From Candidatus Latescibacterota bacterium (GTDB lineage: Bacteria > JAAXHH01 > JACQVL01): a stretch of DNA of 55,834 nucleotides. This document shows, in pieces, positions 1-55,834 of this stretch. The notes under the pieces were generated by a model. That model was given only the letters and a program-made list of their open reading frames with translations. It was not told the DNA's origin and searched no databases. Numbering within the stretch: position 1 is the first letter of the stretch; the number at the start of each line of letters is the position of its first letter. Location of the stretch: assembly GCA_016209865.1 (NCBI GenBank), contig JACQVL010000262.1, positions 1-55,834 of the forward strand. The letters are read 5' to 3'. The translations under genes were made by a program, and so were the position numbers.

Positions 1-829
1 CCGCTTTGTTGATCGACACGTACGCGTGTCCCCCGATGCGGGTCTGGAGGAGGGCGTCGAGGTGAGCGGTCGTGCGCTCCAGGTCTTCCTTCGCGCGGCC
101 GATCGTGCCGCTGCGGTAGATCGGCCAGGTGAGGTCAGGGCCGAGGTAGGAGAACGACACGACCCGTGCCCCCTCTGCCAGCGCATCCGCGTCTAACAAC
201 GCTTCCGTCCACCGCCGCAGATCGTCTCCGCCCATCACCGCCACCGTTCCCGTGATGTCGTCGTCAGTCGCCGGGGGAATCGTGATGTCCGTGACGGTCT
301 CGGTGTTCAGGTCGATCGTCTTGCTCGTGTAGGGAGCGCCGATCGGTCGCAGGGCCGAGGTCGAGACCGCGCCCGTCTGCGGGTCGGTCCGGCGGGGCGC
401 GGCGACGCTGTAGATGACGACGTCAGCCTGTCCCATCACGGCCTTCAGCCGGAGGATCGTGTCCCGCTTGACCGCGTCGGAGAAGGCATCCCCGTTCAGG
501 TTGAGGGACTGGTGTCCATCCTGTCGTGCCCGCTGGTGGAGGGCGGCGGTGTTGTAGTACCCGGCGGTGCCGGTCTTCGTCCCTTCGCCCGGGCGTTCGT
601 AGAAGACGCCGAACGTCTCCGCGCCGTACAGCCAGGTGGCCGCGACCCGCGCCGCCAGCCCGTAGCCGGTCGACGCGCCGACGACGAGTACCCGGTAGCG
701 TTCTGGGACCGCGCCCCGTTGCGCGCGTGTCACGTCGATCTGCTGTTCCACGTTCCGTGCGCAGCCGACCGTGTGAGCGGTCGTGCAGATAAACCCACGA
801 ATGCGAGGAGACACCACGATGAGTGCCAT
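1..829 (-). CDS. fabV: Enoyl-ACP / trans-2-enoyl-CoA reductase, FabV family. N-terminal 276 codons only; the 3' end runs off the window.
   Basis: Absent from the ORF track because there is no stop codon in the window. My translation from the ATG at 827-829 (rc) reads MALIVVSPRIRGFICTTAHTVGCARNVEQQIDVTRAQRG..VLVVGASTGYGLAARV..GTAGYYNTAA..SLNGDAFS..VIYSVAAPRR..VAVMGGDD..LTWPIYRSGTIGRAKEDLE. This is colinear with the FabV N-terminus as I recall it. Confidence 0.85.
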   Translation of the reverse strand, partial: MALIVVSPRIRGFICTTAHTVGCARNVEQQIDVTRAQRGAVPERYRVLVVGASTGYGLAARVAATWLYGAETFGVFYERPGEGTKTGTAGYYNTAALHQRARQDGHQSLNLNGDAFSDAVKRDTILRLKAVMGQADVVIYSVAAPRRTDPQTGAVSTSALRPIGAPYTSKTIDLNTETVTDITIPPATDDDITGTVAVMGGDDLRRWTEALLDADALAEGARVVSFSYLGPDLTWPIYRSGTIGRAKEDLERTTAHLDALLQTRIGGHAYVSINKA

Positions 830-875
830 GCAAACGCTCCTTCGCTGTGTATGCGACGAGGACTAAGGAGGCGAC

Positions 876-1760
876 GTGCCGTTCGGTGAACTGGCCGCCC
901 TCGGCTGTGCGGTCTTCTGGTCGTCGTCGAACGTGGTGATGAAATCCCAGATTCGACGCATCGACGTCATCCCGATCAACGCGCTCCGGTACATGTTCAG
1001 CTTCATCTTCTACGCGGTACTGCTCTGGGTGACCCACCGATGGGGACTCGTGATCAGTTTCCCTCGTCCCGCCCTGGCCTACCTGATGCTCTCGATGGCG
1101 ATCGGTCTCGTCACCGGGGATACCCTCCACTTGAAAGCGATCGAGCTGTTAGGCGTATCACGGGCGACCCCCATCGCCAACGTTTATCCGTTGTTCGCTC
1201 TCCTGCTGGCGGTCGTCTTTCTCGGTGAGCCGATCACCCTGTCGATCGTGCTGGGCGCGATGGCGATCACCGCCAGTCTGTACCTGATCGTCGCCCCACG
1301 TCCACACGAGCCACGCGATGATCCCGCCGAATCGGCCATTCGCAAGAAAGGGACGCTGATCGCCTTGACGGCGGCGATCTGCTGGGCGTGTTCGACGATC
1401 CTCCTCAAACTCGGCCTGCAAGACGTGGATGTCCTCGTCGCCAGCGGCATCCGGATCACCGCCGCCGGGGTGCCCTTAGTGCTGCTGGCTTACGTGCGCA
1501 AGGGGGTGACCTGGTTCAAGCGGGAACGACGCCAGGGGCTGGGGATGATCCTCCTCGCCAGCCTGAGCGGGCCGTGCGTCGGCAGTCTGCTGTTCATGGT
1601 CGCCGTGCAGTACGCCGGAGCGGGCAAAGCCGCGGTGCTGACGGCCACCGCGCCGCTGTATGCCGCGCTGTTTTCCCTGGTCTTCTTGGGGGAGAAACTG
1701 ACCGTCAGGCTCATCGCCGGGATCGTCCTGTCCATCCTCGGCCTGTGGCTCATTCTGTGA
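876..1760 (+). CDS. EamA/DMT-family membrane transporter
   Basis: 294 aa. GTG start lies 6 nt after SD TAAGGAGG (862-869). About ten hydrophobic helices arranged as two EamA-like halves. Confidence 0.85.
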   Translation: MPFGELAALGCAVFWSSSNVVMKSQIRRIDVIPINALRYMFSFIFYAVLLWVTHRWGLVISFPRPALAYLMLSMAIGLVTGDTLHLKAIELLGVSRATPIANVYPLFALLLAVVFLGEPITLSIVLGAMAITASLYLIVAPRPHEPRDDPAESAIRKKGTLIALTAAICWACSTILLKLGLQDVDVLVASGIRITAAGVPLVLLAYVRKGVTWFKRERRQGLGMILLASLSGPCVGSLLFMVAVQYAGAGKAAVLTATAPLYAALFSLVFLGEKLTVRLIAGIVLSILGLWLIL

Positions 1761-1766
1761 GACCGG

Positions 1767-2609
1767 CTACAACGGAACGGGCGTCCGCTGCCGCCGGGTG
1801 AACGACATCGCGTCCGTATACTCGCACGCGCGGGCTAATTCCGCCACGCTGTCGAAATCCTTCCCGATGTCCTCCGCGTAATGCGCGTCAGACGCGGTCG
1901 TGATGGCGATGCCACGACGGGCGAACGCCTCGAGGAGCGGGCGCTCCGGGTAGAGCCGGCCGACCGGCTTGCGCAGACCGGCGGAACTGATCTCGACGCA
2001 GAGGCCGGGCTGGCAGGCGACCAACTCCGCCAGTTCCTCGTAAAGAGCCGTCATGTCCATCGTCGGCAGGTAGCCGAACACCTTGATCAGGTCGGGATGG
2101 GACATCGAGTTGAAGCAGCCGGTCTGCACCGCCTGGCCGAGCAGCCTGAAATACTCCCGGTAGACGTCGTTGACATCCCGGCGGTCCCATTCCGGCTTGT
2201 GCTCCGTGAGGTCGAACCCCCATTCTCCGATCCAGTGGACGGAGCCGAGGACGAAATCCCACGGATAGCCGTTCACGACCCGTTCGATGGCCGGTTCCTT
2301 CCCTTCCATGTAGTCCATCTCGATCCCGACCTTCACCGGGAGTCCCTGACGCTGCGCGTCGAGCAGGAGATTCACGTACACATCCATGTCATAGAAACAC
2401 TTATCCCGCGCCCACGGCCTGTCCACGATGTCACTCGCCTGGGTGAAATGGTACACATGCTCGGTGATGGCGATCTCGCTGACCCCTCGCGCCGTGGCGA
2501 CCTCGACGAATCGCCGGATGGTGTCGAGCGGGTCTGACCCCTCAGGCCGGGTGTCGGGCGTCCGCCCGAACGGGTAGTAATTCTCCACGTGCATGTGATA
2601 GTCGAGCAT
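1767..2609 (-). CDS. PHP-domain phosphoesterase, histidinol-phosphatase (HisJ/HisK-like) family
   Basis: 280 aa. N-terminal DYHMH metal motif and later H/D ligands (ITEHVYH, SHPD, TASDAH), typical of the PHP fold. Confidence 0.8.
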   Translation of the reverse strand: MLDYHMHVENYYPFGRTPDTRPEGSDPLDTIRRFVEVATARGVSEIAITEHVYHFTQASDIVDRPWARDKCFYDMDVYVNLLLDAQRQGLPVKVGIEMDYMEGKEPAIERVVNGYPWDFVLGSVHWIGEWGFDLTEHKPEWDRRDVNDVYREYFRLLGQAVQTGCFNSMSHPDLIKVFGYLPTMDMTALYEELAELVACQPGLCVEISSAGLRKPVGRLYPERPLLEAFARRGIAITTASDAHYAEDIGKDFDSVAELARACEYTDAMSFTRRQRTPVPL

Positions 2610-2621
2610 GAAGGGTTCCTT

Positions 2622-2676
2622 AGTGGTCGGTGGTCAGTGGTCGGTTAAATCAGTGACGAGTGACCAGTGACGAGTA
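2622..2676. repeat. Two abutting heptamer arrays (GGTCGGT class + AGTGACG class)
   Basis: GTGGTCG GTGGTCA GTGGTCG GT (2623-2645), then TAAAT, then CAGTGAC GAGTGAC CAGTGAC GAGT (2651-2675). It is the inverted partner of 3817-3877. Confidence 0.9.
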
Positions 2677-2751
2677 AAACAACCTCTTCTGAAGGAATGA
2701 TATACATCCCGCTCCCGAAAATCAAACGAAATCTCATCAGCCGCGTCCGGC

Positions 2752-2780
2752 TTGACAGTCTGCCAACCCGTCTCTATATT
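2752..2780 (+). promoter_or_regulatory. sigma70-like promoter for the 2832 gene / trmB
   Basis: TTGACA (2752-2757), exactly 17 nt of spacer, then TATATT (2775-2780). It lies 52 nt upstream of the GTG at 2832, which has SD GGAGAA at 2818-2823. Confidence 0.5.
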
Positions 2781-2831
2781 GAAATCGCCGTCTTGGTCGT
2801 CCTCTATCCCTTCATGGCCGGAGAATGATCG

Positions 2832-3188
2832 GTGCCCCACGTGATCGTTGATGGACCGTGTTCCGTCGAACAGTATTATACGACATTCCGTCCGACTGGC
2901 TATCAGGATCGAGGGATCGTCTTCAAAACGACGGAGTGTTTTCTTAATTCCAGACGGACGGAAGCGCTAGTCGACAGCGTGGTCGTGGAAGGCGGGCGAC
3001 CTCAGCAGTTCTTCATCTGGCTGATCCAACGGGATGGCGGGGTGATGATCCGGCTGCTCCCGGCCACGGACCCGGAGAAGACGGAGGGGATCAAGCGGCT
3101 GATCGTGCACGTGGCCGCCGCCATTAAGGCTCAGCATCCCGATTGCCGGTACGGAAACACGAACCTGCAAGGGTATGTGAGTGGCTGA
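2832..3188 (+). CDS. Hypothetical protein, 118 aa, no family recognised
   Basis: GTG start with an SD and the promoter above. The composition is protein-like (not R/P/G-rich). The 3' end overlaps the trmB ORF by 8 nt. Confidence 0.6.
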   Translation: MPHVIVDGPCSVEQYYTTFRPTGYQDRGIVFKTTECFLNSRRTEALVDSVVVEGGRPQQFFIWLIQRDGGVMIRLLPATDPEKTEGIKRLIVHVAAAIKAQHPDCRYGNTNLQGYVSG

Positions 3189-3804
3189 CCTGATGATCCA
3201 GATCAGCGCCCTGGACGGTCCGTTCGACTGGGTCGCCCTGTTCGGGAACGCGAGTCCGGTCGAGGTCGAGATCGGGTGCGGGAAGGGCCGGTTCCTGATC
3301 GCCTCCGCCATGCAGTATCCGGACGTGAACTATGTCGGGATCGAGCGAGCCGTCCGGTATTTCCGCATCGTCAAGGAACGGGTCGCCAGACGCGCCCTGA
3401 CGAACGTCCGGCTGCTCTGTGACGATGCCGGGTATTTCGTCCGGAAGTTCATTCCCGATGGGTCGATCGGGGCGTATCACGTCTACTTCCCGGACCCCTG
3501 GCCGAAGAAGCGGCATCGCAAGCGCCGGCTGTTCCAGGGAGACTTTCCCGCCCATCTTGCGCGGACCCTCTGCGCGGAGGGGACGATCGATCTCGCCACG
3601 GATTATGAGGAATATTTCAGCGAGATCGTCAGTCTGCTCGATGCCTGTCCCGGCCTACGTCGCATGTCCGGCCTGCCCGACCGGGTCCGTCTGCTGGGAA
3701 CCGGCGTGACGAACTTTGAGGTTAAGTATACAGCAGAAGGCCGTTTGATCTACCGGGCGGCGTTCCGGAAGACCGATGATGGATTCCCGCTTGCGCAGGA
3801 ATGA
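3181..3804 (+). CDS. trmB: tRNA (guanine46-N7)-methyltransferase
   Basis: 207 aa. Motifs VEIGCGKGRFL (SAM-binding) and YFPDPWPKKRHRKRR are hallmark TrmB motifs. The start is GTG 3181 or ATG 3193. The last 7 codons plus the stop are encoded by a repeat core (see findings). Confidence 0.9.
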   Translation: MADLMIQISALDGPFDWVALFGNASPVEVEIGCGKGRFLIASAMQYPDVNYVGIERAVRYFRIVKERVARRALTNVRLLCDDAGYFVRKFIPDGSIGAYHVYFPDPWPKKRHRKRRLFQGDFPAHLARTLCAEGTIDLATDYEEYFSEIVSLLDACPGLRRMSGLPDRVRLLGTGVTNFEVKYTAEGRLIYRAAFRKTDDGFPLAQE

Positions 3805-3877
3805 CGACCGTTCTTCTCGTCACTCGTCACTGGTCACTCGTCACTGATTCTTACCGACCACCGATCACCGACCACCG
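3781..3877. repeat. Composite element: inverted core hairpin + CGTCACT array + ACCGACC array
   Basis: Core (reverse orientation) GGATTCCCGCTTGCGCAGGAATGAC at 3781-3805. CTCGTCA CTCGTCA CTGGTCA CTCGTCA CTGA at 3817-3847. CCGACCA CCGATCA CCGACCA CCG at 3854-3877. Confidence 0.9.
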
Positions 3878-3881
3878 TACG

Positions 3882-5069
3882 ATGACTCCTCGTATCATCC
3901 TATACTCTGGCAAAGGCGGCGTCGGGAAGACGACGATCGCGGCGGCGACCGGCCTCCGGTGCGCGGACCTCGGCTATCGGACGCTCATCCTGTCGCTCGA
4001 CATCGCCCATAGCCTGGCCGACTCGTTCGACCTCGACGTCGGACTGCACGAGAAGAACCGTGGCCAGCCGGTGGCTGTCGGGGAACGGCTGTGGATCCAG
4101 GAGATCGACGTCCAGGAGGACGTGGAACGGTACTGGGGGGATGTATACAAATACCTCGCCCTCCTGCTCAATACCACCGGCTTAGACGAGATCATCGCCG
4201 CTGAGCTGGCGATCATCCCGGGGATGGAGGACGTTATCTGTCTGCTCTACATCAACCAGTACCTGACCGAACGCACCTACGACGTGCTCATCCTGGACTG
4301 CGCACCGACCGGGGAGTCGTTACGGTTTATCAGCATGCCCTCCACCCTCGAATGGTACATGGATAAACTCTTTCAACTGGAGCGCAACCTGGCCCGTGTG
4401 GTCCGGCCGATCGCGCGGGCGGTCACGAACGTCCCCCTGCCGGACGACAGTTACTTCCAGGCGCTCGCCGGCCTCTTCACGAAGCTCGAAGGGGTGGATA
4501 CGGTCTTGTTAGATAAAGAACGGACGTCTGTCCGGCTGGTGACGAACGCGGAGAAGATGGTGCTGCGGGAGACGCAGCGGGCGTTCATGTATTTCTGCCT
4601 GTACGGGATGGCGGTCGATTCGGTCATCGTCAACCGGCTCATTCCGGCCGGCGAGGGCGGGGAGTATTTCCAGAAGTGGATCACGACGCAGGAGCGCTAC
4701 CTGGCTCAACTCGAACAGTATTTCGATCCCGTGCCGATCGCCCGCGTGCAGATGTTCGATGACGAGATCATCGGGCTGGAGCGACTGCGACGGCTGTCGG
4801 AACAGCTCTACGGGACGGACGACCCGAGCCGGGTGTTCTACAGCGAGCGCCCGTACGAGTTCACGAAGACGGACGGCCAGTACGTGCTCTCCCTCAAACT
4901 CCCGTTTGTCACGAAAGAGCACGTCGATCTGTTCAAGGAAGAAGGCCAGCTCATCATCCGGATCGGCAGTTTCAAACGCCATGTCTTCCTGCCCCGTGCG
5001 GTCAGCCGTCACACCCCACGGGACGCACGGTTCGAGGGAGATCGGTTGTGTATCACGTTTGAACGATGA
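3882..5069 (+). CDS. ArsA/GET3-family P-loop ATPase with a C-terminal HSP20-like (ArsA_HSP20) domain
   Basis: Start trimmed to the ATG at 3882 (MTPRIILYSGKGGVGKTT, a deviant Walker A). The upstream part of the track ORF is translated heptamer repeat. Also has DCAPTGESLRF, and a C-terminal YVLSLKLPFVTKEHVDLFKEEGQLIIRIGSFKRHVFLP beta-sandwich-like segment. Confidence 0.85.
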   Translation: MTPRIILYSGKGGVGKTTIAAATGLRCADLGYRTLILSLDIAHSLADSFDLDVGLHEKNRGQPVAVGERLWIQEIDVQEDVERYWGDVYKYLALLLNTTGLDEIIAAELAIIPGMEDVICLLYINQYLTERTYDVLILDCAPTGESLRFISMPSTLEWYMDKLFQLERNLARVVRPIARAVTNVPLPDDSYFQALAGLFTKLEGVDTVLLDKERTSVRLVTNAEKMVLRETQRAFMYFCLYGMAVDSVIVNRLIPAGEGGEYFQKWITTQERYLAQLEQYFDPVPIARVQMFDDEIIGLERLRRLSEQLYGTDDPSRVFYSERPYEFTKTDGQYVLSLKLPFVTKEHVDLFKEEGQLIIRIGSFKRHVFLPRAVSRHTPRDARFEGDRLCITFER

Positions 5070-5083
5070 AGGAGGTGACGACG

Positions 5084-5353
5084 ATGGCTGAGAAGACCGA
5101 GACCACAACGAAGGAGACCGAACAGGCTGAAACCAGCCAGGAGTCGTGCGAGCGGCTCTTCACCCTCTCACAACTGCGCAAGCTGCTCCCGCCGGACGAG
5201 ACGCTCGTCGAGTTCGAGCGGCACATTATCCGGTCCCAGATCGAACTCCTGAGGGGGGTTCGGACGCTCGTGGACAGCTACGTGTCCCGGCTGGAACGCC
5301 GGGAGAAGCAGGAACAGCCGAAGCGGGTGAGCAAGATCGAGATCAAGGAATAG
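5084..5353 (+). CDS. Hypothetical small acidic / coiled-coil protein, 89 aa
   Basis: ATG at 5084 lies 8 nt after a perfect SD AAGGAGG (5069-5075), which sits on the stop codon of the ArsA-like gene. The track's start at 5066 is less likely. No family recognised. Confidence 0.55.
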   Translation: MAEKTETTTKETEQAETSQESCERLFTLSQLRKLLPPDETLVEFERHIIRSQIELLRGVRTLVDSYVSRLERREKQEQPKRVSKIEIKE

Positions 5354-5360
5354 AGAAAGC

Positions 5361-5423
5361 AAGGACAAAGGACGAAAGGGCCAAAAAGAACTTTTCGTAC
5401 TTCGTCCTTCGCTTTTCGTCCTT
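5361..5423. repeat. Heptamer-arm hairpin (AAGGACG class) between convergent gene ends; possible terminator
   Basis: AAGGACA AAGGACG AAAGG (5361-5379), an 11-nt loop region, then TTTTCGTACTTCGTCCTTCGCTTTTCGTCCTT (5392-5423) followed by ATTT. Confidence 0.8.
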
Positions 5424-5426
5424 ATT

Positions 5427-6398
5427 TCACGTCCGCACGTACTTCTGCAACACGCACCAATCGGCGGGGGCCCGGCCGCCGGGATAGGACACCGCCACCT
5501 CGCCCACGTACAGGTCGCCCCGCGAATCACACGCAATCCCGTGCGGGCTGAAGTATTGGCCTGCGCCCAACGGGTCGTGCTCCCCCCATTCGGCGAGAAC
5601 TTTCCCGGTCGCATCGCGCACCGTGATCCGCGCGGACGGCCGGCTGAGGTCCGGTTCGCCCATAAACACCCCGCCGACCTCGGCGACGTACAGATGTCCT
5701 TCGGCATCGAGGCACACATCGCACGGCCATCGCACGTCGCGCCACAGGACGATCAACTCACCCTGTGGGCTGAAGACCTGGATGCGGCAGTTCTGACGGT
5801 CACACACGTAGACCAGGCTGTGGCTGTCCACGCAGACATCGTGCGGGGTGACGAACTGGCCGGGACGATCGCCGGGCTCTCCCCACGACAGGACGAGCTG
5901 CCCGTCTGGCGTGAACCGGTGAATCCGGGCGTTGCCGTACCCGTCCGACACGTACAGGTCCCCGCCGGGCGCGACCGCCAACGCGGTCGGGTAATTGAAC
6001 GGCGGGCCGGAGCGGATCACCGACTCTGTCGTGGCGCCGTCATAGCCGGTGTCGGACGGATGATCGGCCGTCTGGATCGTCATCAGCAGCCGGCCGTCGG
6101 TCGTGAACTTGTGGACCGCGTGGCCGCAGTCATCCACGCAGTAGACCGCGTCATCAGGACTGATAAACAGGCCGTGCGGTCGTTTGAAGAACCCTTTGCC
6201 CCATGATCCTAAGAATCGACCCTCACGGTCGAAGACGGTCAGCGGATGCTCGCTCCGGCTGAACACATAGACCCGGTCCCGCGAATCTACCCCGACACCT
6301 GCGACCTCCACGAACGTCCAGCCGGCGGGGAGCTCTCCCCATCCTTTCGCTTCTTCGTAGATGAATGCACCCGATCCAACTCTTCGTGTGTGTGGCAT
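5427..6398 (-). CDS. NHL-repeat six-bladed beta-propeller protein (peptidyl-alpha-hydroxyglycine lyase-like)
   Basis: Start trimmed to the ATG at 6398, with SD AGGAG 8 nt upstream. Repeated blades of the form P.G..V...G.LYV.D..N.RI..F...G. Confidence 0.85.
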   Translation of the reverse strand: MPHTRRVGSGAFIYEEAKGWGELPAGWTFVEVAGVGVDSRDRVYVFSRSEHPLTVFDREGRFLGSWGKGFFKRPHGLFISPDDAVYCVDDCGHAVHKFTTDGRLLMTIQTADHPSDTGYDGATTESVIRSGPPFNYPTALAVAPGGDLYVSDGYGNARIHRFTPDGQLVLSWGEPGDRPGQFVTPHDVCVDSHSLVYVCDRQNCRIQVFSPQGELIVLWRDVRWPCDVCLDAEGHLYVAEVGGVFMGEPDLSRPSARITVRDATGKVLAEWGEHDPLGAGQYFSPHGIACDSRGDLYVGEVAVSYPGGRAPADWCVLQKYVRT

Positions 6399-6427
6399 GT
6401 GCGCTCCTGTTGTGCAATTTGGCCTCT

Positions 6428-6775
6428 TTACAACTCGAACCAACGCTGCAAAACGGATTTGAGATGGACGAACGCAGGATCAGTGCAACGTTCAACACTC
6501 TCGTGTTCCAGGTCATCTCGTGATAGGTGATCTTGCCCACACCCTTCACGGTCGCACATCACCAGGGCGTGGGCATATCGGTTGACGAAGGGTCGGAGGA
6601 AATCATGTCCTGCTAACACGCATCCAGGGTCACGAGCGGGATGTATAAAGATGTCATACGTGAATTGACGGATATCAAGCGCTTGGGATCGGGAGAACAA
6701 ACCTTTGACCGCAAACTCCATATTTTTATCGGAGACAAGCACAACGAGATCTTTCTCAAAGTCGTCGTCTTTCAT
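6428..6775 (-). CDS. Hypothetical 115-aa protein, partner of the upstream ATPase (unknown family)
   Basis: Its ATG overlaps the ATPase stop codon (ATGA at 6772-6775). Low-GC codon usage like the ATPase. Acidic motifs VVLVSDKNME, HPARDPG and VMCDREG. No HNH motif or clear Toprim E..DxD that I can recognise. Confidence 0.6.
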   Translation of the reverse strand: MKDDDFEKDLVVLVSDKNMEFAVKGLFSRSQALDIRQFTYDIFIHPARDPGCVLAGHDFLRPFVNRYAHALVMCDREGCGQDHLSRDDLEHESVERCTDPAFVHLKSVLQRWFEL

Positions 6776-7974
6776 CCCAAGACGCCCCCGGCAAAAAGCA
6801 CTCCCAAATTTGTCTCGCCGCGCCAGTCCTTGAGGGCTGGGTGTTCACTCCCTACCACGATGTCTGTCGCTCCATCCAGGGTTTTTGCGAAGCACAACAC
6901 CTGATTCGCCTCAGCCACACTCAGAATCACTGGAGAATGAGTGGCTAAGAGGATTTGTGCATGATAGACAGATGAGAGAGACTGAAACATCGTTTCCACG
7001 GCTCGTGGATGAATGCCGTTCTCGGGCTCTTCGATGAGGTAGACACCCTGAAAATCTGACAAATAGGCTGGGAGTGTCAATGCCAGGAGACGGAGGGTCC
7101 CATCTGAGACGACCCAGGAGGGAATCTCCCATCCTCCTTGATACCGGATGACCAGATACCGGTGTCGATCATCCGGTCGCTCGATCGTTCGGATATCTTC
7201 GATGTCAGGAAGAGCAGTCTGCACATGTGCGATCCACTCACGAAAGCGATCAGGAGCCTTTTTCTGGAGATTATCCAACACCCACGGTAGGTTGGAACCA
7301 TCCGGTCTGAATCCTCGCCCCTGTCCCGGTGGGCTGGCTTTCCGGATGAGCGCGCTATTCAGGACGAACTGTTGTACCCCTTCGGTCAGCAGTCCTTTTA
7401 ACCAGGTGGTGACTGGAAACTTAGACTCATCTTCGGGGAGGTTGCCCAGTGCAGATTTACGAGGACCGAGTTTGAACGCGGATGCCCAGCCCTTGCCTGG
7501 GAGGTGATACGCTTCAGAATAGTAGTTATCATTGCCGCCGGGAACCTTATGGACAACCGTGCGTAGTCCCCTGGCATTTTTGCGAGTCAGGATGGTATTC
7601 ACCTGATCGATTGGCATAGGAAACATGACACGTTGGATAGGGGACTGTGATTTCGCTCTCTTGAGCAAAGCTTTTTCAGCGAGAATACTGATCTCATCCG
7701 TTCCAGGAGCGAGTCCGATAGCGACTTCGTAGCGAATCGTATCATAGTGATGTTCTGTTAACAGCTTCCGACGATCCTCAGGGATCTGCGCTTCGATCGC
7801 AAGTTCAAACTTCCGTCCTGCCCGTTTCCAGACCAGATCTTGGAAATTGTGAGTCCGTTCACTCACTGCAACTTCAAGCCCATCGGATACTAACCTCCCA
7901 AGAAACGCCACGACATCCAAGAACGTCGTCTTCCCGCTGGCGTTGGGCCCCACAAGGACATGAAACGGTTCCAA
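6772..7974 (-). CDS. SMC/ABC-like AAA_21-type ATPase. The uninterrupted ORF is given here; the true 5' end is probably at 8030 with a 1-nt frameshift.
   Basis: Walker A GPNASGKTT, signature-like SDGTLRLLAL, Walker B VYLIEEPENGIHP and H-loop LLATHSP. The track start is a TTG. An ATG at 8028-8030 with SD GGAAGGGA opens MIAQIETLNFR.. in another frame (see finding). Confidence 0.85.
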   Translation of the reverse strand: MEPFHVLVGPNASGKTTFLDVVAFLGRLVSDGLEVAVSERTHNFQDLVWKRAGRKFELAIEAQIPEDRRKLLTEHHYDTIRYEVAIGLAPGTDEISILAEKALLKRAKSQSPIQRVMFPMPIDQVNTILTRKNARGLRTVVHKVPGGNDNYYSEAYHLPGKGWASAFKLGPRKSALGNLPEDESKFPVTTWLKGLLTEGVQQFVLNSALIRKASPPGQGRGFRPDGSNLPWVLDNLQKKAPDRFREWIAHVQTALPDIEDIRTIERPDDRHRYLVIRYQGGWEIPSWVVSDGTLRLLALTLPAYLSDFQGVYLIEEPENGIHPRAVETMFQSLSSVYHAQILLATHSPVILSVAEANQVLCFAKTLDGATDIVVGSEHPALKDWRGETNLGVLFAGGVLG

Positions 7975-8133
7975 AGGCTGGCGAATATAGTGAAAACACG
8001 GAAGTTCAACGTTTCAATCTGCGCAATCATGGTTCATTCCCTTCCTTCGGACAATATCCATGAATTCCATAAGCCACAGGTTCCAATTCATCAGTTTCCT
8101 CTCTGGAATCCAAGTCATCTGACTGCTGTCACG

Positions 8134-9105
8134 TTACCCCGAACTCGGCCAGACCTCCGGGTTGACGAGATGCGGCGGCCGTTCGCCGCGCAGCACCTGT
8201 AGGGCTTGCGTGATCGCCGTCCGCCATATCCGGTCTTTGCTCGCGCCCGTCACCCCCGCGATGTGCGGGGTGGCGACGACGTCGTCGCGGTGCAGAAGCG
8301 GGTGATCCGGGGGTGGAGGTTCCGGGTCGAACACATCCAGCCCGGCCCCTCGCAGATGACCCCGTTCGAGCGCGTCGAGCAACGCCGTCTCATCGACCAG
8401 CCCGCCTCGTGCGGTGTTGATGAGGATCGCGCCAGGCTTCATCCGGGCCAATCGTTCCGCATCGATCAGACGACGGGTCTCGGCCGTGAGCGGGAGGTGG
8501 AGGGACACCACATCCGCCGCGCGTAAGACCTCTTCGAGGGTGGGCGCGAGGTCGATGCCGAGTTCCATCCCTCGATCAGCAGACACATACGGGTCGTACG
8601 CCATGACGGTCATCCCCAGCGCCCGGCCGATCGTGGCGACGTGCCCACCGATCCGGCCGACGCCGATCAGGCCGAGCCGCAGGCCATGTACTTCCAGTCC
8701 GTGGTGCTCGTTGAAATAATCCCTCGTCCCGCCACGCCGGAGTAGCCCTTCGATGCGCTTGATCTGTTTGGCCACGGCGAGCATCAGGGTGACGGCGTGC
8801 TCCGCCGCCGAGATCGTCGGGCCGTCGGGGGCGTTGCATACCGCGATCCTGCGCGCCGTGGCGTCGGGGATGGAGATGTTGTCGACGCCGATGCCCGTGC
8901 GGGAGATGACCCGCAGGCCGGGCGCCTGATCCATCAACGCCCCGTCGTACCGGATGCGGGCTGAGGCGATGATCGCCTGGGCGTCTGGCAGGGCGATCAG
9001 CGGGGTGTCGGGCGTGGCGCTGGCCGGGCCGAGGGCGACGGCGACCCCGTCGAGCAGCGGGACGTACTGAGGGGACAACGCCCGTTCGAACCAGATGCGG
9101 AACAT
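8134..9105 (-). CDS. D-isomer-specific 2-hydroxyacid dehydrogenase (phosphoglycerate dehydrogenase-like)
   Basis: Start trimmed to the ATG at 9105 (SD GGAGG). NAD-binding GLIGVGRIGGHVA, and a catalytic-region ARGGLVDE..GAGLDVF..EP....PHIAG pattern. Confidence 0.85.
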   Translation of the reverse strand: MFRIWFERALSPQYVPLLDGVAVALGPASATPDTPLIALPDAQAIIASARIRYDGALMDQAPGLRVISRTGIGVDNISIPDATARRIAVCNAPDGPTISAAEHAVTLMLAVAKQIKRIEGLLRRGGTRDYFNEHHGLEVHGLRLGLIGVGRIGGHVATIGRALGMTVMAYDPYVSADRGMELGIDLAPTLEEVLRAADVVSLHLPLTAETRRLIDAERLARMKPGAILINTARGGLVDETALLDALERGHLRGAGLDVFDPEPPPPDHPLLHRDDVVATPHIAGVTGASKDRIWRTAITQALQVLRGERPPHLVNPEVWPSSG

Positions 9106-9142
9106 GAAACCTCCTCCCTCCTCTCCCTTCCCCACCGGGCAG

Positions 9143-9240
9143 GTGGGCAATGGGCAGTGGGCAATCGAAGCCGTTCCCTCGTCTACTGCCCATCTGCCTG
9201 GCGGGGTCGGGTGGCTGTGCGGGGACTGCCTACTGCCCGG
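9143..9240. repeat. Heptamer-arm element (GGGCAGT / ACTGCCC class)
   Basis: Left arm GTGGGCA ATGGGCA GTGGGCA AT (9143-9165). Inverted arms ACTGCCCATCTGCC (9185-9198) and ACTGCCTACTGCCC (9225-9238). Intergenic. Confidence 0.8.
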
Positions 9241-9264
9241 TGGAGCGGGGAGCGGTGGGGCTCA

Positions 9265-10461
9265 TCACACTGTCTGCAACGCCGCCTCGATGTCCGCCAG
9301 AATGTCCTCCACCCCTTCGATGCCGATGGACATCCGCACTAAGCCGTCCCCGATGCCGATCCGCTGGCGCTGCTCCGGCGCGAGGCTGCGATGGGAGGAG
9401 GTGGCGGGATGGAGGACGAGGGTTTCCACGTCGCCCAGGGTGGTGGCGGCCTGGCACAGCCGCAAGCCGTTGATGAACCGCCAGGCCGTCTCCATCGTCC
9501 CATCGCCGAGGTCGAACGCGACCACTCCCCCGAACCCGGCGCCCCCGAACAGGCGGACGGCCCGGTCGTGGTCGGGGTGGCTCGACAGGCCGGGATAATC
9601 GACCCGTGTCACCTTCGGGTGAGCCTCCAAAAACCGGGCGACGGTCATCGCGTTCTCGCAGTGCTGCCGCATCCGCAATGGGAACGTCTTGATGCCCCGG
9701 AGGAGCAGCCACGCCTCGAACGGGCTGAGCACCCCGCCCAAGTTGCGTCGGAGTTTGTCCACCCGGTCGTGGAACGCCGGAGCGACGGCCACCCCGCAGG
9801 TGATGTCCCCGTGCCCGCCTAAGTACTTCGTCCCGCTGTGCACCACACAGTCCACCCCCCACTCCAGCGGGCGGGCCAGGTAGGGAGTGGCGAACGTGTG
9901 GTCGATGACCACCCGCGCGCCGTAGCGATGGGAGAGTTCGACGATGCGGGGGACGTCGATCACCCGGAGCAACGGGTTGGACATCGTCTCGATGTACGTT
10001 GCGGCGACCGCCCCCTTCGCCAGCGTCGCCTCGACCTGATCGAGGTGGTCCGCTTCGACGAACACCGTCTCCACGCCCAGGCCGGCGAGGTCGTTGACGA
10101 GCAGGGCGTACGTCCCGCCGTACAGGTCGCGCGACGCCATGACCGTCCGGCCTGCGCCCACGCCCACCCCTAACAGTCCGGCCAGGATAGCGGCCATCCC
10201 GGAGCCGAACGCGACGGCGGTCTCCGCGCCCTCTAAGTCGGCGACGACCGCTTCCGCCGCGACGACGGTGGGGTTGGCGTAGCGGCTGTAGACGTAGCCG
10301 GTCTCCTTGCCCTCGAACACCCGGACTGCATCCTCGATACGGTCGTAGGCAAAGCTGGATGTCGGGTAGATCGGCGCTGACGTCGGCTGGTGGGAGAAGC
10401 GTCCGGCGTGTTCGGGCGGATGGATGGCGCGTGTGGTGAGCGTGTACGGGCGAGCAGGCAT
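9265..10461 (-). CDS. Cys/Met-metabolism PLP-dependent enzyme (O-acetylhomoserine sulfhydrylase / cystathionine gamma-synthase-lyase family)
   Basis: 398 aa. Motifs PIY.TSSF, YSRY.NPT and HSGTKYLGGHGD (PLP lysine). The C-terminal LVRMSIGIE is typical of the family. Confidence 0.9.
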   Translation of the reverse strand: MPARPYTLTTRAIHPPEHAGRFSHQPTSAPIYPTSSFAYDRIEDAVRVFEGKETGYVYSRYANPTVVAAEAVVADLEGAETAVAFGSGMAAILAGLLGVGVGAGRTVMASRDLYGGTYALLVNDLAGLGVETVFVEADHLDQVEATLAKGAVAATYIETMSNPLLRVIDVPRIVELSHRYGARVVIDHTFATPYLARPLEWGVDCVVHSGTKYLGGHGDITCGVAVAPAFHDRVDKLRRNLGGVLSPFEAWLLLRGIKTFPLRMRQHCENAMTVARFLEAHPKVTRVDYPGLSSHPDHDRAVRLFGGAGFGGVVAFDLGDGTMETAWRFINGLRLCQAATTLGDVETLVLHPATSSHRSLAPEQRQRIGIGDGLVRMSIGIEGVEDILADIEAALQTV

Positions 10462-10478
10462 ACGGGACTCCTTCAGAA

Positions 10479-10517
10479 AGGACGAAGGATAAAGGGCGAA
10501 GGACGAACGAGAAGGAA
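10479..10517. repeat. Single-arm heptamer array (AAGGACG class)
   Basis: AAGGACG AAGGATA AAGGGCG AAGGACG AACGAGA. On the minus-strand mRNA it reads as a CGTCCTT array that ends 17 nt before the start codon at 10461. Confidence 0.8.
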
Positions 10518-10545
10518 TAAAAACGTATTCTCAGGCATTTGTCAA
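10517..10545 (-). promoter_or_regulatory. Possible sigma70-like promoter for the 9265-10461 gene
   Basis: On the minus strand: TTGACA (rc of 10540-10545), 17 nt, then TTTTAT (rc of 10517-10522). This would place the heptamer array in the 5'UTR. Confidence 0.35.
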
Positions 10546-10653
10546 GGGACATGCACGTGAAACGAACATCTCTTGCATAAGACCGGGCGATGTATTATTT
10601 TGAGATAAGAAACTGGCTGAAGAAGTGCCATAAGTTACTGGCATGGCCTCTGC

Positions 10654-10768
10654 GGCCCTCACCCCCGGCCCCTCTCCCACGGCGGGGAGAGGGGAAACGA
10701 GCGTTCTTGTGAAGGACTCCCCCTTTCTCGCCCCTTGTGGGAGAGAAAGGGGGGGGATAGTGAGGGCC
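10654..10768. repeat. Nested palindromic element (two G/C-rich hairpins enclosed by an outer stem)
   Basis: Outer stem GGCCCTCAC (10654-10662) / GTGAGGGCC (10760-10768). Hairpin 1 is CCCCTCTCCC (10669-10678) / GGGGAGAGGGG (10684-10694). Hairpin 2 is CCCCCTTTCTC (10719-10729) / GAGAGAAAGGGGG (10741-10753). Confidence 0.8.
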
Positions 10769-10793
10769 ATCAGGGCGACCCAACCCGGAGGAC

Positions 10794-12266
10794 GTGATGA
10801 TGACAACGTATCGATGGTTTGTGGGACTCATCCTGCTCCTGCCCGTCCTGGCGGTGACACGGACGGCGGGAGCGGAAGAGACGGCATCGCGGGACCCGAA
10901 GCTGCTGCCGGCCTACAGCACGGGCGACATCCAGTTCTCCGTCGATGCCGCCGGGTTCAAAGGGGCCGGCGGGCAGACCTACGAAGAATTGTACCTGCTG
11001 TTACGGCCCAACCAGTTGACACTCGTCGAGAAGGGGAAGAAATTCCAGGGGACGTTCCAGATCGACGGGGTCGTCTACGACGAGAGCGGGGCAGAGAAGA
11101 AACGGTTTTCCGAACAGCGGATGCTCGAGACGGATGAGCCGGTGCTGAAAGACCGCACCGGGAACGAACGGATGATGGTCGATGTCGTGCCAGTCAGCCT
11201 CGACTCCGGGACGTACCGGGTGGATGTGGTCGTCTCGGACCTCAACTCACAGAAGAAGGGGACGTGCATCAAGCAGTTCATGGCCAGCGGGTATGACGAC
11301 GCGACACTGACGATCAGCGATATTCAGTTTTCTACCCTGGCGCAGCCGGACACGACCGCTCATCGATTCACCAAGAACGGGATTCTCGTCGTCCCCAACC
11401 CCGCGCGGTTGTTCGAGAAAAAACCGGATGCCCCGCTCTATGAAGTGGCTGACTCCCCCGTGCGCCCTCCTGAACCGCGTTTGATGTATTTTTACTTCGA
11501 GATCTATAACTTCGCGGTCGATCCATCAGGCGCGCCATCGACGTATGATCTCTCCTTCGCCGTCATCCATGAGGCCGGAGGGGGCCGGCAGACGCTGCCG
11601 GCGCAGAAGAATATCCAGAAACCCGGTTCCAGCAGTGTCAAGGTGTTAAAGCTGGACATCAGTTCGTTCCAGGAGGGAGTCTATACCCTTGAGTTAATGA
11701 TCCACGACAACCTCAGCGGCCAGGATGCCACACGGCGGGCGTTCTTCGAGGTCTTCCAGCCCCCTCCATCGCCAGCGCCGCAGAACGTCCTGACCAAAGC
11801 CCAGGCCGAACGCGGGTACAAAATGCTCAGGTTCATCGCCTCTTCCCGCGACCTGGCGCTGTACAAGAAACTCGACCTGAAAGGGCAGACCGAGTTTCTC
11901 ATCAACTTCTGGAAGGAACGGGATCCCACCCCGGATACCCCGGAGAACGAGTTCTTAGCCGTCCTCAACGAACGCTTTACGTATGCCGAGCGAACCCTGG
12001 GCGGGGCGGACAGCGACCGGGGACGGGTCTGGATGAAGTACGGGGAGCCTGAAGAGATCGAACGGCATCCGTCGGACGCGCGGACGAAGCCTTATGAGAT
12101 CTGGTTCTACACGACGGGTGTCAGGGGCGACGCCTCTCAGTCCACCCAGGGCAGACAGCTCTTCATCTTCGGCGACCGGACGGGGTACGGCAAATACATG
12201 CTCCTCCATTCCTCGGTCGTCGGTGAGACCCACAACCCCAACTGGATCAGCGAATTAGTCGAGTGA
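10794..12266 (+). CDS. Secreted GWxTD-domain-like protein
   Basis: 490 aa. Signal peptide MMMTTYRWFVGLILLLPVLAVTRTAGA. The C-terminal block GGADSDRGRVWMKYGEPEEIERHP....KPYEIWFY matches the GWxTD-domain pattern as I recall it. Confidence 0.75.
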   Translation: MMMTTYRWFVGLILLLPVLAVTRTAGAEETASRDPKLLPAYSTGDIQFSVDAAGFKGAGGQTYEELYLLLRPNQLTLVEKGKKFQGTFQIDGVVYDESGAEKKRFSEQRMLETDEPVLKDRTGNERMMVDVVPVSLDSGTYRVDVVVSDLNSQKKGTCIKQFMASGYDDATLTISDIQFSTLAQPDTTAHRFTKNGILVVPNPARLFEKKPDAPLYEVADSPVRPPEPRLMYFYFEIYNFAVDPSGAPSTYDLSFAVIHEAGGGRQTLPAQKNIQKPGSSSVKVLKLDISSFQEGVYTLELMIHDNLSGQDATRRAFFEVFQPPPSPAPQNVLTKAQAERGYKMLRFIASSRDLALYKKLDLKGQTEFLINFWKERDPTPDTPENEFLAVLNERFTYAERTLGGADSDRGRVWMKYGEPEEIERHPSDARTKPYEIWFYTTGVRGDASQSTQGRQLFIFGDRTGYGKYMLLHSSVVGETHNPNWISELVE

Positions 12267-13565
12267 CCCCTGGCTGAAATACCCGGCCAGTCGTTTCTGC
12301 AGCCGTCCCGCCGCCGGGCCTTCGAGCCGGACGGTCACCCGCACCCCGTCTGGCTCATCCTGACGGGCCAGGACTTCCCCGGCTTTGTAGACCTCCCACA
12401 GCACCCGCGCATCCTGATGAGGGATGTACAGCTCCATCTCTGTCCGAGTCCGGTCGATCACGGCCGCGACCGTGCGGCGTACCCGTTCGATATCCGCCGC
12501 GCTCAGGGCCGAGAGCGCGATGCTGTCCGGATGCTCCTGCTGGAGCCGTTTGAGCAGGCCGGCCTCGCTCAGGCGGTCGATCTTGTTGAAGACGAGCATG
12601 ACAGGCGTCTCGATGACGCCTAACTCCTCCAGGACGGTGTTCACTGTGCTGAGCTGTTCCTCGAACCGGGGATGGCTGACGTCCACGACATGGAGGAGGA
12701 GGTCGGCGCTGAACACCTCGGTGAGGGTGCTCCGGAAAGAGGCGACCAGGTGATGCGGCAGCTTACGGATGAACCCGACGGTGTCAGACAGCAGCGCCTT
12801 CTGGCTGTCGGAGACGGCGATCAGCCGGGTCGTGGAGTCGAGGGTGGCGAACAGCCGGTCCTCGACCAGGGTACCCGCGTGGGTGAAGGCATTGAAGAGG
12901 GTAGATTTCCCGGCGTTCGTGTACCCGACGAGAGCGATGCAGAACATCCGGTTTCGCTGTTTCCGCTGGGTCTTATACGCCTGTTCCACATGCTCAAGCT
13001 GCTGGGCGAGGTGATCGATCCGCTCCCGGAGCCGGCGCCGGTCTAACTCCAACTGCGTCTCGCCGGGGCCTCGCACCCCGATCGCCCCGAACGCCCCGAC
13101 TCCGCCCTCCTGGCGAGACAGGTGCTGCCATTGCCGGGTCAGGCGCGGGAGCATGTACTTGAGCTGGGCGAGTTCCACCTGGATCTTCGCCTGCCGGGAT
13201 TTGGCGCGACGGGCGAAGATGTCTAAGATCAGCCCGCTGCGGTCGAGCACCCGCGTCCCGATGACCCGCTCTAAATTCCTGACCTGCGCCGGCGAGAGGT
13301 CGTCGTCAAAGATGACGAGATCGACGCCCTGGTCGGCGCACAGCGCGGCGAGGTCACGCGCTTTCCCTTCGCCGATGAAATACGTCGGGTTGATGGCGTG
13401 GCGATGCTGGACGACCCGCTCCACGATCTCCGCGCCCGCGGTATCGGCGAGCAGCGCCAGCTCATCTAAGGTGTCATCTGTCTCCCAGGGGGTGACGTGG
13501 GATTGGCTGACACCGACGAGCACGGCGCGTTCTCTGGTTCTTTGAACAGTTTCGTGCAGCGGCAT
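12255..13565 (-). CDS. hflX: GTPase HflX
   Basis: 436 aa. HflX N-domain, coiled linker (LAQLKYMLPRL), G1 LVGYTNAGKSTL, G3 DTVGF, G4 NKID. Confidence 0.92.
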   Translation of the reverse strand: MPLHETVQRTRERAVLVGVSQSHVTPWETDDTLDELALLADTAGAEIVERVVQHRHAINPTYFIGEGKARDLAALCADQGVDLVIFDDDLSPAQVRNLERVIGTRVLDRSGLILDIFARRAKSRQAKIQVELAQLKYMLPRLTRQWQHLSRQEGGVGAFGAIGVRGPGETQLELDRRRLRERIDHLAQQLEHVEQAYKTQRKQRNRMFCIALVGYTNAGKSTLFNAFTHAGTLVEDRLFATLDSTTRLIAVSDSQKALLSDTVGFIRKLPHHLVASFRSTLTEVFSADLLLHVVDVSHPRFEEQLSTVNTVLEELGVIETPVMLVFNKIDRLSEAGLLKRLQQEHPDSIALSALSAADIERVRRTVAAVIDRTRTEMELYIPHQDARVLWEVYKAGEVLARQDEPDGVRVTVRLEGPAAGRLQKRLAGYFSQGSLD

Positions 13566-13572
13566 CTCTCCT

Positions 13573-15675
13573 TTAACTGTCCTCCCGCGCCGGGGTGCGT
13601 GTCAAGAGGCTCTCGACGAGGATGAGCGCCAGCGCTCCCCAGAGGAGGAGTTTCCACACCTCATGCTCCTGCTGGGACTGCAGGATTTCTTCCGCTAAGT
13701 TGGCGTTCGGCTGGACGATCCGCACCGGCGTCCCGTTGAGGAGCCGTCGAACCTCCGCCAGGTCGAGTCGCGCCGGGTCGGATTCTTTCGTGTCCACATT
13801 GACGGCAAACTCGTTCAGCAGGCGGTCGCCCGACTGGATGCGGTAGATCCCGGGCTCGTCCGTATGGGCGACGGTCACGGCCATCCCGCTGTTCGAGGAA
13901 ACGGGTTTCAGGCGTTCTGTCCCGCCGGACGGCAGGACGACCGTGACCGGCTCGTCGGCGTCCGACCAGCTCACCACCCGTTCAGTCGGCGTCCCTACTA
14001 CAATCTCTTTTCCGGATGCATCAAAATCCGTCCCGACGTACCGGACGCCCCGGTGCATCAACGGGACGAACAGGCTCTTGAGGGGAAGATCGCTCCACCG
14101 CATGTTGGGGGCGGAGGGGATGAGCAGGGCGCGGCCTCGCCCGGACTGTCCCTCGACGATCGCCGGAGTCCCGTCACTGAACCGTGCGATCACGCGGGCT
14201 TGCGGGCCGGGGCTGAGCCGGTAGGAGGAGAAGAACCGGGGGGAATCAGCCAGCCAGCCTTGCGCCGGTTTGAAGACCTCGAAGACCGGGTGTTCCTGGT
14301 CGATCCAGCCGACACTCAGGTGCGACTGCTGCTGTCCCGGCGTCCCGATCCGCCCCTGGATGGCGCAAGAGAACAGCGTCGACAACAGGCCGGGGTTGTA
14401 CGAGGCGGCGTTGACCCCGTCGCCGAGGAACAGGATCAGTCCCCCGCCGGAGGCCACGAACCGGTCGAGCGCGGAGAGATGCGCCGGCGAGAGATCCCGC
14501 CCGCCGGTGAGGACGACCACCCGGTACCCGCTCAGCCTGCCCTCGTTGAGCGCATCCACCGGGGCGGTCGTGACGGCCACCGGGGAGGTCATCGCCCCCG
14601 CCGGACTGAGGACGTGCCGGAGAAAATACCCGGATTCCTCATCTGCCACGACGAGCGCGTTGATCTTGTCCGGGATCGTCACCGTGAAATACCGGTGGTT
14701 GTCCGCGTCCAGGTCGTCTTCCTCCAATTCGACGTACCCGGCGTAGTGGCCGGGATCGTCCACTGTCGGACTGAACCGTGCGATGCCCGTCTTGCCCGGC
14801 TCGGCGCTGATTCGCATACTCCCCCGCTTGACCCCGTTGAGGGACAGGCTGACCAGGCGATCCCGGAGCGGCTCCTGGCTTCGATTCGTCACCGTCGCCA
14901 CGATCGATAGGGGCTGCCGGGTCTCGACGAGCCGTCCGCCCAGCGTCACCGCGTCGAGGCTCGCGTTCCGGACCGGGGGAGAGGGCACCGGGAACAGAAA
15001 CAGGTTCACTCTGGGGTCGAGCCGGACGGCCGTCTGCCCCTCCGCTAAGGATCGCCAGTCGTGCTGCTGCACGTCCGTCATTAAGTAGACCTCACGGGTC
15101 AGGGTGCTGGCTTTCGAGAGCAGGGAAGACGCCAGCGTCAACGCCGCTCCGATGTCACCCGGTTTGTTCGACAGGACAGTCTTCTCCAAGGCGGTGCGCA
15201 GCCGGTCGACCCCCTGAACCGGACGGTCGCTCGTCGCGCTCGGTGGCGCGGCCGTCAGGACGAGGACGAGCTCGTCCCCGTCAGACAGGCGGCTGAGAAT
15301 CCGGCGTCCCGTCTCTTTCGCGCGGGCAAACGCCGACTCCTCAGACCCGCCCGCGCCCATGCTGTACGAGTTGTCCAGGACGATGGCGACCGCCGTCTTT
15401 TCGTGCGTCGCCGGACTGAGGACCGAGCCGAACGTGCCCTGTACCGCCGGCCGGGCAAACGCGAACACCGCCAGCGCGATGATCGCCGAACGGACGAGCA
15501 ACAGCAGGATCTGACGAAGCTTGAACGCCCGTGACTGGCGCAGGTGCAGAGGCTTGATGAACGCGATCGAGCTGAAGTCGACCGTGCGGACGCGCTGCCG
15601 GTGGAACAGATGGATGAGGATCGGAATCGCCGCCGCCACGAGGCCGGCTAACATCGCAACATTCAGGAATGTCAT
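13573..15675 (-). CDS. BatA-like N-terminal double-transmembrane-domain protein with a vWA-like region
   Basis: 700 aa. N-terminus MTFLNVAMLAGLVAAAIPILIHLFHRQR....F.S..F, a second TM helix, IVLDNSYSM (MIDAS-like), and a C-terminal TM helix. Confidence 0.8.
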   Translation of the reverse strand: MTFLNVAMLAGLVAAAIPILIHLFHRQRVRTVDFSSIAFIKPLHLRQSRAFKLRQILLLLVRSAIIALAVFAFARPAVQGTFGSVLSPATHEKTAVAIVLDNSYSMGAGGSEESAFARAKETGRRILSRLSDGDELVLVLTAAPPSATSDRPVQGVDRLRTALEKTVLSNKPGDIGAALTLASSLLSKASTLTREVYLMTDVQQHDWRSLAEGQTAVRLDPRVNLFLFPVPSPPVRNASLDAVTLGGRLVETRQPLSIVATVTNRSQEPLRDRLVSLSLNGVKRGSMRISAEPGKTGIARFSPTVDDPGHYAGYVELEEDDLDADNHRYFTVTIPDKINALVVADEESGYFLRHVLSPAGAMTSPVAVTTAPVDALNEGRLSGYRVVVLTGGRDLSPAHLSALDRFVASGGGLILFLGDGVNAASYNPGLLSTLFSCAIQGRIGTPGQQQSHLSVGWIDQEHPVFEVFKPAQGWLADSPRFFSSYRLSPGPQARVIARFSDGTPAIVEGQSGRGRALLIPSAPNMRWSDLPLKSLFVPLMHRGVRYVGTDFDASGKEIVVGTPTERVVSWSDADEPVTVVLPSGGTERLKPVSSNSGMAVTVAHTDEPGIYRIQSGDRLLNEFAVNVDTKESDPARLDLAEVRRLLNGTPVRIVQPNANLAEEILQSQQEHEVWKLLLWGALALILVESLLTRTPAREDS

Positions 15676-15761
15676 CGTTCTATGCTCCCTTTCTATTAAT
15701 ATACGGAGATCATCCCCACCTGTGCAACGGAAAAGTCAGGACGATTTTTCTCGATTTTTGC

Positions 15762-15790
15762 TTGACAGGACGACGGTTATAAGGTACTAT
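15762..15790 (+). promoter_or_regulatory. sigma70-like promoter for carA
   Basis: TTGACA (15762-15767), 17 nt, then TACTAT (15785-15790). Preceded by a T-rich UP-like tract. SD AAAAGGAG lies 7 nt before the ATG at 15818. Confidence 0.45.
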
Positions 15791-15817
15791 GGGCAAATAA
15801 CGAAAAGGAGAACGCTG

Positions 15818-16963
15818 ATGGAAGCATGTCTTGTCCTTGAAGACGGCACGATGTATGAAGGGGAAGCCTTCGGGGCCGCCGGGGAGAAGACCGGGGAAGT
15901 CGTCTTTAACACCAGCATGGTCGGCTACCAGGAGATCCTGACCGACCCTTCCTATAAAGGCCAGATCGTCACGATGACCTACCCGTTGATCGGCAACTAC
16001 GGGGTCAACATCGACGATCTGGAGTCGATCCAGCCGCATGTCGAGGGGTTTGTCGTCCGGGAGTGCAGCACCGTTCCCAGCAACTGGCGAGCGACCGATG
16101 CGTTAGACGCGTTCCTGAAGCGCCATCACATCATCGGCATTCAGGGGGTGGACACGCGGGCGTTGACCCGTCGGCTGCGCGGCGAGGGGGTGATGCGCGG
16201 GATCATCTCCACGACCGACCTCGACTCGGACAGCCTGGTGGACAAGGCCCGGCGGTCGCCCGGCCTGATCGGCCGCGACCTCGTCCAGGAGGTCACGACC
16301 GCGGCCCCGTACCGGTGGGAGCATGGTCAGCGCCACCTGATCGACCTGCACACGGACGACCCGGAGCGCGTGTGGAACGCTTTCACCGACCCGTCAGGCG
16401 ACCGGGTGGTCGTGCTGGATTACGGGGCGAAATACAACATCTTGCGTCACTTAAGCGCCCGGCGGTGCCGGGTGCTCGTCGTCCCCGCCTCATTCCCGGC
16501 GGAGGCCATCCTGCGGCTGAACCCGGACGGCGTGATGCTGTCGAACGGGCCGGGCGACCCCGAAGGAGTGGGGTACGCCATCCGTGAGGTGAAGAACCTG
16601 ATCGGCAAGCGGCCGCTCTTCGGGATCTGCTTAGGACACCAGCTCCTCGGTTTAGCCCTGGGCGGCAAGACCTATAAACTGAAATTTGGCCACCGGGGCG
16701 CGAACCAGCCGGTGAAGCATCTCCAGACTGAGAAGGTGGAGATCACTTCCCAGAATCACGGGTTCGCCGTCGCCATCCAATCCCTCGACGAGCGGGAGGT
16801 TGAACTGACCCACATCAACCTGAACGATCAGACGTTAGAAGGCCTCCGGCACCGTCAGTACCCGCTCTTCTCCGTCCAGTACCATCCCGAGGCATCGCCG
16901 GGCCCCCACGACGCCGGGTACCTGTTCGACGAATTCGTGCGACTCATGCAGAACGGCTCATAG
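15818..16963 (+). CDS. carA: Carbamoyl-phosphate synthase small (glutaminase) subunit
   Basis: Start trimmed to the ATG at 15818 (MEACLVLEDGTMYEGEAFGA..GEVVFNTSMVGYQEILTDPSY). Active-site GICLGHQ and HRGANQPV. Confidence 0.95.
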   Translation: MEACLVLEDGTMYEGEAFGAAGEKTGEVVFNTSMVGYQEILTDPSYKGQIVTMTYPLIGNYGVNIDDLESIQPHVEGFVVRECSTVPSNWRATDALDAFLKRHHIIGIQGVDTRALTRRLRGEGVMRGIISTTDLDSDSLVDKARRSPGLIGRDLVQEVTTAAPYRWEHGQRHLIDLHTDDPERVWNAFTDPSGDRVVVLDYGAKYNILRHLSARRCRVLVVPASFPAEAILRLNPDGVMLSNGPGDPEGVGYAIREVKNLIGKRPLFGICLGHQLLGLALGGKTYKLKFGHRGANQPVKHLQTEKVEITSQNHGFAVAIQSLDEREVELTHINLNDQTLEGLRHRQYPLFSVQYHPEASPGPHDAGYLFDEFVRLMQNGS

Positions 16964-17025
16964 CCCATCCGGCAGTCGAGTCAGGAACTGCGCATCCTCG
17001 ACTCCCTCATACAAGGAGCATCATC

Positions 17026-18807
17026 ATGCGTCTGTCGATCAAGGAGATTATTTTCCTCGAGCCCAAATCCTCCCACCTGCACGTGTACTCGAGCCAATAC
17101 ATCCCACGGATCGGCAGCCTCGTCCTGGCCACGATCCTCCAGAACCAGGGGTATCACGTCCGGGTGATCCTGGAGGAAGTCGAGCCGGTCGACACGGATG
17201 AGTTCGCCGAGGCGGACGTGGTCTGCATCTCGACCCTGACGTCCACCGCGCCCGGGTCGTACCAGTATGCGGACTTCATCCGTAACGTCTATCCCGACAA
17301 GGTCGTCATCATGGGCGGGACGCACCCGACGTTCATGCCGGACGAGGCGCTCGACCATGCTGATTTTATCATCCGTGGCGAAGGGGAGGAAGCGCTCGTC
17401 GAGCTGTTGCAATGCCTCGAGGCAGGAGAGGATTACCGCGGGATCGCCAACCTGTCGTGGAAAGAAGACGGACGCTGCGTCCATAACCCGGAACGGCCGA
17501 AGGCCGATGATCTGGACGTCCTGCCGATCCCTGACTTTGGGCTGATTCCCGGCGGGAAACTCGACATCATGTCCGTCCAGACCCAGCGCGGTTGTCCCTG
17601 GGACTGCAGCTTCTGCACGGTCACGAAGCTGAACGGCCATAGACTCCGCGGCCATTCCGTCGAACGGGTGCTGCAGATGATCGAGCACTACAGGAAGAAC
17701 CCGACGTTTGTCTACCTCTTCTTCGCCGATGACATCTTCAACGTCCCGGTGGAACGCACGATGGCCATCATGCAGGGGATGATCGACCGGAAGCTGACCA
17801 TCCCGTGGGCGGCGCAGATGCGGCATGAGGTCTCGAAGCACCCGGCGTTGCTCCGCAAGATGCGTGAAGCGGGTTGCGACCGGATCATGGTCGGGTTCGA
17901 AAGTGTGGACGAGACCGCGCTCGAGCTGTACGGCAAGAAAGAGACAGCGGCGGACGTGGAACGGGCGATCGATGCCATCCACACGGCCGGGATCGACATC
18001 CACGGGATGTTTATCGCGGGCGCGAGCACGGATACCTCGAACACGATCGTCGATCAGTTCGCGTTCGCCGAGCGCAAGGGCCTGGCCACCACCCAGTGCA
18101 TGATCCTGACGTACCTGCCGGGGTCGGAGGATACGATTCGGTATAACTTACAGAGCGGGGAGTACTTGAGCCGCGATTGGGCAGACTACGACGGCCATCA
18201 TGCCAACCATCCGCATCCGAACATGACCCGGTACGAGCTGGTCAACACGGTGATGACCGGGATGCGCCGATTTTATGGCCCATCCCGGATCGCAAAGAAC
18301 CTGCTGAACGCAGGCGTGAACTTCCTGAAAGGGGAGCGGCGGGAATCCACCCGGCAGTTGAGGAACGCCCTCCTCCGGGTGAACGGCTACTCGATCATCA
18401 AGCAATGGTTCACCGAGCACACCGAGTACCTGCGGGCGCTGCGTGCGGAGAATGTATCCCTGGAACCCGACCGGTATCAGCGAGTCCTGCTCGCCATCCA
18501 CAACGTGGACGTCCGGCGGGTGATCCACCAGTTCTTGTCGGAGATGGGCGTCCGCGTCGAGACGTTCAGCGAGGAGCACTTAGCGGCGCTGAAGGATTCG
18601 GACCTGCTGGTGATGGCTGGGGAGAAGGTGGAGGAGATGAAGGGGCGGGTGAAGAATTTCCACATCTTCCCCATCCACGATAAGAATACCCGGATGGACC
18701 GGACGTTGACGCAATTAGGGATTCTGTTCACCAAGAACGTCGAGAAAGTCCATGCGGCCATCGAGCGCGTCCGGCAGAATAGCCTGGCGTCAATGCCAGA
18801 GGTGTGA
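17026..18807 (+). CDS. B12-binding-domain radical SAM protein with a ~150-aa C-terminal extension
   Basis: 593 aa. N-terminal Rossmann-like cobalamin-binding region, then the CxxxCxxC cluster CPWDCSFC. The C-terminal third has no family that I can assign. Confidence 0.9.
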   Translation: MRLSIKEIIFLEPKSSHLHVYSSQYIPRIGSLVLATILQNQGYHVRVILEEVEPVDTDEFAEADVVCISTLTSTAPGSYQYADFIRNVYPDKVVIMGGTHPTFMPDEALDHADFIIRGEGEEALVELLQCLEAGEDYRGIANLSWKEDGRCVHNPERPKADDLDVLPIPDFGLIPGGKLDIMSVQTQRGCPWDCSFCTVTKLNGHRLRGHSVERVLQMIEHYRKNPTFVYLFFADDIFNVPVERTMAIMQGMIDRKLTIPWAAQMRHEVSKHPALLRKMREAGCDRIMVGFESVDETALELYGKKETAADVERAIDAIHTAGIDIHGMFIAGASTDTSNTIVDQFAFAERKGLATTQCMILTYLPGSEDTIRYNLQSGEYLSRDWADYDGHHANHPHPNMTRYELVNTVMTGMRRFYGPSRIAKNLLNAGVNFLKGERRESTRQLRNALLRVNGYSIIKQWFTEHTEYLRALRAENVSLEPDRYQRVLLAIHNVDVRRVIHQFLSEMGVRVETFSEEHLAALKDSDLLVMAGEKVEEMKGRVKNFHIFPIHDKNTRMDRTLTQLGILFTKNVEKVHAAIERVRQNSLASMPEV

Positions 18808-18823
18808 TCTCCACTCCCCTGTC

Positions 18824-18845
18824 GTCCCCCCGCATGCGGGGGGAC
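18824..18845. repeat. Perfect 22-nt palindrome between convergent gene ends
   Basis: GTCCCCCCGCATGCGGGGGGAC is exactly self-complementary. There is no flanking T-run on either strand. Confidence 0.9.
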
Positions 18846-18855
18846 CAGAGGGGGG

Positions 18856-20499
18856 TCAATACCCGATCGCGCATCCGTCCTTCCGGGGTTCCGAGCCCCC
18901 GTGCAGCAGACCGGTCGCCGGGTCGATCATGATCGCCTGGTACCCGCCGAACCCGCTCACCGCCCGCACGACCCGGTGGCCCTTCTCCGCCAGCGCGCGG
19001 GCGACCGCCTCGTCGATCCACGGTTCTAACGCGACGCGGCCCCCGTCCGCCTCCATCCCCTCTCCGGTCGGCTCCGCCGACCCGCTGTGGTTGAACCGGG
19101 GCGCGTCCCCCGCTTCCTGCACGTCCATCCCGAAATCGATCAGGTTGCAGAGCACCTGCATGTGCCCCTGCGGCTGCATCGCCCCGCCCATCACCCCGAA
19201 CGACAACCACGGCCGGCCGTCTTTCGTCACCATCGCGGGGATGATCGTATGGAACGGGCGTTTGTGCGGCTCTAACCGGTTGCGATGGCCGCGGTCGAGG
19301 GCGAACAGTTGGCCCCGGTTCTGGAGCGGAAACCCCAGCCCGGACGGCACCATGCCCGACCCGAACCCCATGTACAGGCTCTGGATGAACGAGACGGCGT
19401 TCCGGTTTCGGTCGACGACGGTCAGGTAGATGGTATCCCCCCGGTCGAGCGCCGGACTACCCGCCGGGACGTCGCGGGCCGCCCGGTTCGGGTCGATCCG
19501 GCGGCGCTGCCGCTCCGCGTACTCTTTCGAGATGAGCGCCTGGACGGGCACGTCCGCGAACTGCGGGTCGGCGTAGTACATCGCCCGGTCGGCATAGGCG
19601 AGCTTCTTCGCCTCGATCTGCCGATGGAGCGTCTCGGCGGAGTTGTGGCCCAGGGCGGCCAGGTCGTACCCCTCCAGGATGTTGAGCATCTCCAGGACGG
19701 CGATCCCCTGGCCGTTGGGCGGGAGTTCCCAGACGGTGTACCCCCGGTAGGTCGTGCTGACCGGGTCATCCCAGGTGGAGACGTGATCACGCAGGTCTTC
19801 GAGGGTCAGCAGGCCGTCGTTCGCCTTCGAGAACGCCGCGATCCGCCGGGCGATATCGCCGTCGTAAAAGATATCCCGGCCCCCTTCCGTGATCCGGGTG
19901 TACACGTACGCCAGATCGAGGTTCTTGAACCCTTCACCCGGCCGGGGCGCCCGCCCGCCGGGCAGGTACGTCTTCGCCGAGTCCGGCCACTGCCGGAGCA
20001 GCCCTTCGGCGGCGGCCCAGTCGTGCGCGATGATGTCCGACACCGGGAACCCCTGCCGGGCGTACTCGATGGCGGGCGCGAGCACCTGCACGTAGTCCAT
20101 CGACCCGAACCGCTGGCGGAGACAGTCCCACCCATCGACGCACCCCGGCACCGACCAGGGCAGCGGGCCATGCGCCGGGATGGCCGCCAGTCCTCTGCGC
20201 TCGAACCCTTCGATGGCCGCCGCGTACGGGGCGCGGCCGCTCGCGTTCAGCCCGTGCAACTGGCCGGTCGACGCATCGTAGACGATGGCGAACAGGTCAC
20301 CACCGATGCCGCACGACATCGGCTCGACCACGCCCAAGACCGCGTTCGTGGCGATCGCGGCGTCGACCGCATGCCCGCCCGCCTTCAGGATGTCGATCCC
20401 GGCTTGCGCGGCCAACGGCTGGCTCGTCGCCACCATCCCGTACGGCGCCATCACGACCGACCGGCGCGAGCCGCGGTAGGACAACGGATGCCCAGGCAT
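18856..20499 (-). CDS. ggt: Gamma-glutamyltransferase
   Basis: 547 aa. Autoprocessing/catalytic region GDTIYLTVVD, plus FGSGMV and the C-terminal GGSEPRKDG, all typical GGT motifs. Confidence 0.92.
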   Translation of the reverse strand: MPGHPLSYRGSRRSVVMAPYGMVATSQPLAAQAGIDILKAGGHAVDAAIATNAVLGVVEPMSCGIGGDLFAIVYDASTGQLHGLNASGRAPYAAAIEGFERRGLAAIPAHGPLPWSVPGCVDGWDCLRQRFGSMDYVQVLAPAIEYARQGFPVSDIIAHDWAAAEGLLRQWPDSAKTYLPGGRAPRPGEGFKNLDLAYVYTRITEGGRDIFYDGDIARRIAAFSKANDGLLTLEDLRDHVSTWDDPVSTTYRGYTVWELPPNGQGIAVLEMLNILEGYDLAALGHNSAETLHRQIEAKKLAYADRAMYYADPQFADVPVQALISKEYAERQRRRIDPNRAARDVPAGSPALDRGDTIYLTVVDRNRNAVSFIQSLYMGFGSGMVPSGLGFPLQNRGQLFALDRGHRNRLEPHKRPFHTIIPAMVTKDGRPWLSFGVMGGAMQPQGHMQVLCNLIDFGMDVQEAGDAPRFNHSGSAEPTGEGMEADGGRVALEPWIDEAVARALAEKGHRVVRAVSGFGGYQAIMIDPATGLLHGGSEPRKDGCAIGY

Positions 20500-20544
20500 G
20501 GCTGAACCCCTTCCCCGTGCGGGCGACCCGGTGGGTCATCCCGG

Positions 20545-20919
20545 CTAAAACGAGACCGCTCTGGCTTTCATCCGCCAGTTCCAGGAGGACGGCAGGGTCG
20601 GATAGGGAACCTGACTGTTCGACTCGGAATACACAAAGAACGAGGTGGTCTTGCCCGACACGTCGATGAGCTTTTCCGAGAACGAGAAGAACGTGCTATC
20701 CGTCGGCGGAGCGGTGAGCTCGAGTTTGACCCCGACCTTGACGAGGTACTGGCTCCGGTTCAGAATCCGACCCTGCCAGCCGATCGAGGTCCCGTAGTTA
20801 TAGACCTGCTGGTCGTACAGTTCGACGTCGGCATCGGTGACCGCCGGTGTTGTGGGCAACTTCGTCTCACAGGAGACAGCCAGCATGCACAGCAAGAGCA
20901 CACAAGAGATACGCCTCAT
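20545..20919 (-). CDS. Hypothetical secreted / lipoprotein-like protein, 124 aa
   Basis: Start trimmed to the ATG at 20919 (SD GGAGGGGAG). Signal MRRISCVLLLCMLAVSC. No family recognised. Confidence 0.6.
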   Translation of the reverse strand: MRRISCVLLLCMLAVSCETKLPTTPAVTDADVELYDQQVYNYGTSIGWQGRILNRSQYLVKVGVKLELTAPPTDSTFFSFSEKLIDVSGKTTSFFVYSESNSQVPYPTLPSSWNWRMKARAVSF

Positions 20920-20950
20920 CGGACTCCCCTCCATTCTCACGAACGCTGGT

Positions 20951-21886
20951 CTACACGCGTAGTAGCGGACATGTCATACAGTGCGGCCCCGCGTTCCCCC
21001 GGATGAGTTGTTGCCCAGGAACCCCGATCACTCGCCCACCGCGCCGGACGATCTCCGCACTCGTCCGCTCCGCCCAGTCGTACCCGACGACCGTCAACGG
21101 GGCCACGGTCACGTAGTTCACGTGGGCTCGCTCACATTCTGTCCTGTCCACCTCGAAGACCTCGACCCCATGACGCTCTAAGTAATCCGGCAACCAGACG
21201 TACTCAGGCGACCGTCCTTTCCGGAAAATCGTCGAGGGATACAGCTCCAGGGCAGGACGGTAGGCCAGTGCTAAGTTAGGGGCGACGAACATCAGCACCC
21301 CATCAATATGCACGACTCCCTCGGCCACCGCCACCATGACGATCTCGTCCACGTGGTCGCCCAGCAAGAGGTCGCACATCTGATAGATCGCAGACTCGGT
21401 CGTTCGGTCACACAGGGAGACGAGCAATTTTCGTTCCGTGAGAAACATGATCCCGCCCCCTTCGATGAACCCGGGCGGACGAACCTCTCCCACGATAGGG
21501 ATGCCTAACTTCTCCATCGCCAACCGGATGACCCAGGGATCGCCCTTGCGTCCCTTGTGGTACATACTCATCAGAAGGACACCGGCGTCGAGGACGACGG
21601 CCAGGTCGCGGGTGTACGTGATGTTCGGCCGCCGGCTGATGTAGTCGAGCGCGGCGGGCTCATCCTTCAGGACGTCGGTCAGGAGCACCACCTCCACCCC
21701 GAGCGCCGTCAGCCCATCAGCTAAGGCGTCAAATTCGCGCAGGAACTGCGGGAGGTCGACGGGCTGAGAAAAATTGAAGGCGGTGAGCGTCTCCGGGCGG
21801 ACGAATTCCAACTCTGTTCCGGGACGGTGCATCAGGACACGTTTCATCACGCCGTGCTCATGCTGTGCGCCGTACGTGCGGGGCAT
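20951..21886 (-). CDS. Amidinotransferase-fold enzyme (arginine deiminase / DDAH-like)
   Basis: 311 aa. The C-terminal GNAGPHCMTCPL contains the nucleophilic Cys that is typical of the guanidino-group-modifying superfamily. Confidence 0.8.
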   Translation of the reverse strand: MPRTYGAQHEHGVMKRVLMHRPGTELEFVRPETLTAFNFSQPVDLPQFLREFDALADGLTALGVEVVLLTDVLKDEPAALDYISRRPNITYTRDLAVVLDAGVLLMSMYHKGRKGDPWVIRLAMEKLGIPIVGEVRPPGFIEGGGIMFLTERKLLVSLCDRTTESAIYQMCDLLLGDHVDEIVMVAVAEGVVHIDGVLMFVAPNLALAYRPALELYPSTIFRKGRSPEYVWLPDYLERHGVEVFEVDRTECERAHVNYVTVAPLTVVGYDWAERTSAEIVRRGGRVIGVPGQQLIRGNAGPHCMTCPLLRV

Positions 21887-21902
21887 GGGGACTCCTTTGG
21901 TT

Positions 21903-24679
<2,777 letters not shown>

Positions 24680-24691
24680 GCTCGACCGACC

Positions 24692-24862
24692 TCACCGGTT
24701 GATCCGCCGTTCCAGCAGCCATCCGAGGGTGAAGATCGCGCCTCCAATCGCCAGGATCGTCAGTTCACGGGCTTCTGAGAGTTCCCCTGCGATCCCCATG
24801 ACGAGGGCATACGTCACCTCCAGGATGCCCACCAATTCGAGCGTCTTGGCGAGGATGAGCAT
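24692..24862 (-). CDS. Possible small two-helix membrane protein, 56 aa (below the ORF-track size cutoff)
   Basis: My translation: MLILAKTLELVGILEVTYALVMGIAGELSEARELTILAIGGAIFTLGWLLERRINR. It fills the only gap between secDF and the methyltransferase on the same strand. The SD is weak. Confidence 0.4.
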   Translation of the reverse strand: MLILAKTLELVGILEVTYALVMGIAGELSEARELTILAIGGAIFTLGWLLERRINR

Positions 24863-24869
24863 GAGGGCT

Positions 24870-27506
24870 TTATTTGGTCACCTCGGTCTTCGGCTGATCA
24901 GCTTTCCTGGCGGCCGGCTTCGTGGCGCCGGCCGCAGCCCCGGCCGCACGCTGCTGTCGCTGCTCCTCTTTCCGCTGAGCCTGCCAGCTTTGCCACCAGA
25001 CGACGACCGGACTGGCCACGAAGATCGACGAATACGTCCCAGTCACGACCCCGATCGTCAACGCCAGTGCGAACCCCCAGTTCGTCGTCCCACCCCCGAC
25101 GAGCAGGAGGATGAGGACGAGCAAGATGGTCATCGACGTCATGACCGTCCGGTTCAGCGTCTCGTTGATGCTCCGGTTGACCGTCTCCGCGAACCCTTCA
25201 CGCCGTGTGCGTCCCAGCCCTTCTCGGATCCGGTCGTACACCACGATCGTGTCGTTGATCGAATAGCCGACCACCGTCAGGAGGGCAGCCACCACCCCCA
25301 TCGAGATTTCCTCGTCGATGAGGGAAAAAATCCCGATGACGATCAGGACGTCGTGGATGAGCGAGACCACTCCACCGACCCCGAACCGGAAGCCGCCGAC
25401 CTTCCGGAACCGGAACCCGATGTAGATCAAGATGCCGGCGATCGACCAGAGGACGGCCTGCAGGGCGTCGAGCGTTAATTCTTTCCCGATCTTCGGCCCG
25501 ACGTTGAGTTCTTGACGGCGCCAGTTACTCTCATCTCCCTTCAGGTTATCAGGGAACCGGGCCTTGAGCGCCGTCTTCACGGCGGTGGCCAGTTGCTGCT
25601 CATTCCATGGCCCGGCCGCCCGGACGAGGATGTTGTTCGGGCCGCCGAACTGTTTGATCTCGCTCTCTCTCAGGTCCGCCTTCGTCCCGTTGATCGTCAC
25701 CTCCTGCAGCGCGTCTCGCACCTGCTGCACCGAGACAGGCGGGTTGAACTGAACCTCCAGCAGGGAGCCGCCCTGGAAGTCGATCCCCCACTTCAGGCCA
25801 CGGTGGGCGGCGATCGAGATCAGCCCGATGAAGATGATCGCCCAGGTGATGGCGAACGCATACTTGGCGAACCTGATGAACCCGAAGCTCACCCTCCCGA
25901 ACGGGTTGGCCTGGCCGATGCTGAACGTTTTCAGGTTCCATCGGTCGATCATCCCGTCGTACAACGCCCGGGTCACAGCGATGGCGGTGAACATGCTGAT
26001 GATGATCCCGAACGAGAGGGTGACCGCAAACCCTTTGATCGGCCCCGTCCCGAACTGGTAGAGCGCCAGGGCGGTGATGAGGGTGGTGAGGTTGGAATCG
26101 ATGATCGTGCGCAGGGCGTTGCTGTACCCGTTGTCGATCGCCATCCGGATCGTCTTCCCCGTCTTGAGCTCCTCTTTAATCCGCTCGAAGATCAGGATGT
26201 TCGCATCCACCGCCATCCCCATCGTCAGGATAATCCCGGCGATGCCAGGCAGCGTCAGCGTGGCGTGGAACCCCGCCATCACCGCCAGCAGGAGGATGAG
26301 GTTCAGGCTGAGGCCGAAGTTGGCGATGAGGCCGGAGGCACGGTAGTAGCCGAGCATGAACAGGAGGACGACGACCAGGCCGATGAGGGAGGCCTGGACG
26401 CCCGTCCGGATGGCGTCCGCGCCCAACGACGGGCCGACGACCTGCTTGCTCTGGATCTGGACGGGCGCGGGGAGGGCGCCGGCGCGCAGGACGATGGACA
26501 GGTCTTTAGCCTCTTCGAGCGAGCCGATGCCCGTGATCTCGCCCCGGCCGTTGGGAATCCGGCCCTGGATCGTCGGCGCGGAGTAGACCTTCCCGTCTAA
26601 GATGATGGCCATCCGTTTCCCGATATTCGACCCGGTCACCCGCGAGAAGAGCTGCGCGCCGTCATCGGTCGTCGTGAAGTTCACGACCGCGCGCCCGACG
26701 TTGCTCAGGTCTCTGCCCGTTCCTGCCTCTGCTCGCGCATCGGCCAGGGCCGCCCCGGTCAGCTCCGCCCGCTTGTTCACGTAATACAGGAACTCGACTT
26801 TCTGGCCGCCCCGAGTCTCTGGCCGGACGTCGGCCTGGAATTCGGCATCGTCGGGGATGAGCGCCTGGACCTCTGGCCGCGCCAGGAATGCGTTCACCTG
26901 CTTCACGCTGCTCGCCGGGATGATCAACTCGCCCCCGGAGTGATCGACGAGGGAGGAGAACGGGGTGGTTTCTTGCGGCTCGTTGAACAGCTTCGTCTGA
27001 CTCGTATCCCGCGCGGTGGTCGTGCGTGCGGCCAGCACGCCGTCGATCTTGCCGAGCAACTCCTGCAGCTCAGAGGCCTCGCGCAGCATCTTGAATTCGA
27101 GCTGAGCAGTCTGGCCGATCAGGTCGATCGCCCGGTTGACATCCTTCAGGCCGGGGAGTTCGACGATGATCCGGCGATCCCCTTCGCGCTGGATGGTCGG
27201 CTCGGCGACGCCGAATTGGTTAATCCGGTTGGAGATCACCTGCATCGCCCGGTCGACCGCGTCCTTCGCCTCATCCGCGGAGAGGCGGGAGAGATCGACC
27301 TCCATGACCAGGTGCACCCCGCCTTGCAGGTCGAGGCCGAGTTTGATCGCCCGCTCCCGGAGTTGATTCCGCTCCTCGTCGGTGAGGGGCATCCGGTCGA
27401 ACGGCCAGGAGGTCCAGTACAGCCGGACCGTCGGGTAGACGTACCACAGGGCGGCAAAAAGAGTCGCGACGATGAGGACGATCCGGATACGCTTCCATTG
27501 TCCCAT
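24870..27506 (-). CDS. secDF: Fused protein-export membrane protein SecD/SecF
   Basis: Start trimmed to the ATG at 27506 (SD GGGAG). SecD block LGLDLQGGVHLVMEV and SecF block GIDFQGGSLLEVQF, followed by 12 TM segments. Confidence 0.95.
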   Translation of the reverse strand: MGQWKRIRIVLIVATLFAALWYVYPTVRLYWTSWPFDRMPLTDEERNQLRERAIKLGLDLQGGVHLVMEVDLSRLSADEAKDAVDRAMQVISNRINQFGVAEPTIQREGDRRIIVELPGLKDVNRAIDLIGQTAQLEFKMLREASELQELLGKIDGVLAARTTTARDTSQTKLFNEPQETTPFSSLVDHSGGELIIPASSVKQVNAFLARPEVQALIPDDAEFQADVRPETRGGQKVEFLYYVNKRAELTGAALADARAEAGTGRDLSNVGRAVVNFTTTDDGAQLFSRVTGSNIGKRMAIILDGKVYSAPTIQGRIPNGRGEITGIGSLEEAKDLSIVLRAGALPAPVQIQSKQVVGPSLGADAIRTGVQASLIGLVVVLLFMLGYYRASGLIANFGLSLNLILLLAVMAGFHATLTLPGIAGIILTMGMAVDANILIFERIKEELKTGKTIRMAIDNGYSNALRTIIDSNLTTLITALALYQFGTGPIKGFAVTLSFGIIISMFTAIAVTRALYDGMIDRWNLKTFSIGQANPFGRVSFGFIRFAKYAFAITWAIIFIGLISIAAHRGLKWGIDFQGGSLLEVQFNPPVSVQQVRDALQEVTINGTKADLRESEIKQFGGPNNILVRAAGPWNEQQLATAVKTALKARFPDNLKGDESNWRRQELNVGPKIGKELTLDALQAVLWSIAGILIYIGFRFRKVGGFRFGVGGVVSLIHDVLIVIGIFSLIDEEISMGVVAALLTVVGYSINDTIVVYDRIREGLGRTRREGFAETVNRSINETLNRTVMTSMTILLVLILLLVGGGTTNWGFALALTIGVVTGTYSSIFVASPVVVWWQSWQAQRKEEQRQQRAAGAAAGATKPAARKADQPKTEVTK

Positions 27507-27525
27507 ACGGCCTGCTCCCTCAAGT

Positions 27526-27553
27526 AATCGGTGGTCGGTGGTCGGTAGTCGGT
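27526..27553. repeat. Single-arm heptamer array (GGTCGGT class)
   Basis: AATCGGT GGTCGGT GGTCGGT AGTCGGT. It lies 20 nt upstream of the secDF start on the other strand, so it falls in the probable secDF 5'UTR. Confidence 0.85.
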
Positions 27554-27571
27554 AAAGACCGCAATAACATG

Positions 27572-27602
27572 ATATAATGGCGCAGACGATCAGACTTGTC
27601 AA
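27572..27602 (-). promoter_or_regulatory. Weak candidate promoter for secDF
   Basis: Minus strand TTGACA (rc of 27597-27602), then 18-19 nt, then ATTATA/TTATAT (rc of 27572-27578). The -10 element is poor. Confidence 0.25.
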
Positions 27603-27629
27603 GCGAAAAACCCGGTGGGATCACCGGAG
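27603..27629 (-). terminator. Weak intrinsic-terminator-like hairpin after the 27621-28781 gene
   Basis: On the minus strand: CCGGUG-AUCC-CACCGG followed by GUUUUUCGC. The stem is only 6 bp and it overlaps the stop codon. Confidence 0.3.
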
Positions 27630-28781
27630 GGCAAACATCACTTTCTGTCCAGCGAAGGTGTCCGATTTGATGATCTTCACGGAAGCGCGTGCCCCGCCCC
27701 CCTCGTAGGAGACGGTAAAATCCTCGCCGGGTCTGAGGGTCGACGGGAAGACATCCACCTGTTTGATTTTTGCCAGGCCCGGAAACGCGCGCGCCTCGAA
27801 CGTCAGCGTCGTGCTCTCCCGGAGGTCGTGCGACCGGGCGAACCGGACGTTCCGCAGCGACCGGACGCGCGGGCTGCCGAACAGGGGGTCGGTGATGATC
27901 CCGTTCTTCTTGAATCGTTCCAGCGTGTCCACTTCGTAGGACACCGAGTTGAGCTGGGTCTCCAGCAGGAGGCGTTGTTTCTCGCTCACCGCTCCCTTCG
28001 CGAGCGCATCTTCTTTTTCTTTGCTCAGCGCCCTGATGTCCGCCTGAAGCCGGCTCTCCTCGCTCCTCAGGAAGAGGATGCGCTCGGCCAGGGCTTCCTG
28101 GATCTCCCGGAGAGAATCCACCTGCGACCGGGCGACATTCCGCTCGCCGGTGAGCGTCTCGATCTTCTTAGCGACGCGCTGCCGTGCCCGGCGCTGCGCT
28201 CTTCCGGGAGAGATCGACGCCGTCCCTTGCGTGACATACGTCCCAAGCTCACCGTCCTTATAGAGCATCCAGATCTTCATCCCGGGCGCCAACTCATCGA
28301 CCAGCGCGGTCTTGTCCACCGCTTCGCGCGCCTCTTGCTCCGACAGCCCGTGATTCTCCATCAGGAAGCGGAGGGACACCTCGTGATGCGAGTCGCCCCG
28401 CTGGACGACGTAGGGAGCGGGAAGCTGGGTCTGGAGCTGGCGCACCTGGTCCTGCAGTTGCTCGATCTGTTTCTGGGTCGTGACGACCTCTGTCAACAGT
28501 CCGCGGTAGGAGACGTCCTTCTCTTCAGTCAGCATCCGGTTCAGGGTTTCCACCTGCGCCTGATCCAGTCCCATGTTCTCGACGCTGGTCGTGTCGATGC
28601 GGTTGCCTTCGGGATGTGTGGCGTTATACTCCCGGATGCTCTGGCGCATCTTCTCCTGACGTTCCCGGATGTCTTTTTCGGTCTTATCGAGCTGTTGTAC
28701 CATTGCCTGGAAGTTGTCCGGCTTGCCCTCACACCCGGCCAAGAGTATGCCCAACATCAACGTGATGAGTAACGGTTTCAT
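27621..28781 (-). CDS. Lipoprotein with long coiled-coil segments and a LysM-like insert
   Basis: Start trimmed to the ATG at 28781 (SD GAGGAGG). Lipobox MKPLLITLMLGILLAGC. Heptad-rich Q/E/R segments. YVVQRGDSHHEVSLRF....GL resembles LysM. Confidence 0.7.
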   Translation of the reverse strand: MKPLLITLMLGILLAGCEGKPDNFQAMVQQLDKTEKDIRERQEKMRQSIREYNATHPEGNRIDTTSVENMGLDQAQVETLNRMLTEEKDVSYRGLLTEVVTTQKQIEQLQDQVRQLQTQLPAPYVVQRGDSHHEVSLRFLMENHGLSEQEAREAVDKTALVDELAPGMKIWMLYKDGELGTYVTQGTASISPGRAQRRARQRVAKKIETLTGERNVARSQVDSLREIQEALAERILFLRSEESRLQADIRALSKEKEDALAKGAVSEKQRLLLETQLNSVSYEVDTLERFKKNGIITDPLFGSPRVRSLRNVRFARSHDLRESTTLTFEARAFPGLAKIKQVDVFPSTLRPGEDFTVSYEGGGARASVKIIKSDTFAGQKVMFALR

Positions 28782-28879
28782 GGGGTGATAGCCTCCTCTA
28801 CAAAAGAAGTGAGAGGAAATGGGAAAAAGAAATTGGGAAATGAGGTGATACTCTCCTCTCCGACAGAGGCGAATTGGCC

Positions 28880-30229
28880 TCACATCAGTCCGTACCGTTT
28901 GCGTTTGCGCCACAACGTCGTCGGGTCGATCTTGAGGATGCTGGCGATCGTGTCCAGGTCGCGCACTTCCTTGAGCAGGTACTCGATGTACTGTTTTTCC
29001 AACTCCTCCAGCGACAGGTGCTGGCGCATCGCCTGCTCAACCGGGCTCTCGTGCCGTTGGAGTTCCTCCGGGAGATGGGTGGGCATGATCTCCCGGCCAG
29101 CCGCGACGAAGAACGCCCGTTCCAGGACGTTCCGCAGTTCGCGGACGTTGCCGGGCCACGGATACTGGACGAGGAGACGCATCACGTCCGGGGAGACTTC
29201 GACGGCTTCCGTCCTGGCGCTCTGGCTCAATGCCCGGAGAAAATGGCGGATGAGTAAGGGGATGTCCTCCTGTCGCTCCCGGAGCGGCAAGAGGGTCATC
29301 CGCACCGCGTTCAGCCGGTAGTAGAGGTCCTCCCGGAACGTGCCGTTCTTCAGCACCTCCTCAAGGTTCCGGTTCGTGGCGGCGATGACGCGGACATCCA
29401 CCTTGATCGTCCGGCTGTCCCCGACCCGCTCGAACTCGCGGCTCTGCAAGAACCGGAGGAGTTTCGCCTGCAAACCGGGCGAGATCTCCGCGATCTCATC
29501 TAAGAAGATCGTGCCCCCATCCGCCAGCTCGAACCGGCCCTGCCGGTCGCGCGTCGCCCCGGTAAACGCACCCTTGACGTGCCCGAAGAGTTCGCTCTCG
29601 AGCAGGTTCTCGGAGAGCGCGACACAGTTCACCTTGACCAGCGGCTTGTCCCGGCGCGCGCTCTGATGGTGGATAAACTGGGCGAAGACTTCTTTCCCCG
29701 TCCCGCTCTCCCCGTTGATGAGCACGCTCAACGGGCTGTCGGCGACTTGGAGGGCGAGGTCGAGCATCGTCTTCATCCGGGCGTTGCCCGTGATGATCGG
29801 CTCTGGGCCGGTCGAAGCCTTGAGCTGGGACTTGAGCGCTTTGACTTCCGCCTGGAGCCGGTGGTGTTCGTACACCTTCTCGATGAAATGACGGAGGTCG
29901 CGCAGGTTGAACGGCTTCTCGATGTAGTCGTACGCCCCTTTCTTGAGCGCGTCGACCGCGGTATCGACTGAGCTGTACGCGGTCATGATGACGACCGTGA
30001 CCTCCGGCGTCCGCCGCTTGATCTCCTCTAACAGCTCGATCCCGCTGATGGGCGCCATCCGCAGGTCGAGGAACGCCATGTCGAACCCGGTCGTCTCGAG
30101 CTGTTCGACCGCCTCGACCGGGTCGGTCAGGGCGCAGACCCCAAAATTCATCCCCTCCAAGCAGATCGAGAGCGTCTTGAGGATATTCTTTTCATCGTCA
30201 ACGATCAGCACCCGTCCCCGCGTGTTCAT
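28880..30229 (-). CDS. sigma54-dependent response regulator (NtrC/Fis family)
   Basis: 449 aa. Receiver domain (DD..D..K pattern), AAA+ domain with GESGTGKE and GAFTGA, and a C-terminal Fis-type HTH. Confidence 0.93.
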   Translation of the reverse strand: MNTRGRVLIVDDEKNILKTLSICLEGMNFGVCALTDPVEAVEQLETTGFDMAFLDLRMAPISGIELLEEIKRRTPEVTVVIMTAYSSVDTAVDALKKGAYDYIEKPFNLRDLRHFIEKVYEHHRLQAEVKALKSQLKASTGPEPIITGNARMKTMLDLALQVADSPLSVLINGESGTGKEVFAQFIHHQSARRDKPLVKVNCVALSENLLESELFGHVKGAFTGATRDRQGRFELADGGTIFLDEIAEISPGLQAKLLRFLQSREFERVGDSRTIKVDVRVIAATNRNLEEVLKNGTFREDLYYRLNAVRMTLLPLRERQEDIPLLIRHFLRALSQSARTEAVEVSPDVMRLLVQYPWPGNVRELRNVLERAFFVAAGREIMPTHLPEELQRHESPVEQAMRQHLSLEELEKQYIEYLLKEVRDLDTIASILKIDPTTLWRKRKRYGLM

Positions 30230-30253
30230 GCGACCTGTTTCCTTCTTCGTGCC

Positions 30254-32125
30254 TCACGCCCCACCCTCGACTTCGACCATGCTCGGATCGTGCAGGGGTA
30301 AGGCGAAAGTGAAGCTGCTCCCCTTCCCGACCTCACTCTCCACCCAGATGTCCCCGCCGTGGGCTTTGACGATCTCTTTGGCGATCGCCAGGCCGAGGCC
30401 GACGCTGCCCGGCGTTGAGACGGTGGAATCCCGGACCTGGACAAATTTGTCGAAGATCGTCCGGAGATGCTCCGGCGGAATCCCCCGTCCGGTGTCGGAG
30501 ACGCACACCCTGATGTCCCACTCCGTGGCGGCCGCCCGGATCGTCACCCGGCCGCCCGGGTCGGTATGCCGGAGCGCGTTCCCGGTCAGGTTGCTGACCA
30601 CCCAGGACAGCCGTTCCGCATCCCCGACGACCGTGATCTGCTCGTCGATCGGCTCGATGTCTAAGGTCACCCCTTTCTCCTGGAAGGGCAGCACCAGGGA
30701 CTGGGTCGCCTGCTCGATGACGGCGGCGATCCAGACCGGCTCCCGCTTCATCTCCATCTTGCCCGATTCGAGCCGGGACAGGTCGAGCAGGTCCCGGACG
30801 AGTTTGGTCAATCGGGTGCAGTCTTCGCGGGCTGATTCGACCAGGTCGCGCTGGCGTACGGTCAGGACGCCGAGGATTTCTTCGAGCAACAGGTCGACGC
30901 TCATGCTGATGGAGGTCAATGGAGTGCGGAATTCGTGCGAGACGGTGGCGAGAAACTCCGATTTCATCCGGTCGAGCTCTTTGAACGGGGTGATGTCGTG
31001 CATCAGCGTGACCACCCCTAAGAACCGGCCGGCATCACTGACCATCCGGGCCAGGTGTAGCCGGTAATAGCTCTCCTTCCCGGTCGGGTGTCGGACGGTG
31101 TAATCGCCGGCTTCGGGCGGGTCACCCGCCTGCTGGGCGGCATTCTGGATGATGCTGCACAGTCGTTGATCCTGGAGACACTCCATGATCGGCCGGCCGA
31201 TCGAATCCGCTTCGTTCACGTTGAGGATGTCCTGCGCCGCCCGGTTGATGAGGAGGACGCGACTCTCGTCATCGGTCACGACGATGGCGTCCGAGATGCT
31301 CCGGACGATCACCTCGGATTTCGTCTTCTCGGCGATGATCTGATCGATGTTGAGGGCCTGGTAGTGGCGCAGCCGTTCGGTCATCCGATTGAATTCGCGG
31401 CCGAGTTGTCCGATCTCATCGTTCGTCGAGACCGGGATCGTCAGGTTGAGCTGCCCGTCCCCGATCTCGCGGACGGTCTCAGTCAGATGCCTGGTGGGCT
31501 GGATGATGAGGCGGGACAGCCGCCAACTGAACACGACGCTCAACACGACCGCTCCGACCGATGCCAGCACCAGGCCGAGCGTCGCCCGGCTGGCGCGCTC
31601 GCGCGCGGCGTCATCGGTCATGAGCATCGCCTTCTGGTTGACCGCGAACAGCTGGAAACAGTGCTCCCGGACGCGCTGGAACAGCGGGCGCATCTGCCAG
31701 TACGCGCTCAGACGGGAAGAATACGACCGGCCCTGACTGGAGGTCTCAAACGCCCCGATCGCTTTCGTGTACTCCTCGTAGCTCGTCCGGATGCTGTCCA
31801 GAATGGCCGGCTCGGCCGGCAGAGTGGCGCTCGTCGTCGCGCTGTCGAACCAGGCGTAGAAGAGGTCCCGGTTGGCGAGAAAGAGCTGTCGGCCGTTGTC
31901 GAGGTCCTCTTTGTTGATCATCAGCAACTGCGCGCTGTCCTGCTTCTCCAGGGCGGCGACCATGTTCTCCGCCGCGATCACGCTGCTGTAATTCCGGGCG
32001 ATGATGCGGCTGATGTCCGTGCTCAGCCGGTTCACGCTGTAGACCGCCCACACGCTCACGACCACGGTGACGAAGACGAGGGTGAGAAACCCGGAGGTAA
32101 TCTTGGATCGAAGGCTCGTGAACAT
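30254..32125 (-). CDS. Sensor histidine kinase (TM-sensor, HAMP, PAS, HisKA, HATPase_c)
   Basis: 623 aa. H-box SEFLATVSHEFRTPLT, N-box NLTGNALRHT, G-boxes DTGRGI and GSVGLGL. Confidence 0.92.
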   Translation of the reverse strand: MFTSLRSKITSGFLTLVFVTVVVSVWAVYSVNRLSTDISRIIARNYSSVIAAENMVAALEKQDSAQLLMINKEDLDNGRQLFLANRDLFYAWFDSATTSATLPAEPAILDSIRTSYEEYTKAIGAFETSSQGRSYSSRLSAYWQMRPLFQRVREHCFQLFAVNQKAMLMTDDAARERASRATLGLVLASVGAVVLSVVFSWRLSRLIIQPTRHLTETVREIGDGQLNLTIPVSTNDEIGQLGREFNRMTERLRHYQALNIDQIIAEKTKSEVIVRSISDAIVVTDDESRVLLINRAAQDILNVNEADSIGRPIMECLQDQRLCSIIQNAAQQAGDPPEAGDYTVRHPTGKESYYRLHLARMVSDAGRFLGVVTLMHDITPFKELDRMKSEFLATVSHEFRTPLTSISMSVDLLLEEILGVLTVRQRDLVESAREDCTRLTKLVRDLLDLSRLESGKMEMKREPVWIAAVIEQATQSLVLPFQEKGVTLDIEPIDEQITVVGDAERLSWVVSNLTGNALRHTDPGGRVTIRAAATEWDIRVCVSDTGRGIPPEHLRTIFDKFVQVRDSTVSTPGSVGLGLAIAKEIVKAHGGDIWVESEVGKGSSFTFALPLHDPSMVEVEGGA

Positions 32126-32212
32126 CGGCGCACCCCTCTATGAGATGGGAAAGATTTTTTCCAATATACACAAGAATTTTGGCGGGCGCAAGACGGGAGT
32201 ACAGATTCGCGC

Positions 32213-32242
32213 TTGACTTTCCCCGGCTGTGGGTATTATATA
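32213..32242 (+). promoter_or_regulatory. Candidate sigma70-like promoter for the murG-like operon
   Basis: TTGACT (32213-32218), then 18 nt, then TATATA (32237-32242). An alternative is TATTAT with only 15 nt of spacing. Confidence 0.35.
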
Positions 32243-32307
32243 CGAAAAGACGTAGGGTGACTTCCTTCCTCTCATCACCGACCCTCTCCAGACACGGCGT
32301 GGACGCG

Positions 32308-34401
32308 ATGACCTACCTCTTGACTGGCGGCGGAACGGGCGGGCACGTTTATCCAGGGTTGGCGATCGCGGACGAGATCCGGCGGCGGCAGCCAGATGCC
32401 CGGATCGTCTACGTCGGCGCACGCGGCAAGATCGAGGCGCAACTCGTCCCGCAGCGCGGCTATCCGATCCGCCTCGTCTGGGCGCGCGGCCTGCCGCGAC
32501 AGAAGCGGCCGCTCGCCCTGCTCTCGTTCCTCCTCGTCACCACTCTCGGTGTCCTCCAGAGCGTCGTCATCCTGCTCGCTACCCGTCCCCGCGTCGTCGT
32601 GGCGACGGGCGGCTACGCGAGCGGCCCGGTGATGCTCGCCCTGGCCCTCCTCCGGCGTCTCCATCTCTCTTCCGCCAGGACGTTCATCCACGAGCAGAAC
32701 GTTGTCCCCGGCCTGGTGAACCGTCTGGCGGGCCGGATGGCGGACGTGATCGGCGTCTCATTCAGCGAGAGCATCCGGCGTTTCGACGCCTCGAAGGTCG
32801 TCCGGGTGGGCTACCCGGTGCGCCGGGAGATCGCCTCCGTCACCCGGGACGAGGCCCGGCAGGCGTTAGGTCTCCCTGGCGACGCGCAGGTGGTGTTCGC
32901 GTTCGGCGGCTCGCAGGGCTCCCGCACGATCAACCGGGCGATCGTCGATGCGCTGCCCGCCTTGCTGCCGCGCGAACGGTTGTACCTGATTCATGCGATC
33001 GGTCTGTTTAAGGGCACACAGTACCATGCGGCACACGATACGGCGGCGCGGATGGTAGGCGCCGGCCTTCGTCCGGAGGACCTGCCGCGCTACCGGCAAG
33101 TCGAGTATGTGTACGATATCCAGACGGTCTACGCGGCGAGCGACCTGGTCATCTGTCGAGCGGGCGCGGCGACCCTGAACGAGGTCTGCGCCTGCGGGCT
33201 TCCGTCGATCATCATCCCGATCTCCAACACGCCGGGAGACCATCAGGCGCTGAACGCGAAGACCCTCGAAACCGCCGGAGCGGCGCGTGTCCTCTACGAA
33301 GAAGCGATCCTTGAGGACGGACGCATCGTCGGAGCGGTCAACGGGCGCCGGCTGGCCCAGGCGATCCTGGGGTTGCTCGATGCGCCCGTGCAACTGGCGG
33401 AGATGGCCGCACGGGCACGCACGATGTTCGACCGGGATGTGCTCGACCGGATCATGGCGTGTGTCGATCGTCTGACGGCATCGAGTCCAGGACAGGCTGA
33501 GGCGGGGTACGCACACGGCAAGACCGAGGATGACGGAAAAGCCGCTCTCAATGCCATTCCAGAAGCGCCCGTCCAGCCGTCCCTCGCCGACGTGGAGGAG
33601 ACGGCGCAGTTGTCGCCGTTCCAGATGCTCCAGTTCGTCCAGAAGCATCCGGGCGGCCAGCTCGCGCAGGTGATCGACCTCGACTACCTGAAGTACAAAG
33701 TGGACGGCTATCTGATCGCACCGGCCTGGCAGGTGCGGAACGTCGGGGTCAAGCTCGTCGGCTTGTTAGGCTACCGGGAGAAACTCCCCCTCCTCCTTTT
33801 CATGCTCCAGGACCGCACGCCAGTCCCATGGCTGCACCGGCTGTTCGGCGGGGATTATCAGCAGGTCGGGTTCATCCGCCGGAATATCGTGCAGACGCTC
33901 ATCCAGGTCGGTGAGTACACCCCGGAGGTCCGAACCGCCCTGCTCGCCGGGCTGGCGGACCCTTACTACGAAGTCCGGTCGTGGTCGGCCCGAGCGTTCG
34001 GCCGGCTTTCCCCGCTCGCCGGGCCGGATGACGAGGTCGAGCGGCGGCTGATCGAGCGGCTCCACGACCCGTCGTTCGAGGCGGTCGTCGAAGCCATCGC
34101 GGCGCTGGGCAAAGTCGGAGGAGCCCCAACCCATGCGCTGCTCCGGGAATTCTACGCCGAGGCCAACTCGAAAATCCGTGAAGCCGTCATCCGGACGTTG
34201 ATCGACCTGATGGATCGTGGCCTCATCCCCGACCTCGACGCGCTGGCGGTTGAGGTGCAGGATATGCTGGTCACGTGTGAAGACTTTCAACCGACGTTCC
34301 CCATCAAACGGGCCCTCAACAACCTGGGGACAGCCCTGAAAGAACGCCAGCAGGCGGTGCCATGCTCTACCACCTCAGCACCTATCTCTACCACACCGTA
34401 G
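32308..34401 (+). CDS. murG: MurG-like UDP-GlcNAc glycosyltransferase fused to a ~330-aa C-terminal HEAT-repeat domain
   Basis: Start trimmed to the ATG at 32308 (MTYLLTGGGTGGHVYPGLAIADE, the MurG G-loop). GT28 C-domain motif RAGAATLNE. The C-terminal half carries repeated D..YEVRS.SARAFGRL / DPSFEAVVEAIAALGKVG HEAT-like units. Confidence 0.85.
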   Translation: MTYLLTGGGTGGHVYPGLAIADEIRRRQPDARIVYVGARGKIEAQLVPQRGYPIRLVWARGLPRQKRPLALLSFLLVTTLGVLQSVVILLATRPRVVVATGGYASGPVMLALALLRRLHLSSARTFIHEQNVVPGLVNRLAGRMADVIGVSFSESIRRFDASKVVRVGYPVRREIASVTRDEARQALGLPGDAQVVFAFGGSQGSRTINRAIVDALPALLPRERLYLIHAIGLFKGTQYHAAHDTAARMVGAGLRPEDLPRYRQVEYVYDIQTVYAASDLVICRAGAATLNEVCACGLPSIIIPISNTPGDHQALNAKTLETAGAARVLYEEAILEDGRIVGAVNGRRLAQAILGLLDAPVQLAEMAARARTMFDRDVLDRIMACVDRLTASSPGQAEAGYAHGKTEDDGKAALNAIPEAPVQPSLADVEETAQLSPFQMLQFVQKHPGGQLAQVIDLDYLKYKVDGYLIAPAWQVRNVGVKLVGLLGYREKLPLLLFMLQDRTPVPWLHRLFGGDYQQVGFIRRNIVQTLIQVGEYTPEVRTALLAGLADPYYEVRSWSARAFGRLSPLAGPDDEVERRLIERLHDPSFEAVVEAIAALGKVGGAPTHALLREFYAEANSKIREAVIRTLIDLMDRGLIPDLDALAVEVQDMLVTCEDFQPTFPIKRALNNLGTALKERQQAVPCSTTSAPISTTP

Positions 34402-35471
34402 CCGCGCTCTCCTTCCTCCGCCTGTTCGGCTACCTGAGCTTCCGGGCGATCGGGGCGGCACTGACCGCGTTTGCGGTGACCGTCCTGTTCGGGGAGCGGA
34501 TGATTCATTTTCTGTACCTCAAGCGGATTCGGGACGTCCCGCGCGAGTACGTCACGATGTCCGCCGCCGACAAGTCTGGGACGCCCACGATGGGGGGTCT
34601 GCTGATCATCTTCGCCGTCGTAACGAGCATGGCGCTCTGGTGCGACCTGCTCAGCCGGTTCGCGCAGATCGTCTTCTTCGCGTTCGCCTGGTTCACCGTC
34701 TTAGGCGGGATGGACGATTACCTGAAGCTCAAACACGCCCACAGCGACCGGGGGCTGTCCCAGGCGACAAAATTTTTCTGCCAGGTGGCGTTTGGACTGA
34801 TCCTCGGCGCCGTGTTCTTGATGCCCGGCGTATCCCCGGTCGCCCCCACGATCGCGTCCAAGCTGTACCTGCCGTTCATCAAGGCGCCGATCCTCGACTT
34901 AGGCTGGTGGTACTTGCCGTTCATCGCGTTCGTCGTCGTCGCCATCGCCAACTCGGTTAACTTCGCGGATGGCCTCGACGGGTTAGCCATCGTGCCGGTG
35001 TCGTTCACGATCGCCGTCTACGGGGTGTTCGCGTACGTCATCGGGAACACCATCTATTCCAGCTACCTCCAGTTCTTCTACCTCTCCGGCAGCGGGGAGC
35101 TGACGGTCATCTGCGCCGCCATCTTCGGGGCCAGCCTCGGCTTCCTCTGGTACAACGCCTACCCCGCCCAGGTGTTCATGGGGGATGTCGGGTCGCTCAC
35201 CTTAGGCGGCATCATCGGGACGCTCGCCGTGCTCCTCAAGCAGGAATTCCTGTTCCTGATCGTCGGCGGGGTGTTCGTGATCGAAGCGTTCTCCGTCCTC
35301 ATCCAGGAGAAGATCGGAGTCAACTGGCTCGGCCGAAGGATGTTCTACCGCGCGCCCATCCATCAGACGTTCCAGCACCGCGGCCTGGCCGAGACGAAAG
35401 TCGTCGTCCGGTTCTGGATCATCGCCGGGATTCTGGCCCTCATCGGGCTGTCGACGTTGAAGATTCGCTGA
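34362..35471 (+). CDS. mraY: Phospho-N-acetylmuramoyl-pentapeptide transferase
   Basis: 369 aa. Motifs KSGTPTMGG, NSVNFADGLDGLA and GDVGS. Overlaps the murG-HEAT ORF by 40 nt. Confidence 0.95.
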   Translation: MLYHLSTYLYHTVAALSFLRLFGYLSFRAIGAALTAFAVTVLFGERMIHFLYLKRIRDVPREYVTMSAADKSGTPTMGGLLIIFAVVTSMALWCDLLSRFAQIVFFAFAWFTVLGGMDDYLKLKHAHSDRGLSQATKFFCQVAFGLILGAVFLMPGVSPVAPTIASKLYLPFIKAPILDLGWWYLPFIAFVVVAIANSVNFADGLDGLAIVPVSFTIAVYGVFAYVIGNTIYSSYLQFFYLSGSGELTVICAAIFGASLGFLWYNAYPAQVFMGDVGSLTLGGIIGTLAVLLKQEFLFLIVGGVFVIEAFSVLIQEKIGVNWLGRRMFYRAPIHQTFQHRGLAETKVVVRFWIIAGILALIGLSTLKIR

Positions 35472-35484
35472 CAGGAGACCACGT

Positions 35485-36579
35485 ATGCTGCACTTTGAGT
35501 ACTCCAAATGGGTGCCTGAGCCGGACGAACAGAAGAACAAGCTCGATGAGTTGATGAACATCTTCAGCTACATCCTCATCCAGACGAACGGGAATGTGGA
35601 AGAAGCGTTAGACTGGATGAAATTCTTAGACAACCGGTACGGTATCTTCGGGGACGAGACGAATTTCGAGGAATTCCTGCAGGAACTCGAACGGCAGGGG
35701 TACATCGAACGGCAGAAGACGGTCTACGTCCTGACGGATAAAGGGGGACGGCGGATCCGGGAGGATTCTCTGAAGCACATCTTCAGCTCCCTCAAGAAGG
35801 GCCTCTCCGGGAGTCACGACACCCCGTACGAGGGGGAAGGCGTCGACCGGACGAGCGAGACGAGGCCGTACCGGTTTGGCGACCCGGCGACCAACATCGA
35901 CTTCACGTCAACCCTCAGCAACACCATCCGGCGCGACGGGTTCGACTTGCGGCTTCAGGAAGAAGACTTCGAGGTGTATGAGGTCGAGCACACGACCGCC
36001 TGCGCGACGGTGATGCTGCTCGACATCAGTCACAGCATGATCCTGTACGGGGAGGACCGGATCTCGCCCGCCAAGCGGGTGGCGTTAGCGTTAGCGGAAT
36101 TGATCCTCCGGAAGTACCCGAAGGACCAGCTCGAGCTCGTCCTGTTCGGCGACCAGGCGAAGCGGGTCAACGTCGAGGACCTGCCGTTCGTCTCCGTCGG
36201 CCCGTACCACACGAACACGAAAGCGGCGCTGGGGCTGGCCCGGAACCTCCTCCGCCGGACGAGGAACGTCAACAAGCAGGTCTTCATGATCACAGACGGC
36301 AAGCCGTCCGCCATCTATGAGAAGAACGGCCGCCTGTACCGCAATTCGTTCGGCCTCGACCCGAAGATCGTCAACCGGACGCTCGACGAGGCAGTAGCCT
36401 GCCGGCGGGAAAAGATCACGATCTGCACGTTTATGGTGGCGCAGGACCCGTACTTGATGAGTTTTGTGCAGAAGTTGACGGAGATGAACCGGGGGCGGGC
36501 GTACTTCTCGTCGCTCGACAACTTGGGCGAGTACATCTTGGTCGACTACGTGCGGAACCGGAAGCGGCGGGTGAGTTGA
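35485..36579 (+). CDS. VWA-domain protein (CoxE/MoxR-partner-like)
   Basis: 364 aa. MIDAS-like LLDISHSM, plus ITDGKPS. No AAA+ partner gene in the window. Confidence 0.8.
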   Translation: MLHFEYSKWVPEPDEQKNKLDELMNIFSYILIQTNGNVEEALDWMKFLDNRYGIFGDETNFEEFLQELERQGYIERQKTVYVLTDKGGRRIREDSLKHIFSSLKKGLSGSHDTPYEGEGVDRTSETRPYRFGDPATNIDFTSTLSNTIRRDGFDLRLQEEDFEVYEVEHTTACATVMLLDISHSMILYGEDRISPAKRVALALAELILRKYPKDQLELVLFGDQAKRVNVEDLPFVSVGPYHTNTKAALGLARNLLRRTRNVNKQVFMITDGKPSAIYEKNGRLYRNSFGLDPKIVNRTLDEAVACRREKITICTFMVAQDPYLMSFVQKLTEMNRGRAYFSSLDNLGEYILVDYVRNRKRRVS

Positions 36580-36590
36580 GGGGAAGAAAT

Positions 36591-36805
36591 CCGGGGTACG
36601 GGGTTCGGGATTCGGGGAGAAAACATCGGGATACGGGGTACGGGATACGGGGTACGGGAAAGCATACAGAAGGACACCCACAAGGGGTAGCCTTATACTC
36701 ATGCTGTCATTCCCGCGCAAGCGGGAATCCATTTCCCGGACCCCGAATCCCGTACCCCGTCTTGTCTCTTTTCCCGGACCCCGTACCCCGAATCCCGTAC
36801 CCCGG
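36591..36805. repeat. Largest composite heptamer-arm element (CGGGGTA / TACCCCG class) with a central core hairpin
   Basis: Left arms at 36591-36662 (CGGGGTA CGGGGTT CGGGATT ... CGGGATA CGGGGTA x2). Core GTCATTCCCGCGCAAGCGGGAATCC at 36706-36730. Right arms at 36735-36805 (CCCGGAC CCCGAAT CCCGTAC ...). Followed by GGGTTTTTCTC. Confidence 0.9.
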
Positions 36806-36812
36806 GTTTTTC

Positions 36813-37550
36813 TCATCCAACCTGATCGAGGATCGCCCGGAGATCGCGCCGCACGCACGTGAAGATCGGGGTGTCCCGCAGCGTATACCGGCTGCCCTCG
36901 GTCTCCCGCAGCTCCATGACGAGGTCGAGGAAATCATCCGGCTTGTCCGTCTCGAACGCGACGACGAACTCCTGGTCGTCCAGGCCGAACGAGTACGTCG
37001 TGTTGAGCTTGACGGAGGCGTACCGGTGGCCGACCTCGATGTGCTCGTTCATCATCCCCTGGCGGGTGGCTTTCGACAGCCGGTACCAGTCCCGCGTCTT
37101 GACGAACGGGTAGACGAACAGGTACTTGGCCTCTCCGGGGATGATGTGCAGCCGGGTGCCTTCCTGGCCTTCGTGGTGGTGTCTGTCCACGTAGATCGAT
37201 CGTTTCGTCATCGACAGGAGTGAGTACGGGGTGTCCAGGTATTTCCCCAGGCCGGTCCGGAGGAGCTGCGCGGTCATCTCCTGGAACGACTCGATCTCGT
37301 ACCCGATCCGCCAGAGCATGAAATCGGTGTCGGCGCGGAGTCCGACCGTCGAGTACGGCAGGACGATCATCTGCGGGAGAAACTGCTCGACCACGCCCGC
37401 GAATTCCCGCTTCCCCTCGTCCTGCTCGGACGCGGGCAGCCGGCGCCAGGCGGAATCGGCCTTGTAGAACGCGAAATTGACGTACTGCCGCCGCGCCGGC
37501 TCAGCCGGTTCCGTCCCCCGGCCTCGGCCAGATCGTTCATGGCTACTCAT
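36813..37550 (-). CDS. Chlorite-dismutase-family protein (HemQ/ChdC-like)
   Basis: 245 aa. Overall pattern YVNFAFYK....W..L, FLYPFVK..DWY and a C-terminal ferredoxin-like repeat, typical of the Cld/HemQ family. Confidence 0.85.
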   Translation of the reverse strand: MSSHERSGRGRGTEPAEPARRQYVNFAFYKADSAWRRLPASEQDEGKREFAGVVEQFLPQMIVLPYSTVGLRADTDFMLWRIGYEIESFQEMTAQLLRTGLGKYLDTPYSLLSMTKRSIYVDRHHHEGQEGTRLHIIPGEAKYLFVYPFVKTRDWYRLSKATRQGMMNEHIEVGHRYASVKLNTTYSFGLDDQEFVVAFETDKPDDFLDLVMELRETEGSRYTLRDTPIFTCVRRDLRAILDQVG

Positions 37551-37614
37551 CGGATGTCTCCATCTATAGTTTTTCAGAAAAAGAAATAAATCGTCTCAGC
37601 CTTGCACCTCACCC

Positions 37615-38787
37615 CTACGCCCCGGTCTTGGCGTTGAGGACTTCCTTGAGCACCTCCAGAAAGACTTCATTCTCCCGGTGCGTACCGACCGACACCCGGA
37701 TGAAATTGGGCATTCCGAACGCACGACGGATCAAGATTTTTCGGGCTTCCAGTTGATCGACGAGCGGCTTCGTATCGCGTCCGACGTCCGCGATCACGAA
37801 GATCGTCTGCGTCTTCACCGGCTTCAGACCAAGCCGGGCCAGCTCGGTGTACAGGTATTCTTTCTCCGTGCGGACATGCGTTCGCACGCGCTGAACATGC
37901 TCATCATCATCGAACGCGGCGATCGCCGCCGCATCGCCGATGATGGTCCGGCCCAGCCAGCCGAGATAGAACGGTTTGACCCGTTCGATCAGACTCGGAT
38001 GACCGATGCCGTACCCGATGCGCATCCCGCCCAGGCCGTAAGCCTTGGACATCGTTTTGGTGACGAACAGGTTGCGTTTCGTCTTCGTCAGCGGGATGAC
38101 GCTGGGATACTGCTCATCATCCACGAAATCCAGGTACGCTTCATCGACGCAGACGATGATATTCTCCGGCACGCTGTCGATGAATTTCCGCAGTGCGTCC
38201 GCCGGGAGAAGCTGGCCGGTCGGGTTGTTCGGGTTGGTGATGGAGACGATCTTCGTGTCGGACGTGATCGCCTTCCGGACGACGTCGAGGTCGATCTGGA
38301 GGTCTTTCGTCAGTTTCACCCGGACGACCGGTCTGCCGATATCCTCCGCCATTCCTGAAATAGCTCCGTACCCCGGCTCCGGTTCGACGACTCCTCCGCC
38401 GTTGACGATCGCCGTCAGGGTGATGGCGTTCAGGATCTCAGAGGAGCCGACGCCGTTGGCCACCATATCCGCCGTGACCCCGTGGTGCCGGGCGATGGCC
38501 TCGTGCAGCACCGGCTCGCGGGCCGGGTACCGGTTGAGGGCGAACAGTTTTTTGGCCGCCGCTTCGACCGCGTGCGGGGAGGGGCCCAGCGGGTTCTCGT
38601 TGATCGACAGTTGGACGAGCCCAGGGTCTTCCAATCCTGCGCCGTACACCAGTCGCCCTTTCGGGCCGCCGACCATCGCGGCGGCGGTCTTCCACAAGGA
38701 CGCGCTCGCCAGGGTGGTCAGCCCCCCGGCGACGGCGGTCTGGATGAATCGACGACGGGATACCGCGATAGGCGATGGAGTACTCAT
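37615..38787 (-). CDS. Class I/II (HisC-like) PLP aminotransferase with an N-terminal twin-arginine signal
   Basis: 390 aa. Tat motif SRRRFIQTAVAGGLTTLASASLW..AAA. PLP-lysine region TMSKAYGLGGMRIGYG. SD AAGGAGG lies 6 nt before the ATG. Confidence 0.88.
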   Translation of the reverse strand: MSTPSPIAVSRRRFIQTAVAGGLTTLASASLWKTAAAMVGGPKGRLVYGAGLEDPGLVQLSINENPLGPSPHAVEAAAKKLFALNRYPAREPVLHEAIARHHGVTADMVANGVGSSEILNAITLTAIVNGGGVVEPEPGYGAISGMAEDIGRPVVRVKLTKDLQIDLDVVRKAITSDTKIVSITNPNNPTGQLLPADALRKFIDSVPENIIVCVDEAYLDFVDDEQYPSVIPLTKTKRNLFVTKTMSKAYGLGGMRIGYGIGHPSLIERVKPFYLGWLGRTIIGDAAAIAAFDDDEHVQRVRTHVRTEKEYLYTELARLGLKPVKTQTIFVIADVGRDTKPLVDQLEARKILIRRAFGMPNFIRVSVGTHRENEVFLEVLKEVLNAKTGA

Positions 38788-38806
38788 GATGTCCTCCTTG
38801 ATAAAG

Positions 38807-38905
38807 CAAGGATGAAGGGGTAAGGACGAAGGACGAACAGTAAGGATTCATGAAACGTGTCATTCCCACGCAAGCGGGAATCCATCGCTTTGGCCTTCGT
38901 CCTTG
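38807..38905. repeat. Composite heptamer-arm element (AAGGACG class) with core hairpin
   Basis: Left arm CAAGGAT GAAGGGG TAAGGAC GAAGGAC (38807-38847). Core GTCATTCCCACGCAAGCGGGAATCC (38859-38883). Short right arm CCTTCGTCCTTG (38894-38905). Confidence 0.9.
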
Positions 38906-38979
38906 TAGTGGTGAATGTAATCATACTTGTCGAAATTACAAGGATTTTCTCTTTATAGTACACCGGGCAGACAAATTCC

Positions 38980-39008
38980 TTGACAGAAAGCCGATATTTT
39001 TTTATGAT
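38980..39008 (+). promoter_or_regulatory. Strong sigma70-like promoter reading into the next repeat element and the 39215 gene
   Basis: TTGACA (38980-38985), exactly 17 nt, then TATGAT (39003-39008), in an AT-rich context. Confidence 0.55.
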
Positions 39009-39041
39009 AAGAATATTCCAGCCGGTGTATCCATGTTAAAC

Positions 39042-39192
39042 AAGGGACGAAGTCGTTCAGAAGTAAGGACGAAGGAGTAAGGACGAAGGACGAAATTGAA
39101 AGGATGAAAGACAACTCTCTTGTTTCTGTCATTCCCGCGCAAGCGGGAATCCATCATCTTTTTCGTCCTTTGTCCTTCATACTTCGTCCTTG
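39042..39192. repeat. Composite heptamer-arm element (AAGGACG class) with core hairpin, located in a 5'UTR
   Basis: Left arm 39042-39110 (TAAGGAC GAAGGAG TAAGGAC GAAGGAC ...). Core GTCATTCCCGCGCAAGCGGGAATCC at 39128-39152. Right arm CTTTTTCGTCCTTTGTCCTTCATACTTCGTCCTTG at 39158-39192. Confidence 0.9.
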
Positions 39193-39214
39193 CAGTCATG
39201 AAAGGGGAGAGGTC

Positions 39215-39643
39215 ATGAAGACGCGCGCGCTCGTCGTGGGCCTGATGGGGGTCTGCCTCCTCTGCTCCGGACTCATCGGGTGTTTCTCGTTTTTTCAATC
39301 GACGCCCATAGACCCGTTGGCCCTTCAGGTGAAACAGGAGCAGGCGGACGTCAAACGCCTGCAGACGTCTGCCGACAGTCTGGCTGCCAACCGGAGGCGG
39401 GTGTGGGAGGATATCCAGACGCTGAAAGTGCTACAGACGCTGACGCCCGACCAGATCGCGGCGTTGCCCGGGATGGAAGGGAAAGAAAACCTGATGACGT
39501 CTGCGAGTGCCTCAGATACGAGTCGGCAGTCGTCGTCAGCCATGCAGGCCGAGAAGAAGGGCATCGTCGGCAGCATTACGGGCAGTATTACCGGGTTCTT
39601 CGGGAAGATCGGGAACGGACTGAAGAAGCTCTGGCCGTTTTAA
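39215..39643 (+). CDS. Hypothetical lipoprotein, 142 aa
   Basis: Start trimmed to the ATG at 39215 (SD AGGGGAGAGG). Lipobox LCSGLIGC. Coiled-coil middle region and a GSITGSITG tail. The upstream part of the track ORF is translated repeat. Confidence 0.65.
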   Translation: MKTRALVVGLMGVCLLCSGLIGCFSFFQSTPIDPLALQVKQEQADVKRLQTSADSLAANRRRVWEDIQTLKVLQTLTPDQIAALPGMEGKENLMTSASASDTSRQSSSAMQAEKKGIVGSITGSITGFFGKIGNGLKKLWPF

Positions 39644-39647
39644 GGCA

Positions 39648-39663
39648 GTGATCGGTGGTCGGT
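39648..39663. repeat. Short heptamer array (GGTCGGT class)
   Basis: GTGATCG GTGGTCG GT, immediately after the stop codon at 39641-39643. Confidence 0.7.
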
Positions 39664-39690
39664 TAAAAACCAGACGATTCTCTAAACCAA

Positions 39691-39732
39691 AACAGCATGG
39701 CAAGCCTTCACCCGCCATGCTGTTTGTGTTTT
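39691..39732. terminator. Bidirectional rho-independent terminator between convergent genes
   Basis: 11-bp stem AACAGCATGGC (39691-39701) / GCCATGCTGTT (39714-39724) with a 12-nt loop. Followed by TGTGTTTT on the plus strand and by TTTTGGTTT on the minus strand. Confidence 0.75.
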
Positions 39733-39736
39733 ACCC

Positions 39737-39751
39737 GTCACTCGTCACTGA
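39737..39751. repeat. Short heptamer array (CGTCACT class) overlapping the rplQ stop codon
   Basis: GTCACTC GTCACTG A. The rplQ stop TGA is the rc of 39745-39747. Confidence 0.7.
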
Positions 39752-40179
39752 TTTGACTCGCTCTTCTCCCCGGTGCTGTCTGCGGCCTTCTTCCCCTTGC
39801 TCTCGGATTCTTCAGACGCGGCCGCCCGGTCGACCAGCTCCAAGATCGACAACTCCGCCGCATCCCCCTGCCGGTGGCCGACGTGGATGATCCGGGTATA
39901 CCCGCCGTTCCGGTCACGGTACCGGGGCGCGATGGAGGTGAACAGCTTGGACACGACGGCTCGATTCTGCACGACCCGGAGCACCTGTCGCCGCGCATGG
40001 AGGTCGTCTCGTTTGGCGAACGTGATCAGCCGTTCGACGACGCTCCGGGCTTCTTTCGCTTTGGCCGTCGTCGTTTCCACCCGTTCCCGGTCGAGGACCG
40101 ACGTGGCTAAGTTGGCCAGCATCGCCCGGCGGTGACCGACCGTCCGGCCGAGTTTCCGCCCCTGTTTTCGGTGTCGCAT
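39745..40179 (-). CDS. rplQ: 50S ribosomal protein L17
   Basis: [24 protein letters not shown].. is the canonical L17 N-terminus. Has a Ser/Glu-rich C-terminal tail. Confidence 0.97.
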
Positions 40180-40193
40180 CGGTGACTCCTGGT

Positions 40194-41183
40194 TTACTTT
40201 TCTTTCTCGGCCGGAGCACGGTACCTCTCGATCTTCATCCCGAACGAGAGTCCCAGGTCGCTGAGGATTTGATTCAATTCCGTCAACGACTTGCGGCCAA
40301 AGTTCCGGTACTTCAGCATCTCCGCCTCACTCTTCTGCACCAGGTCGGCGAGCGTCTTGATCTCCGCCGCGCGCAGACAGTTGCTCGACCGGACGGACAG
40401 CTCCAGTTCCTCCACGTTCATCCTCAGGAGGTTCCGGATTCGCTCGACTTCCTCATCGACCTCCTCGTCCATCGTCGTGACCGGCTCCTCGTGCGCGCCG
40501 ATGAAGAGTTGAAGATGGTCTTTGAGGATACTGGCGGCGGCGGACAGCGCATCCTTGGGCTGAATGCTTCCGTCTGTCCAGACTTCCAGGACGAGCCGGT
40601 CGTAGTCCGTGCGCTGTCCCACCCGGGTATTCTCGACATGGTAGTTGACTTTCGTCACCGGGGTGAAGATTGAGTCGAGCGGGATCACCCCGATCGGCTG
40701 GCCCGGGTCTTTATTCTGTTCCGCCAGGGCATAACCCCGTCCCCCAGCCACATGAATCTCCATACGGAGTCGCCCCCCCTCGTCGAGGGTGGCGATGTGG
40801 AGGTCGGGGTTGAGGATTTCGACATCCGCATCCGTCTGGATATCGAGGGCGGTCACCTCGCCCTTCCCCTCCGCTTCCAGGAGCAGTACTTTCGGATGAT
40901 CCACGTGCAGGATGAGCCGGATCTCTTTCAGGTTGAGGATGATTTCTGTCACGTCCTCGACGACGTTCGGGATGGTCGTGAACTCATGCGGCACCCCATC
41001 GATGCGGACGGCGGTCACCCCCGCGCCCGGCAGGGAGGAGAGCAGGACCCGCCGCAACGCGTTGCCGACGGTCGTCCCAAACCCGCGTTCCAGCGGCTCG
41101 ACCGCGAACCGTCCATACCGGCTGTTCAACGCCGCGTCATCGACCGTCACACCTTTTGGCATTTGGAAGTTTTTCAATTTCAT
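40194..41183 (-). CDS. rpoA: DNA-directed RNA polymerase alpha subunit
   Basis: Start trimmed to the ATG at 41183 ([12 protein letters not shown]..). Contains [17 protein letters not shown] and a C-terminal [11 protein letters not shown]. Confidence 0.96.
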
Positions 41184-41259
41184 AGCAGCACGTGCCCCCT
41201 GCACACAGGCTCAACTGTCGAGCATGACCCCCAATTCACCGCACAGGCCCACGAACCGG

Positions 41260-41889
41260 CTACTTCGAGTACAATTCGATGATCAACTGCTCCTGAACAG
41301 GCGTCGGAATACTCTCGCGGAGCGGCATCTCCAGGAGCCTGCCGGTCAGGGTGGTTTTGTCCAGGTCGAGCCACGGCACGGACGGCCGCTGGCTGGCGAC
41401 ACGCAACGAGGCATGGATGGTATCGAGCTGCCGGCTGCGTTCCTTCACCCGGACGACATCGCCCACCCGAAGCACCGAGGATGGGACGTCGACGAGCCGG
41501 TCGTTGACCAGGATATGGCGATGGGAGACGAGCTGGCGGGCCGCTTTCCGGGAGGACGCGAACCCGAGACGGTAGACGATGTTGTCCAGCCGGGTCTCGA
41601 GCAGTTGGAGCAGGCGTTGCCCGGTGACTCCATGCTCGCGCGCTGCTTTATCGAAATAATTCCGGAACTGCGTCTCCAAGAGACCGTATGCTTTGCGGGT
41701 CTTCTGCTTCTCACGAAGTCGGACGGCGTATTCGGTCGGCTTCTTCCGGCCGGTCTGGCCGTGCTGACCCGGCGGAAACGCCCGGCGATCCACCGCGCAC
41801 TTCTCCGAGAAGCACCGATCCCCCTTCAGGAAGAGCTTGACCCCTTCACGCCGGCACACCCGACAACTCGCATCCGTATACCGTGACAT
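41260..41889 (-). CDS. rpsD: 30S ribosomal protein S4
   Basis: Start trimmed to the ATG at 41889 (MSRYTDASCRVCRREGVKLFLKGDRC). Confidence 0.97.
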   Translation of the reverse strand: MSRYTDASCRVCRREGVKLFLKGDRCFSEKCAVDRRAFPPGQHGQTGRKKPTEYAVRLREKQKTRKAYGLLETQFRNYFDKAAREHGVTGQRLLQLLETRLDNIVYRLGFASSRKAARQLVSHRHILVNDRLVDVPSSVLRVGDVVRVKERSRQLDTIHASLRVASQRPSVPWLDLDKTTLTGRLLEMPLRESIPTPVQEQLIIELYSK

Positions 41890-41905
41890 AGAGACTCCTA
41901 AGTAA

Positions 41906-41998
41906 TAAGGACGAAGGATGAAGGACGAAAAGGACAAACTGCCGTTACTTTGTTTCGCCCTTTCTTGTTCGTCCTTCGTACTTTGTACTTCGTCCTTG
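41906..41998. repeat. Heptamer-arm palindrome (AAGGACG class), no core, in the rpsK-rpsD spacer
   Basis: Left arm TAAGGAC GAAGGAT GAAGGAC GAAAAGGACAAA (41906-41938). Right arm GTTCGTCCTTCGTACTTTGTACTTCGTCCTTG (41967-41998). Confidence 0.9.
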
Positions 41999-42003
41999 CT
42001 CTT

Positions 42004-42405
42004 TTACACCCTTCGGCGTTTGGGGGGACGGCACCCGTTGTGGGGAATGGGGGTGACATCCCGGATGGCCGCGATCTCCAGACCGGCAGCCTGCAGCGAC
42101 CGGATGGCCGATTCACGCCCCGCGCCCGGGCCTTTGACCCACACCTCGACCCGCCGCAGCCCCAGCTCCATGGCCTCCTTCGCGGCCGCTTCCGCGGCGA
42201 CCTGCGCCGCAAACGGGGTACTCTTCTTCGAGCCTTTAAACGAGCCGCCCTTCCCGCCGCTCGACCAGGAGATCGCACGCCCCTGGGTATCCGTGATCGT
42301 GACGATCGTGTTGTTGAACGTCGCCTGGATATGCGCGATCCCGTTCGAGTCGACCCGGCGCTCTTTCTTGCGTGCCTTGCTCCGTTTCCCTGTTGCCACG
42401 CTCAT
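42004..42405 (-). CDS. rpsK: 30S ribosomal protein S11
   Basis: Start trimmed to the ATG at 42405 (SD GGGAGGG). Contains ..[19 protein letters not shown] and a C-terminal [13 protein letters not shown]. Confidence 0.97.
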
Positions 42406-42418
42406 CCCTCCCGTCACT

Positions 42419-42458
42419 GAACGTGCAAACGTTCTAACGTGCCAACGTGTGAACGCAT
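42419..42458. repeat. Five tandem octamers NAACGTNN in the rpsM-rpsK spacer
   Basis: GAACGTGC AAACGTTC TAACGTGC CAACGTGT GAACGCAT. The first two units form the hairpin GAACGT-GCAA-ACGTTC. Confidence 0.8.
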
Positions 42459-42830
42459 CTACTTCGACCGTTTCGCGCCGATCGTCCGCCGGGGACCTTT
42501 CCGCGTACGTGCGTTCGTCCGGGTGCGCTGGCCGTGCATGGGCAGTCCCCGCCGATGGCGCAGCCCACGATAGCATCCGATGTCCATCAGGCGGCGGATG
42601 TTGAAGGCCACATCCCCCCGGAGCGCGCCCTCCGTACGGTGGTTGTTCTCGATCGTCGCCCGGAGTTTCGCGATCTCACTGTCATTCAGGTCCTTGACGC
42701 GGGTATCCGGGTTGACTCCGGCCGCGGCCAGGACGGTTCGAGCGAGGGTCGGACCGATCCCGTAGATGGAGGTGAGCCCGACCTCGATCCGTTTCTCCTT
42801 GGGCAGGTCGACCCCGGCGATTCGTGCCAC
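42459..42830 (-). CDS. rpsM: 30S ribosomal protein S13
   Basis: [26 protein letters not shown]... Confidence 0.98.
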
Positions 42831-42912
42831 AGACTCCTCCTTGTGATGAGCAGGCGATCCAGTGTCCGTCGTCAGTTATCGCGTCGTTCAAGGACGGTGG
42901 ACACAGAACCGC

Positions 42913-43026
42913 TTACCCCTGGCGCTGTTTATGCCGGGGGTTGCGGCAGATAATTCGTACGACGCCCTTCCGGCGGACTACCTTGCAGTGTTCACAAATC
43001 TTTTTCACCGATGCACGTACTTTCAT
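42913..43026 (-). CDS. rpmJ: 50S ribosomal protein L36
   Basis: Below the track cutoff. My translation is [37 protein letters not shown], with a TAA stop at 42913-42915 (rc). Confidence 0.95.
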
Positions 43027-43070
43027 CCGACGAGTCCTCTGAATTCCAGGGCGATCACAGAGGGTCGCCC

Positions 43071-43289
43071 CTACTTATACCGGTAGACGATCCGGCCACG
43101 GGTCAGGTCATACGGCGACAATTCCACCATCACTTTATCCCCCGGCAGAATCCGGATGAAATTCATCCGCACCTTCCCGGAGATATGCGCCAGAATCTGA
43201 TGACCGTTCTCCAACTCCACCCGGAACGACGCGTTGGGCAGGGATTCGACCACAGTCCCTTCGACCTGAACCGGCGGTTCTTTCGGCAT
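43071..43289 (-). CDS. infA: Translation initiation factor IF-1
   Basis: 72 aa. ..[55 protein letters not shown]. Confidence 0.98.
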
Positions 43290-43301
43290 CCAGGCATCCT
43301 C

Positions 43302-44054
43302 TCAGAGCGTGGTCATGATACACGGCCCGTTGTCGGTAATCAGGACGGTATGCTCGAAATGGGCCGACAACGACGCGTCCCGAGTCGCGATCGTCCAATG
43401 ATCCGGCTTCGTATACACCTCAAAACTCCCCATGTTCACCATCGGCTCGATCGCCAGCACCATCCCCCGTTTGAACCGGGGGTTCGGCCGGGGAATCCCG
43501 AAATTCGGCACCTGGGGTTCCTCGTGCATGCTCCGGCCGATCCCATGGCCGACCAGGTCACGGACGACCGAGTACCCCTCGGCTTCCACGTACTGCTGGA
43601 TGGCCTGTGAGAGGTCTGAGAGACGATTCCCGGCCCGGGCCGCCTCGATCCCCCGGTAGAGCGACGCCTCGGTCACGGCCAGAAGCCGCTTCGCCGCTGG
43701 CGGAATCGGCCCGACAGGGAAGGTCATCGCTCCATCCCCGCAGTATCCGCCCTTCTTCACCCCGATGTCGATGCTGACGATCTGTCTGGCTTCGAGCCGG
43801 CGCTTGCCGGGCAGCCCGTGCACGACCTCGTCGTCGATCGACACGCAGATGTTCGCCGGGTACCCCATGAACCCCTTAAACGCCGGGACCCCGCCCCGAG
43901 CCCGGATGAACGTACTGACGATCGCGTCGAGTTCCGCCGTCGTGATGCCGGGCACGACGTACTCGCCGATCATCTCGAACGCTTCCGCCACGATCCGGCT
44001 GCTCTCCCGGATCAGGCCGATCTCTTTCTCGGTCTTCAGCAGGATCATCGGCAC
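43302..44054 (-). CDS. map: Type I methionine aminopeptidase
   Basis: 250 aa. GTG start at 44054 (or ATG at 44048). Metal ligands lie in the D..V.K.GY.GD, HGIG and EPM.. blocks. Confidence 0.95.
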   Translation of the reverse strand: MPMILLKTEKEIGLIRESSRIVAEAFEMIGEYVVPGITTAELDAIVSTFIRARGGVPAFKGFMGYPANICVSIDDEVVHGLPGKRRLEARQIVSIDIGVKKGGYCGDGAMTFPVGPIPPAAKRLLAVTEASLYRGIEAARAGNRLSDLSQAIQQYVEAEGYSVVRDLVGHGIGRSMHEEPQVPNFGIPRPNPRFKRGMVLAIEPMVNMGSFEVYTKPDHWTIATRDASLSAHFEHTVLITDNGPCIMTTL

Positions 44055-44069
44055 GTCTGGCCATCCTCA

Positions 44070-44146
44070 TAAGGACGAAGGATGAAGGTCGAAAAGAACA
44101 TTCTGTCTTATACTTTTCGTCCTTCGTCCTTACCCCTTCGTCCTTG
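44070..44146. repeat. Heptamer-arm palindrome (AAGGACG class) in the adk-map spacer, overlapping the adk 3' end
   Basis: Left arm TAAGGAC GAAGGAT GAAGGTC GAAAAG (44070-44096) is 28/30 identical to the left arm at 41906. Right arm CTTTTCGTCCTTCGTCCTTACCCCTTCGTCCTTG (44113-44146). Confidence 0.9.
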
Positions 44147-44792
44147 CCGTTCCTGGAAGGCTGGCGAGAATCCGTTCTTCGACGACCTGCGGGGACGCAT
44201 TCCCGTCGATACTCCGCAACAACCCGTCGACACGGTAGAACTCTTTCAGCGGCGCGATCTCTCGCAGGTACACGTCGAGCCGGTGCATGACCGTCACGGC
44301 GTCATCATCCAGACGATGCGTCAGACCGCTCCCGCACACGTTACAGACCCCCTGGACGCGCGGCTGATCCGTCTTCTCGTTGTAGTTCCGGTGACACGAC
44401 GGACAGATGAGCCGGTGGGACAGCCGCTCGATGATGACGTCCCGTTCGACCTCGATACTCACGACCGCCTCGATCGGGGTCTGGAGTCGCTCCAGCAGGG
44501 TGTTCAGGTACGACGCCTGGCTGAGCGTCCGCGGAAACCCGTCGAGGATGAACCCGTTCGCGCAATCCGGCTCGCGGAGTCGCTCCTCCAGCACCCGGAT
44601 CATGATGGGATCAGGGACGAGCTCCCCGGCTTCCATGTACGCTTTCGCCTGCAGGCCCACCAGGGTCCCGCGCTGGATGGCGGAACGGAGCAGATCGCCC
44701 GTTGAAATATGCGGGATCTGCAACTGTTCACCGAGCATCCGGGCTTGTGTTCCCTTACCCGCTCCCGGGGCGCCGACCAGAATCAATCGCAT
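44130..44792 (-). CDS. adk: Adenylate kinase (with a Zn-type lid)
   Basis: Start trimmed to the ATG at 44792 (MRLILVGAPGAGKGTQ). Lid sequence CPSCHRNYN...C..CG. Confidence 0.96.
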   Translation of the reverse strand: MRLILVGAPGAGKGTQARMLGEQLQIPHISTGDLLRSAIQRGTLVGLQAKAYMEAGELVPDPIMIRVLEERLREPDCANGFILDGFPRTLSQASYLNTLLERLQTPIEAVVSIEVERDVIIERLSHRLICPSCHRNYNEKTDQPRVQGVCNVCGSGLTHRLDDDAVTVMHRLDVYLREIAPLKEFYRVDGLLRSIDGNASPQVVEERILASLPGTARTKG

Positions 44793-44840
44793 AGCCTCTT
44801 CACCGCGGGGAAGGGAACAGAGCACACGTCCCCGACTCGG

Positions 44841-46151
44841 TCACTGCCGCCCTCGGAGCCGTCCTCGTCGCATGAACCCCTCGTAATGGCGCATGACGAG
44901 ATGAGATTCGACCTGCTGCAGCGTATCCAGTGCCACACCGACCACGATCAGCAACGCCGTCCCCCCGAAGAAAAAGGACACATTCATGCTACGGATGATG
45001 AGGAACGGCAGGATGGCGATCAACGCTAAGAAAATCGCGCCCGGCAGGGTAATGCGCGTCAAGATCCGGTCGAGGTACTCGGCCGTCCGCTTGCCCGGCC
45101 GGATGCCGGGCACAAACCCGCCGACTTTTTTCATGTTATCCGCCACATCGACCGGGTTGAAGATGATCGCCGTGTAAAAGTACGTGAAGAAAATGATCAT
45201 CAGCGCGTACAGGAAATCGTAGATCGGCGCGCCCGGCTGGAACCAGTTGGCGATCGTCTGCATCACCTGGTTGGTGGGGAAGAACGTCGTGATCGTGTTC
45301 GGGGCAAACATGATCGACTGGGCGAAGATGATCGGAATCACCCCGGCGGCGTTGACCCGTAACGGCAGATGCGTACTCTGCCCGCCGTACACTTTGCGCC
45401 CGACGACCCGGCGCGGGTACTGCACCAGGATCCGCCGCTGCGCCTGCGTGATCAGGACGACGGCGGCGACGATGGCGACCATGATGGCCATCAGCGCGAC
45501 CTCGACCAGGACATTCCGGAGGCCGTTCATGACCGCCTCCACCTCGTTCTTGACGGCGATCGGGAACCGGGCGACGATGCCGATAAAGATGATGAGCGAA
45601 ATCCCGTTCCCGATCCCGCGCTCGGTGATCTGCTCCCCTAACCACATGATGAAGATCGTCCCGGTGGTCATCGTGATCATCGTGAGCAGCTTGAACCCGA
45701 TGCCGGGGTCGACGACCGCCGACCGGCCGAGGTCATCCCGCACGCTCTCCAGCCAGACGCTGATCCCGTACGACTGGAGGATCGACAGGATGACCGTGCC
45801 GTACCGGGTGTACTGATTGATCTTCTTCTGCCCTTCCTGTCCCTCCCGCTGCAGCTTCTGCAGGAAGGGGACCATCGACCCGAGGAGCTGGAGAACGATC
45901 GACGCGCTGATGTACGGCATGATGCCGAGGGCGAAGATCGTCGCCCGCTCGAACGCGCCGCCGACGAACATGTCGTACAGCCCGAAGATCGTCCCGCCCA
46001 TGCGGGCGAAGAAGGCGCTGAGCACCACCCGGTCGATCCCGGGCGTGGGCACCTGCCCGCCGATCCGGTAGATGACCAGGATGGCGAACGTGAAGAGGAT
46101 GCGTCGGCGCAGTTCCGGGATCTTGAACGCGTTCTGGAAGCTCTCGATCAT
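44841..46151 (-). CDS. secY: Preprotein translocase subunit SecY
   Basis: 436 aa. N-terminus ..[25 protein letters not shown], and ten TM helices. Confidence 0.97.
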
Positions 46152-46594
46152 CGACCGATCACCTCGACGGTCCCTCCCGCCGTCTCGATCTTGCTCCGGG
46201 CCGACTCGCTGAACGCGTGCGCCCTCACGGTGAGCGGTTTATCCAGGATGCCATCGCCGAGGACTTTGACCGGCTGGTCGCTGTGCCGGATGACCCGCCG
46301 GGTCTTCAAGGCGGCAGGGTCGACCACCGCTCCCTGATCCCACGCCCTCAACGCATCGAGGTTGATCACCTGGTAGTCCGTCTTGAAGATGTTCGTGAAC
46401 CCGCGTTTGGGGAGCCGTCGCTCTAAACGCATCTGTCCGCCCTCGAACGACGGTTTGAGTTTCTTGCCCGCCCGGGCTTTCTGGCCTTTCGCCCCACGGC
46501 AGGCCGTCTTGCCGTGACCAGAGCCGGGGCCCCGTCCGACCCGCTTTGGCTTCTTGATCGCGCCCGGCGCGTAATGGAGTGCGACATCAGACAT
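46148..46594 (-). CDS. rplO: 50S ribosomal protein L15
   Basis: Start trimmed to the ATG at 46594. Contains [25 protein letters not shown]. Confidence 0.95.
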
Positions 46595-46664
46595 AGGGTT
46601 CCTGCTTTCGATAAACAGCATCATAAAGGTTAAGAAACCTACCGTCTTTCACTCAACCTTAACC

Positions 46665-46865
46665 TCACCCTGCCTTGTGTTCTTCGATCTTCTCGACCTC
46701 AACAAGATGTTTCACCCGGAAGATCATCCCGCGGATCTGCGGCGTGTCCTCGTGGACCACGCTCTGGTGCATCCGGTGAATGCCCAGGGCGCGCAACGTC
46801 TCGCGTTGCCGTCTCTCACGCCCAATCGCGCTCCGCCGTTGGGTCACCTTCACGCGCACACCCAT
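46665..46865 (-). CDS. rpmD: 50S ribosomal protein L30
   Basis: 66 aa. ..VKVTQRRSAIGRERRQRETLRALGI.... Confidence 0.93.
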   Translation of the reverse strand: MGVRVKVTQRRSAIGRERRQRETLRALGIHRMHQSVVHEDTPQIRGMIFRVKHLVEVEKIEEHKAG

Positions 46866-46868
46866 CGC

Positions 46869-47369
46869 CTACCCTTTCACCGCTTCGACCTCGACCTGCC
46901 GAACCCTCGCCACATCGGACGCCAGTTTGAGCTGCAGGAGGCCGTCGAGCGTGGCCTTCGCCACGTTGTAGGGGTTCGACGACCCTAAGGATTTGGTCAG
47001 GATGTTGTGCACCCCGGCCGACTCTAAGACCGCGCGCGCCGCGTCCCCCGCGATCACTCCCGTGCCCGGGGCGGCTGGCTTGAGGATGATCTCTGACGCA
47101 CTGAACCGTCCGAGCACCCGATGGGGAATCGTGCCATGCACGATCGAGACGGATTGGAGGTGCTTCTTGGCCGCCTCGGTCGCTTTCCGGATGGCTTCGG
47201 AGAGTTCCAGGGCTTTCCCCATCCCCAGGCCGACATGGCCCTTCCCATCCCCGACGGCGATCAGCGCGTTAAAGCTGAACGTCCGGCCCCCTTTGACCAC
47301 TTTGGCGACCCGATTGATGTCCACCAACCGTTCCGTCAGATCGAACTCATCCGCGTTAATCCGTGGCAC
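46869..47369 (-). CDS. rpsE: 30S ribosomal protein S5
   Basis: 166 aa. ..[31 protein letters not shown]...AI.KA. Confidence 0.98.
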
Positions 47370-47415
47370 TGTGCACTCCCTTTCCCGCGTTCCCGATGAG
47401 ACTCCGCTGGACGGG

Positions 47416-47790
47416 TTAGAACTCGACCCCGCCTTCGCGCACCCCCTCCGCCAGGGCTTTCACCCGGCCGTGGTACCGGTACCCGGCCCGGTCGAACGCC
47501 ACCTTCAGGATCCCCTGCTGGCAGGCTCGCTCCCCCAGGACTTTCCCCACCAACCGGCTCTGCGCGATCTTGTTCATCCCCGATTCGATCTGCTGCCGGA
47601 CGTCCAGGATCGTCGTGGATGACGCGACGAGCGTGGCCCCTGAGGTGTCATCGATGATCTGGGCATAGATGTGTTTCAAGCTCCGGTACACGCACAACCG
47701 GGGACGCTCGGGCGTCCCGTTGATTTTTTGCCTGACCCGCCGATGCCGGCTGGCCCTCATGAGGGCTCGACTGGTTTTCTTCTGTGCCAT
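47416..47790 (-). CDS. rplR: 50S ribosomal protein L18
   Basis: 124 aa. ..[32 protein letters not shown]...S. and a C-terminal [14 protein letters not shown]...REGG..F. Confidence 0.97.
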
Positions 47791-47807
47791 CTCTCTGACT
47801 CCACATA

Positions 47808-47826
47808 CTGACCACCGACCACCGCC
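47808..47826. repeat. Short heptamer array (ACCGACC class) in the rplF-rplR spacer
   Basis: CTGACCACCGACCACCGCC. Confidence 0.7.
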
Positions 47827-48363
47827 TTACACCCCCGTCTTCCCGGCCTTCCGACGAACCTGCTCCCCTTCGTACCGAATCCCTTTGCCTTTATACGGCT
47901 CCGGCTTCTTGAACGACCGGATGATGGCCGCGATCTGGCCGACTAACTGTTTGTCGATCCCCGACACCACGATCCGCGTCTGGTTGATGACCTCGACCTG
48001 AATACCCGGCGGGGTCTGAAGGATGATCGGATGGGAGAAGCCCAGCGCCAGCGTCAGGTTGGGCCCCTGGGCTTCGGCACGGTAGCCGACTCCCTGGATT
48101 TCGAGCACCTTGCTGAACCCGGCCGTGACGCCCTGGATCATGTTGGCGATGAGCGACCGCGTCAGCCCGTGCAGGGACCGCCCGAACTTGGTCTCAGACC
48201 CACGTTCGATGACGACGCTCCCGTCGTCGAGACGGGCGGTGATGGTCGGATGGACGGGGCACGACAACTCCCCTTTCGGGCCGTGGACCGTCACCATCTG
48301 ACCGTCGATCGCGACCGTCACCCCGGCCGGGATGGCGATTGGCCGTTTTCCGATTCTGGACAC
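47827..48363 (-). CDS. rplF: 50S ribosomal protein L6
   Basis: 178 aa. MSRIGKRPIAIPAGV.V......V.V.GPKG.L... Confidence 0.98.
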   Translation of the reverse strand: MSRIGKRPIAIPAGVTVAIDGQMVTVHGPKGELSCPVHPTITARLDDGSVVIERGSETKFGRSLHGLTRSLIANMIQGVTAGFSKVLEIQGVGYRAEAQGPNLTLALGFSHPIILQTPPGIQVEVINQTRIVVSGIDKQLVGQIAAIIRSFKKPEPYKGKGIRYEGEQVRRKAGKTGV

Positions 48364-48375
48364 GATGCCCCTCCC

Positions 48376-48774
48376 TTACCACACGTAACAGAGGACTTCG
48401 CCGCCCGTCCGCAACCGGCGGGCGTCTTGATCCGTCAGAAGCCCCTTCGGGGTCGTCAGGATGGCCACGCCAAGCCCGTTTAAGACCTTTGGGATGTCCT
48501 CCACCCCGACGTACACCCGCCGCCCTGGCTTACTTACCCGCTGCAGGGACGAGATCACCGGCGCTCCGTCGGGGCCGTATTTCAGGTAGATCTTGAGGGT
48601 CCCTTGTTTCTGGTCGTCCACATAGACGAAGCTGTTGATGAATTTCTGTTCGAGCAGAATACGAGCGATCTCGCGCTTGACCTGCGACGCCGGGATTTCC
48701 ACCTTGGCATGGCGCGCCTGACAGGCATTGCGCACCCGGGTCAGCATATCAGCGATCGGGTCGGTCATCGACAT
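48376..48774 (-). CDS. rpsH: 30S ribosomal protein S8
   Basis: 132 aa. [16 protein letters not shown]......V.IP.S..K..IA.IL..E. Confidence 0.98.
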
Positions 48775-48819
48775 CAGTCTTCCCCCTTCGGACGGGACGC
48801 CCTGGGTGCTCGTCTGTCC

Positions 48820-49005
48820 CTACCAACTGGCTTTCGTCACGCCGGGAATCTCCCCCTGGAGCGCCAGTTCCCGAAAACAGATACGACAGAGGCCGAATTG
48901 ACGCAGATACCCACGGGGCCGGCCGCACCGATGACAGCGGTTGTACTGTCGGACCTTGTATTTCTGTGGTCGCTTGGCTTTGGCGATTAACGACTTCTTG
49001 GCCAC
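48820..49005 (-). CDS. rpsN: 30S ribosomal protein S14, type Z (zinc-binding, 61 aa)
   Basis: Start trimmed to the GTG at 49005 (SD GAGGGGGA). [57 protein letters not shown]. Confidence 0.95.
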
Positions 49006-49044
49006 ACATCCCCCTCTCGTCACCGGACGTCCCTGTCGGCGCTC

Positions 49045-49596
49045 CTACGCACGCCGGAACGGCATCCCCAATTGCCGCAGCAGTTCGGCACTCTCTTCAT
49101 CCGACCGGGCAGTCGTGACGATCGTGATGTCCATCCCACGGAGTCGATCCACGCGATCGTAGCTGACTTCCGGGAAGATCGTCTGCTCAGACAATCCCAG
49201 GGTGTAGTTTCCCCGGCCGTCGAATGACTTGGTCGGAATCCCGCGAAAATCACGAATCCTCGGGATGGCGACGTTGATCAGACGGTCGAGGAACTCGTAC
49301 ATCCGGCTGCCCCGGAGGGTCACCCGGCACCCGATCCCCATCCCTTGCCGGAGTTTAAAGTTGGAGATCGATTGCTTCGCCCGGGTCACGACCGCTTTCT
49401 GCCCGGTGATGGCCGCGAGATCAGCCACCGCCGCATCCAGGACGTTCGCGTTCTGGGTCGCATCCCCCACCCCCATGTTCAACACAACCTTCTCGACCCG
49501 GGGCACCTGCATGATATTCCGGTACTGGAACGCCTTCATCAGCGCCGGAACGATTTCCGACCGGTATCGGTCCTTCAAGCGCGCCATCGTCTCCAT
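49045..49596 (-). CDS. rplE: 50S ribosomal protein L5
   Basis: 183 aa. The canonical MARLKDRY begins at codon 4, so the start may be 49587. Confidence 0.97.
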
Positions 49597-49600
49597 CCCT

Positions 49601-49918
49601 CTATGCGGCCGGGATCACTTCCCCACAGCGCTTGCACACCCGCGCCCGCTTCCTGTCGTCCATCAGCCGCCGCTCCACGCGGGTTCCCTGGTTGCAACGC
49701 GGGCACACCACCATGACGTTCGAGATATGGATCGGGGCTTCTTTCTCGACACGCCCCCCCTGCGGGTTGATCTGAGATGGGCGGGTATGCCGGATGATGA
49801 AGTTAATCCCCTCCACGATGAGGCGTCGCTTGTCGGGAATGAGCTTCAACACCCGTCCGGTCTTCCCCCGGTCATCCCCCGCGATGACCATGACGGTGTC
49901 ACCTTTACGTACGTGCAT
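49601..49918 (-). CDS. rplX: 50S ribosomal protein L24 (KOW domain plus CxxC..CxxC C-terminal segment)
   Basis: 105 aa. [25 protein letters not shown].. and a C-terminal [19 protein letters not shown]. Confidence 0.97.
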
Positions 49919-49933
49919 ACGCAGAGTCCTCTT

Positions 49934-50302
49934 TCACAACACTTCCGGCGCCAATGAGACGATCTTCATGAACTGCTTTTCCCGGAGTTCCCGCGCAACC
50001 GGCCCGAAGATGCGGGTGCCGCGCGGCTCCCCTTCCGCGTCGATCAAGACGGCAGCGTTGTCGTCAAACCGGATGTACGAGCCATCCTTGCGGCGGGCCT
50101 CCTTGCGCACCCGGACGACGACCGCGCGCGCCACCTCCCCTTTCTTCACCGTCCCCCCTGGGATGGCATCCTTGACCGTGACCACGATCGTGTCCCCTAA
50201 ATGCGCGTACCGGCGCTTCGACCCGCCCATGACCTTGATGCACCGGACTTGTCGCGCCCCGGTATTGTCCGCCACGTTCAACCACGTATACTCTTGGATC
50301 AT
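49934..50302 (-). CDS. rplN: 50S ribosomal protein L14
   Basis: Start trimmed to the ATG at 50302 ([16 protein letters not shown]). The track start is a TTG three codons upstream. Confidence 0.98.
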
Positions 50303-50321
50303 CGCGACCAACCTTCTCTGT

Positions 50322-50585
50322 CTATACCTGTTCTGCGCGTTTCACGACCTCAACGAATCGCCATCGCTTCAGTTTGCTCAGCGGGCGGGTTTCCATCACC
50401 CGGACGACATCCCCGACCTGGCACGTCTGGTCCTCATCGTGGGCCATGAGGGTGGTCGTACGTCTGATGTACCGGCCGTACAGGGGATGGCGCACCTGCC
50501 GATCCACGGCGATAACGACCGTTTTTTTCATCGCATTGCTGACGACCCGTCCGACTCGGACTTTTCGTTGCCCACGCTCGCTCAT
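50322..50585 (-). CDS. rpsQ: 30S ribosomal protein S17
   Basis: 87 aa. ..[25 protein letters not shown]... Confidence 0.97.
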
Positions 50586-50830
50586 GCCTGCTCTCCTGAC
50601 TCCCCCGACGAACGGGTGTCCGTCCCGACGAGCGACCGAAGTCCTAAGTGGTGTTCGCGAATGATCGTGTGAATCCGGGCAAGATCACGACGGATAGCCC
50701 GGCTCCGGGTCGGGTTGGTCTGCTGTCGGGTCGCTCTCTGAAACTCCAGGTTGTACCGCTCTTCCTCCAATTCCATCACCTGTTGGAGCAGTTCCGCTTC
50801 TGAGAGCTGACGAATCTCATGCGGTTTCAT
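50582..50830 (-). CDS. rpmC: 50S ribosomal protein L29 (with a ~15-aa C-terminal extension)
   Basis: 82 aa. [44 protein letters not shown]. Confidence 0.95.
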
Positions 50831-51272
50831 CCGGCTCTCCCTTCCGGCCGGCGGCCTGTGTGAGTTCTTCCCGGACGATGAACCGGGTCTTAATGGGCAG
50901 CTTGTGCGAGGCCAGCCGCATCGCTTCCCGCGCCACCTCGACCGGCACCCCCTTCATCTCGAACAGAATCCGGCCCGGTTTGACCACCGCCACCCAGTAC
51001 TCCGGGTTGCCTTTGCCCTTTCCCATTCGGGTCTCCGCCGGTTTGATGGTCACCGGCTTGTCCGGGAAGACCCGGATCCACATTTTCCCACCCCGCTTGA
51101 CATGGTGGATCATCGCCACACGCGCCGCCTCGATCTGCCGGTTGGTCAGCCAGCCCGGGTCGAGCGCCTGTATGCCGACATCGCCGAACTCCAGGGTCGC
51201 CCCACGGTCCGCCTTCCCAGTCATCCGGCCGCGCTGTTGTTTCCGGTGTTTCACCCGCTTCGGCATCAACAT
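50817..51272 (-). CDS. rplP: 50S ribosomal protein L16
   Basis: 151 aa. [25 protein letters not shown]. Confidence 0.98.
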
Positions 51273-51305
51273 CGGACGTCGTCTCCCACTCCGTTACTGC
51301 ATCCC

Positions 51306-52001
51306 TCAATTCCTGCGCGCTCGCCCGGTCGCCCGTGTCTCAGGCTCACGCGGCGCCTGCCCCGTGGGCTGTTCCCCCACCAACACATCCCCCTTGCAGA
51401 TCCACACCTTCACCCCGACACACCCGTAGGTGGTATGCGCCGTCGATCTCGCAAAGTCGATATCGGCACGCAGCGTATGCAGCGGCACGCGGCCATCATG
51501 AAAACTCTCCGTCCGGGCCATCTCCGCCCCGCCCAGCCGGCCCCCGCACGTGATCTTAATCCCTTCAGCTCCCATCCGCATCGCGGCCGTGATCGCCTTC
51601 TTCATCGCCCGCCGGAAACTGACCCGCTGCTCCAATTGCCGGGCGACACTCTCCCCGACTATCTGGGCATCCAACTCCGGCCGGCGAATCTCCTGAATGT
51701 TGATGTACACATCCTTCTGGGTGAGATGCTGCAACTCATCCCGGAGTTTATCGACCTCGGCGCCCTTGCGTCCGATCACGATGCCCGGCCGTGCGGTATG
51801 AATCCCGATGGTGACTTTCTTGGGGGCCCGTTCGATCTCCACCCTGGCGATCCCGGCGCGCGACAGACGGCTCTTCACGTACCGGCGGATCATCAGGTCT
51901 TCCTGGATGAGCCCCGCCATGTTTTTATCTGCATACCAATTTGACTGCCAGGTCTTGATGACGCCCAGTCGAAACCCGATCGGATGCGTTTTTTGTCCCA
52001 C
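51306..52001 (-). CDS. rpsC: 30S ribosomal protein S3
   Basis: 231 aa. [13 protein letters not shown]....W.S.WYA.... Confidence 0.98.
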
Positions 52002-52040
52002 CCTGCACTCTCCTGTCTGGCCGACGCCCGGTCCGCGCGC

Positions 52041-52388
52041 TTACACGGCCGTCTCCGAGACGACAACGGTGATGTGGCTGGTCCGCTTCCTGAGCCGGGA
52101 GGCCATGCCGCGCGGCCCGTAATAGATGCGTTTCTGCATCGGCCCCCCGTCGACGTAGATCGTCTTGATGCGTAAACTCTCGACGTCGACGTTGGCGCTC
52201 CCATCCGCGTTGATCGCGTTCGCCGCGGCCGAGCGGACGGTCTTCTCCAACGGACGGGCCGCCGCCTTCGGCACGAACTGCAGGATGTTCAGCGCCTCCT
52301 GCACCGTCTTGCCACGGATGAGTTCGACGACCTGACGCAACTTGCGGGCAGAGCCGGGAACCTGTCGCGCCACTGCACGGGCTTCCAT
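52041..52388 (-). CDS. rplV: 50S ribosomal protein L22
   Basis: 115 aa. MEARAVAR.V..SARKLR.VV.LIRGK.V.EAL.IL.F..K.AA. Confidence 0.97.
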   Translation of the reverse strand: MEARAVARQVPGSARKLRQVVELIRGKTVQEALNILQFVPKAAARPLEKTVRSAAANAINADGSANVDVESLRIKTIYVDGGPMQKRIYYGPRGMASRLRKRTSHITVVVSETAV

Positions 52389-52404
52389 GGGTGAAACTCC
52401 TTCT

Positions 52405-52692
52405 TCATTTTAACACCGTCGTTCGCTCCGTGATCCGTCCACTATGCCCGCGGAACGTCCGGGTCGGGGCAAACTCCCCCAACTTATGGCCGACCATGTT
52501 CTCCGAGATGTACACCGGCATGAATTTATTCCCGTTATGGATGGCGAGCGTGTGGCCGACAAACTCCGGGGTGATCGTACAATCCCGCGCCCAGGTCCGG
52601 ATCACCCGCTTCTCCCCCGTCCGGTTCATCTCTTCGATCTTCCGGAGCACGCTCGGGTCCACATACGGCCCCTTCTTGATCGACCGAGCCAT
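52405..52692 (-). CDS. rpsS: 30S ribosomal protein S19
   Basis: Start trimmed to the ATG at 52692 ([12 protein letters not shown]). The upstream part of the track ORF is translated heptamer repeat. Confidence 0.97.
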
Positions 52693-52708
52693 ACAGACCT
52701 CCTCAAGG

Positions 52709-52806
52709 CAGTGACAGGTGACGAGTGACAAGTGACGAATAAGAGCCAAGAAAACCTGTCTGTTCAGAATGTTTTTTCTCGTCACTCGTCACTTACAACT
52801 CGTCAC
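52709..52806. repeat. Heptamer-arm palindrome (AGTGACG / CGTCACT class) in the rplB-rpsS spacer
   Basis: Left arm CAGTGAC AGGTGAC GAGTGAC AAGTGAC GA (52709-52738). Right arm CTCGTCACTCGTCACTTACAACTCGTCAC (52778-52806). Confidence 0.9.
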
Positions 52807-52814
52807 GGCTCTTC

Positions 52815-53636
52815 TCACTTCCGTTTCTTCACGATCAACGTGTTCGGCTTCTTCTTCCGTCGCGTCTTAAACCCTTTGGCAAGCTGGCCCCACGGGCTGC
52901 ACGGATGCCGCCCGCCGGAACTCTTCCCCTCGCCCCCACCCATCGGATGGTCGACCGGGTTCTTCGCCACCCCACGCGAATACGGCCGTTTGCCGAGCCA
53001 CCGGGACCGCCCCGCCTTCCCGATGGAGATGTTCTCGTGCTCCACATTCCCGACCTGGCCGACCGTCGCGGAACAGAGTAACGGAACTCGCCGGATTTCT
53101 CCGGAAGGCAGACGGAGGTGCGCGAACTCCCCTTCCTTCGCCATCAACTGGGCGACAGACCCGGCAGACCGCACGATCTGTCCCCCCCTGCCGGGAGACA
53201 ACTCGATGTTATGCACCATCGTCCCTAACGGGAGCTTCCCCAGCGGGAGATGGTTCCCGTCCCGGATGTCCGCCATCTCCCCGGACATCACCGTCGCGCC
53301 CACGGTGAGGCCCACCGGAGCCAGGATGTACCGCTTCTCGCCGTCGGCGTAATAGAGCAACGCGATGCGGGCAGACCGGTTCGGGTCGTACTCGATCGTT
53401 TTGACGCGCGCCGGGATTCCGATTTTCTCCCGCTTGAAATCGATCATCCGGTACAGCCGTTTATGGCCGTTGCCCCGGTGCCGGCTGGTCATCCGGCCCA
53501 GGTTGTTCCGGCCTCCACTGCTCTTGAATGACTGGAGCAATGAGGGCTCCGGTTTCGTCGCGGTCACTTCCTCAAACGTCGAGACCGTCTTGAACCGCTG
53601 TGACGGCGTGAGGGGTCGAAACGCTCGAACTGGCAT
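52815..53636 (-). CDS. rplB: 50S ribosomal protein L2
   Basis: Start trimmed to the ATG at 53636 (SD GAGGAA). [15 protein letters not shown].. and a C-terminal [18 protein letters not shown]. Confidence 0.98.
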
Positions 53637-53654
53637 GGTGAGATTCCTCAACAA

Positions 53655-53751
53655 CAGTGACGAGTGGCCAATGACGAGTGACGAGAAAGAGCAAAAATGA
53701 GTGAGAACATGGAGGTATGATGTTTACTTGTCACTCGTCACTTGTCACTGA
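53655..53751. repeat. Heptamer-arm palindrome (AGTGACG / CGTCACT class) in the rplW-rplB spacer
   Basis: Left arm CAGTGAC GAGTGGC CAATGAC GAGTGAC GAG (53655-53685). Right arm CTTGTCACTCGTCACTTGTCACTGA (53727-53751). Confidence 0.9.
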
Positions 53752-53759
53752 TTTCAGGC

Positions 53760-54050
53760 TTACACTCCCGCATACAGATCGATCACATCTCCGGAGGCAA
53801 GCGTCACGATCGCCTTCTTCCAATCCGGGCGCTTCCCTTCAAACCGTCCCAACCGTTTGACTTTGCCTTTCATCCGGATCGTCCTGACGGAAACGACATG
53901 CACGTGAAAGATCTCCTCGATCGCCCGTCCGATCTCCAGTTTGTTCGCATCACAATCGACCTCAAAGACGTATTTATTCTCTTTCTCCCGTAAGTCGTTG
54001 TTCTTTTCCGTCAACAACGGCCTGCCGATGATCGACCGCGCGCGCTTCAT
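53760..54050 (-). CDS. rplW: 50S ribosomal protein L23
   Basis: 96 aa. ..I.RPLLTEK........NKYVFEV...ANK.EI..A.E..F.V.V..V.T. Confidence 0.96.
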
Positions 54051-54676
54051 GCCTTCAACCCCTCCTCCACCTGCTTCAGCCCCTCACGCGTCACCAGCAG
54101 GTACTCGTGATGCAGCATCTCGTGGATGTGCGCCTGGCGGGCAAGGTCGACGAGGACGCCCGGGAGGTTCTGGCAAGATTTGTAGACTGCCGCGTCCGAC
54201 CGGTCCATCAACACCAGGCACTTCTTCGACCCCAGATTCATCGTCTTCAAGAGAGCGGCCATTCGTGCGGTCTTGGGTTCGTCGAACGCCAGGTTCTCGA
54301 TCACCAGCACCGCGTCATTCTTCGCCCGTGTCGACAGGACGGACCGGAGGGCGAGCCGTCGGACTTTCTTCGGGATCTCGTACCGGTACTCCCGCGGCTT
54401 CGGGCCGAACGCGCGTCCCCCTCCGACCCGGCTGGGCGACCGGGCCGACCCCATGCGCGCCCGTCCCAGACCCTTCTGCCGGAACATTTTCTTGCTCGTA
54501 AACTTCACGTCCGATCGGGTCTTCGTCCGGACCGTCCCCTGCCGCTGGTTGGCCAGGTACATCTTCTCCGCCTCGTAGATCGCGTGTTCGTTCGGTTCGA
54601 TCCCGAACACGTCGGGCGCGAGCTCGATCCGGCCCTGCTCGACCCCATCGGTCCCGTATAATCGCGCTGTCGGCAT
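54047..54676 (-). CDS. rplD: 50S ribosomal protein L4
   Basis: Start trimmed to the ATG at 54676 (SD GAGGA). ..RQGT..TKTRS.V..S.KK..RQKG.GRAR.GS..SP...GGG.AFGPKPR.Y. Confidence 0.97.
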
Positions 54677-54717
54677 CCTTGTCCTCACCGTGCGGCGTCC
54701 GTCTTCAGGCGGCGCTT

Positions 54718-55338
54718 TTACGCACGCCTGATCATCACATAGCCGTTCGTGTGACCGGGCACCGCTCCCCTGATCAAGAGGAGGTTGCGGTCGCGGTCGA
54801 CCCCGACCACCTGGAGGTTCTTGACCGTCACCCGGTTGTTGCCCATCCGCCCCGCCATCCGGGTTCCTTTGAACACGCGGGACGGGTAGGCGCTCGACCC
54901 GATCGACCCGGGGGCCCGTTCCCGGTCGCTCTGCCCGCGGGTTCGCGGCCCGCCCGCGAACTTATGCCGCCTGACCACTCCCTGGAACCCGCGCCCCTTC
55001 GAAATCCCCGTCACATCGACCAGATCACCGACGGCAAACGTGTCCGCGCCGAACGTCTGACCCGGCTGATACACGCCAGGGTCGTCGACGCGAAACTCCC
55101 GGAGCATCGTCTTGGGGGAGACCCCGGCTTTCGTGAAATGCCCTCTCAACGGCTTCGTCGTCCCCTTCTCCCGGCGATCCCCGAACCCGACCTGAACCGC
55201 GTCGTATCCGTCCGCCTTCCCAGTCTTTACCTGGGTGATGGAACATGGCCCCGCCTCGATCACCGTGACCGGAACGGCATCCCCATCCGGGGTGAACACC
55301 TGAGTCATGCCTAATTTTTTGCCCAACAGACCGTCCAT
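54718..55338 (-). CDS. rplC: 50S ribosomal protein L3
   Basis: 206 aa. ..LLGKKLGMTQVF...G...PVTVIEAGPC. Confidence 0.98.
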   Translation of the reverse strand: MDGLLGKKLGMTQVFTPDGDAVPVTVIEAGPCSITQVKTGKADGYDAVQVGFGDRREKGTTKPLRGHFTKAGVSPKTMLREFRVDDPGVYQPGQTFGADTFAVGDLVDVTGISKGRGFQGVVRRHKFAGGPRTRGQSDRERAPGSIGSSAYPSRVFKGTRMAGRMGNNRVTVKNLQVVGVDRDRNLLLIRGAVPGHTNGYVMIRRA

Positions 55339-55347
55339 CTCCGGCTC

Positions 55348-55656
55348 CTACACCCTGATCTCGACATCGACGCCCGCCGGCAGGTCGAGCTTCATCAACG
55401 CATCCACCGCCTGGGGGGACGATTCATAGATATCGATCAACCGCTTATGCACACGAATCTCGAATTGTTCTCTCGACTTCTTATCGATGAACGGAGACCG
55501 TAAGACGGTGTAGATCGTCCGTTTCGTCGGCAGGGGGATCGGTCCCAACACCTTGGCGCCGGCCCGCTGGACCGCCTGGGCGATCTCCCGCGCGGACTTA
55601 TCCAGCATCGCATGATCGCACGCTTTTAACCGAATTCGTATCTTCTGACCGGGCAT
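55348..55656 (-). CDS. rpsJ: 30S ribosomal protein S10
   Basis: 102 aa. ..[14 protein letters not shown]...I....R.GA.V.GPIPLPT. Confidence 0.98.
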
Positions 55657-55704
55657 CTGATCCCCTCCTTGACACCTTTGCGTTCTTTGCGGTGAACAAA
55701 AGGC

Positions 55705-55834
55705 TTATTCGAGGATATTCGTGACGACGCCGGCGCCGACGGTGCGGCCACCCTCCCGAATCGCAAACCGCAACTCCCGCTCCATCGCAATCGGCTGCAC
55801 CAACGCCACCTCCATCGTCACATTGTCCCCCGGC
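55705..55834 (-). CDS. tuf: Elongation factor Tu, C-terminal 42 codons (the 5' part lies outside the window)
   Basis: My translation of the rc is [42 protein letters not shown], with a TAA stop at 55705-55707 (rc). Confidence 0.93.

Follow-up and report, generated by a model that had tools for sequence, protein, structure and literature searches.

Dense heptanucleotide arrays of six unit classes, often arranged as inverted doublets, in the intergenic spacers of an uncultured bacterium

Over-represented heptamer repeats have been reported from scattered bacteria (Mrazek 2007, as summarised in PMC4679880). GGGAATC arrays form 70–75 convergent inverted pairs per genome in Xanthomonas, and the arrays of Xanthomonas and Nostoc combine such pairs with a strand rule at gene ends, run into stop codons and vary in length from one species to another (PMC4692102). 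GGGAATC repeats also form G-quadruplexes (G4) in vitro (PMC4692102). The TAACTGA repeats of Beggiatoaceae have been proposed to be binding sites, and MacGregor described a repeat-preceded gene without an obvious Shine-Dalgarno sequence (PMC4679880). We analysed a contig of 55,834 nt (JACQVL010000262.1; hereafter the window), in which an earlier note had described heptamer arrays, likened them to the STRR repeats of cyanobacteria and presented their organisation as hairpins as a difference. The likeness to STRR is accepted, whereas the hairpin organisation is no novelty, convergent inverted heptamer pairs having already been described in Xanthomonas (PMC4692102). The host is not a cyanobacterium, in agreement with that note: the nearest RpoA sequences are 73% identical and come from Latescibacterota, Gemmatimonadota or unclassified MAGs, and the nearest L2 outside the host's own clade is 78% identical (Zixibacteria). 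From its sequence, the host looks like an uncultured, FCB-group-like bacterium.

Period-7 arrays were called with TRF and with a separate period scan, and were curated at a threshold of at least 18 nt. At all coordinates listed earlier, arrays were strong in both. The curated count for the window is 32 arrays at 16 intergenic sites, 923 nt in total, with six unit classes: A (AAGGACG/CGTCCTT), B (AGTGACG/CGTCACT), C (GGTCGGT), D (GGGGTCA/TGACCCC), E (CGGGGTA/TACCCCG) and F (GGGCAGT/ACTGCCC). Units are degenerate, and in all six classes a unit holds 3–4 G and one C. Strong runs numbered 16 at period 7 versus 0–2 at each other period from 3 to 12. Per 100 kb, the window has 34 period-7 arrays, whereas related ribosomal-protein loci (1.29 Mb) have 2.4; at other periods, multiples of three excepted, the figure is about 1–1.6. 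Dispersal among intergenic regions, as originally claimed, is borne out: all 32 arrays are intergenic or overlap a gene's last codons or stop codon, intergenic DNA accounts for 8.5% of the window, and arrays occupy 12 of the 15 spacers of at least 100 nt. Array-filled spacers occur even in the ribosomal-protein operon.

Inverted arms are matched by class in a non-random way, as the earlier note had suspected: 11 of 17 neighbouring array pairs (arrays up to 300 nt apart) were inverted and of the same class, a number that none of 100,000 label permutations reached. The 11 paired elements have RNA minimum free energies of −26 to −142 kcal/mol and are more stable than dinucleotide shuffles (z −2.7 to −10.2; DNA folds, z −2.9 to −6.5). 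Four single-arm sites showed no RNA fold relative to shuffles (z −1.3 to +0.9).

Class A hairpins are found at 5360..5423 (−26.1 kcal/mol, z −4.8; DNA z −3.6), between the convergent ArsA-like and NHL genes and 3 nt from the NHL stop; at 38807..38905 (−33.7 kcal/mol, z −4.3), in the 5' leader of a minus-strand aminotransferase gene; at 39062..39191 (−69.1 kcal/mol, z −8.9), in the 5' leader of a plus-strand lipoprotein gene (ATG 39215) and downstream of a TTGACA-17-TATGAT promoter-like site at 38980-39008; at 41904..42001 (−35.8 kcal/mol, z −5.5), between rpsK and rpsD in the ribosomal-protein operon; and at 44069..44145 (−31.2 kcal/mol, z −4.1), between adk and map, where the 5' arm supplies the last adk codons and the TAA stop. 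The arrays earlier placed at 38807 and 39042 are real, but their right arms at 38888-38905 and 39161-39191 had been overlooked, so that these are two complete hairpins. Class B hairpins separate rplB from rpsS (52710..52800; −40.5 kcal/mol, z −3.8) and rplW from rplB (53653..53750; −27.2 kcal/mol, z −2.7). The class D hairpin at 21898..22086 (−87.7 kcal/mol, z −6.1) lies between ligA and an ADI/DDAH-like gene, and the last 10 codons of LigA are a read-through of its right arm. Class E is represented by a nested double hairpin at 36589..36805 (−142.2 kcal/mol, z −10.2) between convergent VWA and Cld-like genes, with outer arms at 36589-36617 and 36772-36805 and inner arms at 36626-36661 and 36734-36762. 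The class F element at 9137..9239 (−48.3 kcal/mol, z −4.1), between a Cys/Met-PLP gene stop and a 2-hydroxyacid dehydrogenase start, has one G-rich arm (9142-9167) and two C-rich arms (9185-9200, 9224-9239). The pair at 39646..39752 is a hybrid: an ordinary terminator-like hairpin (39684-39718), which contributes most of the −46.3 kcal/mol, stands between an arm of class C at 39646-39665 and one of class B at 39731-39752, the latter overlapping the rplQ stop codon.

Single arms were found at 10475..10511 (class A, no fold), 13 nt upstream of a Cys/Met-PLP gene start and pyrimidine-rich in the mRNA sense; at 27524..27554 (class C), 21 nt upstream of the secDF start; and at 47806..47827 (class C), between rplF and rplR. 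The arrays at 2623/2651 and 3817/3854 turned out to be no local hairpins but two composite single-strand arrays of the type [GGTCGGT]n[AGTGACG]n, which are inverted partners 1.1 kb apart. The one at 2620..2677 consists of three units of GTGGTCG, TAAATC and 3.4 units of AGTGACG; it precedes the start of a minus-strand PHP gene by 10 nt, is C-rich in the mRNA sense and has no local fold (z −1.3). The other, at 3814..3880, comprises 4.3 units of CTCGTCA, CTGATTCTT and 3.6 units of ACCGACC, has no fold (z +0.9) and ends 1 nt ahead of the ATG at 3882 of the ArsA-like gene, a long ORF whose ArsA domain begins at residue 31.

Only 4 of the 11 paired elements contain the "conserved core" around which the hairpins had been said to be organised. 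This 25–28-nt core is a separate known repeat, an NTS/Ssn-related motif (dRS3-like), that shares the scarce intergenic space. One copy, CGTCATTCCTGCGCAAGCGGGAATCCAT (3779..3806, minus strand), includes the trmB stop codon and differs from the published 28-nt NTS consensus at 2 positions. Within the class D hairpin, the loop holds an NTS-like core, GTCATTCCCACGCAAGTGGGAATCC (21957..21981, plus strand), and its inverted partner (22006..22033, minus strand), and single plus-strand cores occupy the loops of the class E hairpin (36705..36732) and of the class A hairpins at 38807-38905 (38858..38885) and 39062-39191 (39127..39154). Elsewhere the cores are not heptamer-associated: 5 of 129 in metagenome contigs had a period-7 run within 120 nt.

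The elements follow a strand rule. The G-rich arm is 5' and the C-rich arm 3' in 10 of 10 local hairpins in the window, in 17 of 18 from IMG/VR loci and in 9 of 13 non-tied pairs at other loci (pooled outside the window, 26/31, p = 2e-4). Arrays near starts are C-rich in the mRNA sense (14/15), with arms ending 1–39 nt ahead of start codons, and those near stops are G-rich (11/12), with arms starting at most 25 nt from stop codons or overlapping them. Folding gave no consistent advantage to the sense over the antisense strand (better in 3 cases, worse in 5), which fits DNA palindromes merely tolerated in RNA. It had also been argued that stem potential is maintained within each element, implying covariation. 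Instead, same-class arms drawn from different loci form duplexes at least as good as those between the two arms of a single element: the left arm of 38807..38905 reaches −68.5 kcal/mol with the right arm of the element at 44070 versus −27.0 kcal/mol with its own partner. We conclude that the arms match by family and not through compensatory covariation.

Copying between loci, proposed to act beside local slippage, finds support. Whole arms, with their characteristic order of variant units and short non-repeat flanks, are found again at distant loci and match at 95–100%, flanks such as AAATC...GAGTAAA included. The segments 41906-41935 and 44070-44099 are 28/30 identical, as reported, and the perfect match between 2650-2675 and 3822-3847 holds and is longer, at 28 nt (2648-2675 and 3822-3849, inverted). 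The left arm of 38807..38905 is 95% complementary to the right arm of 44069..44145. Elements are chimeric, in that one arm has its match at one locus and the other arm at another, and loops showed no conservation between copies.

Comparison of orthologous spacers revealed gain, loss and unit-number change among relatives. A 99.8% identical contig (L238) carries one extra 7-nt unit in the 47806..47827 array, its sole indel in 3.6 kb, and a 97.5% identical contig (L235) has a changed unit order in 52710..52800. At 2620..2677 a 95.2% identical relative (L233) has another class C array but no class B module, which amounts to module replacement. At 88–89% protein identity whole elements are present or absent: L081 has a class A hairpin in the same rpsK-rpsD spacer as 41904..42001, with different units and loop, and L084 a class B hairpin in the rplB-rpsS spacer; the adk-map element is absent in L081-L083 (spacers of 7–18 nt) and the rplW-rplB element in L084 (spacer of 24 nt). 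The elements thus turn over far faster than the flanking genes, and arrays gain and lose units in 7-nt steps.

We consider it probable that the arrays are non-coding, STRR-like heptanucleotide repeat families that colonise intergenic spacers through spread and slippage under a selective filter, probably without dedicated regulation. The families occur as single arrays or, more often, as inverted same-family doublets, G-rich 5' and C-rich 3'. Arrays would grow by replication slippage and might spread by recombination, gene conversion or template switching between dispersed arrays; alternatively, the hairpin doublet could be mobilised by an enzyme encoded outside the window, and an associated enzyme such as RAYT, SsnA or another may lie beyond the 56 kb seen. 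Selection would only filter the survivors, in spacers that are presumably transcribed, many of them within operons. Self-folding insertions would again shorten the distance from the upstream stop to the downstream ribosome-binding site and conceal the C-rich, Rho-loadable arm, and G-rich, Shine-Dalgarno-like repeats would be excluded from the region just upstream of start codons. From such a filter the hairpin form would follow, and so would the strand rule, with G-rich arrays behind stops and C-rich ones ahead of starts. In the cell, the arrays probably act passively or as mild modulators, for instance through intercistronic or leader stem-loops affecting mRNA stability or processing; a dedicated regulatory system is probably not what the arrays are.

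The arrays might instead be selected cis-acting RNA elements for differential mRNA stability, RNase III processing, translational coupling or Rho protection, the heptamers being a mere building mode. We regard this as rather unlikely, although the strand rule is equally expected from a dedicated RNA-level function, and the stable hairpins and the placement of arms next to starts and stops agree with it. So do the ribosomal-protein operon, where 5 of 6 arrays are complete hairpins, the position of single arms, mostly in promoter-proximal leaders, and the persistence of the rpsK-rpsD (class A) and rplB-rpsS (class B) hairpins: the same class kept at the same operon spacer over about 11% protein divergence could reflect positive selection for function and not mere tolerance. 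Yet there is no sense-strand preference in folding and no element-specific compensatory change, the adk-map and rplW-rplB elements are missing in close relatives with 7–24-nt spacers, and sequence and unit number already differ at 95–99.8% identity. Direct inspection of the sequences found no U-tracts 3' of the stems, and Rfam gave no match for the elements. Multimeric sites for sequence-specific DNA- or RNA-binding proteins, one factor per class, as in the Beggiatoaceae proposal, are improbable. Arrays do abut start codons, the ArsA-like gene lacks an obvious Shine-Dalgarno sequence, and AGTGACG, AAGGACG and CGGGATA-like units recur in unrelated contigs (GC 36 to 70%). But six classes within 56 kb, with many further ones in other contigs rich in heptamers, would call for many factors; the units are degenerate, the flanking genes share no common function, class-matched inverted arms indicate pairing and not sequence read-out, and no array-linked candidate binding protein was found in the window.

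Classical MITEs, with heptamers as terminal inverted repeats and a transposase encoded elsewhere in the genome, would account for dispersed copies, inverted arms, presence or absence in relatives and near-identical arms with conserved short flanks at several loci. This reading is nevertheless quite improbable: there are no target-site duplications (longest flank repeat, mean 3.8 nt vs 4.0 nt at random positions) and no transposase within the window, loops differ between copies, elements are chimeric and single arms are common. It is very doubtful that the arrays serve as G4 or i-motif elements, a role suggested for the repeats of Xanthomonas and Nostoc and in line with the folding of GGGAATC in vitro. 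Classes D, E and F do have at least four G3-G4 tracts per arm (e.g. 22053-22084, 4.6 perfect GGGGTCA units), but G-runs do not exceed two in classes A, B and C, to which 23 of the 32 arrays belong, and in a pair G4 folding has to compete with the complementary arm. An assembly artefact, through collapsed or chimeric repeats, is scarcely credible. Short-read unitigs do break at arrays (L236 stops exactly at an arm end, L235 begins inside an arm); however, the elements all stay below about 230 nt, with unique coding sequence on both sides, assemblies made independently from other runs recover 53653..53750 without change (L236) and also the rplF-rplR array (L237), and homologous elements occupy orthologous sites in L081, L084 and L233.

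Returning to the reading as STRR-like families, the inverted same-family doublets of the window resemble REPIN-type doublets, in which the arms likewise match at the level of the family, and the gene-end strand rule is common to the window arrays and the repeats of Xanthomonas and Nostoc (PMC4692102). The window thus offers a new, very dense and multi-class example of a repeat type known from cyanobacteria and Xanthomonas.

Tandem Repeats Finder returned period-7 arrays at every coordinate at which the earlier note had reported heptamers, and a separate period scan of the window found 16–19 strong runs at period 7 against 0–2 at any other period from 3 to 12. Curation with a cut-off of at least 18 nt left 32 arrays, 923 nt in total, which belong to six unit classes. 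On the G-rich strand the units read AAGGACG (class A), AGTGACG (class B), GGTCGGT (class C), GGGGTCA (class D), CGGGGTA (class E) and GGGCAGT (class F), each with three or four G and exactly one C. The window has 34 period-7 arrays per 100 kb. The corresponding figure for 1.29 Mb of ribosomal-protein loci, taken from the closest genomes that were available, is 2.4, and periods other than 7 that three does not divide reach about 1–1.6 per 100 kb. We conclude that the heptamer observation is confirmed, far beyond chance.

All 32 arrays lie in intergenic DNA, which makes up 8.5% of the window, or overlap the last codons of ligA, adk or rplQ. Of the 15 spacers that reach 100 nt they occupy 12, and of the 18 that reach 75 nt they occupy 14; six sites lie in the S10-spc-alpha operon (rplW-rplB, rplB-rpsS, rplF-rplR, adk-map, rpsK-rpsD and downstream of rplQ). 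Their strand follows the gene ends: read in the mRNA sense, 14 of the 15 start-proximal arrays (at most 40 nt upstream of the start) are C-rich and 11 of the 12 stop-proximal ones are G-rich. The start-side arm (an arm being one tandem 7-mer array) ends 1–39 nt from the start codon, just outside the ribosome-binding site, and the stop-side arm begins at most 25 nt from the upstream stop codon or overlaps it. The C-terminal tail of LigA is read from a class D array (22050–22086), the Adk C-terminus, ARTKG*, has its TAA stop within a class A array (44130–44145), and the rplQ stop falls within a class B arm (39745–39752). Gain or loss of units would alter the C-terminal tails of such genes, whose 3′ ends come from repeats. 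A low-GC island at 6000–8130 (54% against about 62%) contains no heptamer arrays; it carries an AAA_21/AbiEii-like ATPase gene (6772–7974) and a small ORF without a family (6428–6775), and may be an acquired defence-type module.

Neighbouring arrays tend to face each other. Among the 17 pairs lying at most 300 nt apart, 11 are inverted and of the same class, a number that never arose when the class and orientation labels of the window arrays were permuted 100,000 times; the class-matched inverted arms of the earlier note are thereby strongly borne out. The G-rich arm is 5′ in 10 of 10 local hairpins, all of them same-class pairs (binomial p = 0.002), and because a palindrome is identical on either strand, this polarity is a real property of the arms. 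Paired elements fold as RNA with energies of −26 to −142 kcal/mol (z −2.7 to −10.2 against dinucleotide shuffles) and, under DNA parameters, with z −2.9 to −6.5. No fold was obtained at the single-arm sites 2620, 3814, 10475 and 27524 (z −1.3 to +0.9). The largest hairpin adjoins a chlorite-dismutase-family (Cld-like) gene at 36813–37550 (Pfam E = 3e-58).

Some sites had to be redrawn. The arrays noted at 38807 and 39042 are real, and their right arms, at 38888–38905 and 39161–39191, had been missed, so that both sites are complete hairpins. The first hairpin stands in the 5′ leader of an aminotransferase gene and the second in that of a divergent lipoprotein gene, and between the two, upstream of the lipoprotein gene, lies a near-consensus sigma-70-type promoter-like site, TTGACA-17-TATGAT (38980–39008). 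The arrays at 2623/2651 and 3817/3854 are not local hairpins; each site is a composite [C][B] array. The two composites are inverted relative to each other, 1.1 kb apart, and each stops 1–10 nt short of the start codon of a gene that points outward. Between them lies an orphan 118-aa ORF (2832–3188), co-transcribed with trmB. It has no Pfam family and one homologue among 5.8 billion proteins, in a 95%-identical contig (L233), and so provides no clue to an associated enzyme. Elsewhere, a class C arm and a class B arm stand on either side of a hairpin at 39684–39718, in the spacer that separates the lipoprotein gene from rplQ; this hairpin is of the ordinary terminator-like kind, GC-rich and with A/T runs at its flanks.

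We computed duplex energies for all combinations of left and right arms within class A and within class B. In both classes, arm pairs from the same element were no better than pairs drawn from different elements. The left arm of E38807 (38807–38905) reaches −68.5 kcal/mol with the right arm of E44070 (44069–44145) but −27.0 with its own partner, and for the left arm of E53655 (53653–53750) the values are −62.5 when paired with the 3814 arm and −38.6 when paired with its own partner. The proposal that stem potential is maintained within each element is therefore unsupported, and element-specific compensatory covariation is ruled out, same-class duplexes across elements being equal or better.

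A repeat finder matched arms between loci at 95–100%, including the order of variant units and short non-repeat flanks. The arm GC-AAGGAYG-AAGGGGT-AAGGACG-AAGGACG-AAMAGTA is common to 38806 and 44147 (reverse complement), and AAATC-[AGTGACN]3-AGTAAA recurs at four loci: 2647 and, as reverse complements, 3849, 39754 and 53754. The 28/30 identity between 41906–41935 and 44070–44099 holds, as does the perfect inverted match between 2650 and 3822, whose true length is 28 nt. E44070 is chimeric, one arm resembling E41906 (41904–42001) and the other E38807. From the cross-locus matches and this chimera it follows that an element is two inverted copies of one repeat family, like a REPIN-type doublet, with arms copied or exchanged between loci. 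The copying bears out the contention that the elements are more than slippage, and is evidence that the arms are exchangeable family modules and not co-evolving stems.

The hairpins had also been described as organised around a conserved core. A 25-nt core, GTCATTCCCGCGCAAGCGGGAATCC, is present in six copies with at most three mismatches in the window (3779–3806, 21957–21981, 22006–22033, 36705–36732, 38858–38885 and 39127–39154) and in none of the shuffles. Copies lie in the loops of four of the 11 paired elements, and one further copy spans the trmB stop (3802–3804). Five of the six match the published 28-nt consensus CGTCATTCCCGCGMAVGCGGGAATCYRG with 2–3 mismatches, a match that includes the oriented 5′ flank GTCA, compared with 0 in 100 shuffles; the dRS3 palindrome ATTCY-N10-RGAAT is found in 6/6 cores, and all six are intergenic. 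The consensus CGTCATTCCCGCGMAVGCGGGAATCYRG is the dRS3-containing Neisseria Transformation Sequence (NTS) or Ssn-related motif, the ssDNA target of the GIY-YIG nuclease SsnA (PMC11893778); full correspondence to that system would also call for an SsnA (GIY-YIG cd10448) gene in the genome, often one flanked by the motif. In another study the Neisseria NTS was regarded as a REPIN (bioRxiv 10.1101/2021.07.10.451892). No ssnA-like GIY-YIG gene was found among the scanned ORFs of the window. The NTS-like copies here belong to a lineage far from Neisseria; their nesting in heptamer-hairpin loops is a difference from the motif as described in PMC11893778.

Exact copies of the core are present in at least 120 metagenome contigs of JGI, whose GC contents range from 41 to 66%. 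Across 120 such contigs, a period-7 run lies within 120 nt of 5 of 129 cores, the other 124 being without one, and the array-core-array layout appears at 0 of 129. A general association between NTS and heptamers is rejected on these 5/129 cores, and the core is accordingly an independent known repeat. It shares scarce intergenic space with the heptamers and is not the organising centre of their elements; the supposed conserved core is thus a separate sequence found in the loops of only four paired elements. A core universal to the hairpins was likewise rejected, since the shared loop parts are the NTS core (four elements) and a weak AACATTCT motif (three), and the remaining loops are unrelated between copies. 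The weak motif is A-rich, AACATTCT / AGAATGTT, and common to three hairpin loops: 44094–44113, 52741–52774 and, in a contig from a relative (L081), 3752–3795. Weaker, GAAC-containing versions of it occur in E5361 (5360–5423) and E53655.

The window comes from an uncultured organism. With one genome taken per GTDB species, the nearest RpoA sequences are at most 73% identical and belong to Latescibacterota, Gemmatimonadota and unclassified MAGs; for L2, Zixibacteria reach 78% identity. These matches support a host other than a cyanobacterium. No period-7 arrays occur in the ribosomal-protein loci of the three GTDB genomes nearest to the window (RpoA 70–73% identical), and the heptamer trait is therefore lineage-specific. 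Graded relatives, from 99.8% to about 88% identity, were taken from public short-read assemblies.

In contigs of 99.9–100% nucleotide identity (L236, L237 and L234, from SRR12113390), the arrays are unchanged and E53655 is reproduced exactly. At 99.8% over 3.6 kb (L238, SRR12113401), the rplF-rplR array is longer by one 7-nt unit, and no other indel occurs. At 97.5% nucleotide identity (L235, SRR22387819), the 3′ arm at rplB-rpsS has its unit variants in a different order, and at 95.2% over 3.5 kb (L233, SRR22388051), the class C array next to the PHP gene differs in its units and has a larger number of them, while about 38 unrelated nucleotides, between near-identical flanks, take the place of the class B module. 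Further away, in the set L081–L084 (SRR22387835, SRR22387919 and SRR22388058; 74–89% protein identity, with L081 and L084 at 88–89%), the adk-map spacer is 7–18 nt long without an element, compared with 81 nt with a hairpin in the window, and the rplW-rplB spacer is 24 nt without an element, compared with 123 nt with a hairpin. At rpsK-rpsD in L081 a class A hairpin is still there, as is a class B hairpin at rplB-rpsS in L084, both with units and loop that differ from those of the window; L081 also carries a class D-like array before rpmJ, where the window has none. Gain, loss and unit-number polymorphism are all seen in orthologous spacers. The relatives show that units slip, that modules turn over, that whole elements come and go, and that at some sites a class persists for long; their graded distances separate slippage of units from replacement of modules and from gain or loss of whole elements. 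Short-read unitigs of close relatives break in or at heptamer arms (L235 position 1; L236 position 1730). In this lineage the repeats break assemblies apart, and MAGs will contain too few of them.

Similar arrays occur in other contigs, including those of phages. Core-bearing metagenome contigs have 7.8 period-7 arrays per 100 kb, and several of them carry many classes. In IMG/VR, 22 contigs contain an exact three-unit array of AGTGACG, and 4 contain one of AAGGACG; together, the contigs with these arrays amount to 241 kb and hold 138 period-7 arrays, or 57 per 100 kb. Six IMG/VR contigs (L212, L214, L218, L222, L224 and L229) have 8–16 arrays of many classes per 10–15 kb, and these arrays often form inverted pairs with the G-rich arm first. 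L222 and L224, two of the densest, were confirmed to carry genes for terminase, capsid and a Mu-like protease. The units AGTGACG, CGGGATA and GGCAGT-like are common to the window and the viral contigs; matches of the heptamer-rich phage contigs to named phages, at most 35% identical, were uninformative as to host. At the loci outside the window, 32 pairs of neighbouring arrays are inverted and of the same unit; 31 of these are non-tied, and in 26 of the 31 the 5′ arm is the G-rich one (p = 2e-4). Occasional heptamer arrays, some as inverted pairs, are also present in ribosomal-protein loci of Zixibacteria, Planctomycetia and Omnitrophota (L018 5436–5545, L039 7297–7359, L046 9239–9312 and L077 11607–11660), so the phenomenon extends at low density well beyond the taxa of the literature.

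The arrays, then, vary in 7-nt steps, have had arms copied between loci and turn over rapidly; they are strictly confined to intergenic DNA, and they pair in inverted orientation at the level of the family with fixed polarity. A selfish or neutral repeat plus a selective filter is probably the right account of this combination. Arrays would grow by replication slippage and would spread via recombination or template switching between dispersed arrays, or via a hairpin-mobilising activity, and selection would filter the outcome in transcribed spacers, especially within operons. Self-folding insertions would restore the closeness of a stop codon and the next ribosome-binding site, folding would sequester a C-rich arm that could otherwise load Rho, and Shine-Dalgarno-like G-rich repeats (AAGGA, GGTGA, GGGG) would be kept out of the region just upstream of starts. 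The outcome of such a filter would be hairpins within operons, the observed strand rule and, in promoter-proximal leaders, lone C-rich arms. We consider it unlikely that the strong folds reflect a dedicated RNA-structural function of the hairpins. The sense strand folds better in three of eight transcribed elements and the antisense strand in five; this count gives no evidence of RNA-level strand selection, and given no consistent sense-strand advantage, nothing shows selection specifically at the RNA level. A consensus scan for intrinsic terminators flags no element, and no U-tract follows the stems; Rfam 15 at gathering thresholds gave no match on either strand of the whole window, and a tRNA/tmRNA scan found none.

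Inverted arms around a variable loop could also be those of MITEs, a reading of small probability. Direct repeats at element boundaries average 3.8 nt, compared with 4.0 nt at random positions, so there is no target-site duplication beyond chance; in addition, the loops are unrelated apart from the NTS core and the weak AACATTCT motif, elements are chimeric, and no transposase was found among the scanned window ORFs. The elements thus lack the MITE features that we looked for. The chance that the arrays are G-quadruplex elements is also slight: G3–G4 tracts over at least four units make the structure possible by sequence for classes D, E and F only, and in the 23 of 32 arrays that belong to classes A, B and C, G-runs do not exceed two, which limits the reading to three of the six classes. 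Protein-binding arrays and artefact are each improbable as well. A bolder reading takes the heptamer-array doublets to be distinct, widespread, non-autonomous hairpin elements, actively made or mobilised as ssDNA by some activity of the host or of a phage, one that would proceed 7 nt at a time and set the G-rich-5′/C-rich-3′ polarity. If true, it would explain the same architecture and units (AGTGACG, AAGGACG, CGGGATA) from 36 to 70% GC and their very high density in phage genomes, together with the conserved non-repeat arm ends and the exchange of arms. No gene for a 7-nt-step mobilising activity was recognised within the window, and we regard this reading as quite doubtful. The repeat-plus-filter account remains our preference; no new mechanism is demonstrated, and no new kind of system is revealed.

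Cyanobacterial heptanucleotide arrays date in the literature from 1990, and between 2007 and 2015 such repeats came to be seen as a general over-representation in scattered bacteria; the STRR of heterocystous cyanobacteria are their historical prototype. The STRR heptanucleotides were reportedly described by Mazel et al. in 1990, and the units of STRR1-3 are said to be CCCCAGT, TTGGTCA and CAACAGT. The window shares with STRR several heptamer units, tandemly amplified and dispersed through the non-coding DNA of one genome, and in this sense the likeness of design drawn in the earlier note stands. Strict membership fails on units and host: no two-unit array of STRR1-3 exists in the window in any rotation on either strand, the STRR host is a heterocystous cyanobacterium, and, unlike the window elements, STRR are defined without class-matched inverted arms. 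The known units STRR1-3, GGGAATC, TAACTGA and GGGGAYT are all absent as arrays from the window. Tandem 7-nt units, non-coding dispersal and unit-number polymorphism are all found, and these place the elements among heptameric arrays broadly defined. PMC4692102 cites STRR as three heptanucleotides in Calothrix PCC 7601.

Other heptamer systems resemble the window in part. TAACTGA arrays lie just upstream of start codons, including in ribosomal-protein operons (MacGregor 2015; PMC4679880), and are found in marine Beggiatoaceae, some cyanobacteria and Bacteroidetes (PMC4679880). Shared with the window are heptamer arrays of 2–6 copies that stand a few nucleotides before starts, ribosomal-protein operons included, and ribosome-binding sites that are often non-canonical; unlike the window, the TAACTGA system has a single unit in almost always direct repeats, with one inverted case reported. 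In the same source, Mrazek et al. 2007 are cited for heptanucleotide repeats as the most abundant class of long simple-sequence repeats in many scattered bacteria, with polymerase slippage suggested as their origin (PMC4679880). Geobacter metallireducens also has short heptamer-array families dispersed in one genome, GGGACCG x4 at 49 sites and MTYCTGA x5, annotated as putative regulatory elements (PMC2700814); unlike those of the window, they have a fixed 4 or 5 copies, different units and some intragenic sites. REP/REPIN sequences, which are associated with RAYT genes (bioRxiv 10.1101/2021.07.10.451892), are, like the paired elements, extragenic, hairpin-forming inverted doublets of one family with a variable spacer, complementary at the family rather than the element level, and accompanied by singlets. 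However, the REP unit is an imperfect palindrome of about 20–40 nt, whereas arms of the window are 7-nt periodic and not palindromic themselves (single arms unfolded, z −1.3 to +0.9), vary in unit number and belong to several coexisting families. No RAYT (Y1 HUH transposase) was found among the ORFs scanned in the 56-kb window.

A close parallel is with the GGGAATC arrays of Xanthomonas and the GGGGA(C/T)T arrays of Nostoc (Rehm et al. 2015; PMC4692102). Xanthomonas genomes have 70–75 convergent inverted pairs each, the gene-end strand rule holds in all three genomes of that study, arrays overlap stop codons, the site but not the length is conserved between species, and no link to mobile elements or gene function was reported (PMC4692102). 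The window agrees on 7-nt G-rich units with a strong intergenic bias and on many arrays forming two nearby convergent copies (10 same-class pairs, 10/10 with the G-rich arm 5′). It also agrees on G-richness of the coding strand within about 50 nt after stops, sometimes overlapping them, and of the non-coding strand within about 50 nt before starts. Related species share an occupied intergenic site with widely varying length and sequence, and arrays lack a link to gene function or mobile elements, in both systems. In contrast to the essentially single unit class per genome of Xanthomonas and Nostoc, however, the window has six classes in 56 kb, a much higher density, arms with conserved short flanks that are exchanged between loci, and a host from an uncultured FCB-like lineage. 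Hairpin organisation and the strand rule are thus already described, and the novelty lies in the density and the multiple classes. The polarity and gene-end rule of Xanthomonas also applies in the window and in unrelated metagenomic and phage contigs, which supports its generality. The window adds a very dense, multi-class case from an uncultured lineage far from the known hosts and supplies comparative material for heptamer repeats.

Follow-up and report, generated by a model that had tools for sequence, protein, structure and literature searches.

Six hairpin repeats assigned by sequence to the NTS/SRM family, among heptamer arrays in a groundwater Nitrospirota chromosome segment

What is a short hairpin that recurs six times in one stretch of bacterial DNA: a structured RNA, or a DNA repeat of a known kind? 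The window analysed here, 56 kb in length, is a Nitrospirota chromosome segment from groundwater. The original prediction described the six copies as a GNRA-loop hairpin with compensatory stem changes, held by selection on a folded nucleic acid, probably widespread and essentially uncharacterised. By their sequence, we assign the copies to an already described family, known as NTS or the Ssn-related motif (SRM), which is also the Neisseria dRS3 and the CGTC-1 REP. Overall, we consider it probable that they are NTS-family ssDNA hairpins, targets of the nuclease Ssn that spread as NTS-ssn-NTS units.

Copies in the window and their family

Each copy carries 0-3 mismatches to GTCATTCCCGCGCAAGCGGGAATCC, a pattern that finds no match in 100 dinucleotide-preserving shuffles of the window. 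The six predicted copies are all in place, on the predicted strands and with the stem variants earlier described (Table 1). A covariance model recovers exactly these six from the window at 37-46 bits (E<=1e-8), scores that window copies reach partly by construction, the model being trained on 74 distinct copies from other genomes and the window. The next-best match is at 18818-18850 (13.5 bits, E 0.14), where a candidate hairpin between convergent genes resembles GTCGTCCCCGC...GCGGGGACCCAG variants from other genomes. Conservation extends over the core and a 3' tail, which is CCAT in five of the six copies and reads CCATC or CCATT; the upstream flanks of the six copies, compared with one another, show no relatedness. 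Copies 2 and 3 form an inverted dimer (21957-22032) with tags outward, tails inward, and a spacer of 26 nt.

Table 1. Repeat copies, candidate hairpin and heptamer arrays located in the window
Feature	Position	Strand	Details
NTS/SRM copy 1	3781..3805	-	GTCATTCCTGCGCAAGCGGGAATCC, tag CGTC, tail CCAT; 43.2 bits; ssDNA hairpin -5.8 kcal/mol
Heptamer arrays CTCGTCA, ACCGACC	3806..3877		abutting copy 1; inverted partner 2623-2680, 1.1 kb off
Candidate seventh, diverged SRM-like hairpin	18820..18848	+	TGTCGTCCCCCCGCATGCGGGGGGACCAG; borderline: 13.5 bits; -13.8 kcal/mol, z -3.5
Left heptamer array GGGGTCA	21899..21918		palindrome enclosing the NTS dimer; whole structure -45.4 kcal/mol, z -5.4
NTS/SRM copy 2	21957..21981	+	inverted dimer, left half; 38.2 bits; -7.6 kcal/mol
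NTS/SRM copy 3	22008..22032	-	dimer, right half; degenerate: GAAA loop, 1 mismatch and 1 wobble; 37.5 bits; -2.7 kcal/mol, z 0.2
Right heptamer array TGACCCC x4.6	22053..22084		complement of left array; same palindrome round the NTS dimer
Left heptamer arrays, GGGGTAC/GGGATAC types	36592..36659		outer and inner, upstream of copy 4; -78.8 kcal/mol, z -10.7
NTS/SRM copy 4	36706..36732 (core 36706-36730)	+	canonical; fits published SRM pattern; 45.9 bits; -9.0 kcal/mol
Right heptamer arrays, CCCGTAC/CCCGGAC types	36734..36805		complementary to left arrays at copy 4
Left heptamer array, AAGGACG type	38808..38837		upstream of copy 5; short right arm ~38892-38905; z -3.6
NTS/SRM copy 5	38859..38885 (core 38859-38883)	+	A.C mismatch in stem; 39.5 bits; only 6 bp form
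Composite module	39060..39199		AAGGACG arrays, spacer, NTS copy 6, TTCGTCC arrays; -38.0 kcal/mol, z -9.0
NTS/SRM copy 6	39128..39154 (core 39128-39152)	+	canonical; fits published SRM pattern; 46.5 bits; -9.0 kcal/mol

The sequence of these copies, GTCATTCCCGCG-C/A-A-A-GCGGGAATCC, is essentially identical to the published NTS/SRM consensus, CGTCATTCCCGCGMAVGCGGGAATCYRG (Chenal et al., Nat Commun 2025, PMC11893778). Copies 4 and 6 have the consensus core itself, and the others depart from it by 1-3 substitutions. Every copy has GTC immediately 5' of the palindrome, the cleavage determinant in the published work, and C immediately 3' of it, critical there for binding (PMC11893778). The outermost flanks differ, with T or G for C before GTC in four copies and CCAT for CYRG. 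Applied strictly, the published degenerate SRM pattern matches 2/6 copies (4 and 6), where 0.8 per window would be expected by chance. Di Nocera et al. (BMC Genomics 2013, PMC3733652) define the CGTC-1 REP family, to which Neisseria dRS3 (ATTCCC-N8-GGGAAT) and Rickettsia RPE-6 belong, by a CGTC/TGTC tag, an 8-bp stem starting AT, a 4-nt loop, a CCA tail, and inverted dimers. Here the tags are CGTC in two copies, TGTC in three, and GGTC in one; stem and loop fit in all six, the CCA tail in five, and the strict dRS3 pattern in four. The motif is thus not, as had been supposed, essentially uncharacterised: its core matches NTS/SRM, dRS3 and CGTC-1 REP, and a partner protein and its biochemistry were published in 2025. 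For annotation, the copies are to be labelled as NTS/SRM (CGTC-1 REP) repeats and not as a new RNA motif.

Five of the six copies are intergenic, whereas copy 1 overlaps the 3' end of trmB (named by Pfam match), at its final 8 codons and stop codon. Copies 2 and 3 lie between co-directional genes, copy 4 between convergent genes, and copy 5 in a divergent intergenic region; copy 6 follows a promoter-like site (38980-39008) and precedes the next start codon. The hairpins were also considered as intrinsic terminators and rejected as such, since no T-tract follows the hairpin and no terminator-like site is found at copies 4-6. Direct reading of the sequence confirms the core translations VIPAQAGIH, SFPRKWES and MDSRLRGND, so the predicted strings IPAQAGIH, SFPRKWES and DSRLRGND were correct; as peptides, VIPAQAGIH, SFPRKRES and MDSRLRGND are translation artefacts of the repeat.

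Hairpin fold and the RNA explanation

When folded as ssDNA, four of the six copies form the complete 8-bp/4-nt hairpin (-5.8 to -9.0 kcal/mol), while copies 3 (22008) and 5 (38859) are degenerate, folding at only -2.7 and -3.6 kcal/mol with z near 0. The stem is paired in 96% of cells across the 74 distinct copies, and double changes occur at 6/8 pairs. The test for compensation counted 54 double-change cells, a level reached by none of 500 shuffles, and the covariation originally claimed for a conserved hairpin-forming element therefore reflects true compensatory stem changes. Covariation has no power, however, to separate RNA from ssDNA. We surveyed the loop in 113 copies not pre-selected by search pattern, and found GAAA in 36, GAAG in 23, GCAG in 9, GAAC in 7 and GCAA in 6, with the remainder varied. 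GNRA retention is accordingly no property of the family, GAAG, GCAG and GAAC being common elsewhere; the spectrum agrees with the published GMAV loop of NTS/SRM.

The alternative that survives best, which we nonetheless regard as unlikely, is selection, at the transcript level, for a hairpin with a GNRA tetraloop that would serve for example as mRNA 3'-end stabiliser, processing site or terminator, roles long proposed for REP elements. Several copies do lie in places likely to be transcribed (the trmB stop, between co-directional genes, from promoter-like site to start codon), the palindrome folds as RNA in both orientations, and Di Nocera et al. make the case for transcription of many REPs (PMC3733652). 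The biochemistry points the other way: SsnA is inactive on RNA and on double-stranded DNA, and the RNA form of the motif is neither bound nor cut (PMC11893778). Nor does the family loop obey a GNRA constraint in the 113 copies, and stem mismatches of the G.T (G.U in RNA) type are not in excess of A.C (13 vs 18), the two being about equally frequent. Orientation relative to genes is inconsistent, with convergent, divergent and co-directional settings all present, and an Rfam scan of the window returns nothing at gathering thresholds; below threshold there are only generic long-hairpin (miRNA-precursor) matches around the heptamer palindromes. Taken with the action of SsnA on the element solely as ssDNA, the mismatch counts disfavour the RNA reading implied by the original prediction. 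An RNA role could still arise as a secondary effect of transcribed copies.

Ssn nuclease, distribution and further rivals

The preferred reading, an ssDNA hairpin targeted by Ssn, draws its mechanism from published work on other bacteria, which we apply here by inference. Ssn proteins are small GIY-YIG nucleases that bind the hairpin as ssDNA and cut just upstream; strand-specific binding and cleavage were shown for Neisseria and Wolbachia homologues, and in Neisseria NTS and Ssn limit the integration of incoming motif-bearing single-stranded DNA (PMC11893778). On this model the tagged strand, when single-stranded, would fold to the 8-bp/4-nt hairpin, and a small single-domain GIY-YIG nuclease (Ssn, cd10448) would bind it sequence-specifically and cut a few nt upstream. 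The element and its ssn gene would spread jointly, in an IS-like NTS-ssn-NTS unit, and intergenic DNA would retain solitary copies and inverted dimers without the gene.

Linkage to ssn was observed outside the window. Homologues (Pfam GIY-YIG) adjoin the motif in three loci (L053, L097 and L098), and the covariance model, applied to the 80 best ssn loci, which were independently fetched and span many phyla (244 kb), gives 285 matches in 78 of them. In the usual layout the gene is flanked by a motif copy on each side, (+) immediately upstream and (-) immediately downstream. No Nitrospirota occur among these 80 loci, and the 56-kb window itself contains no ssn/GIY-YIG gene (hmmsearch E>2; Pfam on 50 ORFs). 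The idea that the copies might be ends of a known IS or MITE with a transposase comes close, in that elsewhere the element typically flanks the ssn nuclease gene on both sides, as an IS-like NTS-ssn-NTS unit. The same Pfam scan of 50 ORFs detects no transposase or RAYT gene in the window. A cognate Ssn may be present in this genome and act on these copies, and the exact canonical NTS form in a groundwater Nitrospirota genome predicts such a nuclease there.

The expectation that the motif is widespread was borne out. Matches to the degenerate core come from >120 loci and those to the exact 27-mer from >118, across many phyla and including cultured isolates and finished genomes, although the motif is rare in other Nitrospirota loci, with 2 copies across 478 kb. 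Depth in the groundwater metagenomes of origin is ~7000 at the motif vs ~12 in its flanks, and contigs break at the motif, both as expected of a hyper-repeated element.

Three further explanations were weighed. That IS110-family or phage recombinases use the copies chiefly as attachment or target sites, a use reported for Neisseria dRS3, seems to us very improbable. Although dRS3 and REPs do serve as insertion targets (PMC11893778, PMC3733652), an IS110, integrase or prophage gene adjoins none of the six copies, and use as a target leaves the origin of the motif and its cross-phylum conservation unexplained. Less credible still are classical REP/REPIN elements mobilised by RAYT (IS200/IS605-like Y1 transposase), despite a similar size, intergenic location and REPIN-like inverted dimer: the tag here is CGTC/TGTC and not GTAG, Di Nocera et al. 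identified no transposase dedicated to CGTC REPs (PMC3733652), the gene bracketed by these hairpins elsewhere is a GIY-YIG nuclease, and a Y1 transposase is absent among the 50 window ORFs scanned. Least credible is an assembly artefact, a contig chimerically joined via a repeat common to many metagenome organisms: the motif, hyper-abundant in the source metagenomes, does break short-read contigs, which makes it a likely point for chimeric joins, but depths agree either side of copies (run X1, 10.3-12.8 across 36.4-39.4 kb; run X2, 7.8-12 around 22 kb), base composition of the window is uniform, and the motif is present also in finished genomes and isolates.

Heptamer arrays and comparison with known systems

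Arrays of 7-nt tandem repeats adjoin all six copies, and five copies occupy a loop enclosed by a pair of inverted arrays. At copy 1, the arrays and their distant partner share 28 nt of 100% and 23 nt of 91% complementarity. In a related strain two array-NTS-array modules are absent as whole units; that of copy 6 is missing as one 140-nt unit (run X5: joint 39059->39200, 'CAG' between). Heptamer arrays are found here even within ribosomal-protein operon spacers. The long array hairpins may favour extrusion of the motif as ssDNA, or may merely mark tolerated, hairpin-prone intergenic landing sites. A more specific proposal, which we offer tentatively and consider rather doubtful, is that in this Nitrospirota lineage NTS moves or persists as a composite module of heptamer array, NTS and inverted array (~140-155 nt), gained or lost whole between close strains, with one module nested inside an older heptamer palindrome, in its loop. 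If so, nicking of the Ssn type at the motif would be tied mechanistically either to the origin of heptamer arrays, through slippage or repair beside the nicked site, or to extruded hairpin loops being targeted. Strain-variable nesting in heptamer palindromes might inform how hairpin elements choose or create insertion sites.

The copies resemble NTS/SRM (PMC11893778) in the 8-bp/4-nt hairpin, intergenic location, inverted dimers and presence across phyla. They differ in the lack of an ssn gene within the 56-kb window, in their Nitrospirota host, and in being tied to heptamer arrays, five within array palindromes, with no NIME-like clusters. With CGTC-1 REP/dRS3 they share the tag CGTC/TGTC, the AT-start stem of 8 bp, 4-nt loop, CCA tail and dimers, and are likewise mainly extragenic, with one inverted dimer. 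Nitrospirota is not among the five phyla with CGTC repeats in Di Nocera et al., who already noted that Halothiobacillus neapolitanus CGTC-1 dimers insert inside palindromic 'target' sequences (PMC3733652); here the enclosing palindromes are heptamer tandem arrays whose unit differs between loci. REP/REPIN-RAYT systems are alike in having short palindromes with a tag, inverted doublets, and a single-copy gene flanked on both sides by repeats of its own, but pair a GTAG tag with an HUH Y1 transposase where NTS has a GIY-YIG nuclease. Intergenic heptameric repeats are known as GGGAATC in Xanthomonas and GGGGAYT (STRR-like) in Nostoc (Rehm et al., PLoS One 2015, PMC4692102). Those too are built of 7-nt units, lie between genes, and often come as convergent inverted pairs able to form stem-loops, whereas here many units coexist in one genome (AAGGACG, AGTGACG, GGTGGTC, GGGGTCA, GGGRTAC and GGGCAGT) and the arrays enclose NTS hairpins.

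Identity and extent of the six-copy hairpin

A search of the whole window for the 25-nt core (≤3 mismatches) returned exactly six matches, and none of 100 dinucleotide-preserving shuffles contained one. All six copies of the original prediction were recovered at their coordinates and on their strands, and the stem variants described for them, a double change at 21957, an A.C mismatch at 38859, and wobbles at 3781 and 22008, agree with the sequence. The conserved extent comprises the core and a CCA(T) tail, and the upstream flanks of the six copies are unrelated. Folded as ssDNA, four of the six reach the complete hairpin of an 8-bp stem and a 4-nt loop (-5.8 to -9.0 kcal/mol); the other two, at 22008 and 38859, are degenerate.

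The core is the Neisseria Transformation Sequence (NTS) of Chenal et al. 2025, CGTCATTCCCGCGMAVGCGGGAATCYRG, from which it differs only at the outermost flank bases. The NTS contains the older dRS3 repeat ATTCCC-N8-GGGAAT, and a degenerate Ssn-related motif (SRM), which occurs in many bacteria, was also defined (PMC11893778). The element likewise belongs to the CGTC-1 REP family of Di Nocera et al. 2013, which is characterized by an 8-bp stem starting AT, a 4-nt loop, a CGTC/TGTC tag, and a CCA tail, frequently occurs as inverted dimers, and is equivalent to dRS3 in Neisseria and RPE-6 in Rickettsia (PMC3733652). The six-copy element is real and of a kind already described, whose partner and biochemistry are known, and its earlier description as essentially uncharacterised does not hold (PMC11893778, PMC3733652).

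Because the published SRM regular expression catches only two of the six copies, along with one chance-level match (47596-47624), we built a covariance model, trained on 74 distinct copies from other genomes and the window itself. A scan with such a model had been proposed at the outset, and in the window it returns precisely the six copies, at 37-46 bits. The next-best match, whose hairpin spans 18820-18848, has an SRM-family tag and tail but a different and longer stem, which resembles stem variants present in other genomes; this hairpin may be a second SRM subtype. A scan of the window against Rfam at gathering and permissive thresholds found no family, only generic long-hairpin noise.

Positions of the hairpin copies, heptamer arrays, and associated features in the window
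Feature	Position	Strand	Setting and remarks
Copy 1	3781-3805	-	3778-3804 region; final eight trmB codons (…DGFPLAQE) and TGA stop inside the repeat
Copy 2	21957-21981	+	3' of ligA, 5' of next gene, same strand
Copy 3	22008-22032	-	as copy 2
Copy 4	36706-36730	+	between convergent genes
Copy 5	38859-38883	+	divergent intergenic region
Copy 6	39128-39152	+	divergent intergenic region
Borderline SRM-like hairpin TGTCGTCCCCCCGCATGCGGGGGGACCAG	18818-18850		between convergent genes; 13.5 bits
Inverted repeat of two heptamer arrays	2623-2680 and 3810-3875		28 nt 100% and 23 nt 91% complementary
NTS-free heptamer arrays	2623-2675, 5361-5423, 9137-9165, 10478-10516, 27524-27554, 41907-41997, 44071-44145, 47810-47824, 52710-52793, 53656-53749		intergenic
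Sigma-70-like promoter match	38980-39008		TTGACA-17-TATGAT, 11/12, strong; 5' of array-NTS-array module (copy 6) and next gene

Stem covariation and the nuclease partner

The suggestion that the element is probably widespread was borne out. Among the matches listed, more than 120 loci carry the degenerate core and more than 118 carry the 27-mer shared by copies 4 and 6 without any change, spanning Proteobacteria, Chloroflexota, Acidobacteriota, Planctomycetota, Gemmatimonadota, Bacteroidota, candidate-phyla-radiation groups, and others, with cultured isolates among the hosts. Stem pairing reaches 96% over the 74 distinct copies, with both sides changed at six of the eight pairs. The 54 double-change cells were reached by none of 500 shuffles, and pairing falls to 19-50% in slid controls. 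Covariation had been taken as evidence of selection on a folded nucleic acid; the data establish maintained pairing, but do not tell RNA and ssDNA apart, and part of the covariation could come from hairpin-templated mutation. The balance of G.T and A.C mismatches, a test for one-strand function, gave no signal (13 vs 18). The proposed retention of a GNRA loop fails in a census of 113 copies not preselected by the search pattern, in which GNRA loops are fewer than GAAG, GCAG, GAAC, and others combined, ruling out a GNRA constraint as a property of the family. Single half-sites are frequent upstream of the motif in many loci, and in two loci from other genomes (L037 6494-6550; L105 74-128 and 260-314) a complete copy is directly preceded by tandem repeats, with a period of 21 nt, of the motif's 5' half (GTCATTCCCGC and about 10 further nt).

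SsnA, a small GIY-YIG protein, binds the motif only as tagged-strand ssDNA and cleaves a few nucleotides upstream of it, with no action on RNA or dsDNA; three bases 5' of the palindrome are required for cutting and the C 3' of it for binding, and loop changes, even loop removal, are tolerated (PMC11893778). These determinants, GTC before and C after the palindrome, are present in 6/6 window copies. A GIY-YIG ORF is bracketed by the motif in 3 of the first 120 loci. When the GIY-YIG protein was itself used as the query, the covariance model matched 78 of the best 80 loci of more than 591 relatives found (285 matches in 244 kb), the usual layout being one copy just upstream (+) and one just downstream (-) of the nuclease gene, ssn. 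No ssn was found in the 56 kb of the window, nor any Nitrospirota ssn locus among the best 80 of the more than 591 matches. The window has 6 motif copies in its 56 kb, compared with 2 in 478 kb of other Nitrospirota loci.

The best-supported mechanism, and on this analysis a likely one, is that a putative Ssn-type nuclease, whose gene would lie elsewhere in the genome, recognises and cleaves the copies as ssDNA. An RNA-level role of transcribed copies, arising as a side effect, is improbable; SsnA leaves RNA untouched (PMC11893778). No RNA run was found to contain window sequence.

Two further ssn settings were observed. On one Thermodesulfobacteriota chromosome (L272 and L280), long regular motif arrays surround two ssn genes; the copies are spaced about 112-136 nt apart and alternate with a weaker hairpin on the reverse strand, an arrangement that recalls Neisseria mosaic clusters. 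On a 4-kb contig binned as a Halobacteria archaeon (L237), an ssn homologue has flanking motif matches, which could be mis-binning or transfer.

Genomic setting of the copies

The window represents a stretch of core chromosome from a Nitrospirota bacterium; its chlorite-dismutase-like protein has its best matches in Nitrospiraceae genomes (identity up to 71%), and its DNA is present in groundwater metagenomes. Pfam annotation of 50 ORFs gives housekeeping functions, including trmB, an ArsA-like ATPase, ligA, secDF, hflX, rpoA, secY, adk, and map; from 39.7 kb on, the minus strand carries the ribosomal-protein operon. No transposase, RAYT, IS110 recombinase, integrase, or GIY-YIG protein was found among the 50. 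The six copies occupy intergenic DNA of every kind, and copy 1 appears to have displaced the native 3' end of trmB. Elsewhere, a low-GC islet (6428-7974, minus strand, 54% vs about 62%) carries a gene for an AAA_21 ATPase with matches to the HEC-01A / mad3 / AbiLi models of defence systems (E 1e-40), and the ORF that follows it, of 115 aa, matches mad4 weakly; by these matches, the pair is a candidate two-gene defence module.

Heptamer palindromes around the copies

Tandem arrays of 7-nt repeats, detected with TRF, lie within 100 nt of every copy (6/6). Five copies occupy a loop flanked by one array on the left and by the reverse complement of that array on the right; copy 1 only abuts an array whose inverted partner is 1.1 kb off. 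The inverted repeat ending at 3875 brackets a 118-aa hypothetical gene and trmB, with copy 1 just inside its right arm. The units vary by locus (GGGGTCA, GGGRTAC, AAGGACG, AGTGACG/GGTGGTC). NTS-bearing arrays fold as long hairpins (z -3.6 to -10.7), in which the NTS branches off close to the tip as a small side hairpin, nearer the 3' arm. The NTS-free arrays are mostly inverted pairs that give long hairpins as well (z -4.4 to -7.6), and several fill spacers within the ribosomal-protein/adk/map operon. The window has 0.47 arrays per kb vs about 0.11 per kb in comparison loci (~4x), and all four NTS-bearing intergenic regions fall among the about 14 of about 31 with arrays, a marginal result (P about 0.03). 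A general association of NTS and heptamers is not supported outside this genome, where 16/234 and 6/247 copies are near an array. The same architecture is found in Dokdonella (L052), Saccharibacteria (L046), Terriglobia (L313), and Pirellulales (L351). In a Parcubacteria locus (L012 4460-4892), inverted arrays of CAGGGTG / CCCTGTA bracket one ORF of about 120 aa, and NTS copies adjoin other heptamer arrays there.

Metagenome contigs aligned to 36.4-39.4 kb terminate at the NTS motif, where depth in groundwater metagenomes is about 7000 vs about 12 beside it. The TGACCCC array at 22044-22111 alone reaches 1000-4000 vs about 10 in its flanks, which indicates that heptamer arrays, like the NTS, are hyper-repeated in the groundwater community. 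In a related strain from metagenome run X5, several percent divergent, 'CAG' replaces 39060-39199, the entire array-NTS-array module, and a 32-nt spacer replaces 36617-36770, the inner arrays and NTS, with the outer arrays retained. The array-NTS composite thus behaves as an insertion/deletion unit, the difference being either an insertion in the window strain or a palindrome deletion in the X5 strain. With the predicted promoter upstream, the module of copy 6 would lie in the 5' leader of the next gene; a related strain lacks the module downstream of this promoter-like site. At 21.9-22.05 kb, possible 'empty-site' alleles are ambiguous, given the hyper-repeated TGACCCC array and the 20-22 nt that the contigs spanning the joint have on one side.

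Of these results, only the nesting in strain-variable heptamer palindromes extends what is published, and as a mechanistic link with the NTS it has weak support. Heptameric intergenic repeats also occur in other Nitrospira loci and, including convergent pairs, are already known from Xanthomonas and Nostoc; CGTC-1 dimers inserted inside palindromes have likewise been reported (PMC3733652).

Follow-up and report, generated by a model that had tools for sequence, protein, structure and literature searches.

A probably inactive MAD3-MAD4 cassette with lesions in both genes in a contig of Candidatus Latescibacterota

Introduction

MADS, from Pseudomonas aeruginosa SMC4386 (Maestri et al., Cell Host Microbe 2024; 10.1101/2023.03.30.534895), is a system of eight genes which encode MAD3, MAD4, an HTH protein, an N6-methyltransferase, an S subunit, a kinase, a DptG-like protein and a HerA-like protein, and the detection model of its authors makes MAD6, MAD7 and MAD8 mandatory within a few genes of the MAD3-MAD4 pair. 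Both mad3 and mad4 are required for phage resistance, and the two act alongside the methyltransferase (10.1101/2023.03.30.534895). Mad4 is a DUF4276 protein (HHpred, 99.78%; supplement of 10.1101/2023.03.30.534895), and DUF4276 and RloB belong to the Toprim superfamily (PMC12065111). HEC-01, listed in PADLOC-DB and originally defined by Payne et al. as a candidate embedded in an Hma system, is composed of an ABC ATPase (HEC-01A) and an adjacent TOPRIM protein (HEC-01B) and gave no protection in published E. coli assays (10.1101/2024.01.29.577857).

Here we compare with these systems a two-gene locus on a contig of Candidatus Latescibacterota, the whole analysed stretch of which (55.8 kb) is referred to below as the window. 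An initial annotation, made from the sequence alone, had proposed that an SMC-like ATPase gene and a 115-aa ORF form a candidate defence-type module with a possible new effector. As judged by profile searches and alignments, both proteins belong to families that have already been described, and we correct the annotation of the locus to a most probably pseudogenised MAD3/MAD4, HEC-01-type cassette rather than a possible new effector family.

Results

Composition and setting of the island

The island, at 6428-8133, is the longest low-GC run of the whole window, having 51.5% GC relative to a mean of 62.3% for the whole 55.8 kb, across which 500-nt windows vary with an SD of 4%. Third codon positions give the same picture, with GC3 values of 0.55 for the ATPase gene and 0.52 for the small ORF as against 0.77-0.89 for five neighbouring genes, in agreement with the low GC content noted in the initial annotation. 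The described location between an NHL-propeller gene and a dehydrogenase gene was also borne out, both flanking genes being identified on the minus strand. The features of the locus are as follows:

5427-6398/6443, minus strand: NHL-repeat gene, flanking the island
6428-6775, minus strand: remnant of MAD4 (DUF4276-type, Toprim-like), 115 aa, from NF047734 and alignments
6772-6775, minus strand: ATGA start/stop overlap of MAD4 and MAD3 (ATG 6775-6773, TGA 6774-6772)
6772-7974, minus strand: ABC ATPase of the MAD3 type, main reading frame, 400 aa as found (TTG start), 419 aa when repaired
7975-8030, minus strand: original 5' end of MAD3, now out of frame (ATG 8030-8028), from three-frame translation
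8031-8133, minus strand: upstream intergenic region of the cassette, ~45% GC, read from the sequence
8134-9105/9150, minus strand: D-2-hydroxyacid dehydrogenase gene, flanking the island

The low-GC tract comes to within 29 nt of the NHL gene at one end and stops ~100 nt short of the dehydrogenase gene at the other, and no additional foreign DNA or gene fragments are left between the tract and its flanking genes. Neither a tRNA gene nor an Rfam family was found at the island, and searches for flanking direct and inverted repeats returned just short matches at chance level, consistent with the previous report of no flanking direct repeats. A scan around the cassette for promoter and terminator consensus sequences, including sigma-70, was not above shuffle expectation. 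The region 7975-8133 has a GC content of 0.447, and a Shine-Dalgarno-like sequence, GAAGGAAGGG, lies at 8039-8048, immediately before the native ATG.

MAD3 shares 77% identity with a copy from Anaerolineales, relative to 61-62% for the host LigA and its best match among GTDB species representatives. On this contrast, together with composition, the island is foreign to its host and was horizontally acquired. The NHL protein has distant relatives alone among the GTDB species representatives (identity <=37%), and consequently there was no syntenic genome for an empty-site comparison. Apart from the pair, the ten largest ORFs of the window encode SecDF, MurG, LigA, a histidine kinase, a radical-SAM protein, GGT, CarA, HflX, a GWxTD-domain protein and a double-TM-anchor protein, none of which was matched by the MADS models.

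The ATPase is a MAD3 protein

The ATPase motifs described in the initial annotation (GPNASGKTT, SDGTLRLLAL, VYLIEEPENGIHP and LLATHSP) were read directly in the ORF at 6772-7974. Walker A (GPNASGKT), signature (SDGTLR), Walker B with its catalytic Glu (YLIEEPE) and H-loop (ATHSP), the elements of an ABC ATPase of the AAA_21/SMC-like type, are all intact and are invariant in homologues. The assignment to that type is further upheld by the match to Pfam AAA_21 (E 1.1e-27) and by the nearest solved structures, which are OLD (6p74, E 4.6e-13) followed by PtuA, GajA and AriA.

Within this type the ORF belongs to the NCBIfam family NF047739 (antiphage_MADS3), for which it scored 494.6 bits with positions 20-427 of the model covered, the curated cut-off being 420 bits together with full-length model coverage; the one-nt-repaired protein scored 521 bits and its coverage widened to positions 1-427. 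Among the PADLOC profiles the best match was HEC-01A (E 7.6e-40), followed by mad3 (E 2.4e-31) and, more weakly, by AriA (8.2e-29) and AbiLi (1.2e-19). The ATPase is 72-77% identical to intact homologues. We measured decay as deviations at conserved columns, since synonymous sites would be saturated at the 77% protein identity of the nearest relative, and found that only one of the 128 MAD3 columns conserved at >=95% deviates, a column located at the frameshift site described below.

A frameshift at the 5' end of MAD3

The ATG at 8030, which is preceded by the Shine-Dalgarno-like sequence, is in a different frame from the main ATPase ORF, and reading from it stops after 46 aa, at 7890. The alternative starts given by the initial annotation (7974/8030) therefore reflect a real frameshift. 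We placed a 1-nt deletion inside GTGTTTTCAC at 7990-7999, since insertion of a single base restores an N-terminus beginning MIAQIETLNFRVFHYIRQPLEPF; the residues M1, I2, I5, E6, Y15, I16 and Q18 of this N-terminus are invariant in MAD3 homologues. As read from the sequence, the deletion leaves the ATPase ORF cut off from the ATG that follows the Shine-Dalgarno-like sequence, and the TTG that remains as the start of the 400-aa ORF has no Shine-Dalgarno sequence. We considered programmed frameshifting and rejected it because homologues encode the N-terminus of MAD3 in one frame.

An exact-product look-up of the dehydrogenase retrieved a Logan contig (L088, from SRR12113390, 2236 nt) that corresponds to positions 6918-9153 of the window with one mismatch and no gap. 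As it is gapless at 7990-7999, a second assembly carries the same frameshift, although the reads behind this contig may be the ones from which the window was assembled. A metagenome pattern scan for the frameshift site returned no matches, whether the pattern was taken as found or given one additional base, so that an intact allele was not found.

The 115-aa ORF is an internally deleted MAD4

The small ORF was correctly reported to start on the stop codon of the ATPase gene, and the ATGA overlap implies translational coupling of MAD3 and MAD4. The suggestion that it may belong to an undescribed or very divergent family did not survive profile searches: the ORF matched NF047734 (antiphage_MADS4) with 100.6 bits and an E-value of 1.2e-28, mainly through residues 8-87 on model positions 1-85 of 206. 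This score is below the cut-off of 160 bits over the 206-position model, which full-length relatives exceed (P0001, 230.6 bits; P0002, 233.5 bits; P0014, 209.6 bits). We attribute the shortfall to an internal deletion of ~94 residues, overlooked when the ORF was taken for a whole gene; sequence comparison indicates that the 115-aa copy is homologous to MAD4 and incomplete. The PADLOC mad4 profile matched it at 9e-4.

Alignments show that the ORF consists of both ends of a ~200-aa protein fused in frame, residues 7-92 matching the N-terminus of homologues and residues 93-115 the C-terminus, with the junction near 6500|6499 (GAACACGAG|AGTGTT). Residues 82-175 of the homologue P0002 (~94 residues, 282 nt) are absent. 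The lost segment contains 18 of the 38 conserved MAD4 columns, including P102, E103, E105, W107, K144 and P148, while 19 of the 20 in the retained segments are kept, and the acidic positions D16, E20, D49, D75 and E77 are still present. Among the best 150 of 1661 representatives, nearly all family members are ~200-215 aa long. No repeats were found at the junction, and an in-frame outcome would be expected by chance in one of three deletions. A metagenome pattern scan for the junction gave no matches, so the deletion has been seen in one assembly.

Fold of MAD4

Hallmarks of the DUF4276/Toprim fold are an alpha/beta core of four strands, with an acidic residue following β1 and a DxD-type motif following β3. 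In the AlphaFold model of P0002 (pLDDT 97), strands and helices alternate over the first 100 residues, and the segment lost from the window copy corresponds to half of the helix at 75-91, the strand at 95-100 and five helices. As located on this model, the deletion takes out β4, the fourth core strand. The 115-aa copy retains both the conserved D/E of ADKNME and the DxE of DREG. The three acidic motifs singled out in the initial annotation correspond to conserved motifs of the fold described for MAD4/DUF4276: one follows β1, one surrounds the invariant Asp, which is D38 in the reference homologue, and one follows β3. Where no canonical Toprim E...DxD motif had been recognised, the literature places MAD4 in that superfamily through DUF4276, and we take the Toprim assignment from there (10.1101/2023.03.30.534895; PMC12065111).

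Pfam DUF4276 was matched by 12 of 83 family members (best 5.5e-6) and the RloB model touched just one of the 83. Foldseek searches of the PDB and BFVD with the MAD4 model returned nothing significant (best E-values 0.2 and 0.03), an RloB-like phage protein with a TMq of 0.40 falling in the non-significant range, and a profile search of PDB sequences with MAD4 gave no significant match. Matches of the model to integrase, RuvC and ferrochelatase structures were weak (TM <=0.3) and were dismissed as noise. The MAD4 fold is thus predicted with very high confidence, yet has no detectable relative among solved structures, a combination possibly useful to defence-system researchers.

Conservation of the pair

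In 81 of 84 related loci, which come from more than ten phyla, MAD4 is the gene immediately downstream of MAD3, and in 68 of the 81 the genes share a 4-nt start/stop overlap. By these genomic comparisons, MAD3 and MAD4 are a conserved, translationally coupled pair of defence type. Most of the related pairs stand alone beside housekeeping genes (e.g., gyrB, leuB, mutY, yjeF, fabD, and fabG), and ~12 of the 84, about one in seven, are inside helicase/methylase/ATPase or restriction-modification operons. Six loci (L005, L014, L021, L030, L033, and L036) lie among genes for SNF2 helicases, DUF1156 methylases and DUF499 proteins, and in four of them the pair is between the methylase and DUF499 genes. 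At L005, which has the closest MAD3 relative (77% identity), the pair sits between a DrmD-like SNF2 helicase gene and DUF1156 and DUF499 genes.

Discussion

The locus most resembles MADS and HEC-01. With MADS it shares the NCBIfam families of both proteins and the adjacent ATPase-then-DUF4276 order; however, the ten largest ORFs outside the pair include no match to the other six MADS genes, so that it is not a MADS locus, the Pseudomonas-derived mad3 and mad4 profiles of PADLOC match more weakly than HEC-01A, and the window copy is frameshifted and internally deleted. With HEC-01 it shares the two-gene composition of ABC ATPase and TOPRIM-like protein, a pairing already catalogued, and HEC-01A is the best PADLOC match of the ATPase. 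Relatives such as L005 and L014 show the embedded arrangement that defined HEC-01, whereas the window copy lacks Hma genes and is not embedded in a larger system. HEC-01B did not match the window copy and matched the full-length relative P0002 marginally (E 0.002). PARIS, OLD nucleases, Gabija (GajA), Septu (PtuA), AbiL (AbiLi/AbiLii) and RloA/RloB are similar in joining an AAA_15/AAA_21-type ABC ATPase to a nuclease, which is of the Toprim type in most. The partner here is instead of the DUF4276 type, and not DUF4435 (AriB), a fused OLD Toprim, HNH (PtuB) or RloB, and all of these families score much lower than MAD3 and HEC-01A do. Assignment to PARIS was rejected, as the AriA match is weaker than those to HEC-01A and mad3 and there is no DUF4435/AriB partner; a search for DUF4435/AriB with the small protein and its full-length relatives gave no match.

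We consider it very probable that the locus is a horizontally acquired MAD3-MAD4 cassette of a known kind, in which both genes are damaged and which is most likely non-functional. By analogy with OLD, Gabija and PARIS, MAD3 of an intact pair may be an ATP-driven sensor or scaffold that controls MAD4, and MAD4 a metal-dependent Toprim nuclease. The copy described here stands alone between housekeeping genes, with its MAD3 damaged by the frameshift and its MAD4 by the internal deletion. As the retained parts are unworn and the GC content has not shifted to that of the host, acquisition and inactivation both look recent. The proposal of a defence-type module is accordingly upheld for the kind of locus, a coupled and conserved pair known as HEC-01 or as part of MADS, but is unlikely to hold for this copy, in which both genes bear lesions.

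It is conceivable, if unlikely, that the organism itself has an intact pair and that the frameshift and deletion are sequencing or assembly errors of a metagenome-derived contig. Conserved positions in the retained parts are nearly all pristine, the gene-position collection has no entry for the 400-aa or the 115-aa product (exact-product look-ups of these and of the NHL protein found nothing), and the pattern scans disclosed no further contig with either lesion, all of which would fit such errors. However, the frameshift recurs in the Logan contig, a clean in-frame loss of 282 nt without junction repeats is atypical of assembly errors, and decayed MAD4 copies also occur at other related loci (L020, L027, L040, L043, and L070).

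That the pair is a working module with the 115-aa partner as a new compact effector, as first proposed, appears highly improbable. Its translational coupling, an in-frame deletion and the near-complete retention of the remaining conserved MAD4 residues speak for this proposal, but the partner is a deletion derivative of a family of longer proteins that has lost β4 and the invariant P102, E103, W107, K144 and P148, and the ATPase lacks an N-terminal strand region kept in all homologues and is left with a start without a Shine-Dalgarno sequence. Inactivating lesions in both genes thus make a working module unlikely. There is similarly very little likelihood that the pair is the last trace of a larger system based on methylation, either MADS or an operon of the Hma/DISARM kind, of which the rest was deleted, an origin suggested by the setting of L005, by the minority of embedded loci and by the cooperation of mad3 and mad4 with a methyltransferase in MADS, but opposed by a low-GC tract that ends near both flanking genes with nothing foreign left over, by the stand-alone majority of related loci and by the unmatched MADS models.

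Taken alone, the locus is of little weight, being an ordinary and probably dead defence-gene remnant. The mostly stand-alone occurrence of MAD3-MAD4 bears on whether the pair acts autonomously and may be useful to researchers of defence systems. We give a very low probability to the combined proposal that stand-alone MAD3-MAD4 is a highly mobile cassette acting autonomously in defence or addiction and that the in-frame mini-MAD4 is a selected regulatory or dominant-negative variant. The scarcity of decay at retained positions (deviations at one of 128 in MAD3 and one of 20 in MAD4) is equally compatible with a selected variant and with an assembly error. Two observations on the related loci favour the autonomous-cassette reading: copies of the pair from more than ten phyla share 60-77% identity and have a GC content consistently below that of their hosts, and the pair adjoins core genes without visible mobility genes.

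Composition and identity of the island

The low-GC two-gene island proposed in the initial annotation was borne out by windowed statistics. In 400-nt windows the GC content is 0.50-0.55 across about 6400-8200, relative to 0.62-0.67 before and 0.61-0.70 after it, and 6428-8133 has a GC content of 51.5% against a window mean of 62.3% (SD 4%). The GC3 values of its two ORFs are 0.55 (MAD3) and 0.52 (MAD4), vs. 0.77-0.89 in five neighbouring genes. Both minus-strand ORFs are as described and share an ATGA overlap:

6772-7974, minus strand: MAD3 main ORF (ABC ATPase), 400 aa, TTG start
6428-6775, minus strand: MAD4 remnant ORF, 115 aa
Either side of the island: an NHL-repeat propeller gene and a D-2-hydroxyacid dehydrogenase gene

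No tRNA gene, Rfam family or convincing flanking repeat was found at the island, in agreement with the flanking direct repeats having been reported as missing, and no promoter or terminator signals there rose above chance. The window has further short low-GC stretches at 38751-39250 (GC 0.47-0.54, the lowest of the entire window) and near 2501, 15501, 28501, 35251, and 53501.

The ABC/SMC-like reading of the ATPase was right, because it matches Pfam AAA_21 (E 1.1e-27) and passes the cut-off of the curated NCBIfam equivalog model for MAD3 (494.6 bits, cut-off 420), its best PADLOC matches are HEC-01A (7.6e-40) and mad3 (2.4e-31), with scores well above those of AriA, AbiLi, GajA, Old, and PtuA, and the closest solved structures in a profile search are an OLD-family nuclease, PtuA, GajA, and AriA. 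The 115-aa ORF had been assigned to no known family and has no Pfam match, but it matches NCBIfam MAD4 with an E-value of 1.2e-28 (100.6 bits, under the 160 cut-off; ORF residues 8-87 on model positions 1-85 of 206) and, weakly, PADLOC mad4. The locus is thus a stand-alone MAD3-MAD4 (HEC-01-type) cassette that, on our reading, was recently acquired and later damaged in both genes, a degraded member of an already known kind.

Damage to both genes

The ATPase gene is damaged by a frameshift between an ATG at 8030 and the main ORF. This ATG, which has GAAGGAAGGG ahead of it, lies in a different frame, and translation from it ends after 46 aa; no Shine-Dalgarno sequence precedes the TTG at 7974. 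Insertion of one base in GTGTTTTCAC (7990-7999), giving MIAQIETLNFRVFHYIRQPLEPFHVLVGPNASGKTT..., brings the MAD3 score up to 521 bits, and the match then spans model positions 1-427. The repaired ATPase lines up with homologues through the junction, a stretch in which M1, I2, I5, E6, Y15, I16, and Q18 are invariant, and departs from one of 128 highly conserved columns, at position 13, the lesion itself.

The MAD4 gene, judged by alignment, is damaged by an internal deletion (junction near 6500/6499). That the ORF might be a fragment of a longer gene had been foreseen, and it proved to consist of the two ends of an approximately 200-aa protein: residues 7-92 correspond to homologue N-termini and 93-115 to C-termini (SVERCTDPAFVHLKSVLQRWFEL vs. 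VSLKRCTNPAFNKLMTTLQNWF), with about 94 residues missing between. Among 5.8 billion proteins searched, 21 relatives came up, and those that are complete have 199-202 aa; an exhaustive profile search gave 1661 family representatives, the best 150 of which are nearly all about 200-215 aa. P0002, a full-length homologue, was modelled with AlphaFold (83-sequence alignment, pLDDT 97, pTM 0.91); mapped onto this model, the lost segment takes away half of helix 75-91 along with strand 95-100 and five more helices. The motifs VVLVSDKNME, HPARDPG, and VMCDREG were correctly singled out as conserved-looking, although they are known MAD4 family motifs (one following strand β1, one surrounding the invariant Asp, D38 in P0002, and one following strand β3) and not those of an undescribed family.

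We consider it unlikely that both lesions are assembly artefacts. An independently assembled Logan contig of SRR12113390 (2236 nt, possibly from the same reads) covers window 6918-9153 gap-free and with a single mismatch, and therefore carries the same frameshift; a confirming match for the MAD4 deletion was sought in a second assembly and none was found. Still less probable is a functional module with a compact effector: although the remaining conserved MAD4 columns are retained in 19 of 20 cases, of the 38 columns with at least 85% conservation the deletion takes 18, including the invariant P102, E103, W107, K144, and P148.

Fold and proposed function

Mad3 was described by the MADS authors as an ATPase of the AbiEii/AAA_21 type and Mad4 as DUF4276 (HHpred 99.78%), and deletion of either impaired defence by this methylation-associated system (10.1101/2023.03.30.534895). 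A 2025 NAR study assigned RloB and DUF4276, with Mad4 mentioned by name, to the Toprim superfamily, and reported a Glu close to strand β1 and a DxD motif following strand β3 (PMC12065111). Our own tests support this assignment only weakly. Pfam DUF4276 was matched by 12 of 83 MAD4-family members (best E 5.5e-6) and RloB by one, Foldseek gave no significant match for the P0002 model (best E 0.2 in PDB and 0.03 in BFVD; an RloB-like phage protein ranked third, TMq 0.40), and a profile search of PDB sequences found nothing. Despite the pLDDT of 97, no solved representative of the MAD4/DUF4276 fold seems to be detectable by Foldseek. By analogy with OLD, Gabija, and PARIS, the ABC ATPase of an intact pair would likely sense a signal or assemble a complex and control a Toprim-type nuclease. 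[quoted passage not shown]

Origin of the cassette

The host LigA is 61-62% identical to its best matches, in Latescibacterota and Gemmatimonadota MAGs, and the host would thus seem to belong to an uncultured lineage that lacks a close species representative. The window MAD3 is 77% identical to an Anaerolineales copy; this and the un-ameliorated GC3 point to recent horizontal acquisition. It is very improbable that the pair is what was left of a larger methylation-based system, in spite of such settings elsewhere, because 29 nt separate the end of the foreign tract from the NHL start codon and about 100 nt separate its other end from the dehydrogenase stop codon, so that remnants have no space. 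MADS models did not match any of the ten largest other ORFs of the window (SecDF, a MurG-like protein, LigA, a histidine kinase, a B12/radical-SAM protein, GGT, CarA, HflX, and the following two):

10794-12266, plus strand: GWxTD-domain protein
13573-15675, minus strand: protein with an N-terminal double-transmembrane 'two_anch' domain

Context in other genomes

MAD3 relatives occur in more than 564 GTDB species representatives, the best 80 having 59-77% identity and belonging to Chloroflexota, Planctomycetota, Acidobacteriota, Desulfobacterota, Bacillota, Verrucomicrobiota, and other phyla. The suggested co-occurrence check was run: MAD4 lies directly downstream of MAD3 in 81 of 84 loci from many phyla, with a 4-nt start/stop overlap in 68 of the 81. 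Across 75 loci, from hosts of 37% to 72% GC, the median cassette-flank difference is -6.4 points; the cassette is more than 5 points poorer in 48 and never more than 5 points richer.

Clustering of neighbouring ORFs separated embedded from stand-alone pairs. About 12 loci are embedded, with a DUF1156 methylase-like neighbour in nine, DUF499 in seven, and a DrmD-like SNF2 helicase in six. In L014, L030, L033, and L036 the pair is preceded by a DUF1156 methylase-like gene that ends just before it and followed by a DUF499 gene whose start is about 1.85 kb past the MAD3 start, with the helicase further upstream in three, reproducing the Hma-embedded arrangement that defines HEC-01. The same neighbour families are arranged differently in L005 (the closest relative), L011, L021, and L022; MAD3 is at about 10001-11260 in most of these eight. 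In three or four more loci, including L006 (MAD3 9761-11026), L017, and L042, the pair is flanked by an adenine methyltransferase-like gene on one side and a BPTD_3080-family restriction endonuclease-like gene on the other, a second type of restriction-modification operon in which the cassette is found.

Among the remaining, stand-alone loci we found neither a recurrent defence neighbour nor a recognisable recurring mobility gene. Their annotated neighbours are housekeeping genes (gyrB, leuB/spoU/mutY, yjeF, fabD/fabG, rsfS, and spoIVA), and groups beside core genes are L037, L054, L065, L084; L007, L010, L012; L013, L015, L056; and L018, L020, L025. In Planctomycetota gyrB is immediately upstream of the pair.

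A short internal stretch is absent at the same place from two other MAD4-family proteins, P0007 (111 aa) and P0009 (186 aa) (…TRQ/ELEIWVW and …RVAL/LEVWVW). It begins where helix α3 ends and reaches strand β4, with a length of about 17-18 residues in P0009. It overlaps the start of the larger deletion in the window, and this site may be a deletion-prone spot. MAD4 decay seems to recur, as five loci have a split, cut-off or interrupted MAD4 beside an apparently intact MAD3:

L020: 11275-11988
L027: 11254-11896
L043: 11245-11871
L040: 11269-11703 and 14102-14317
L070: 1979-2167

In L040 about 2.4 kb lie between the two pieces, suggestive of an insertion.
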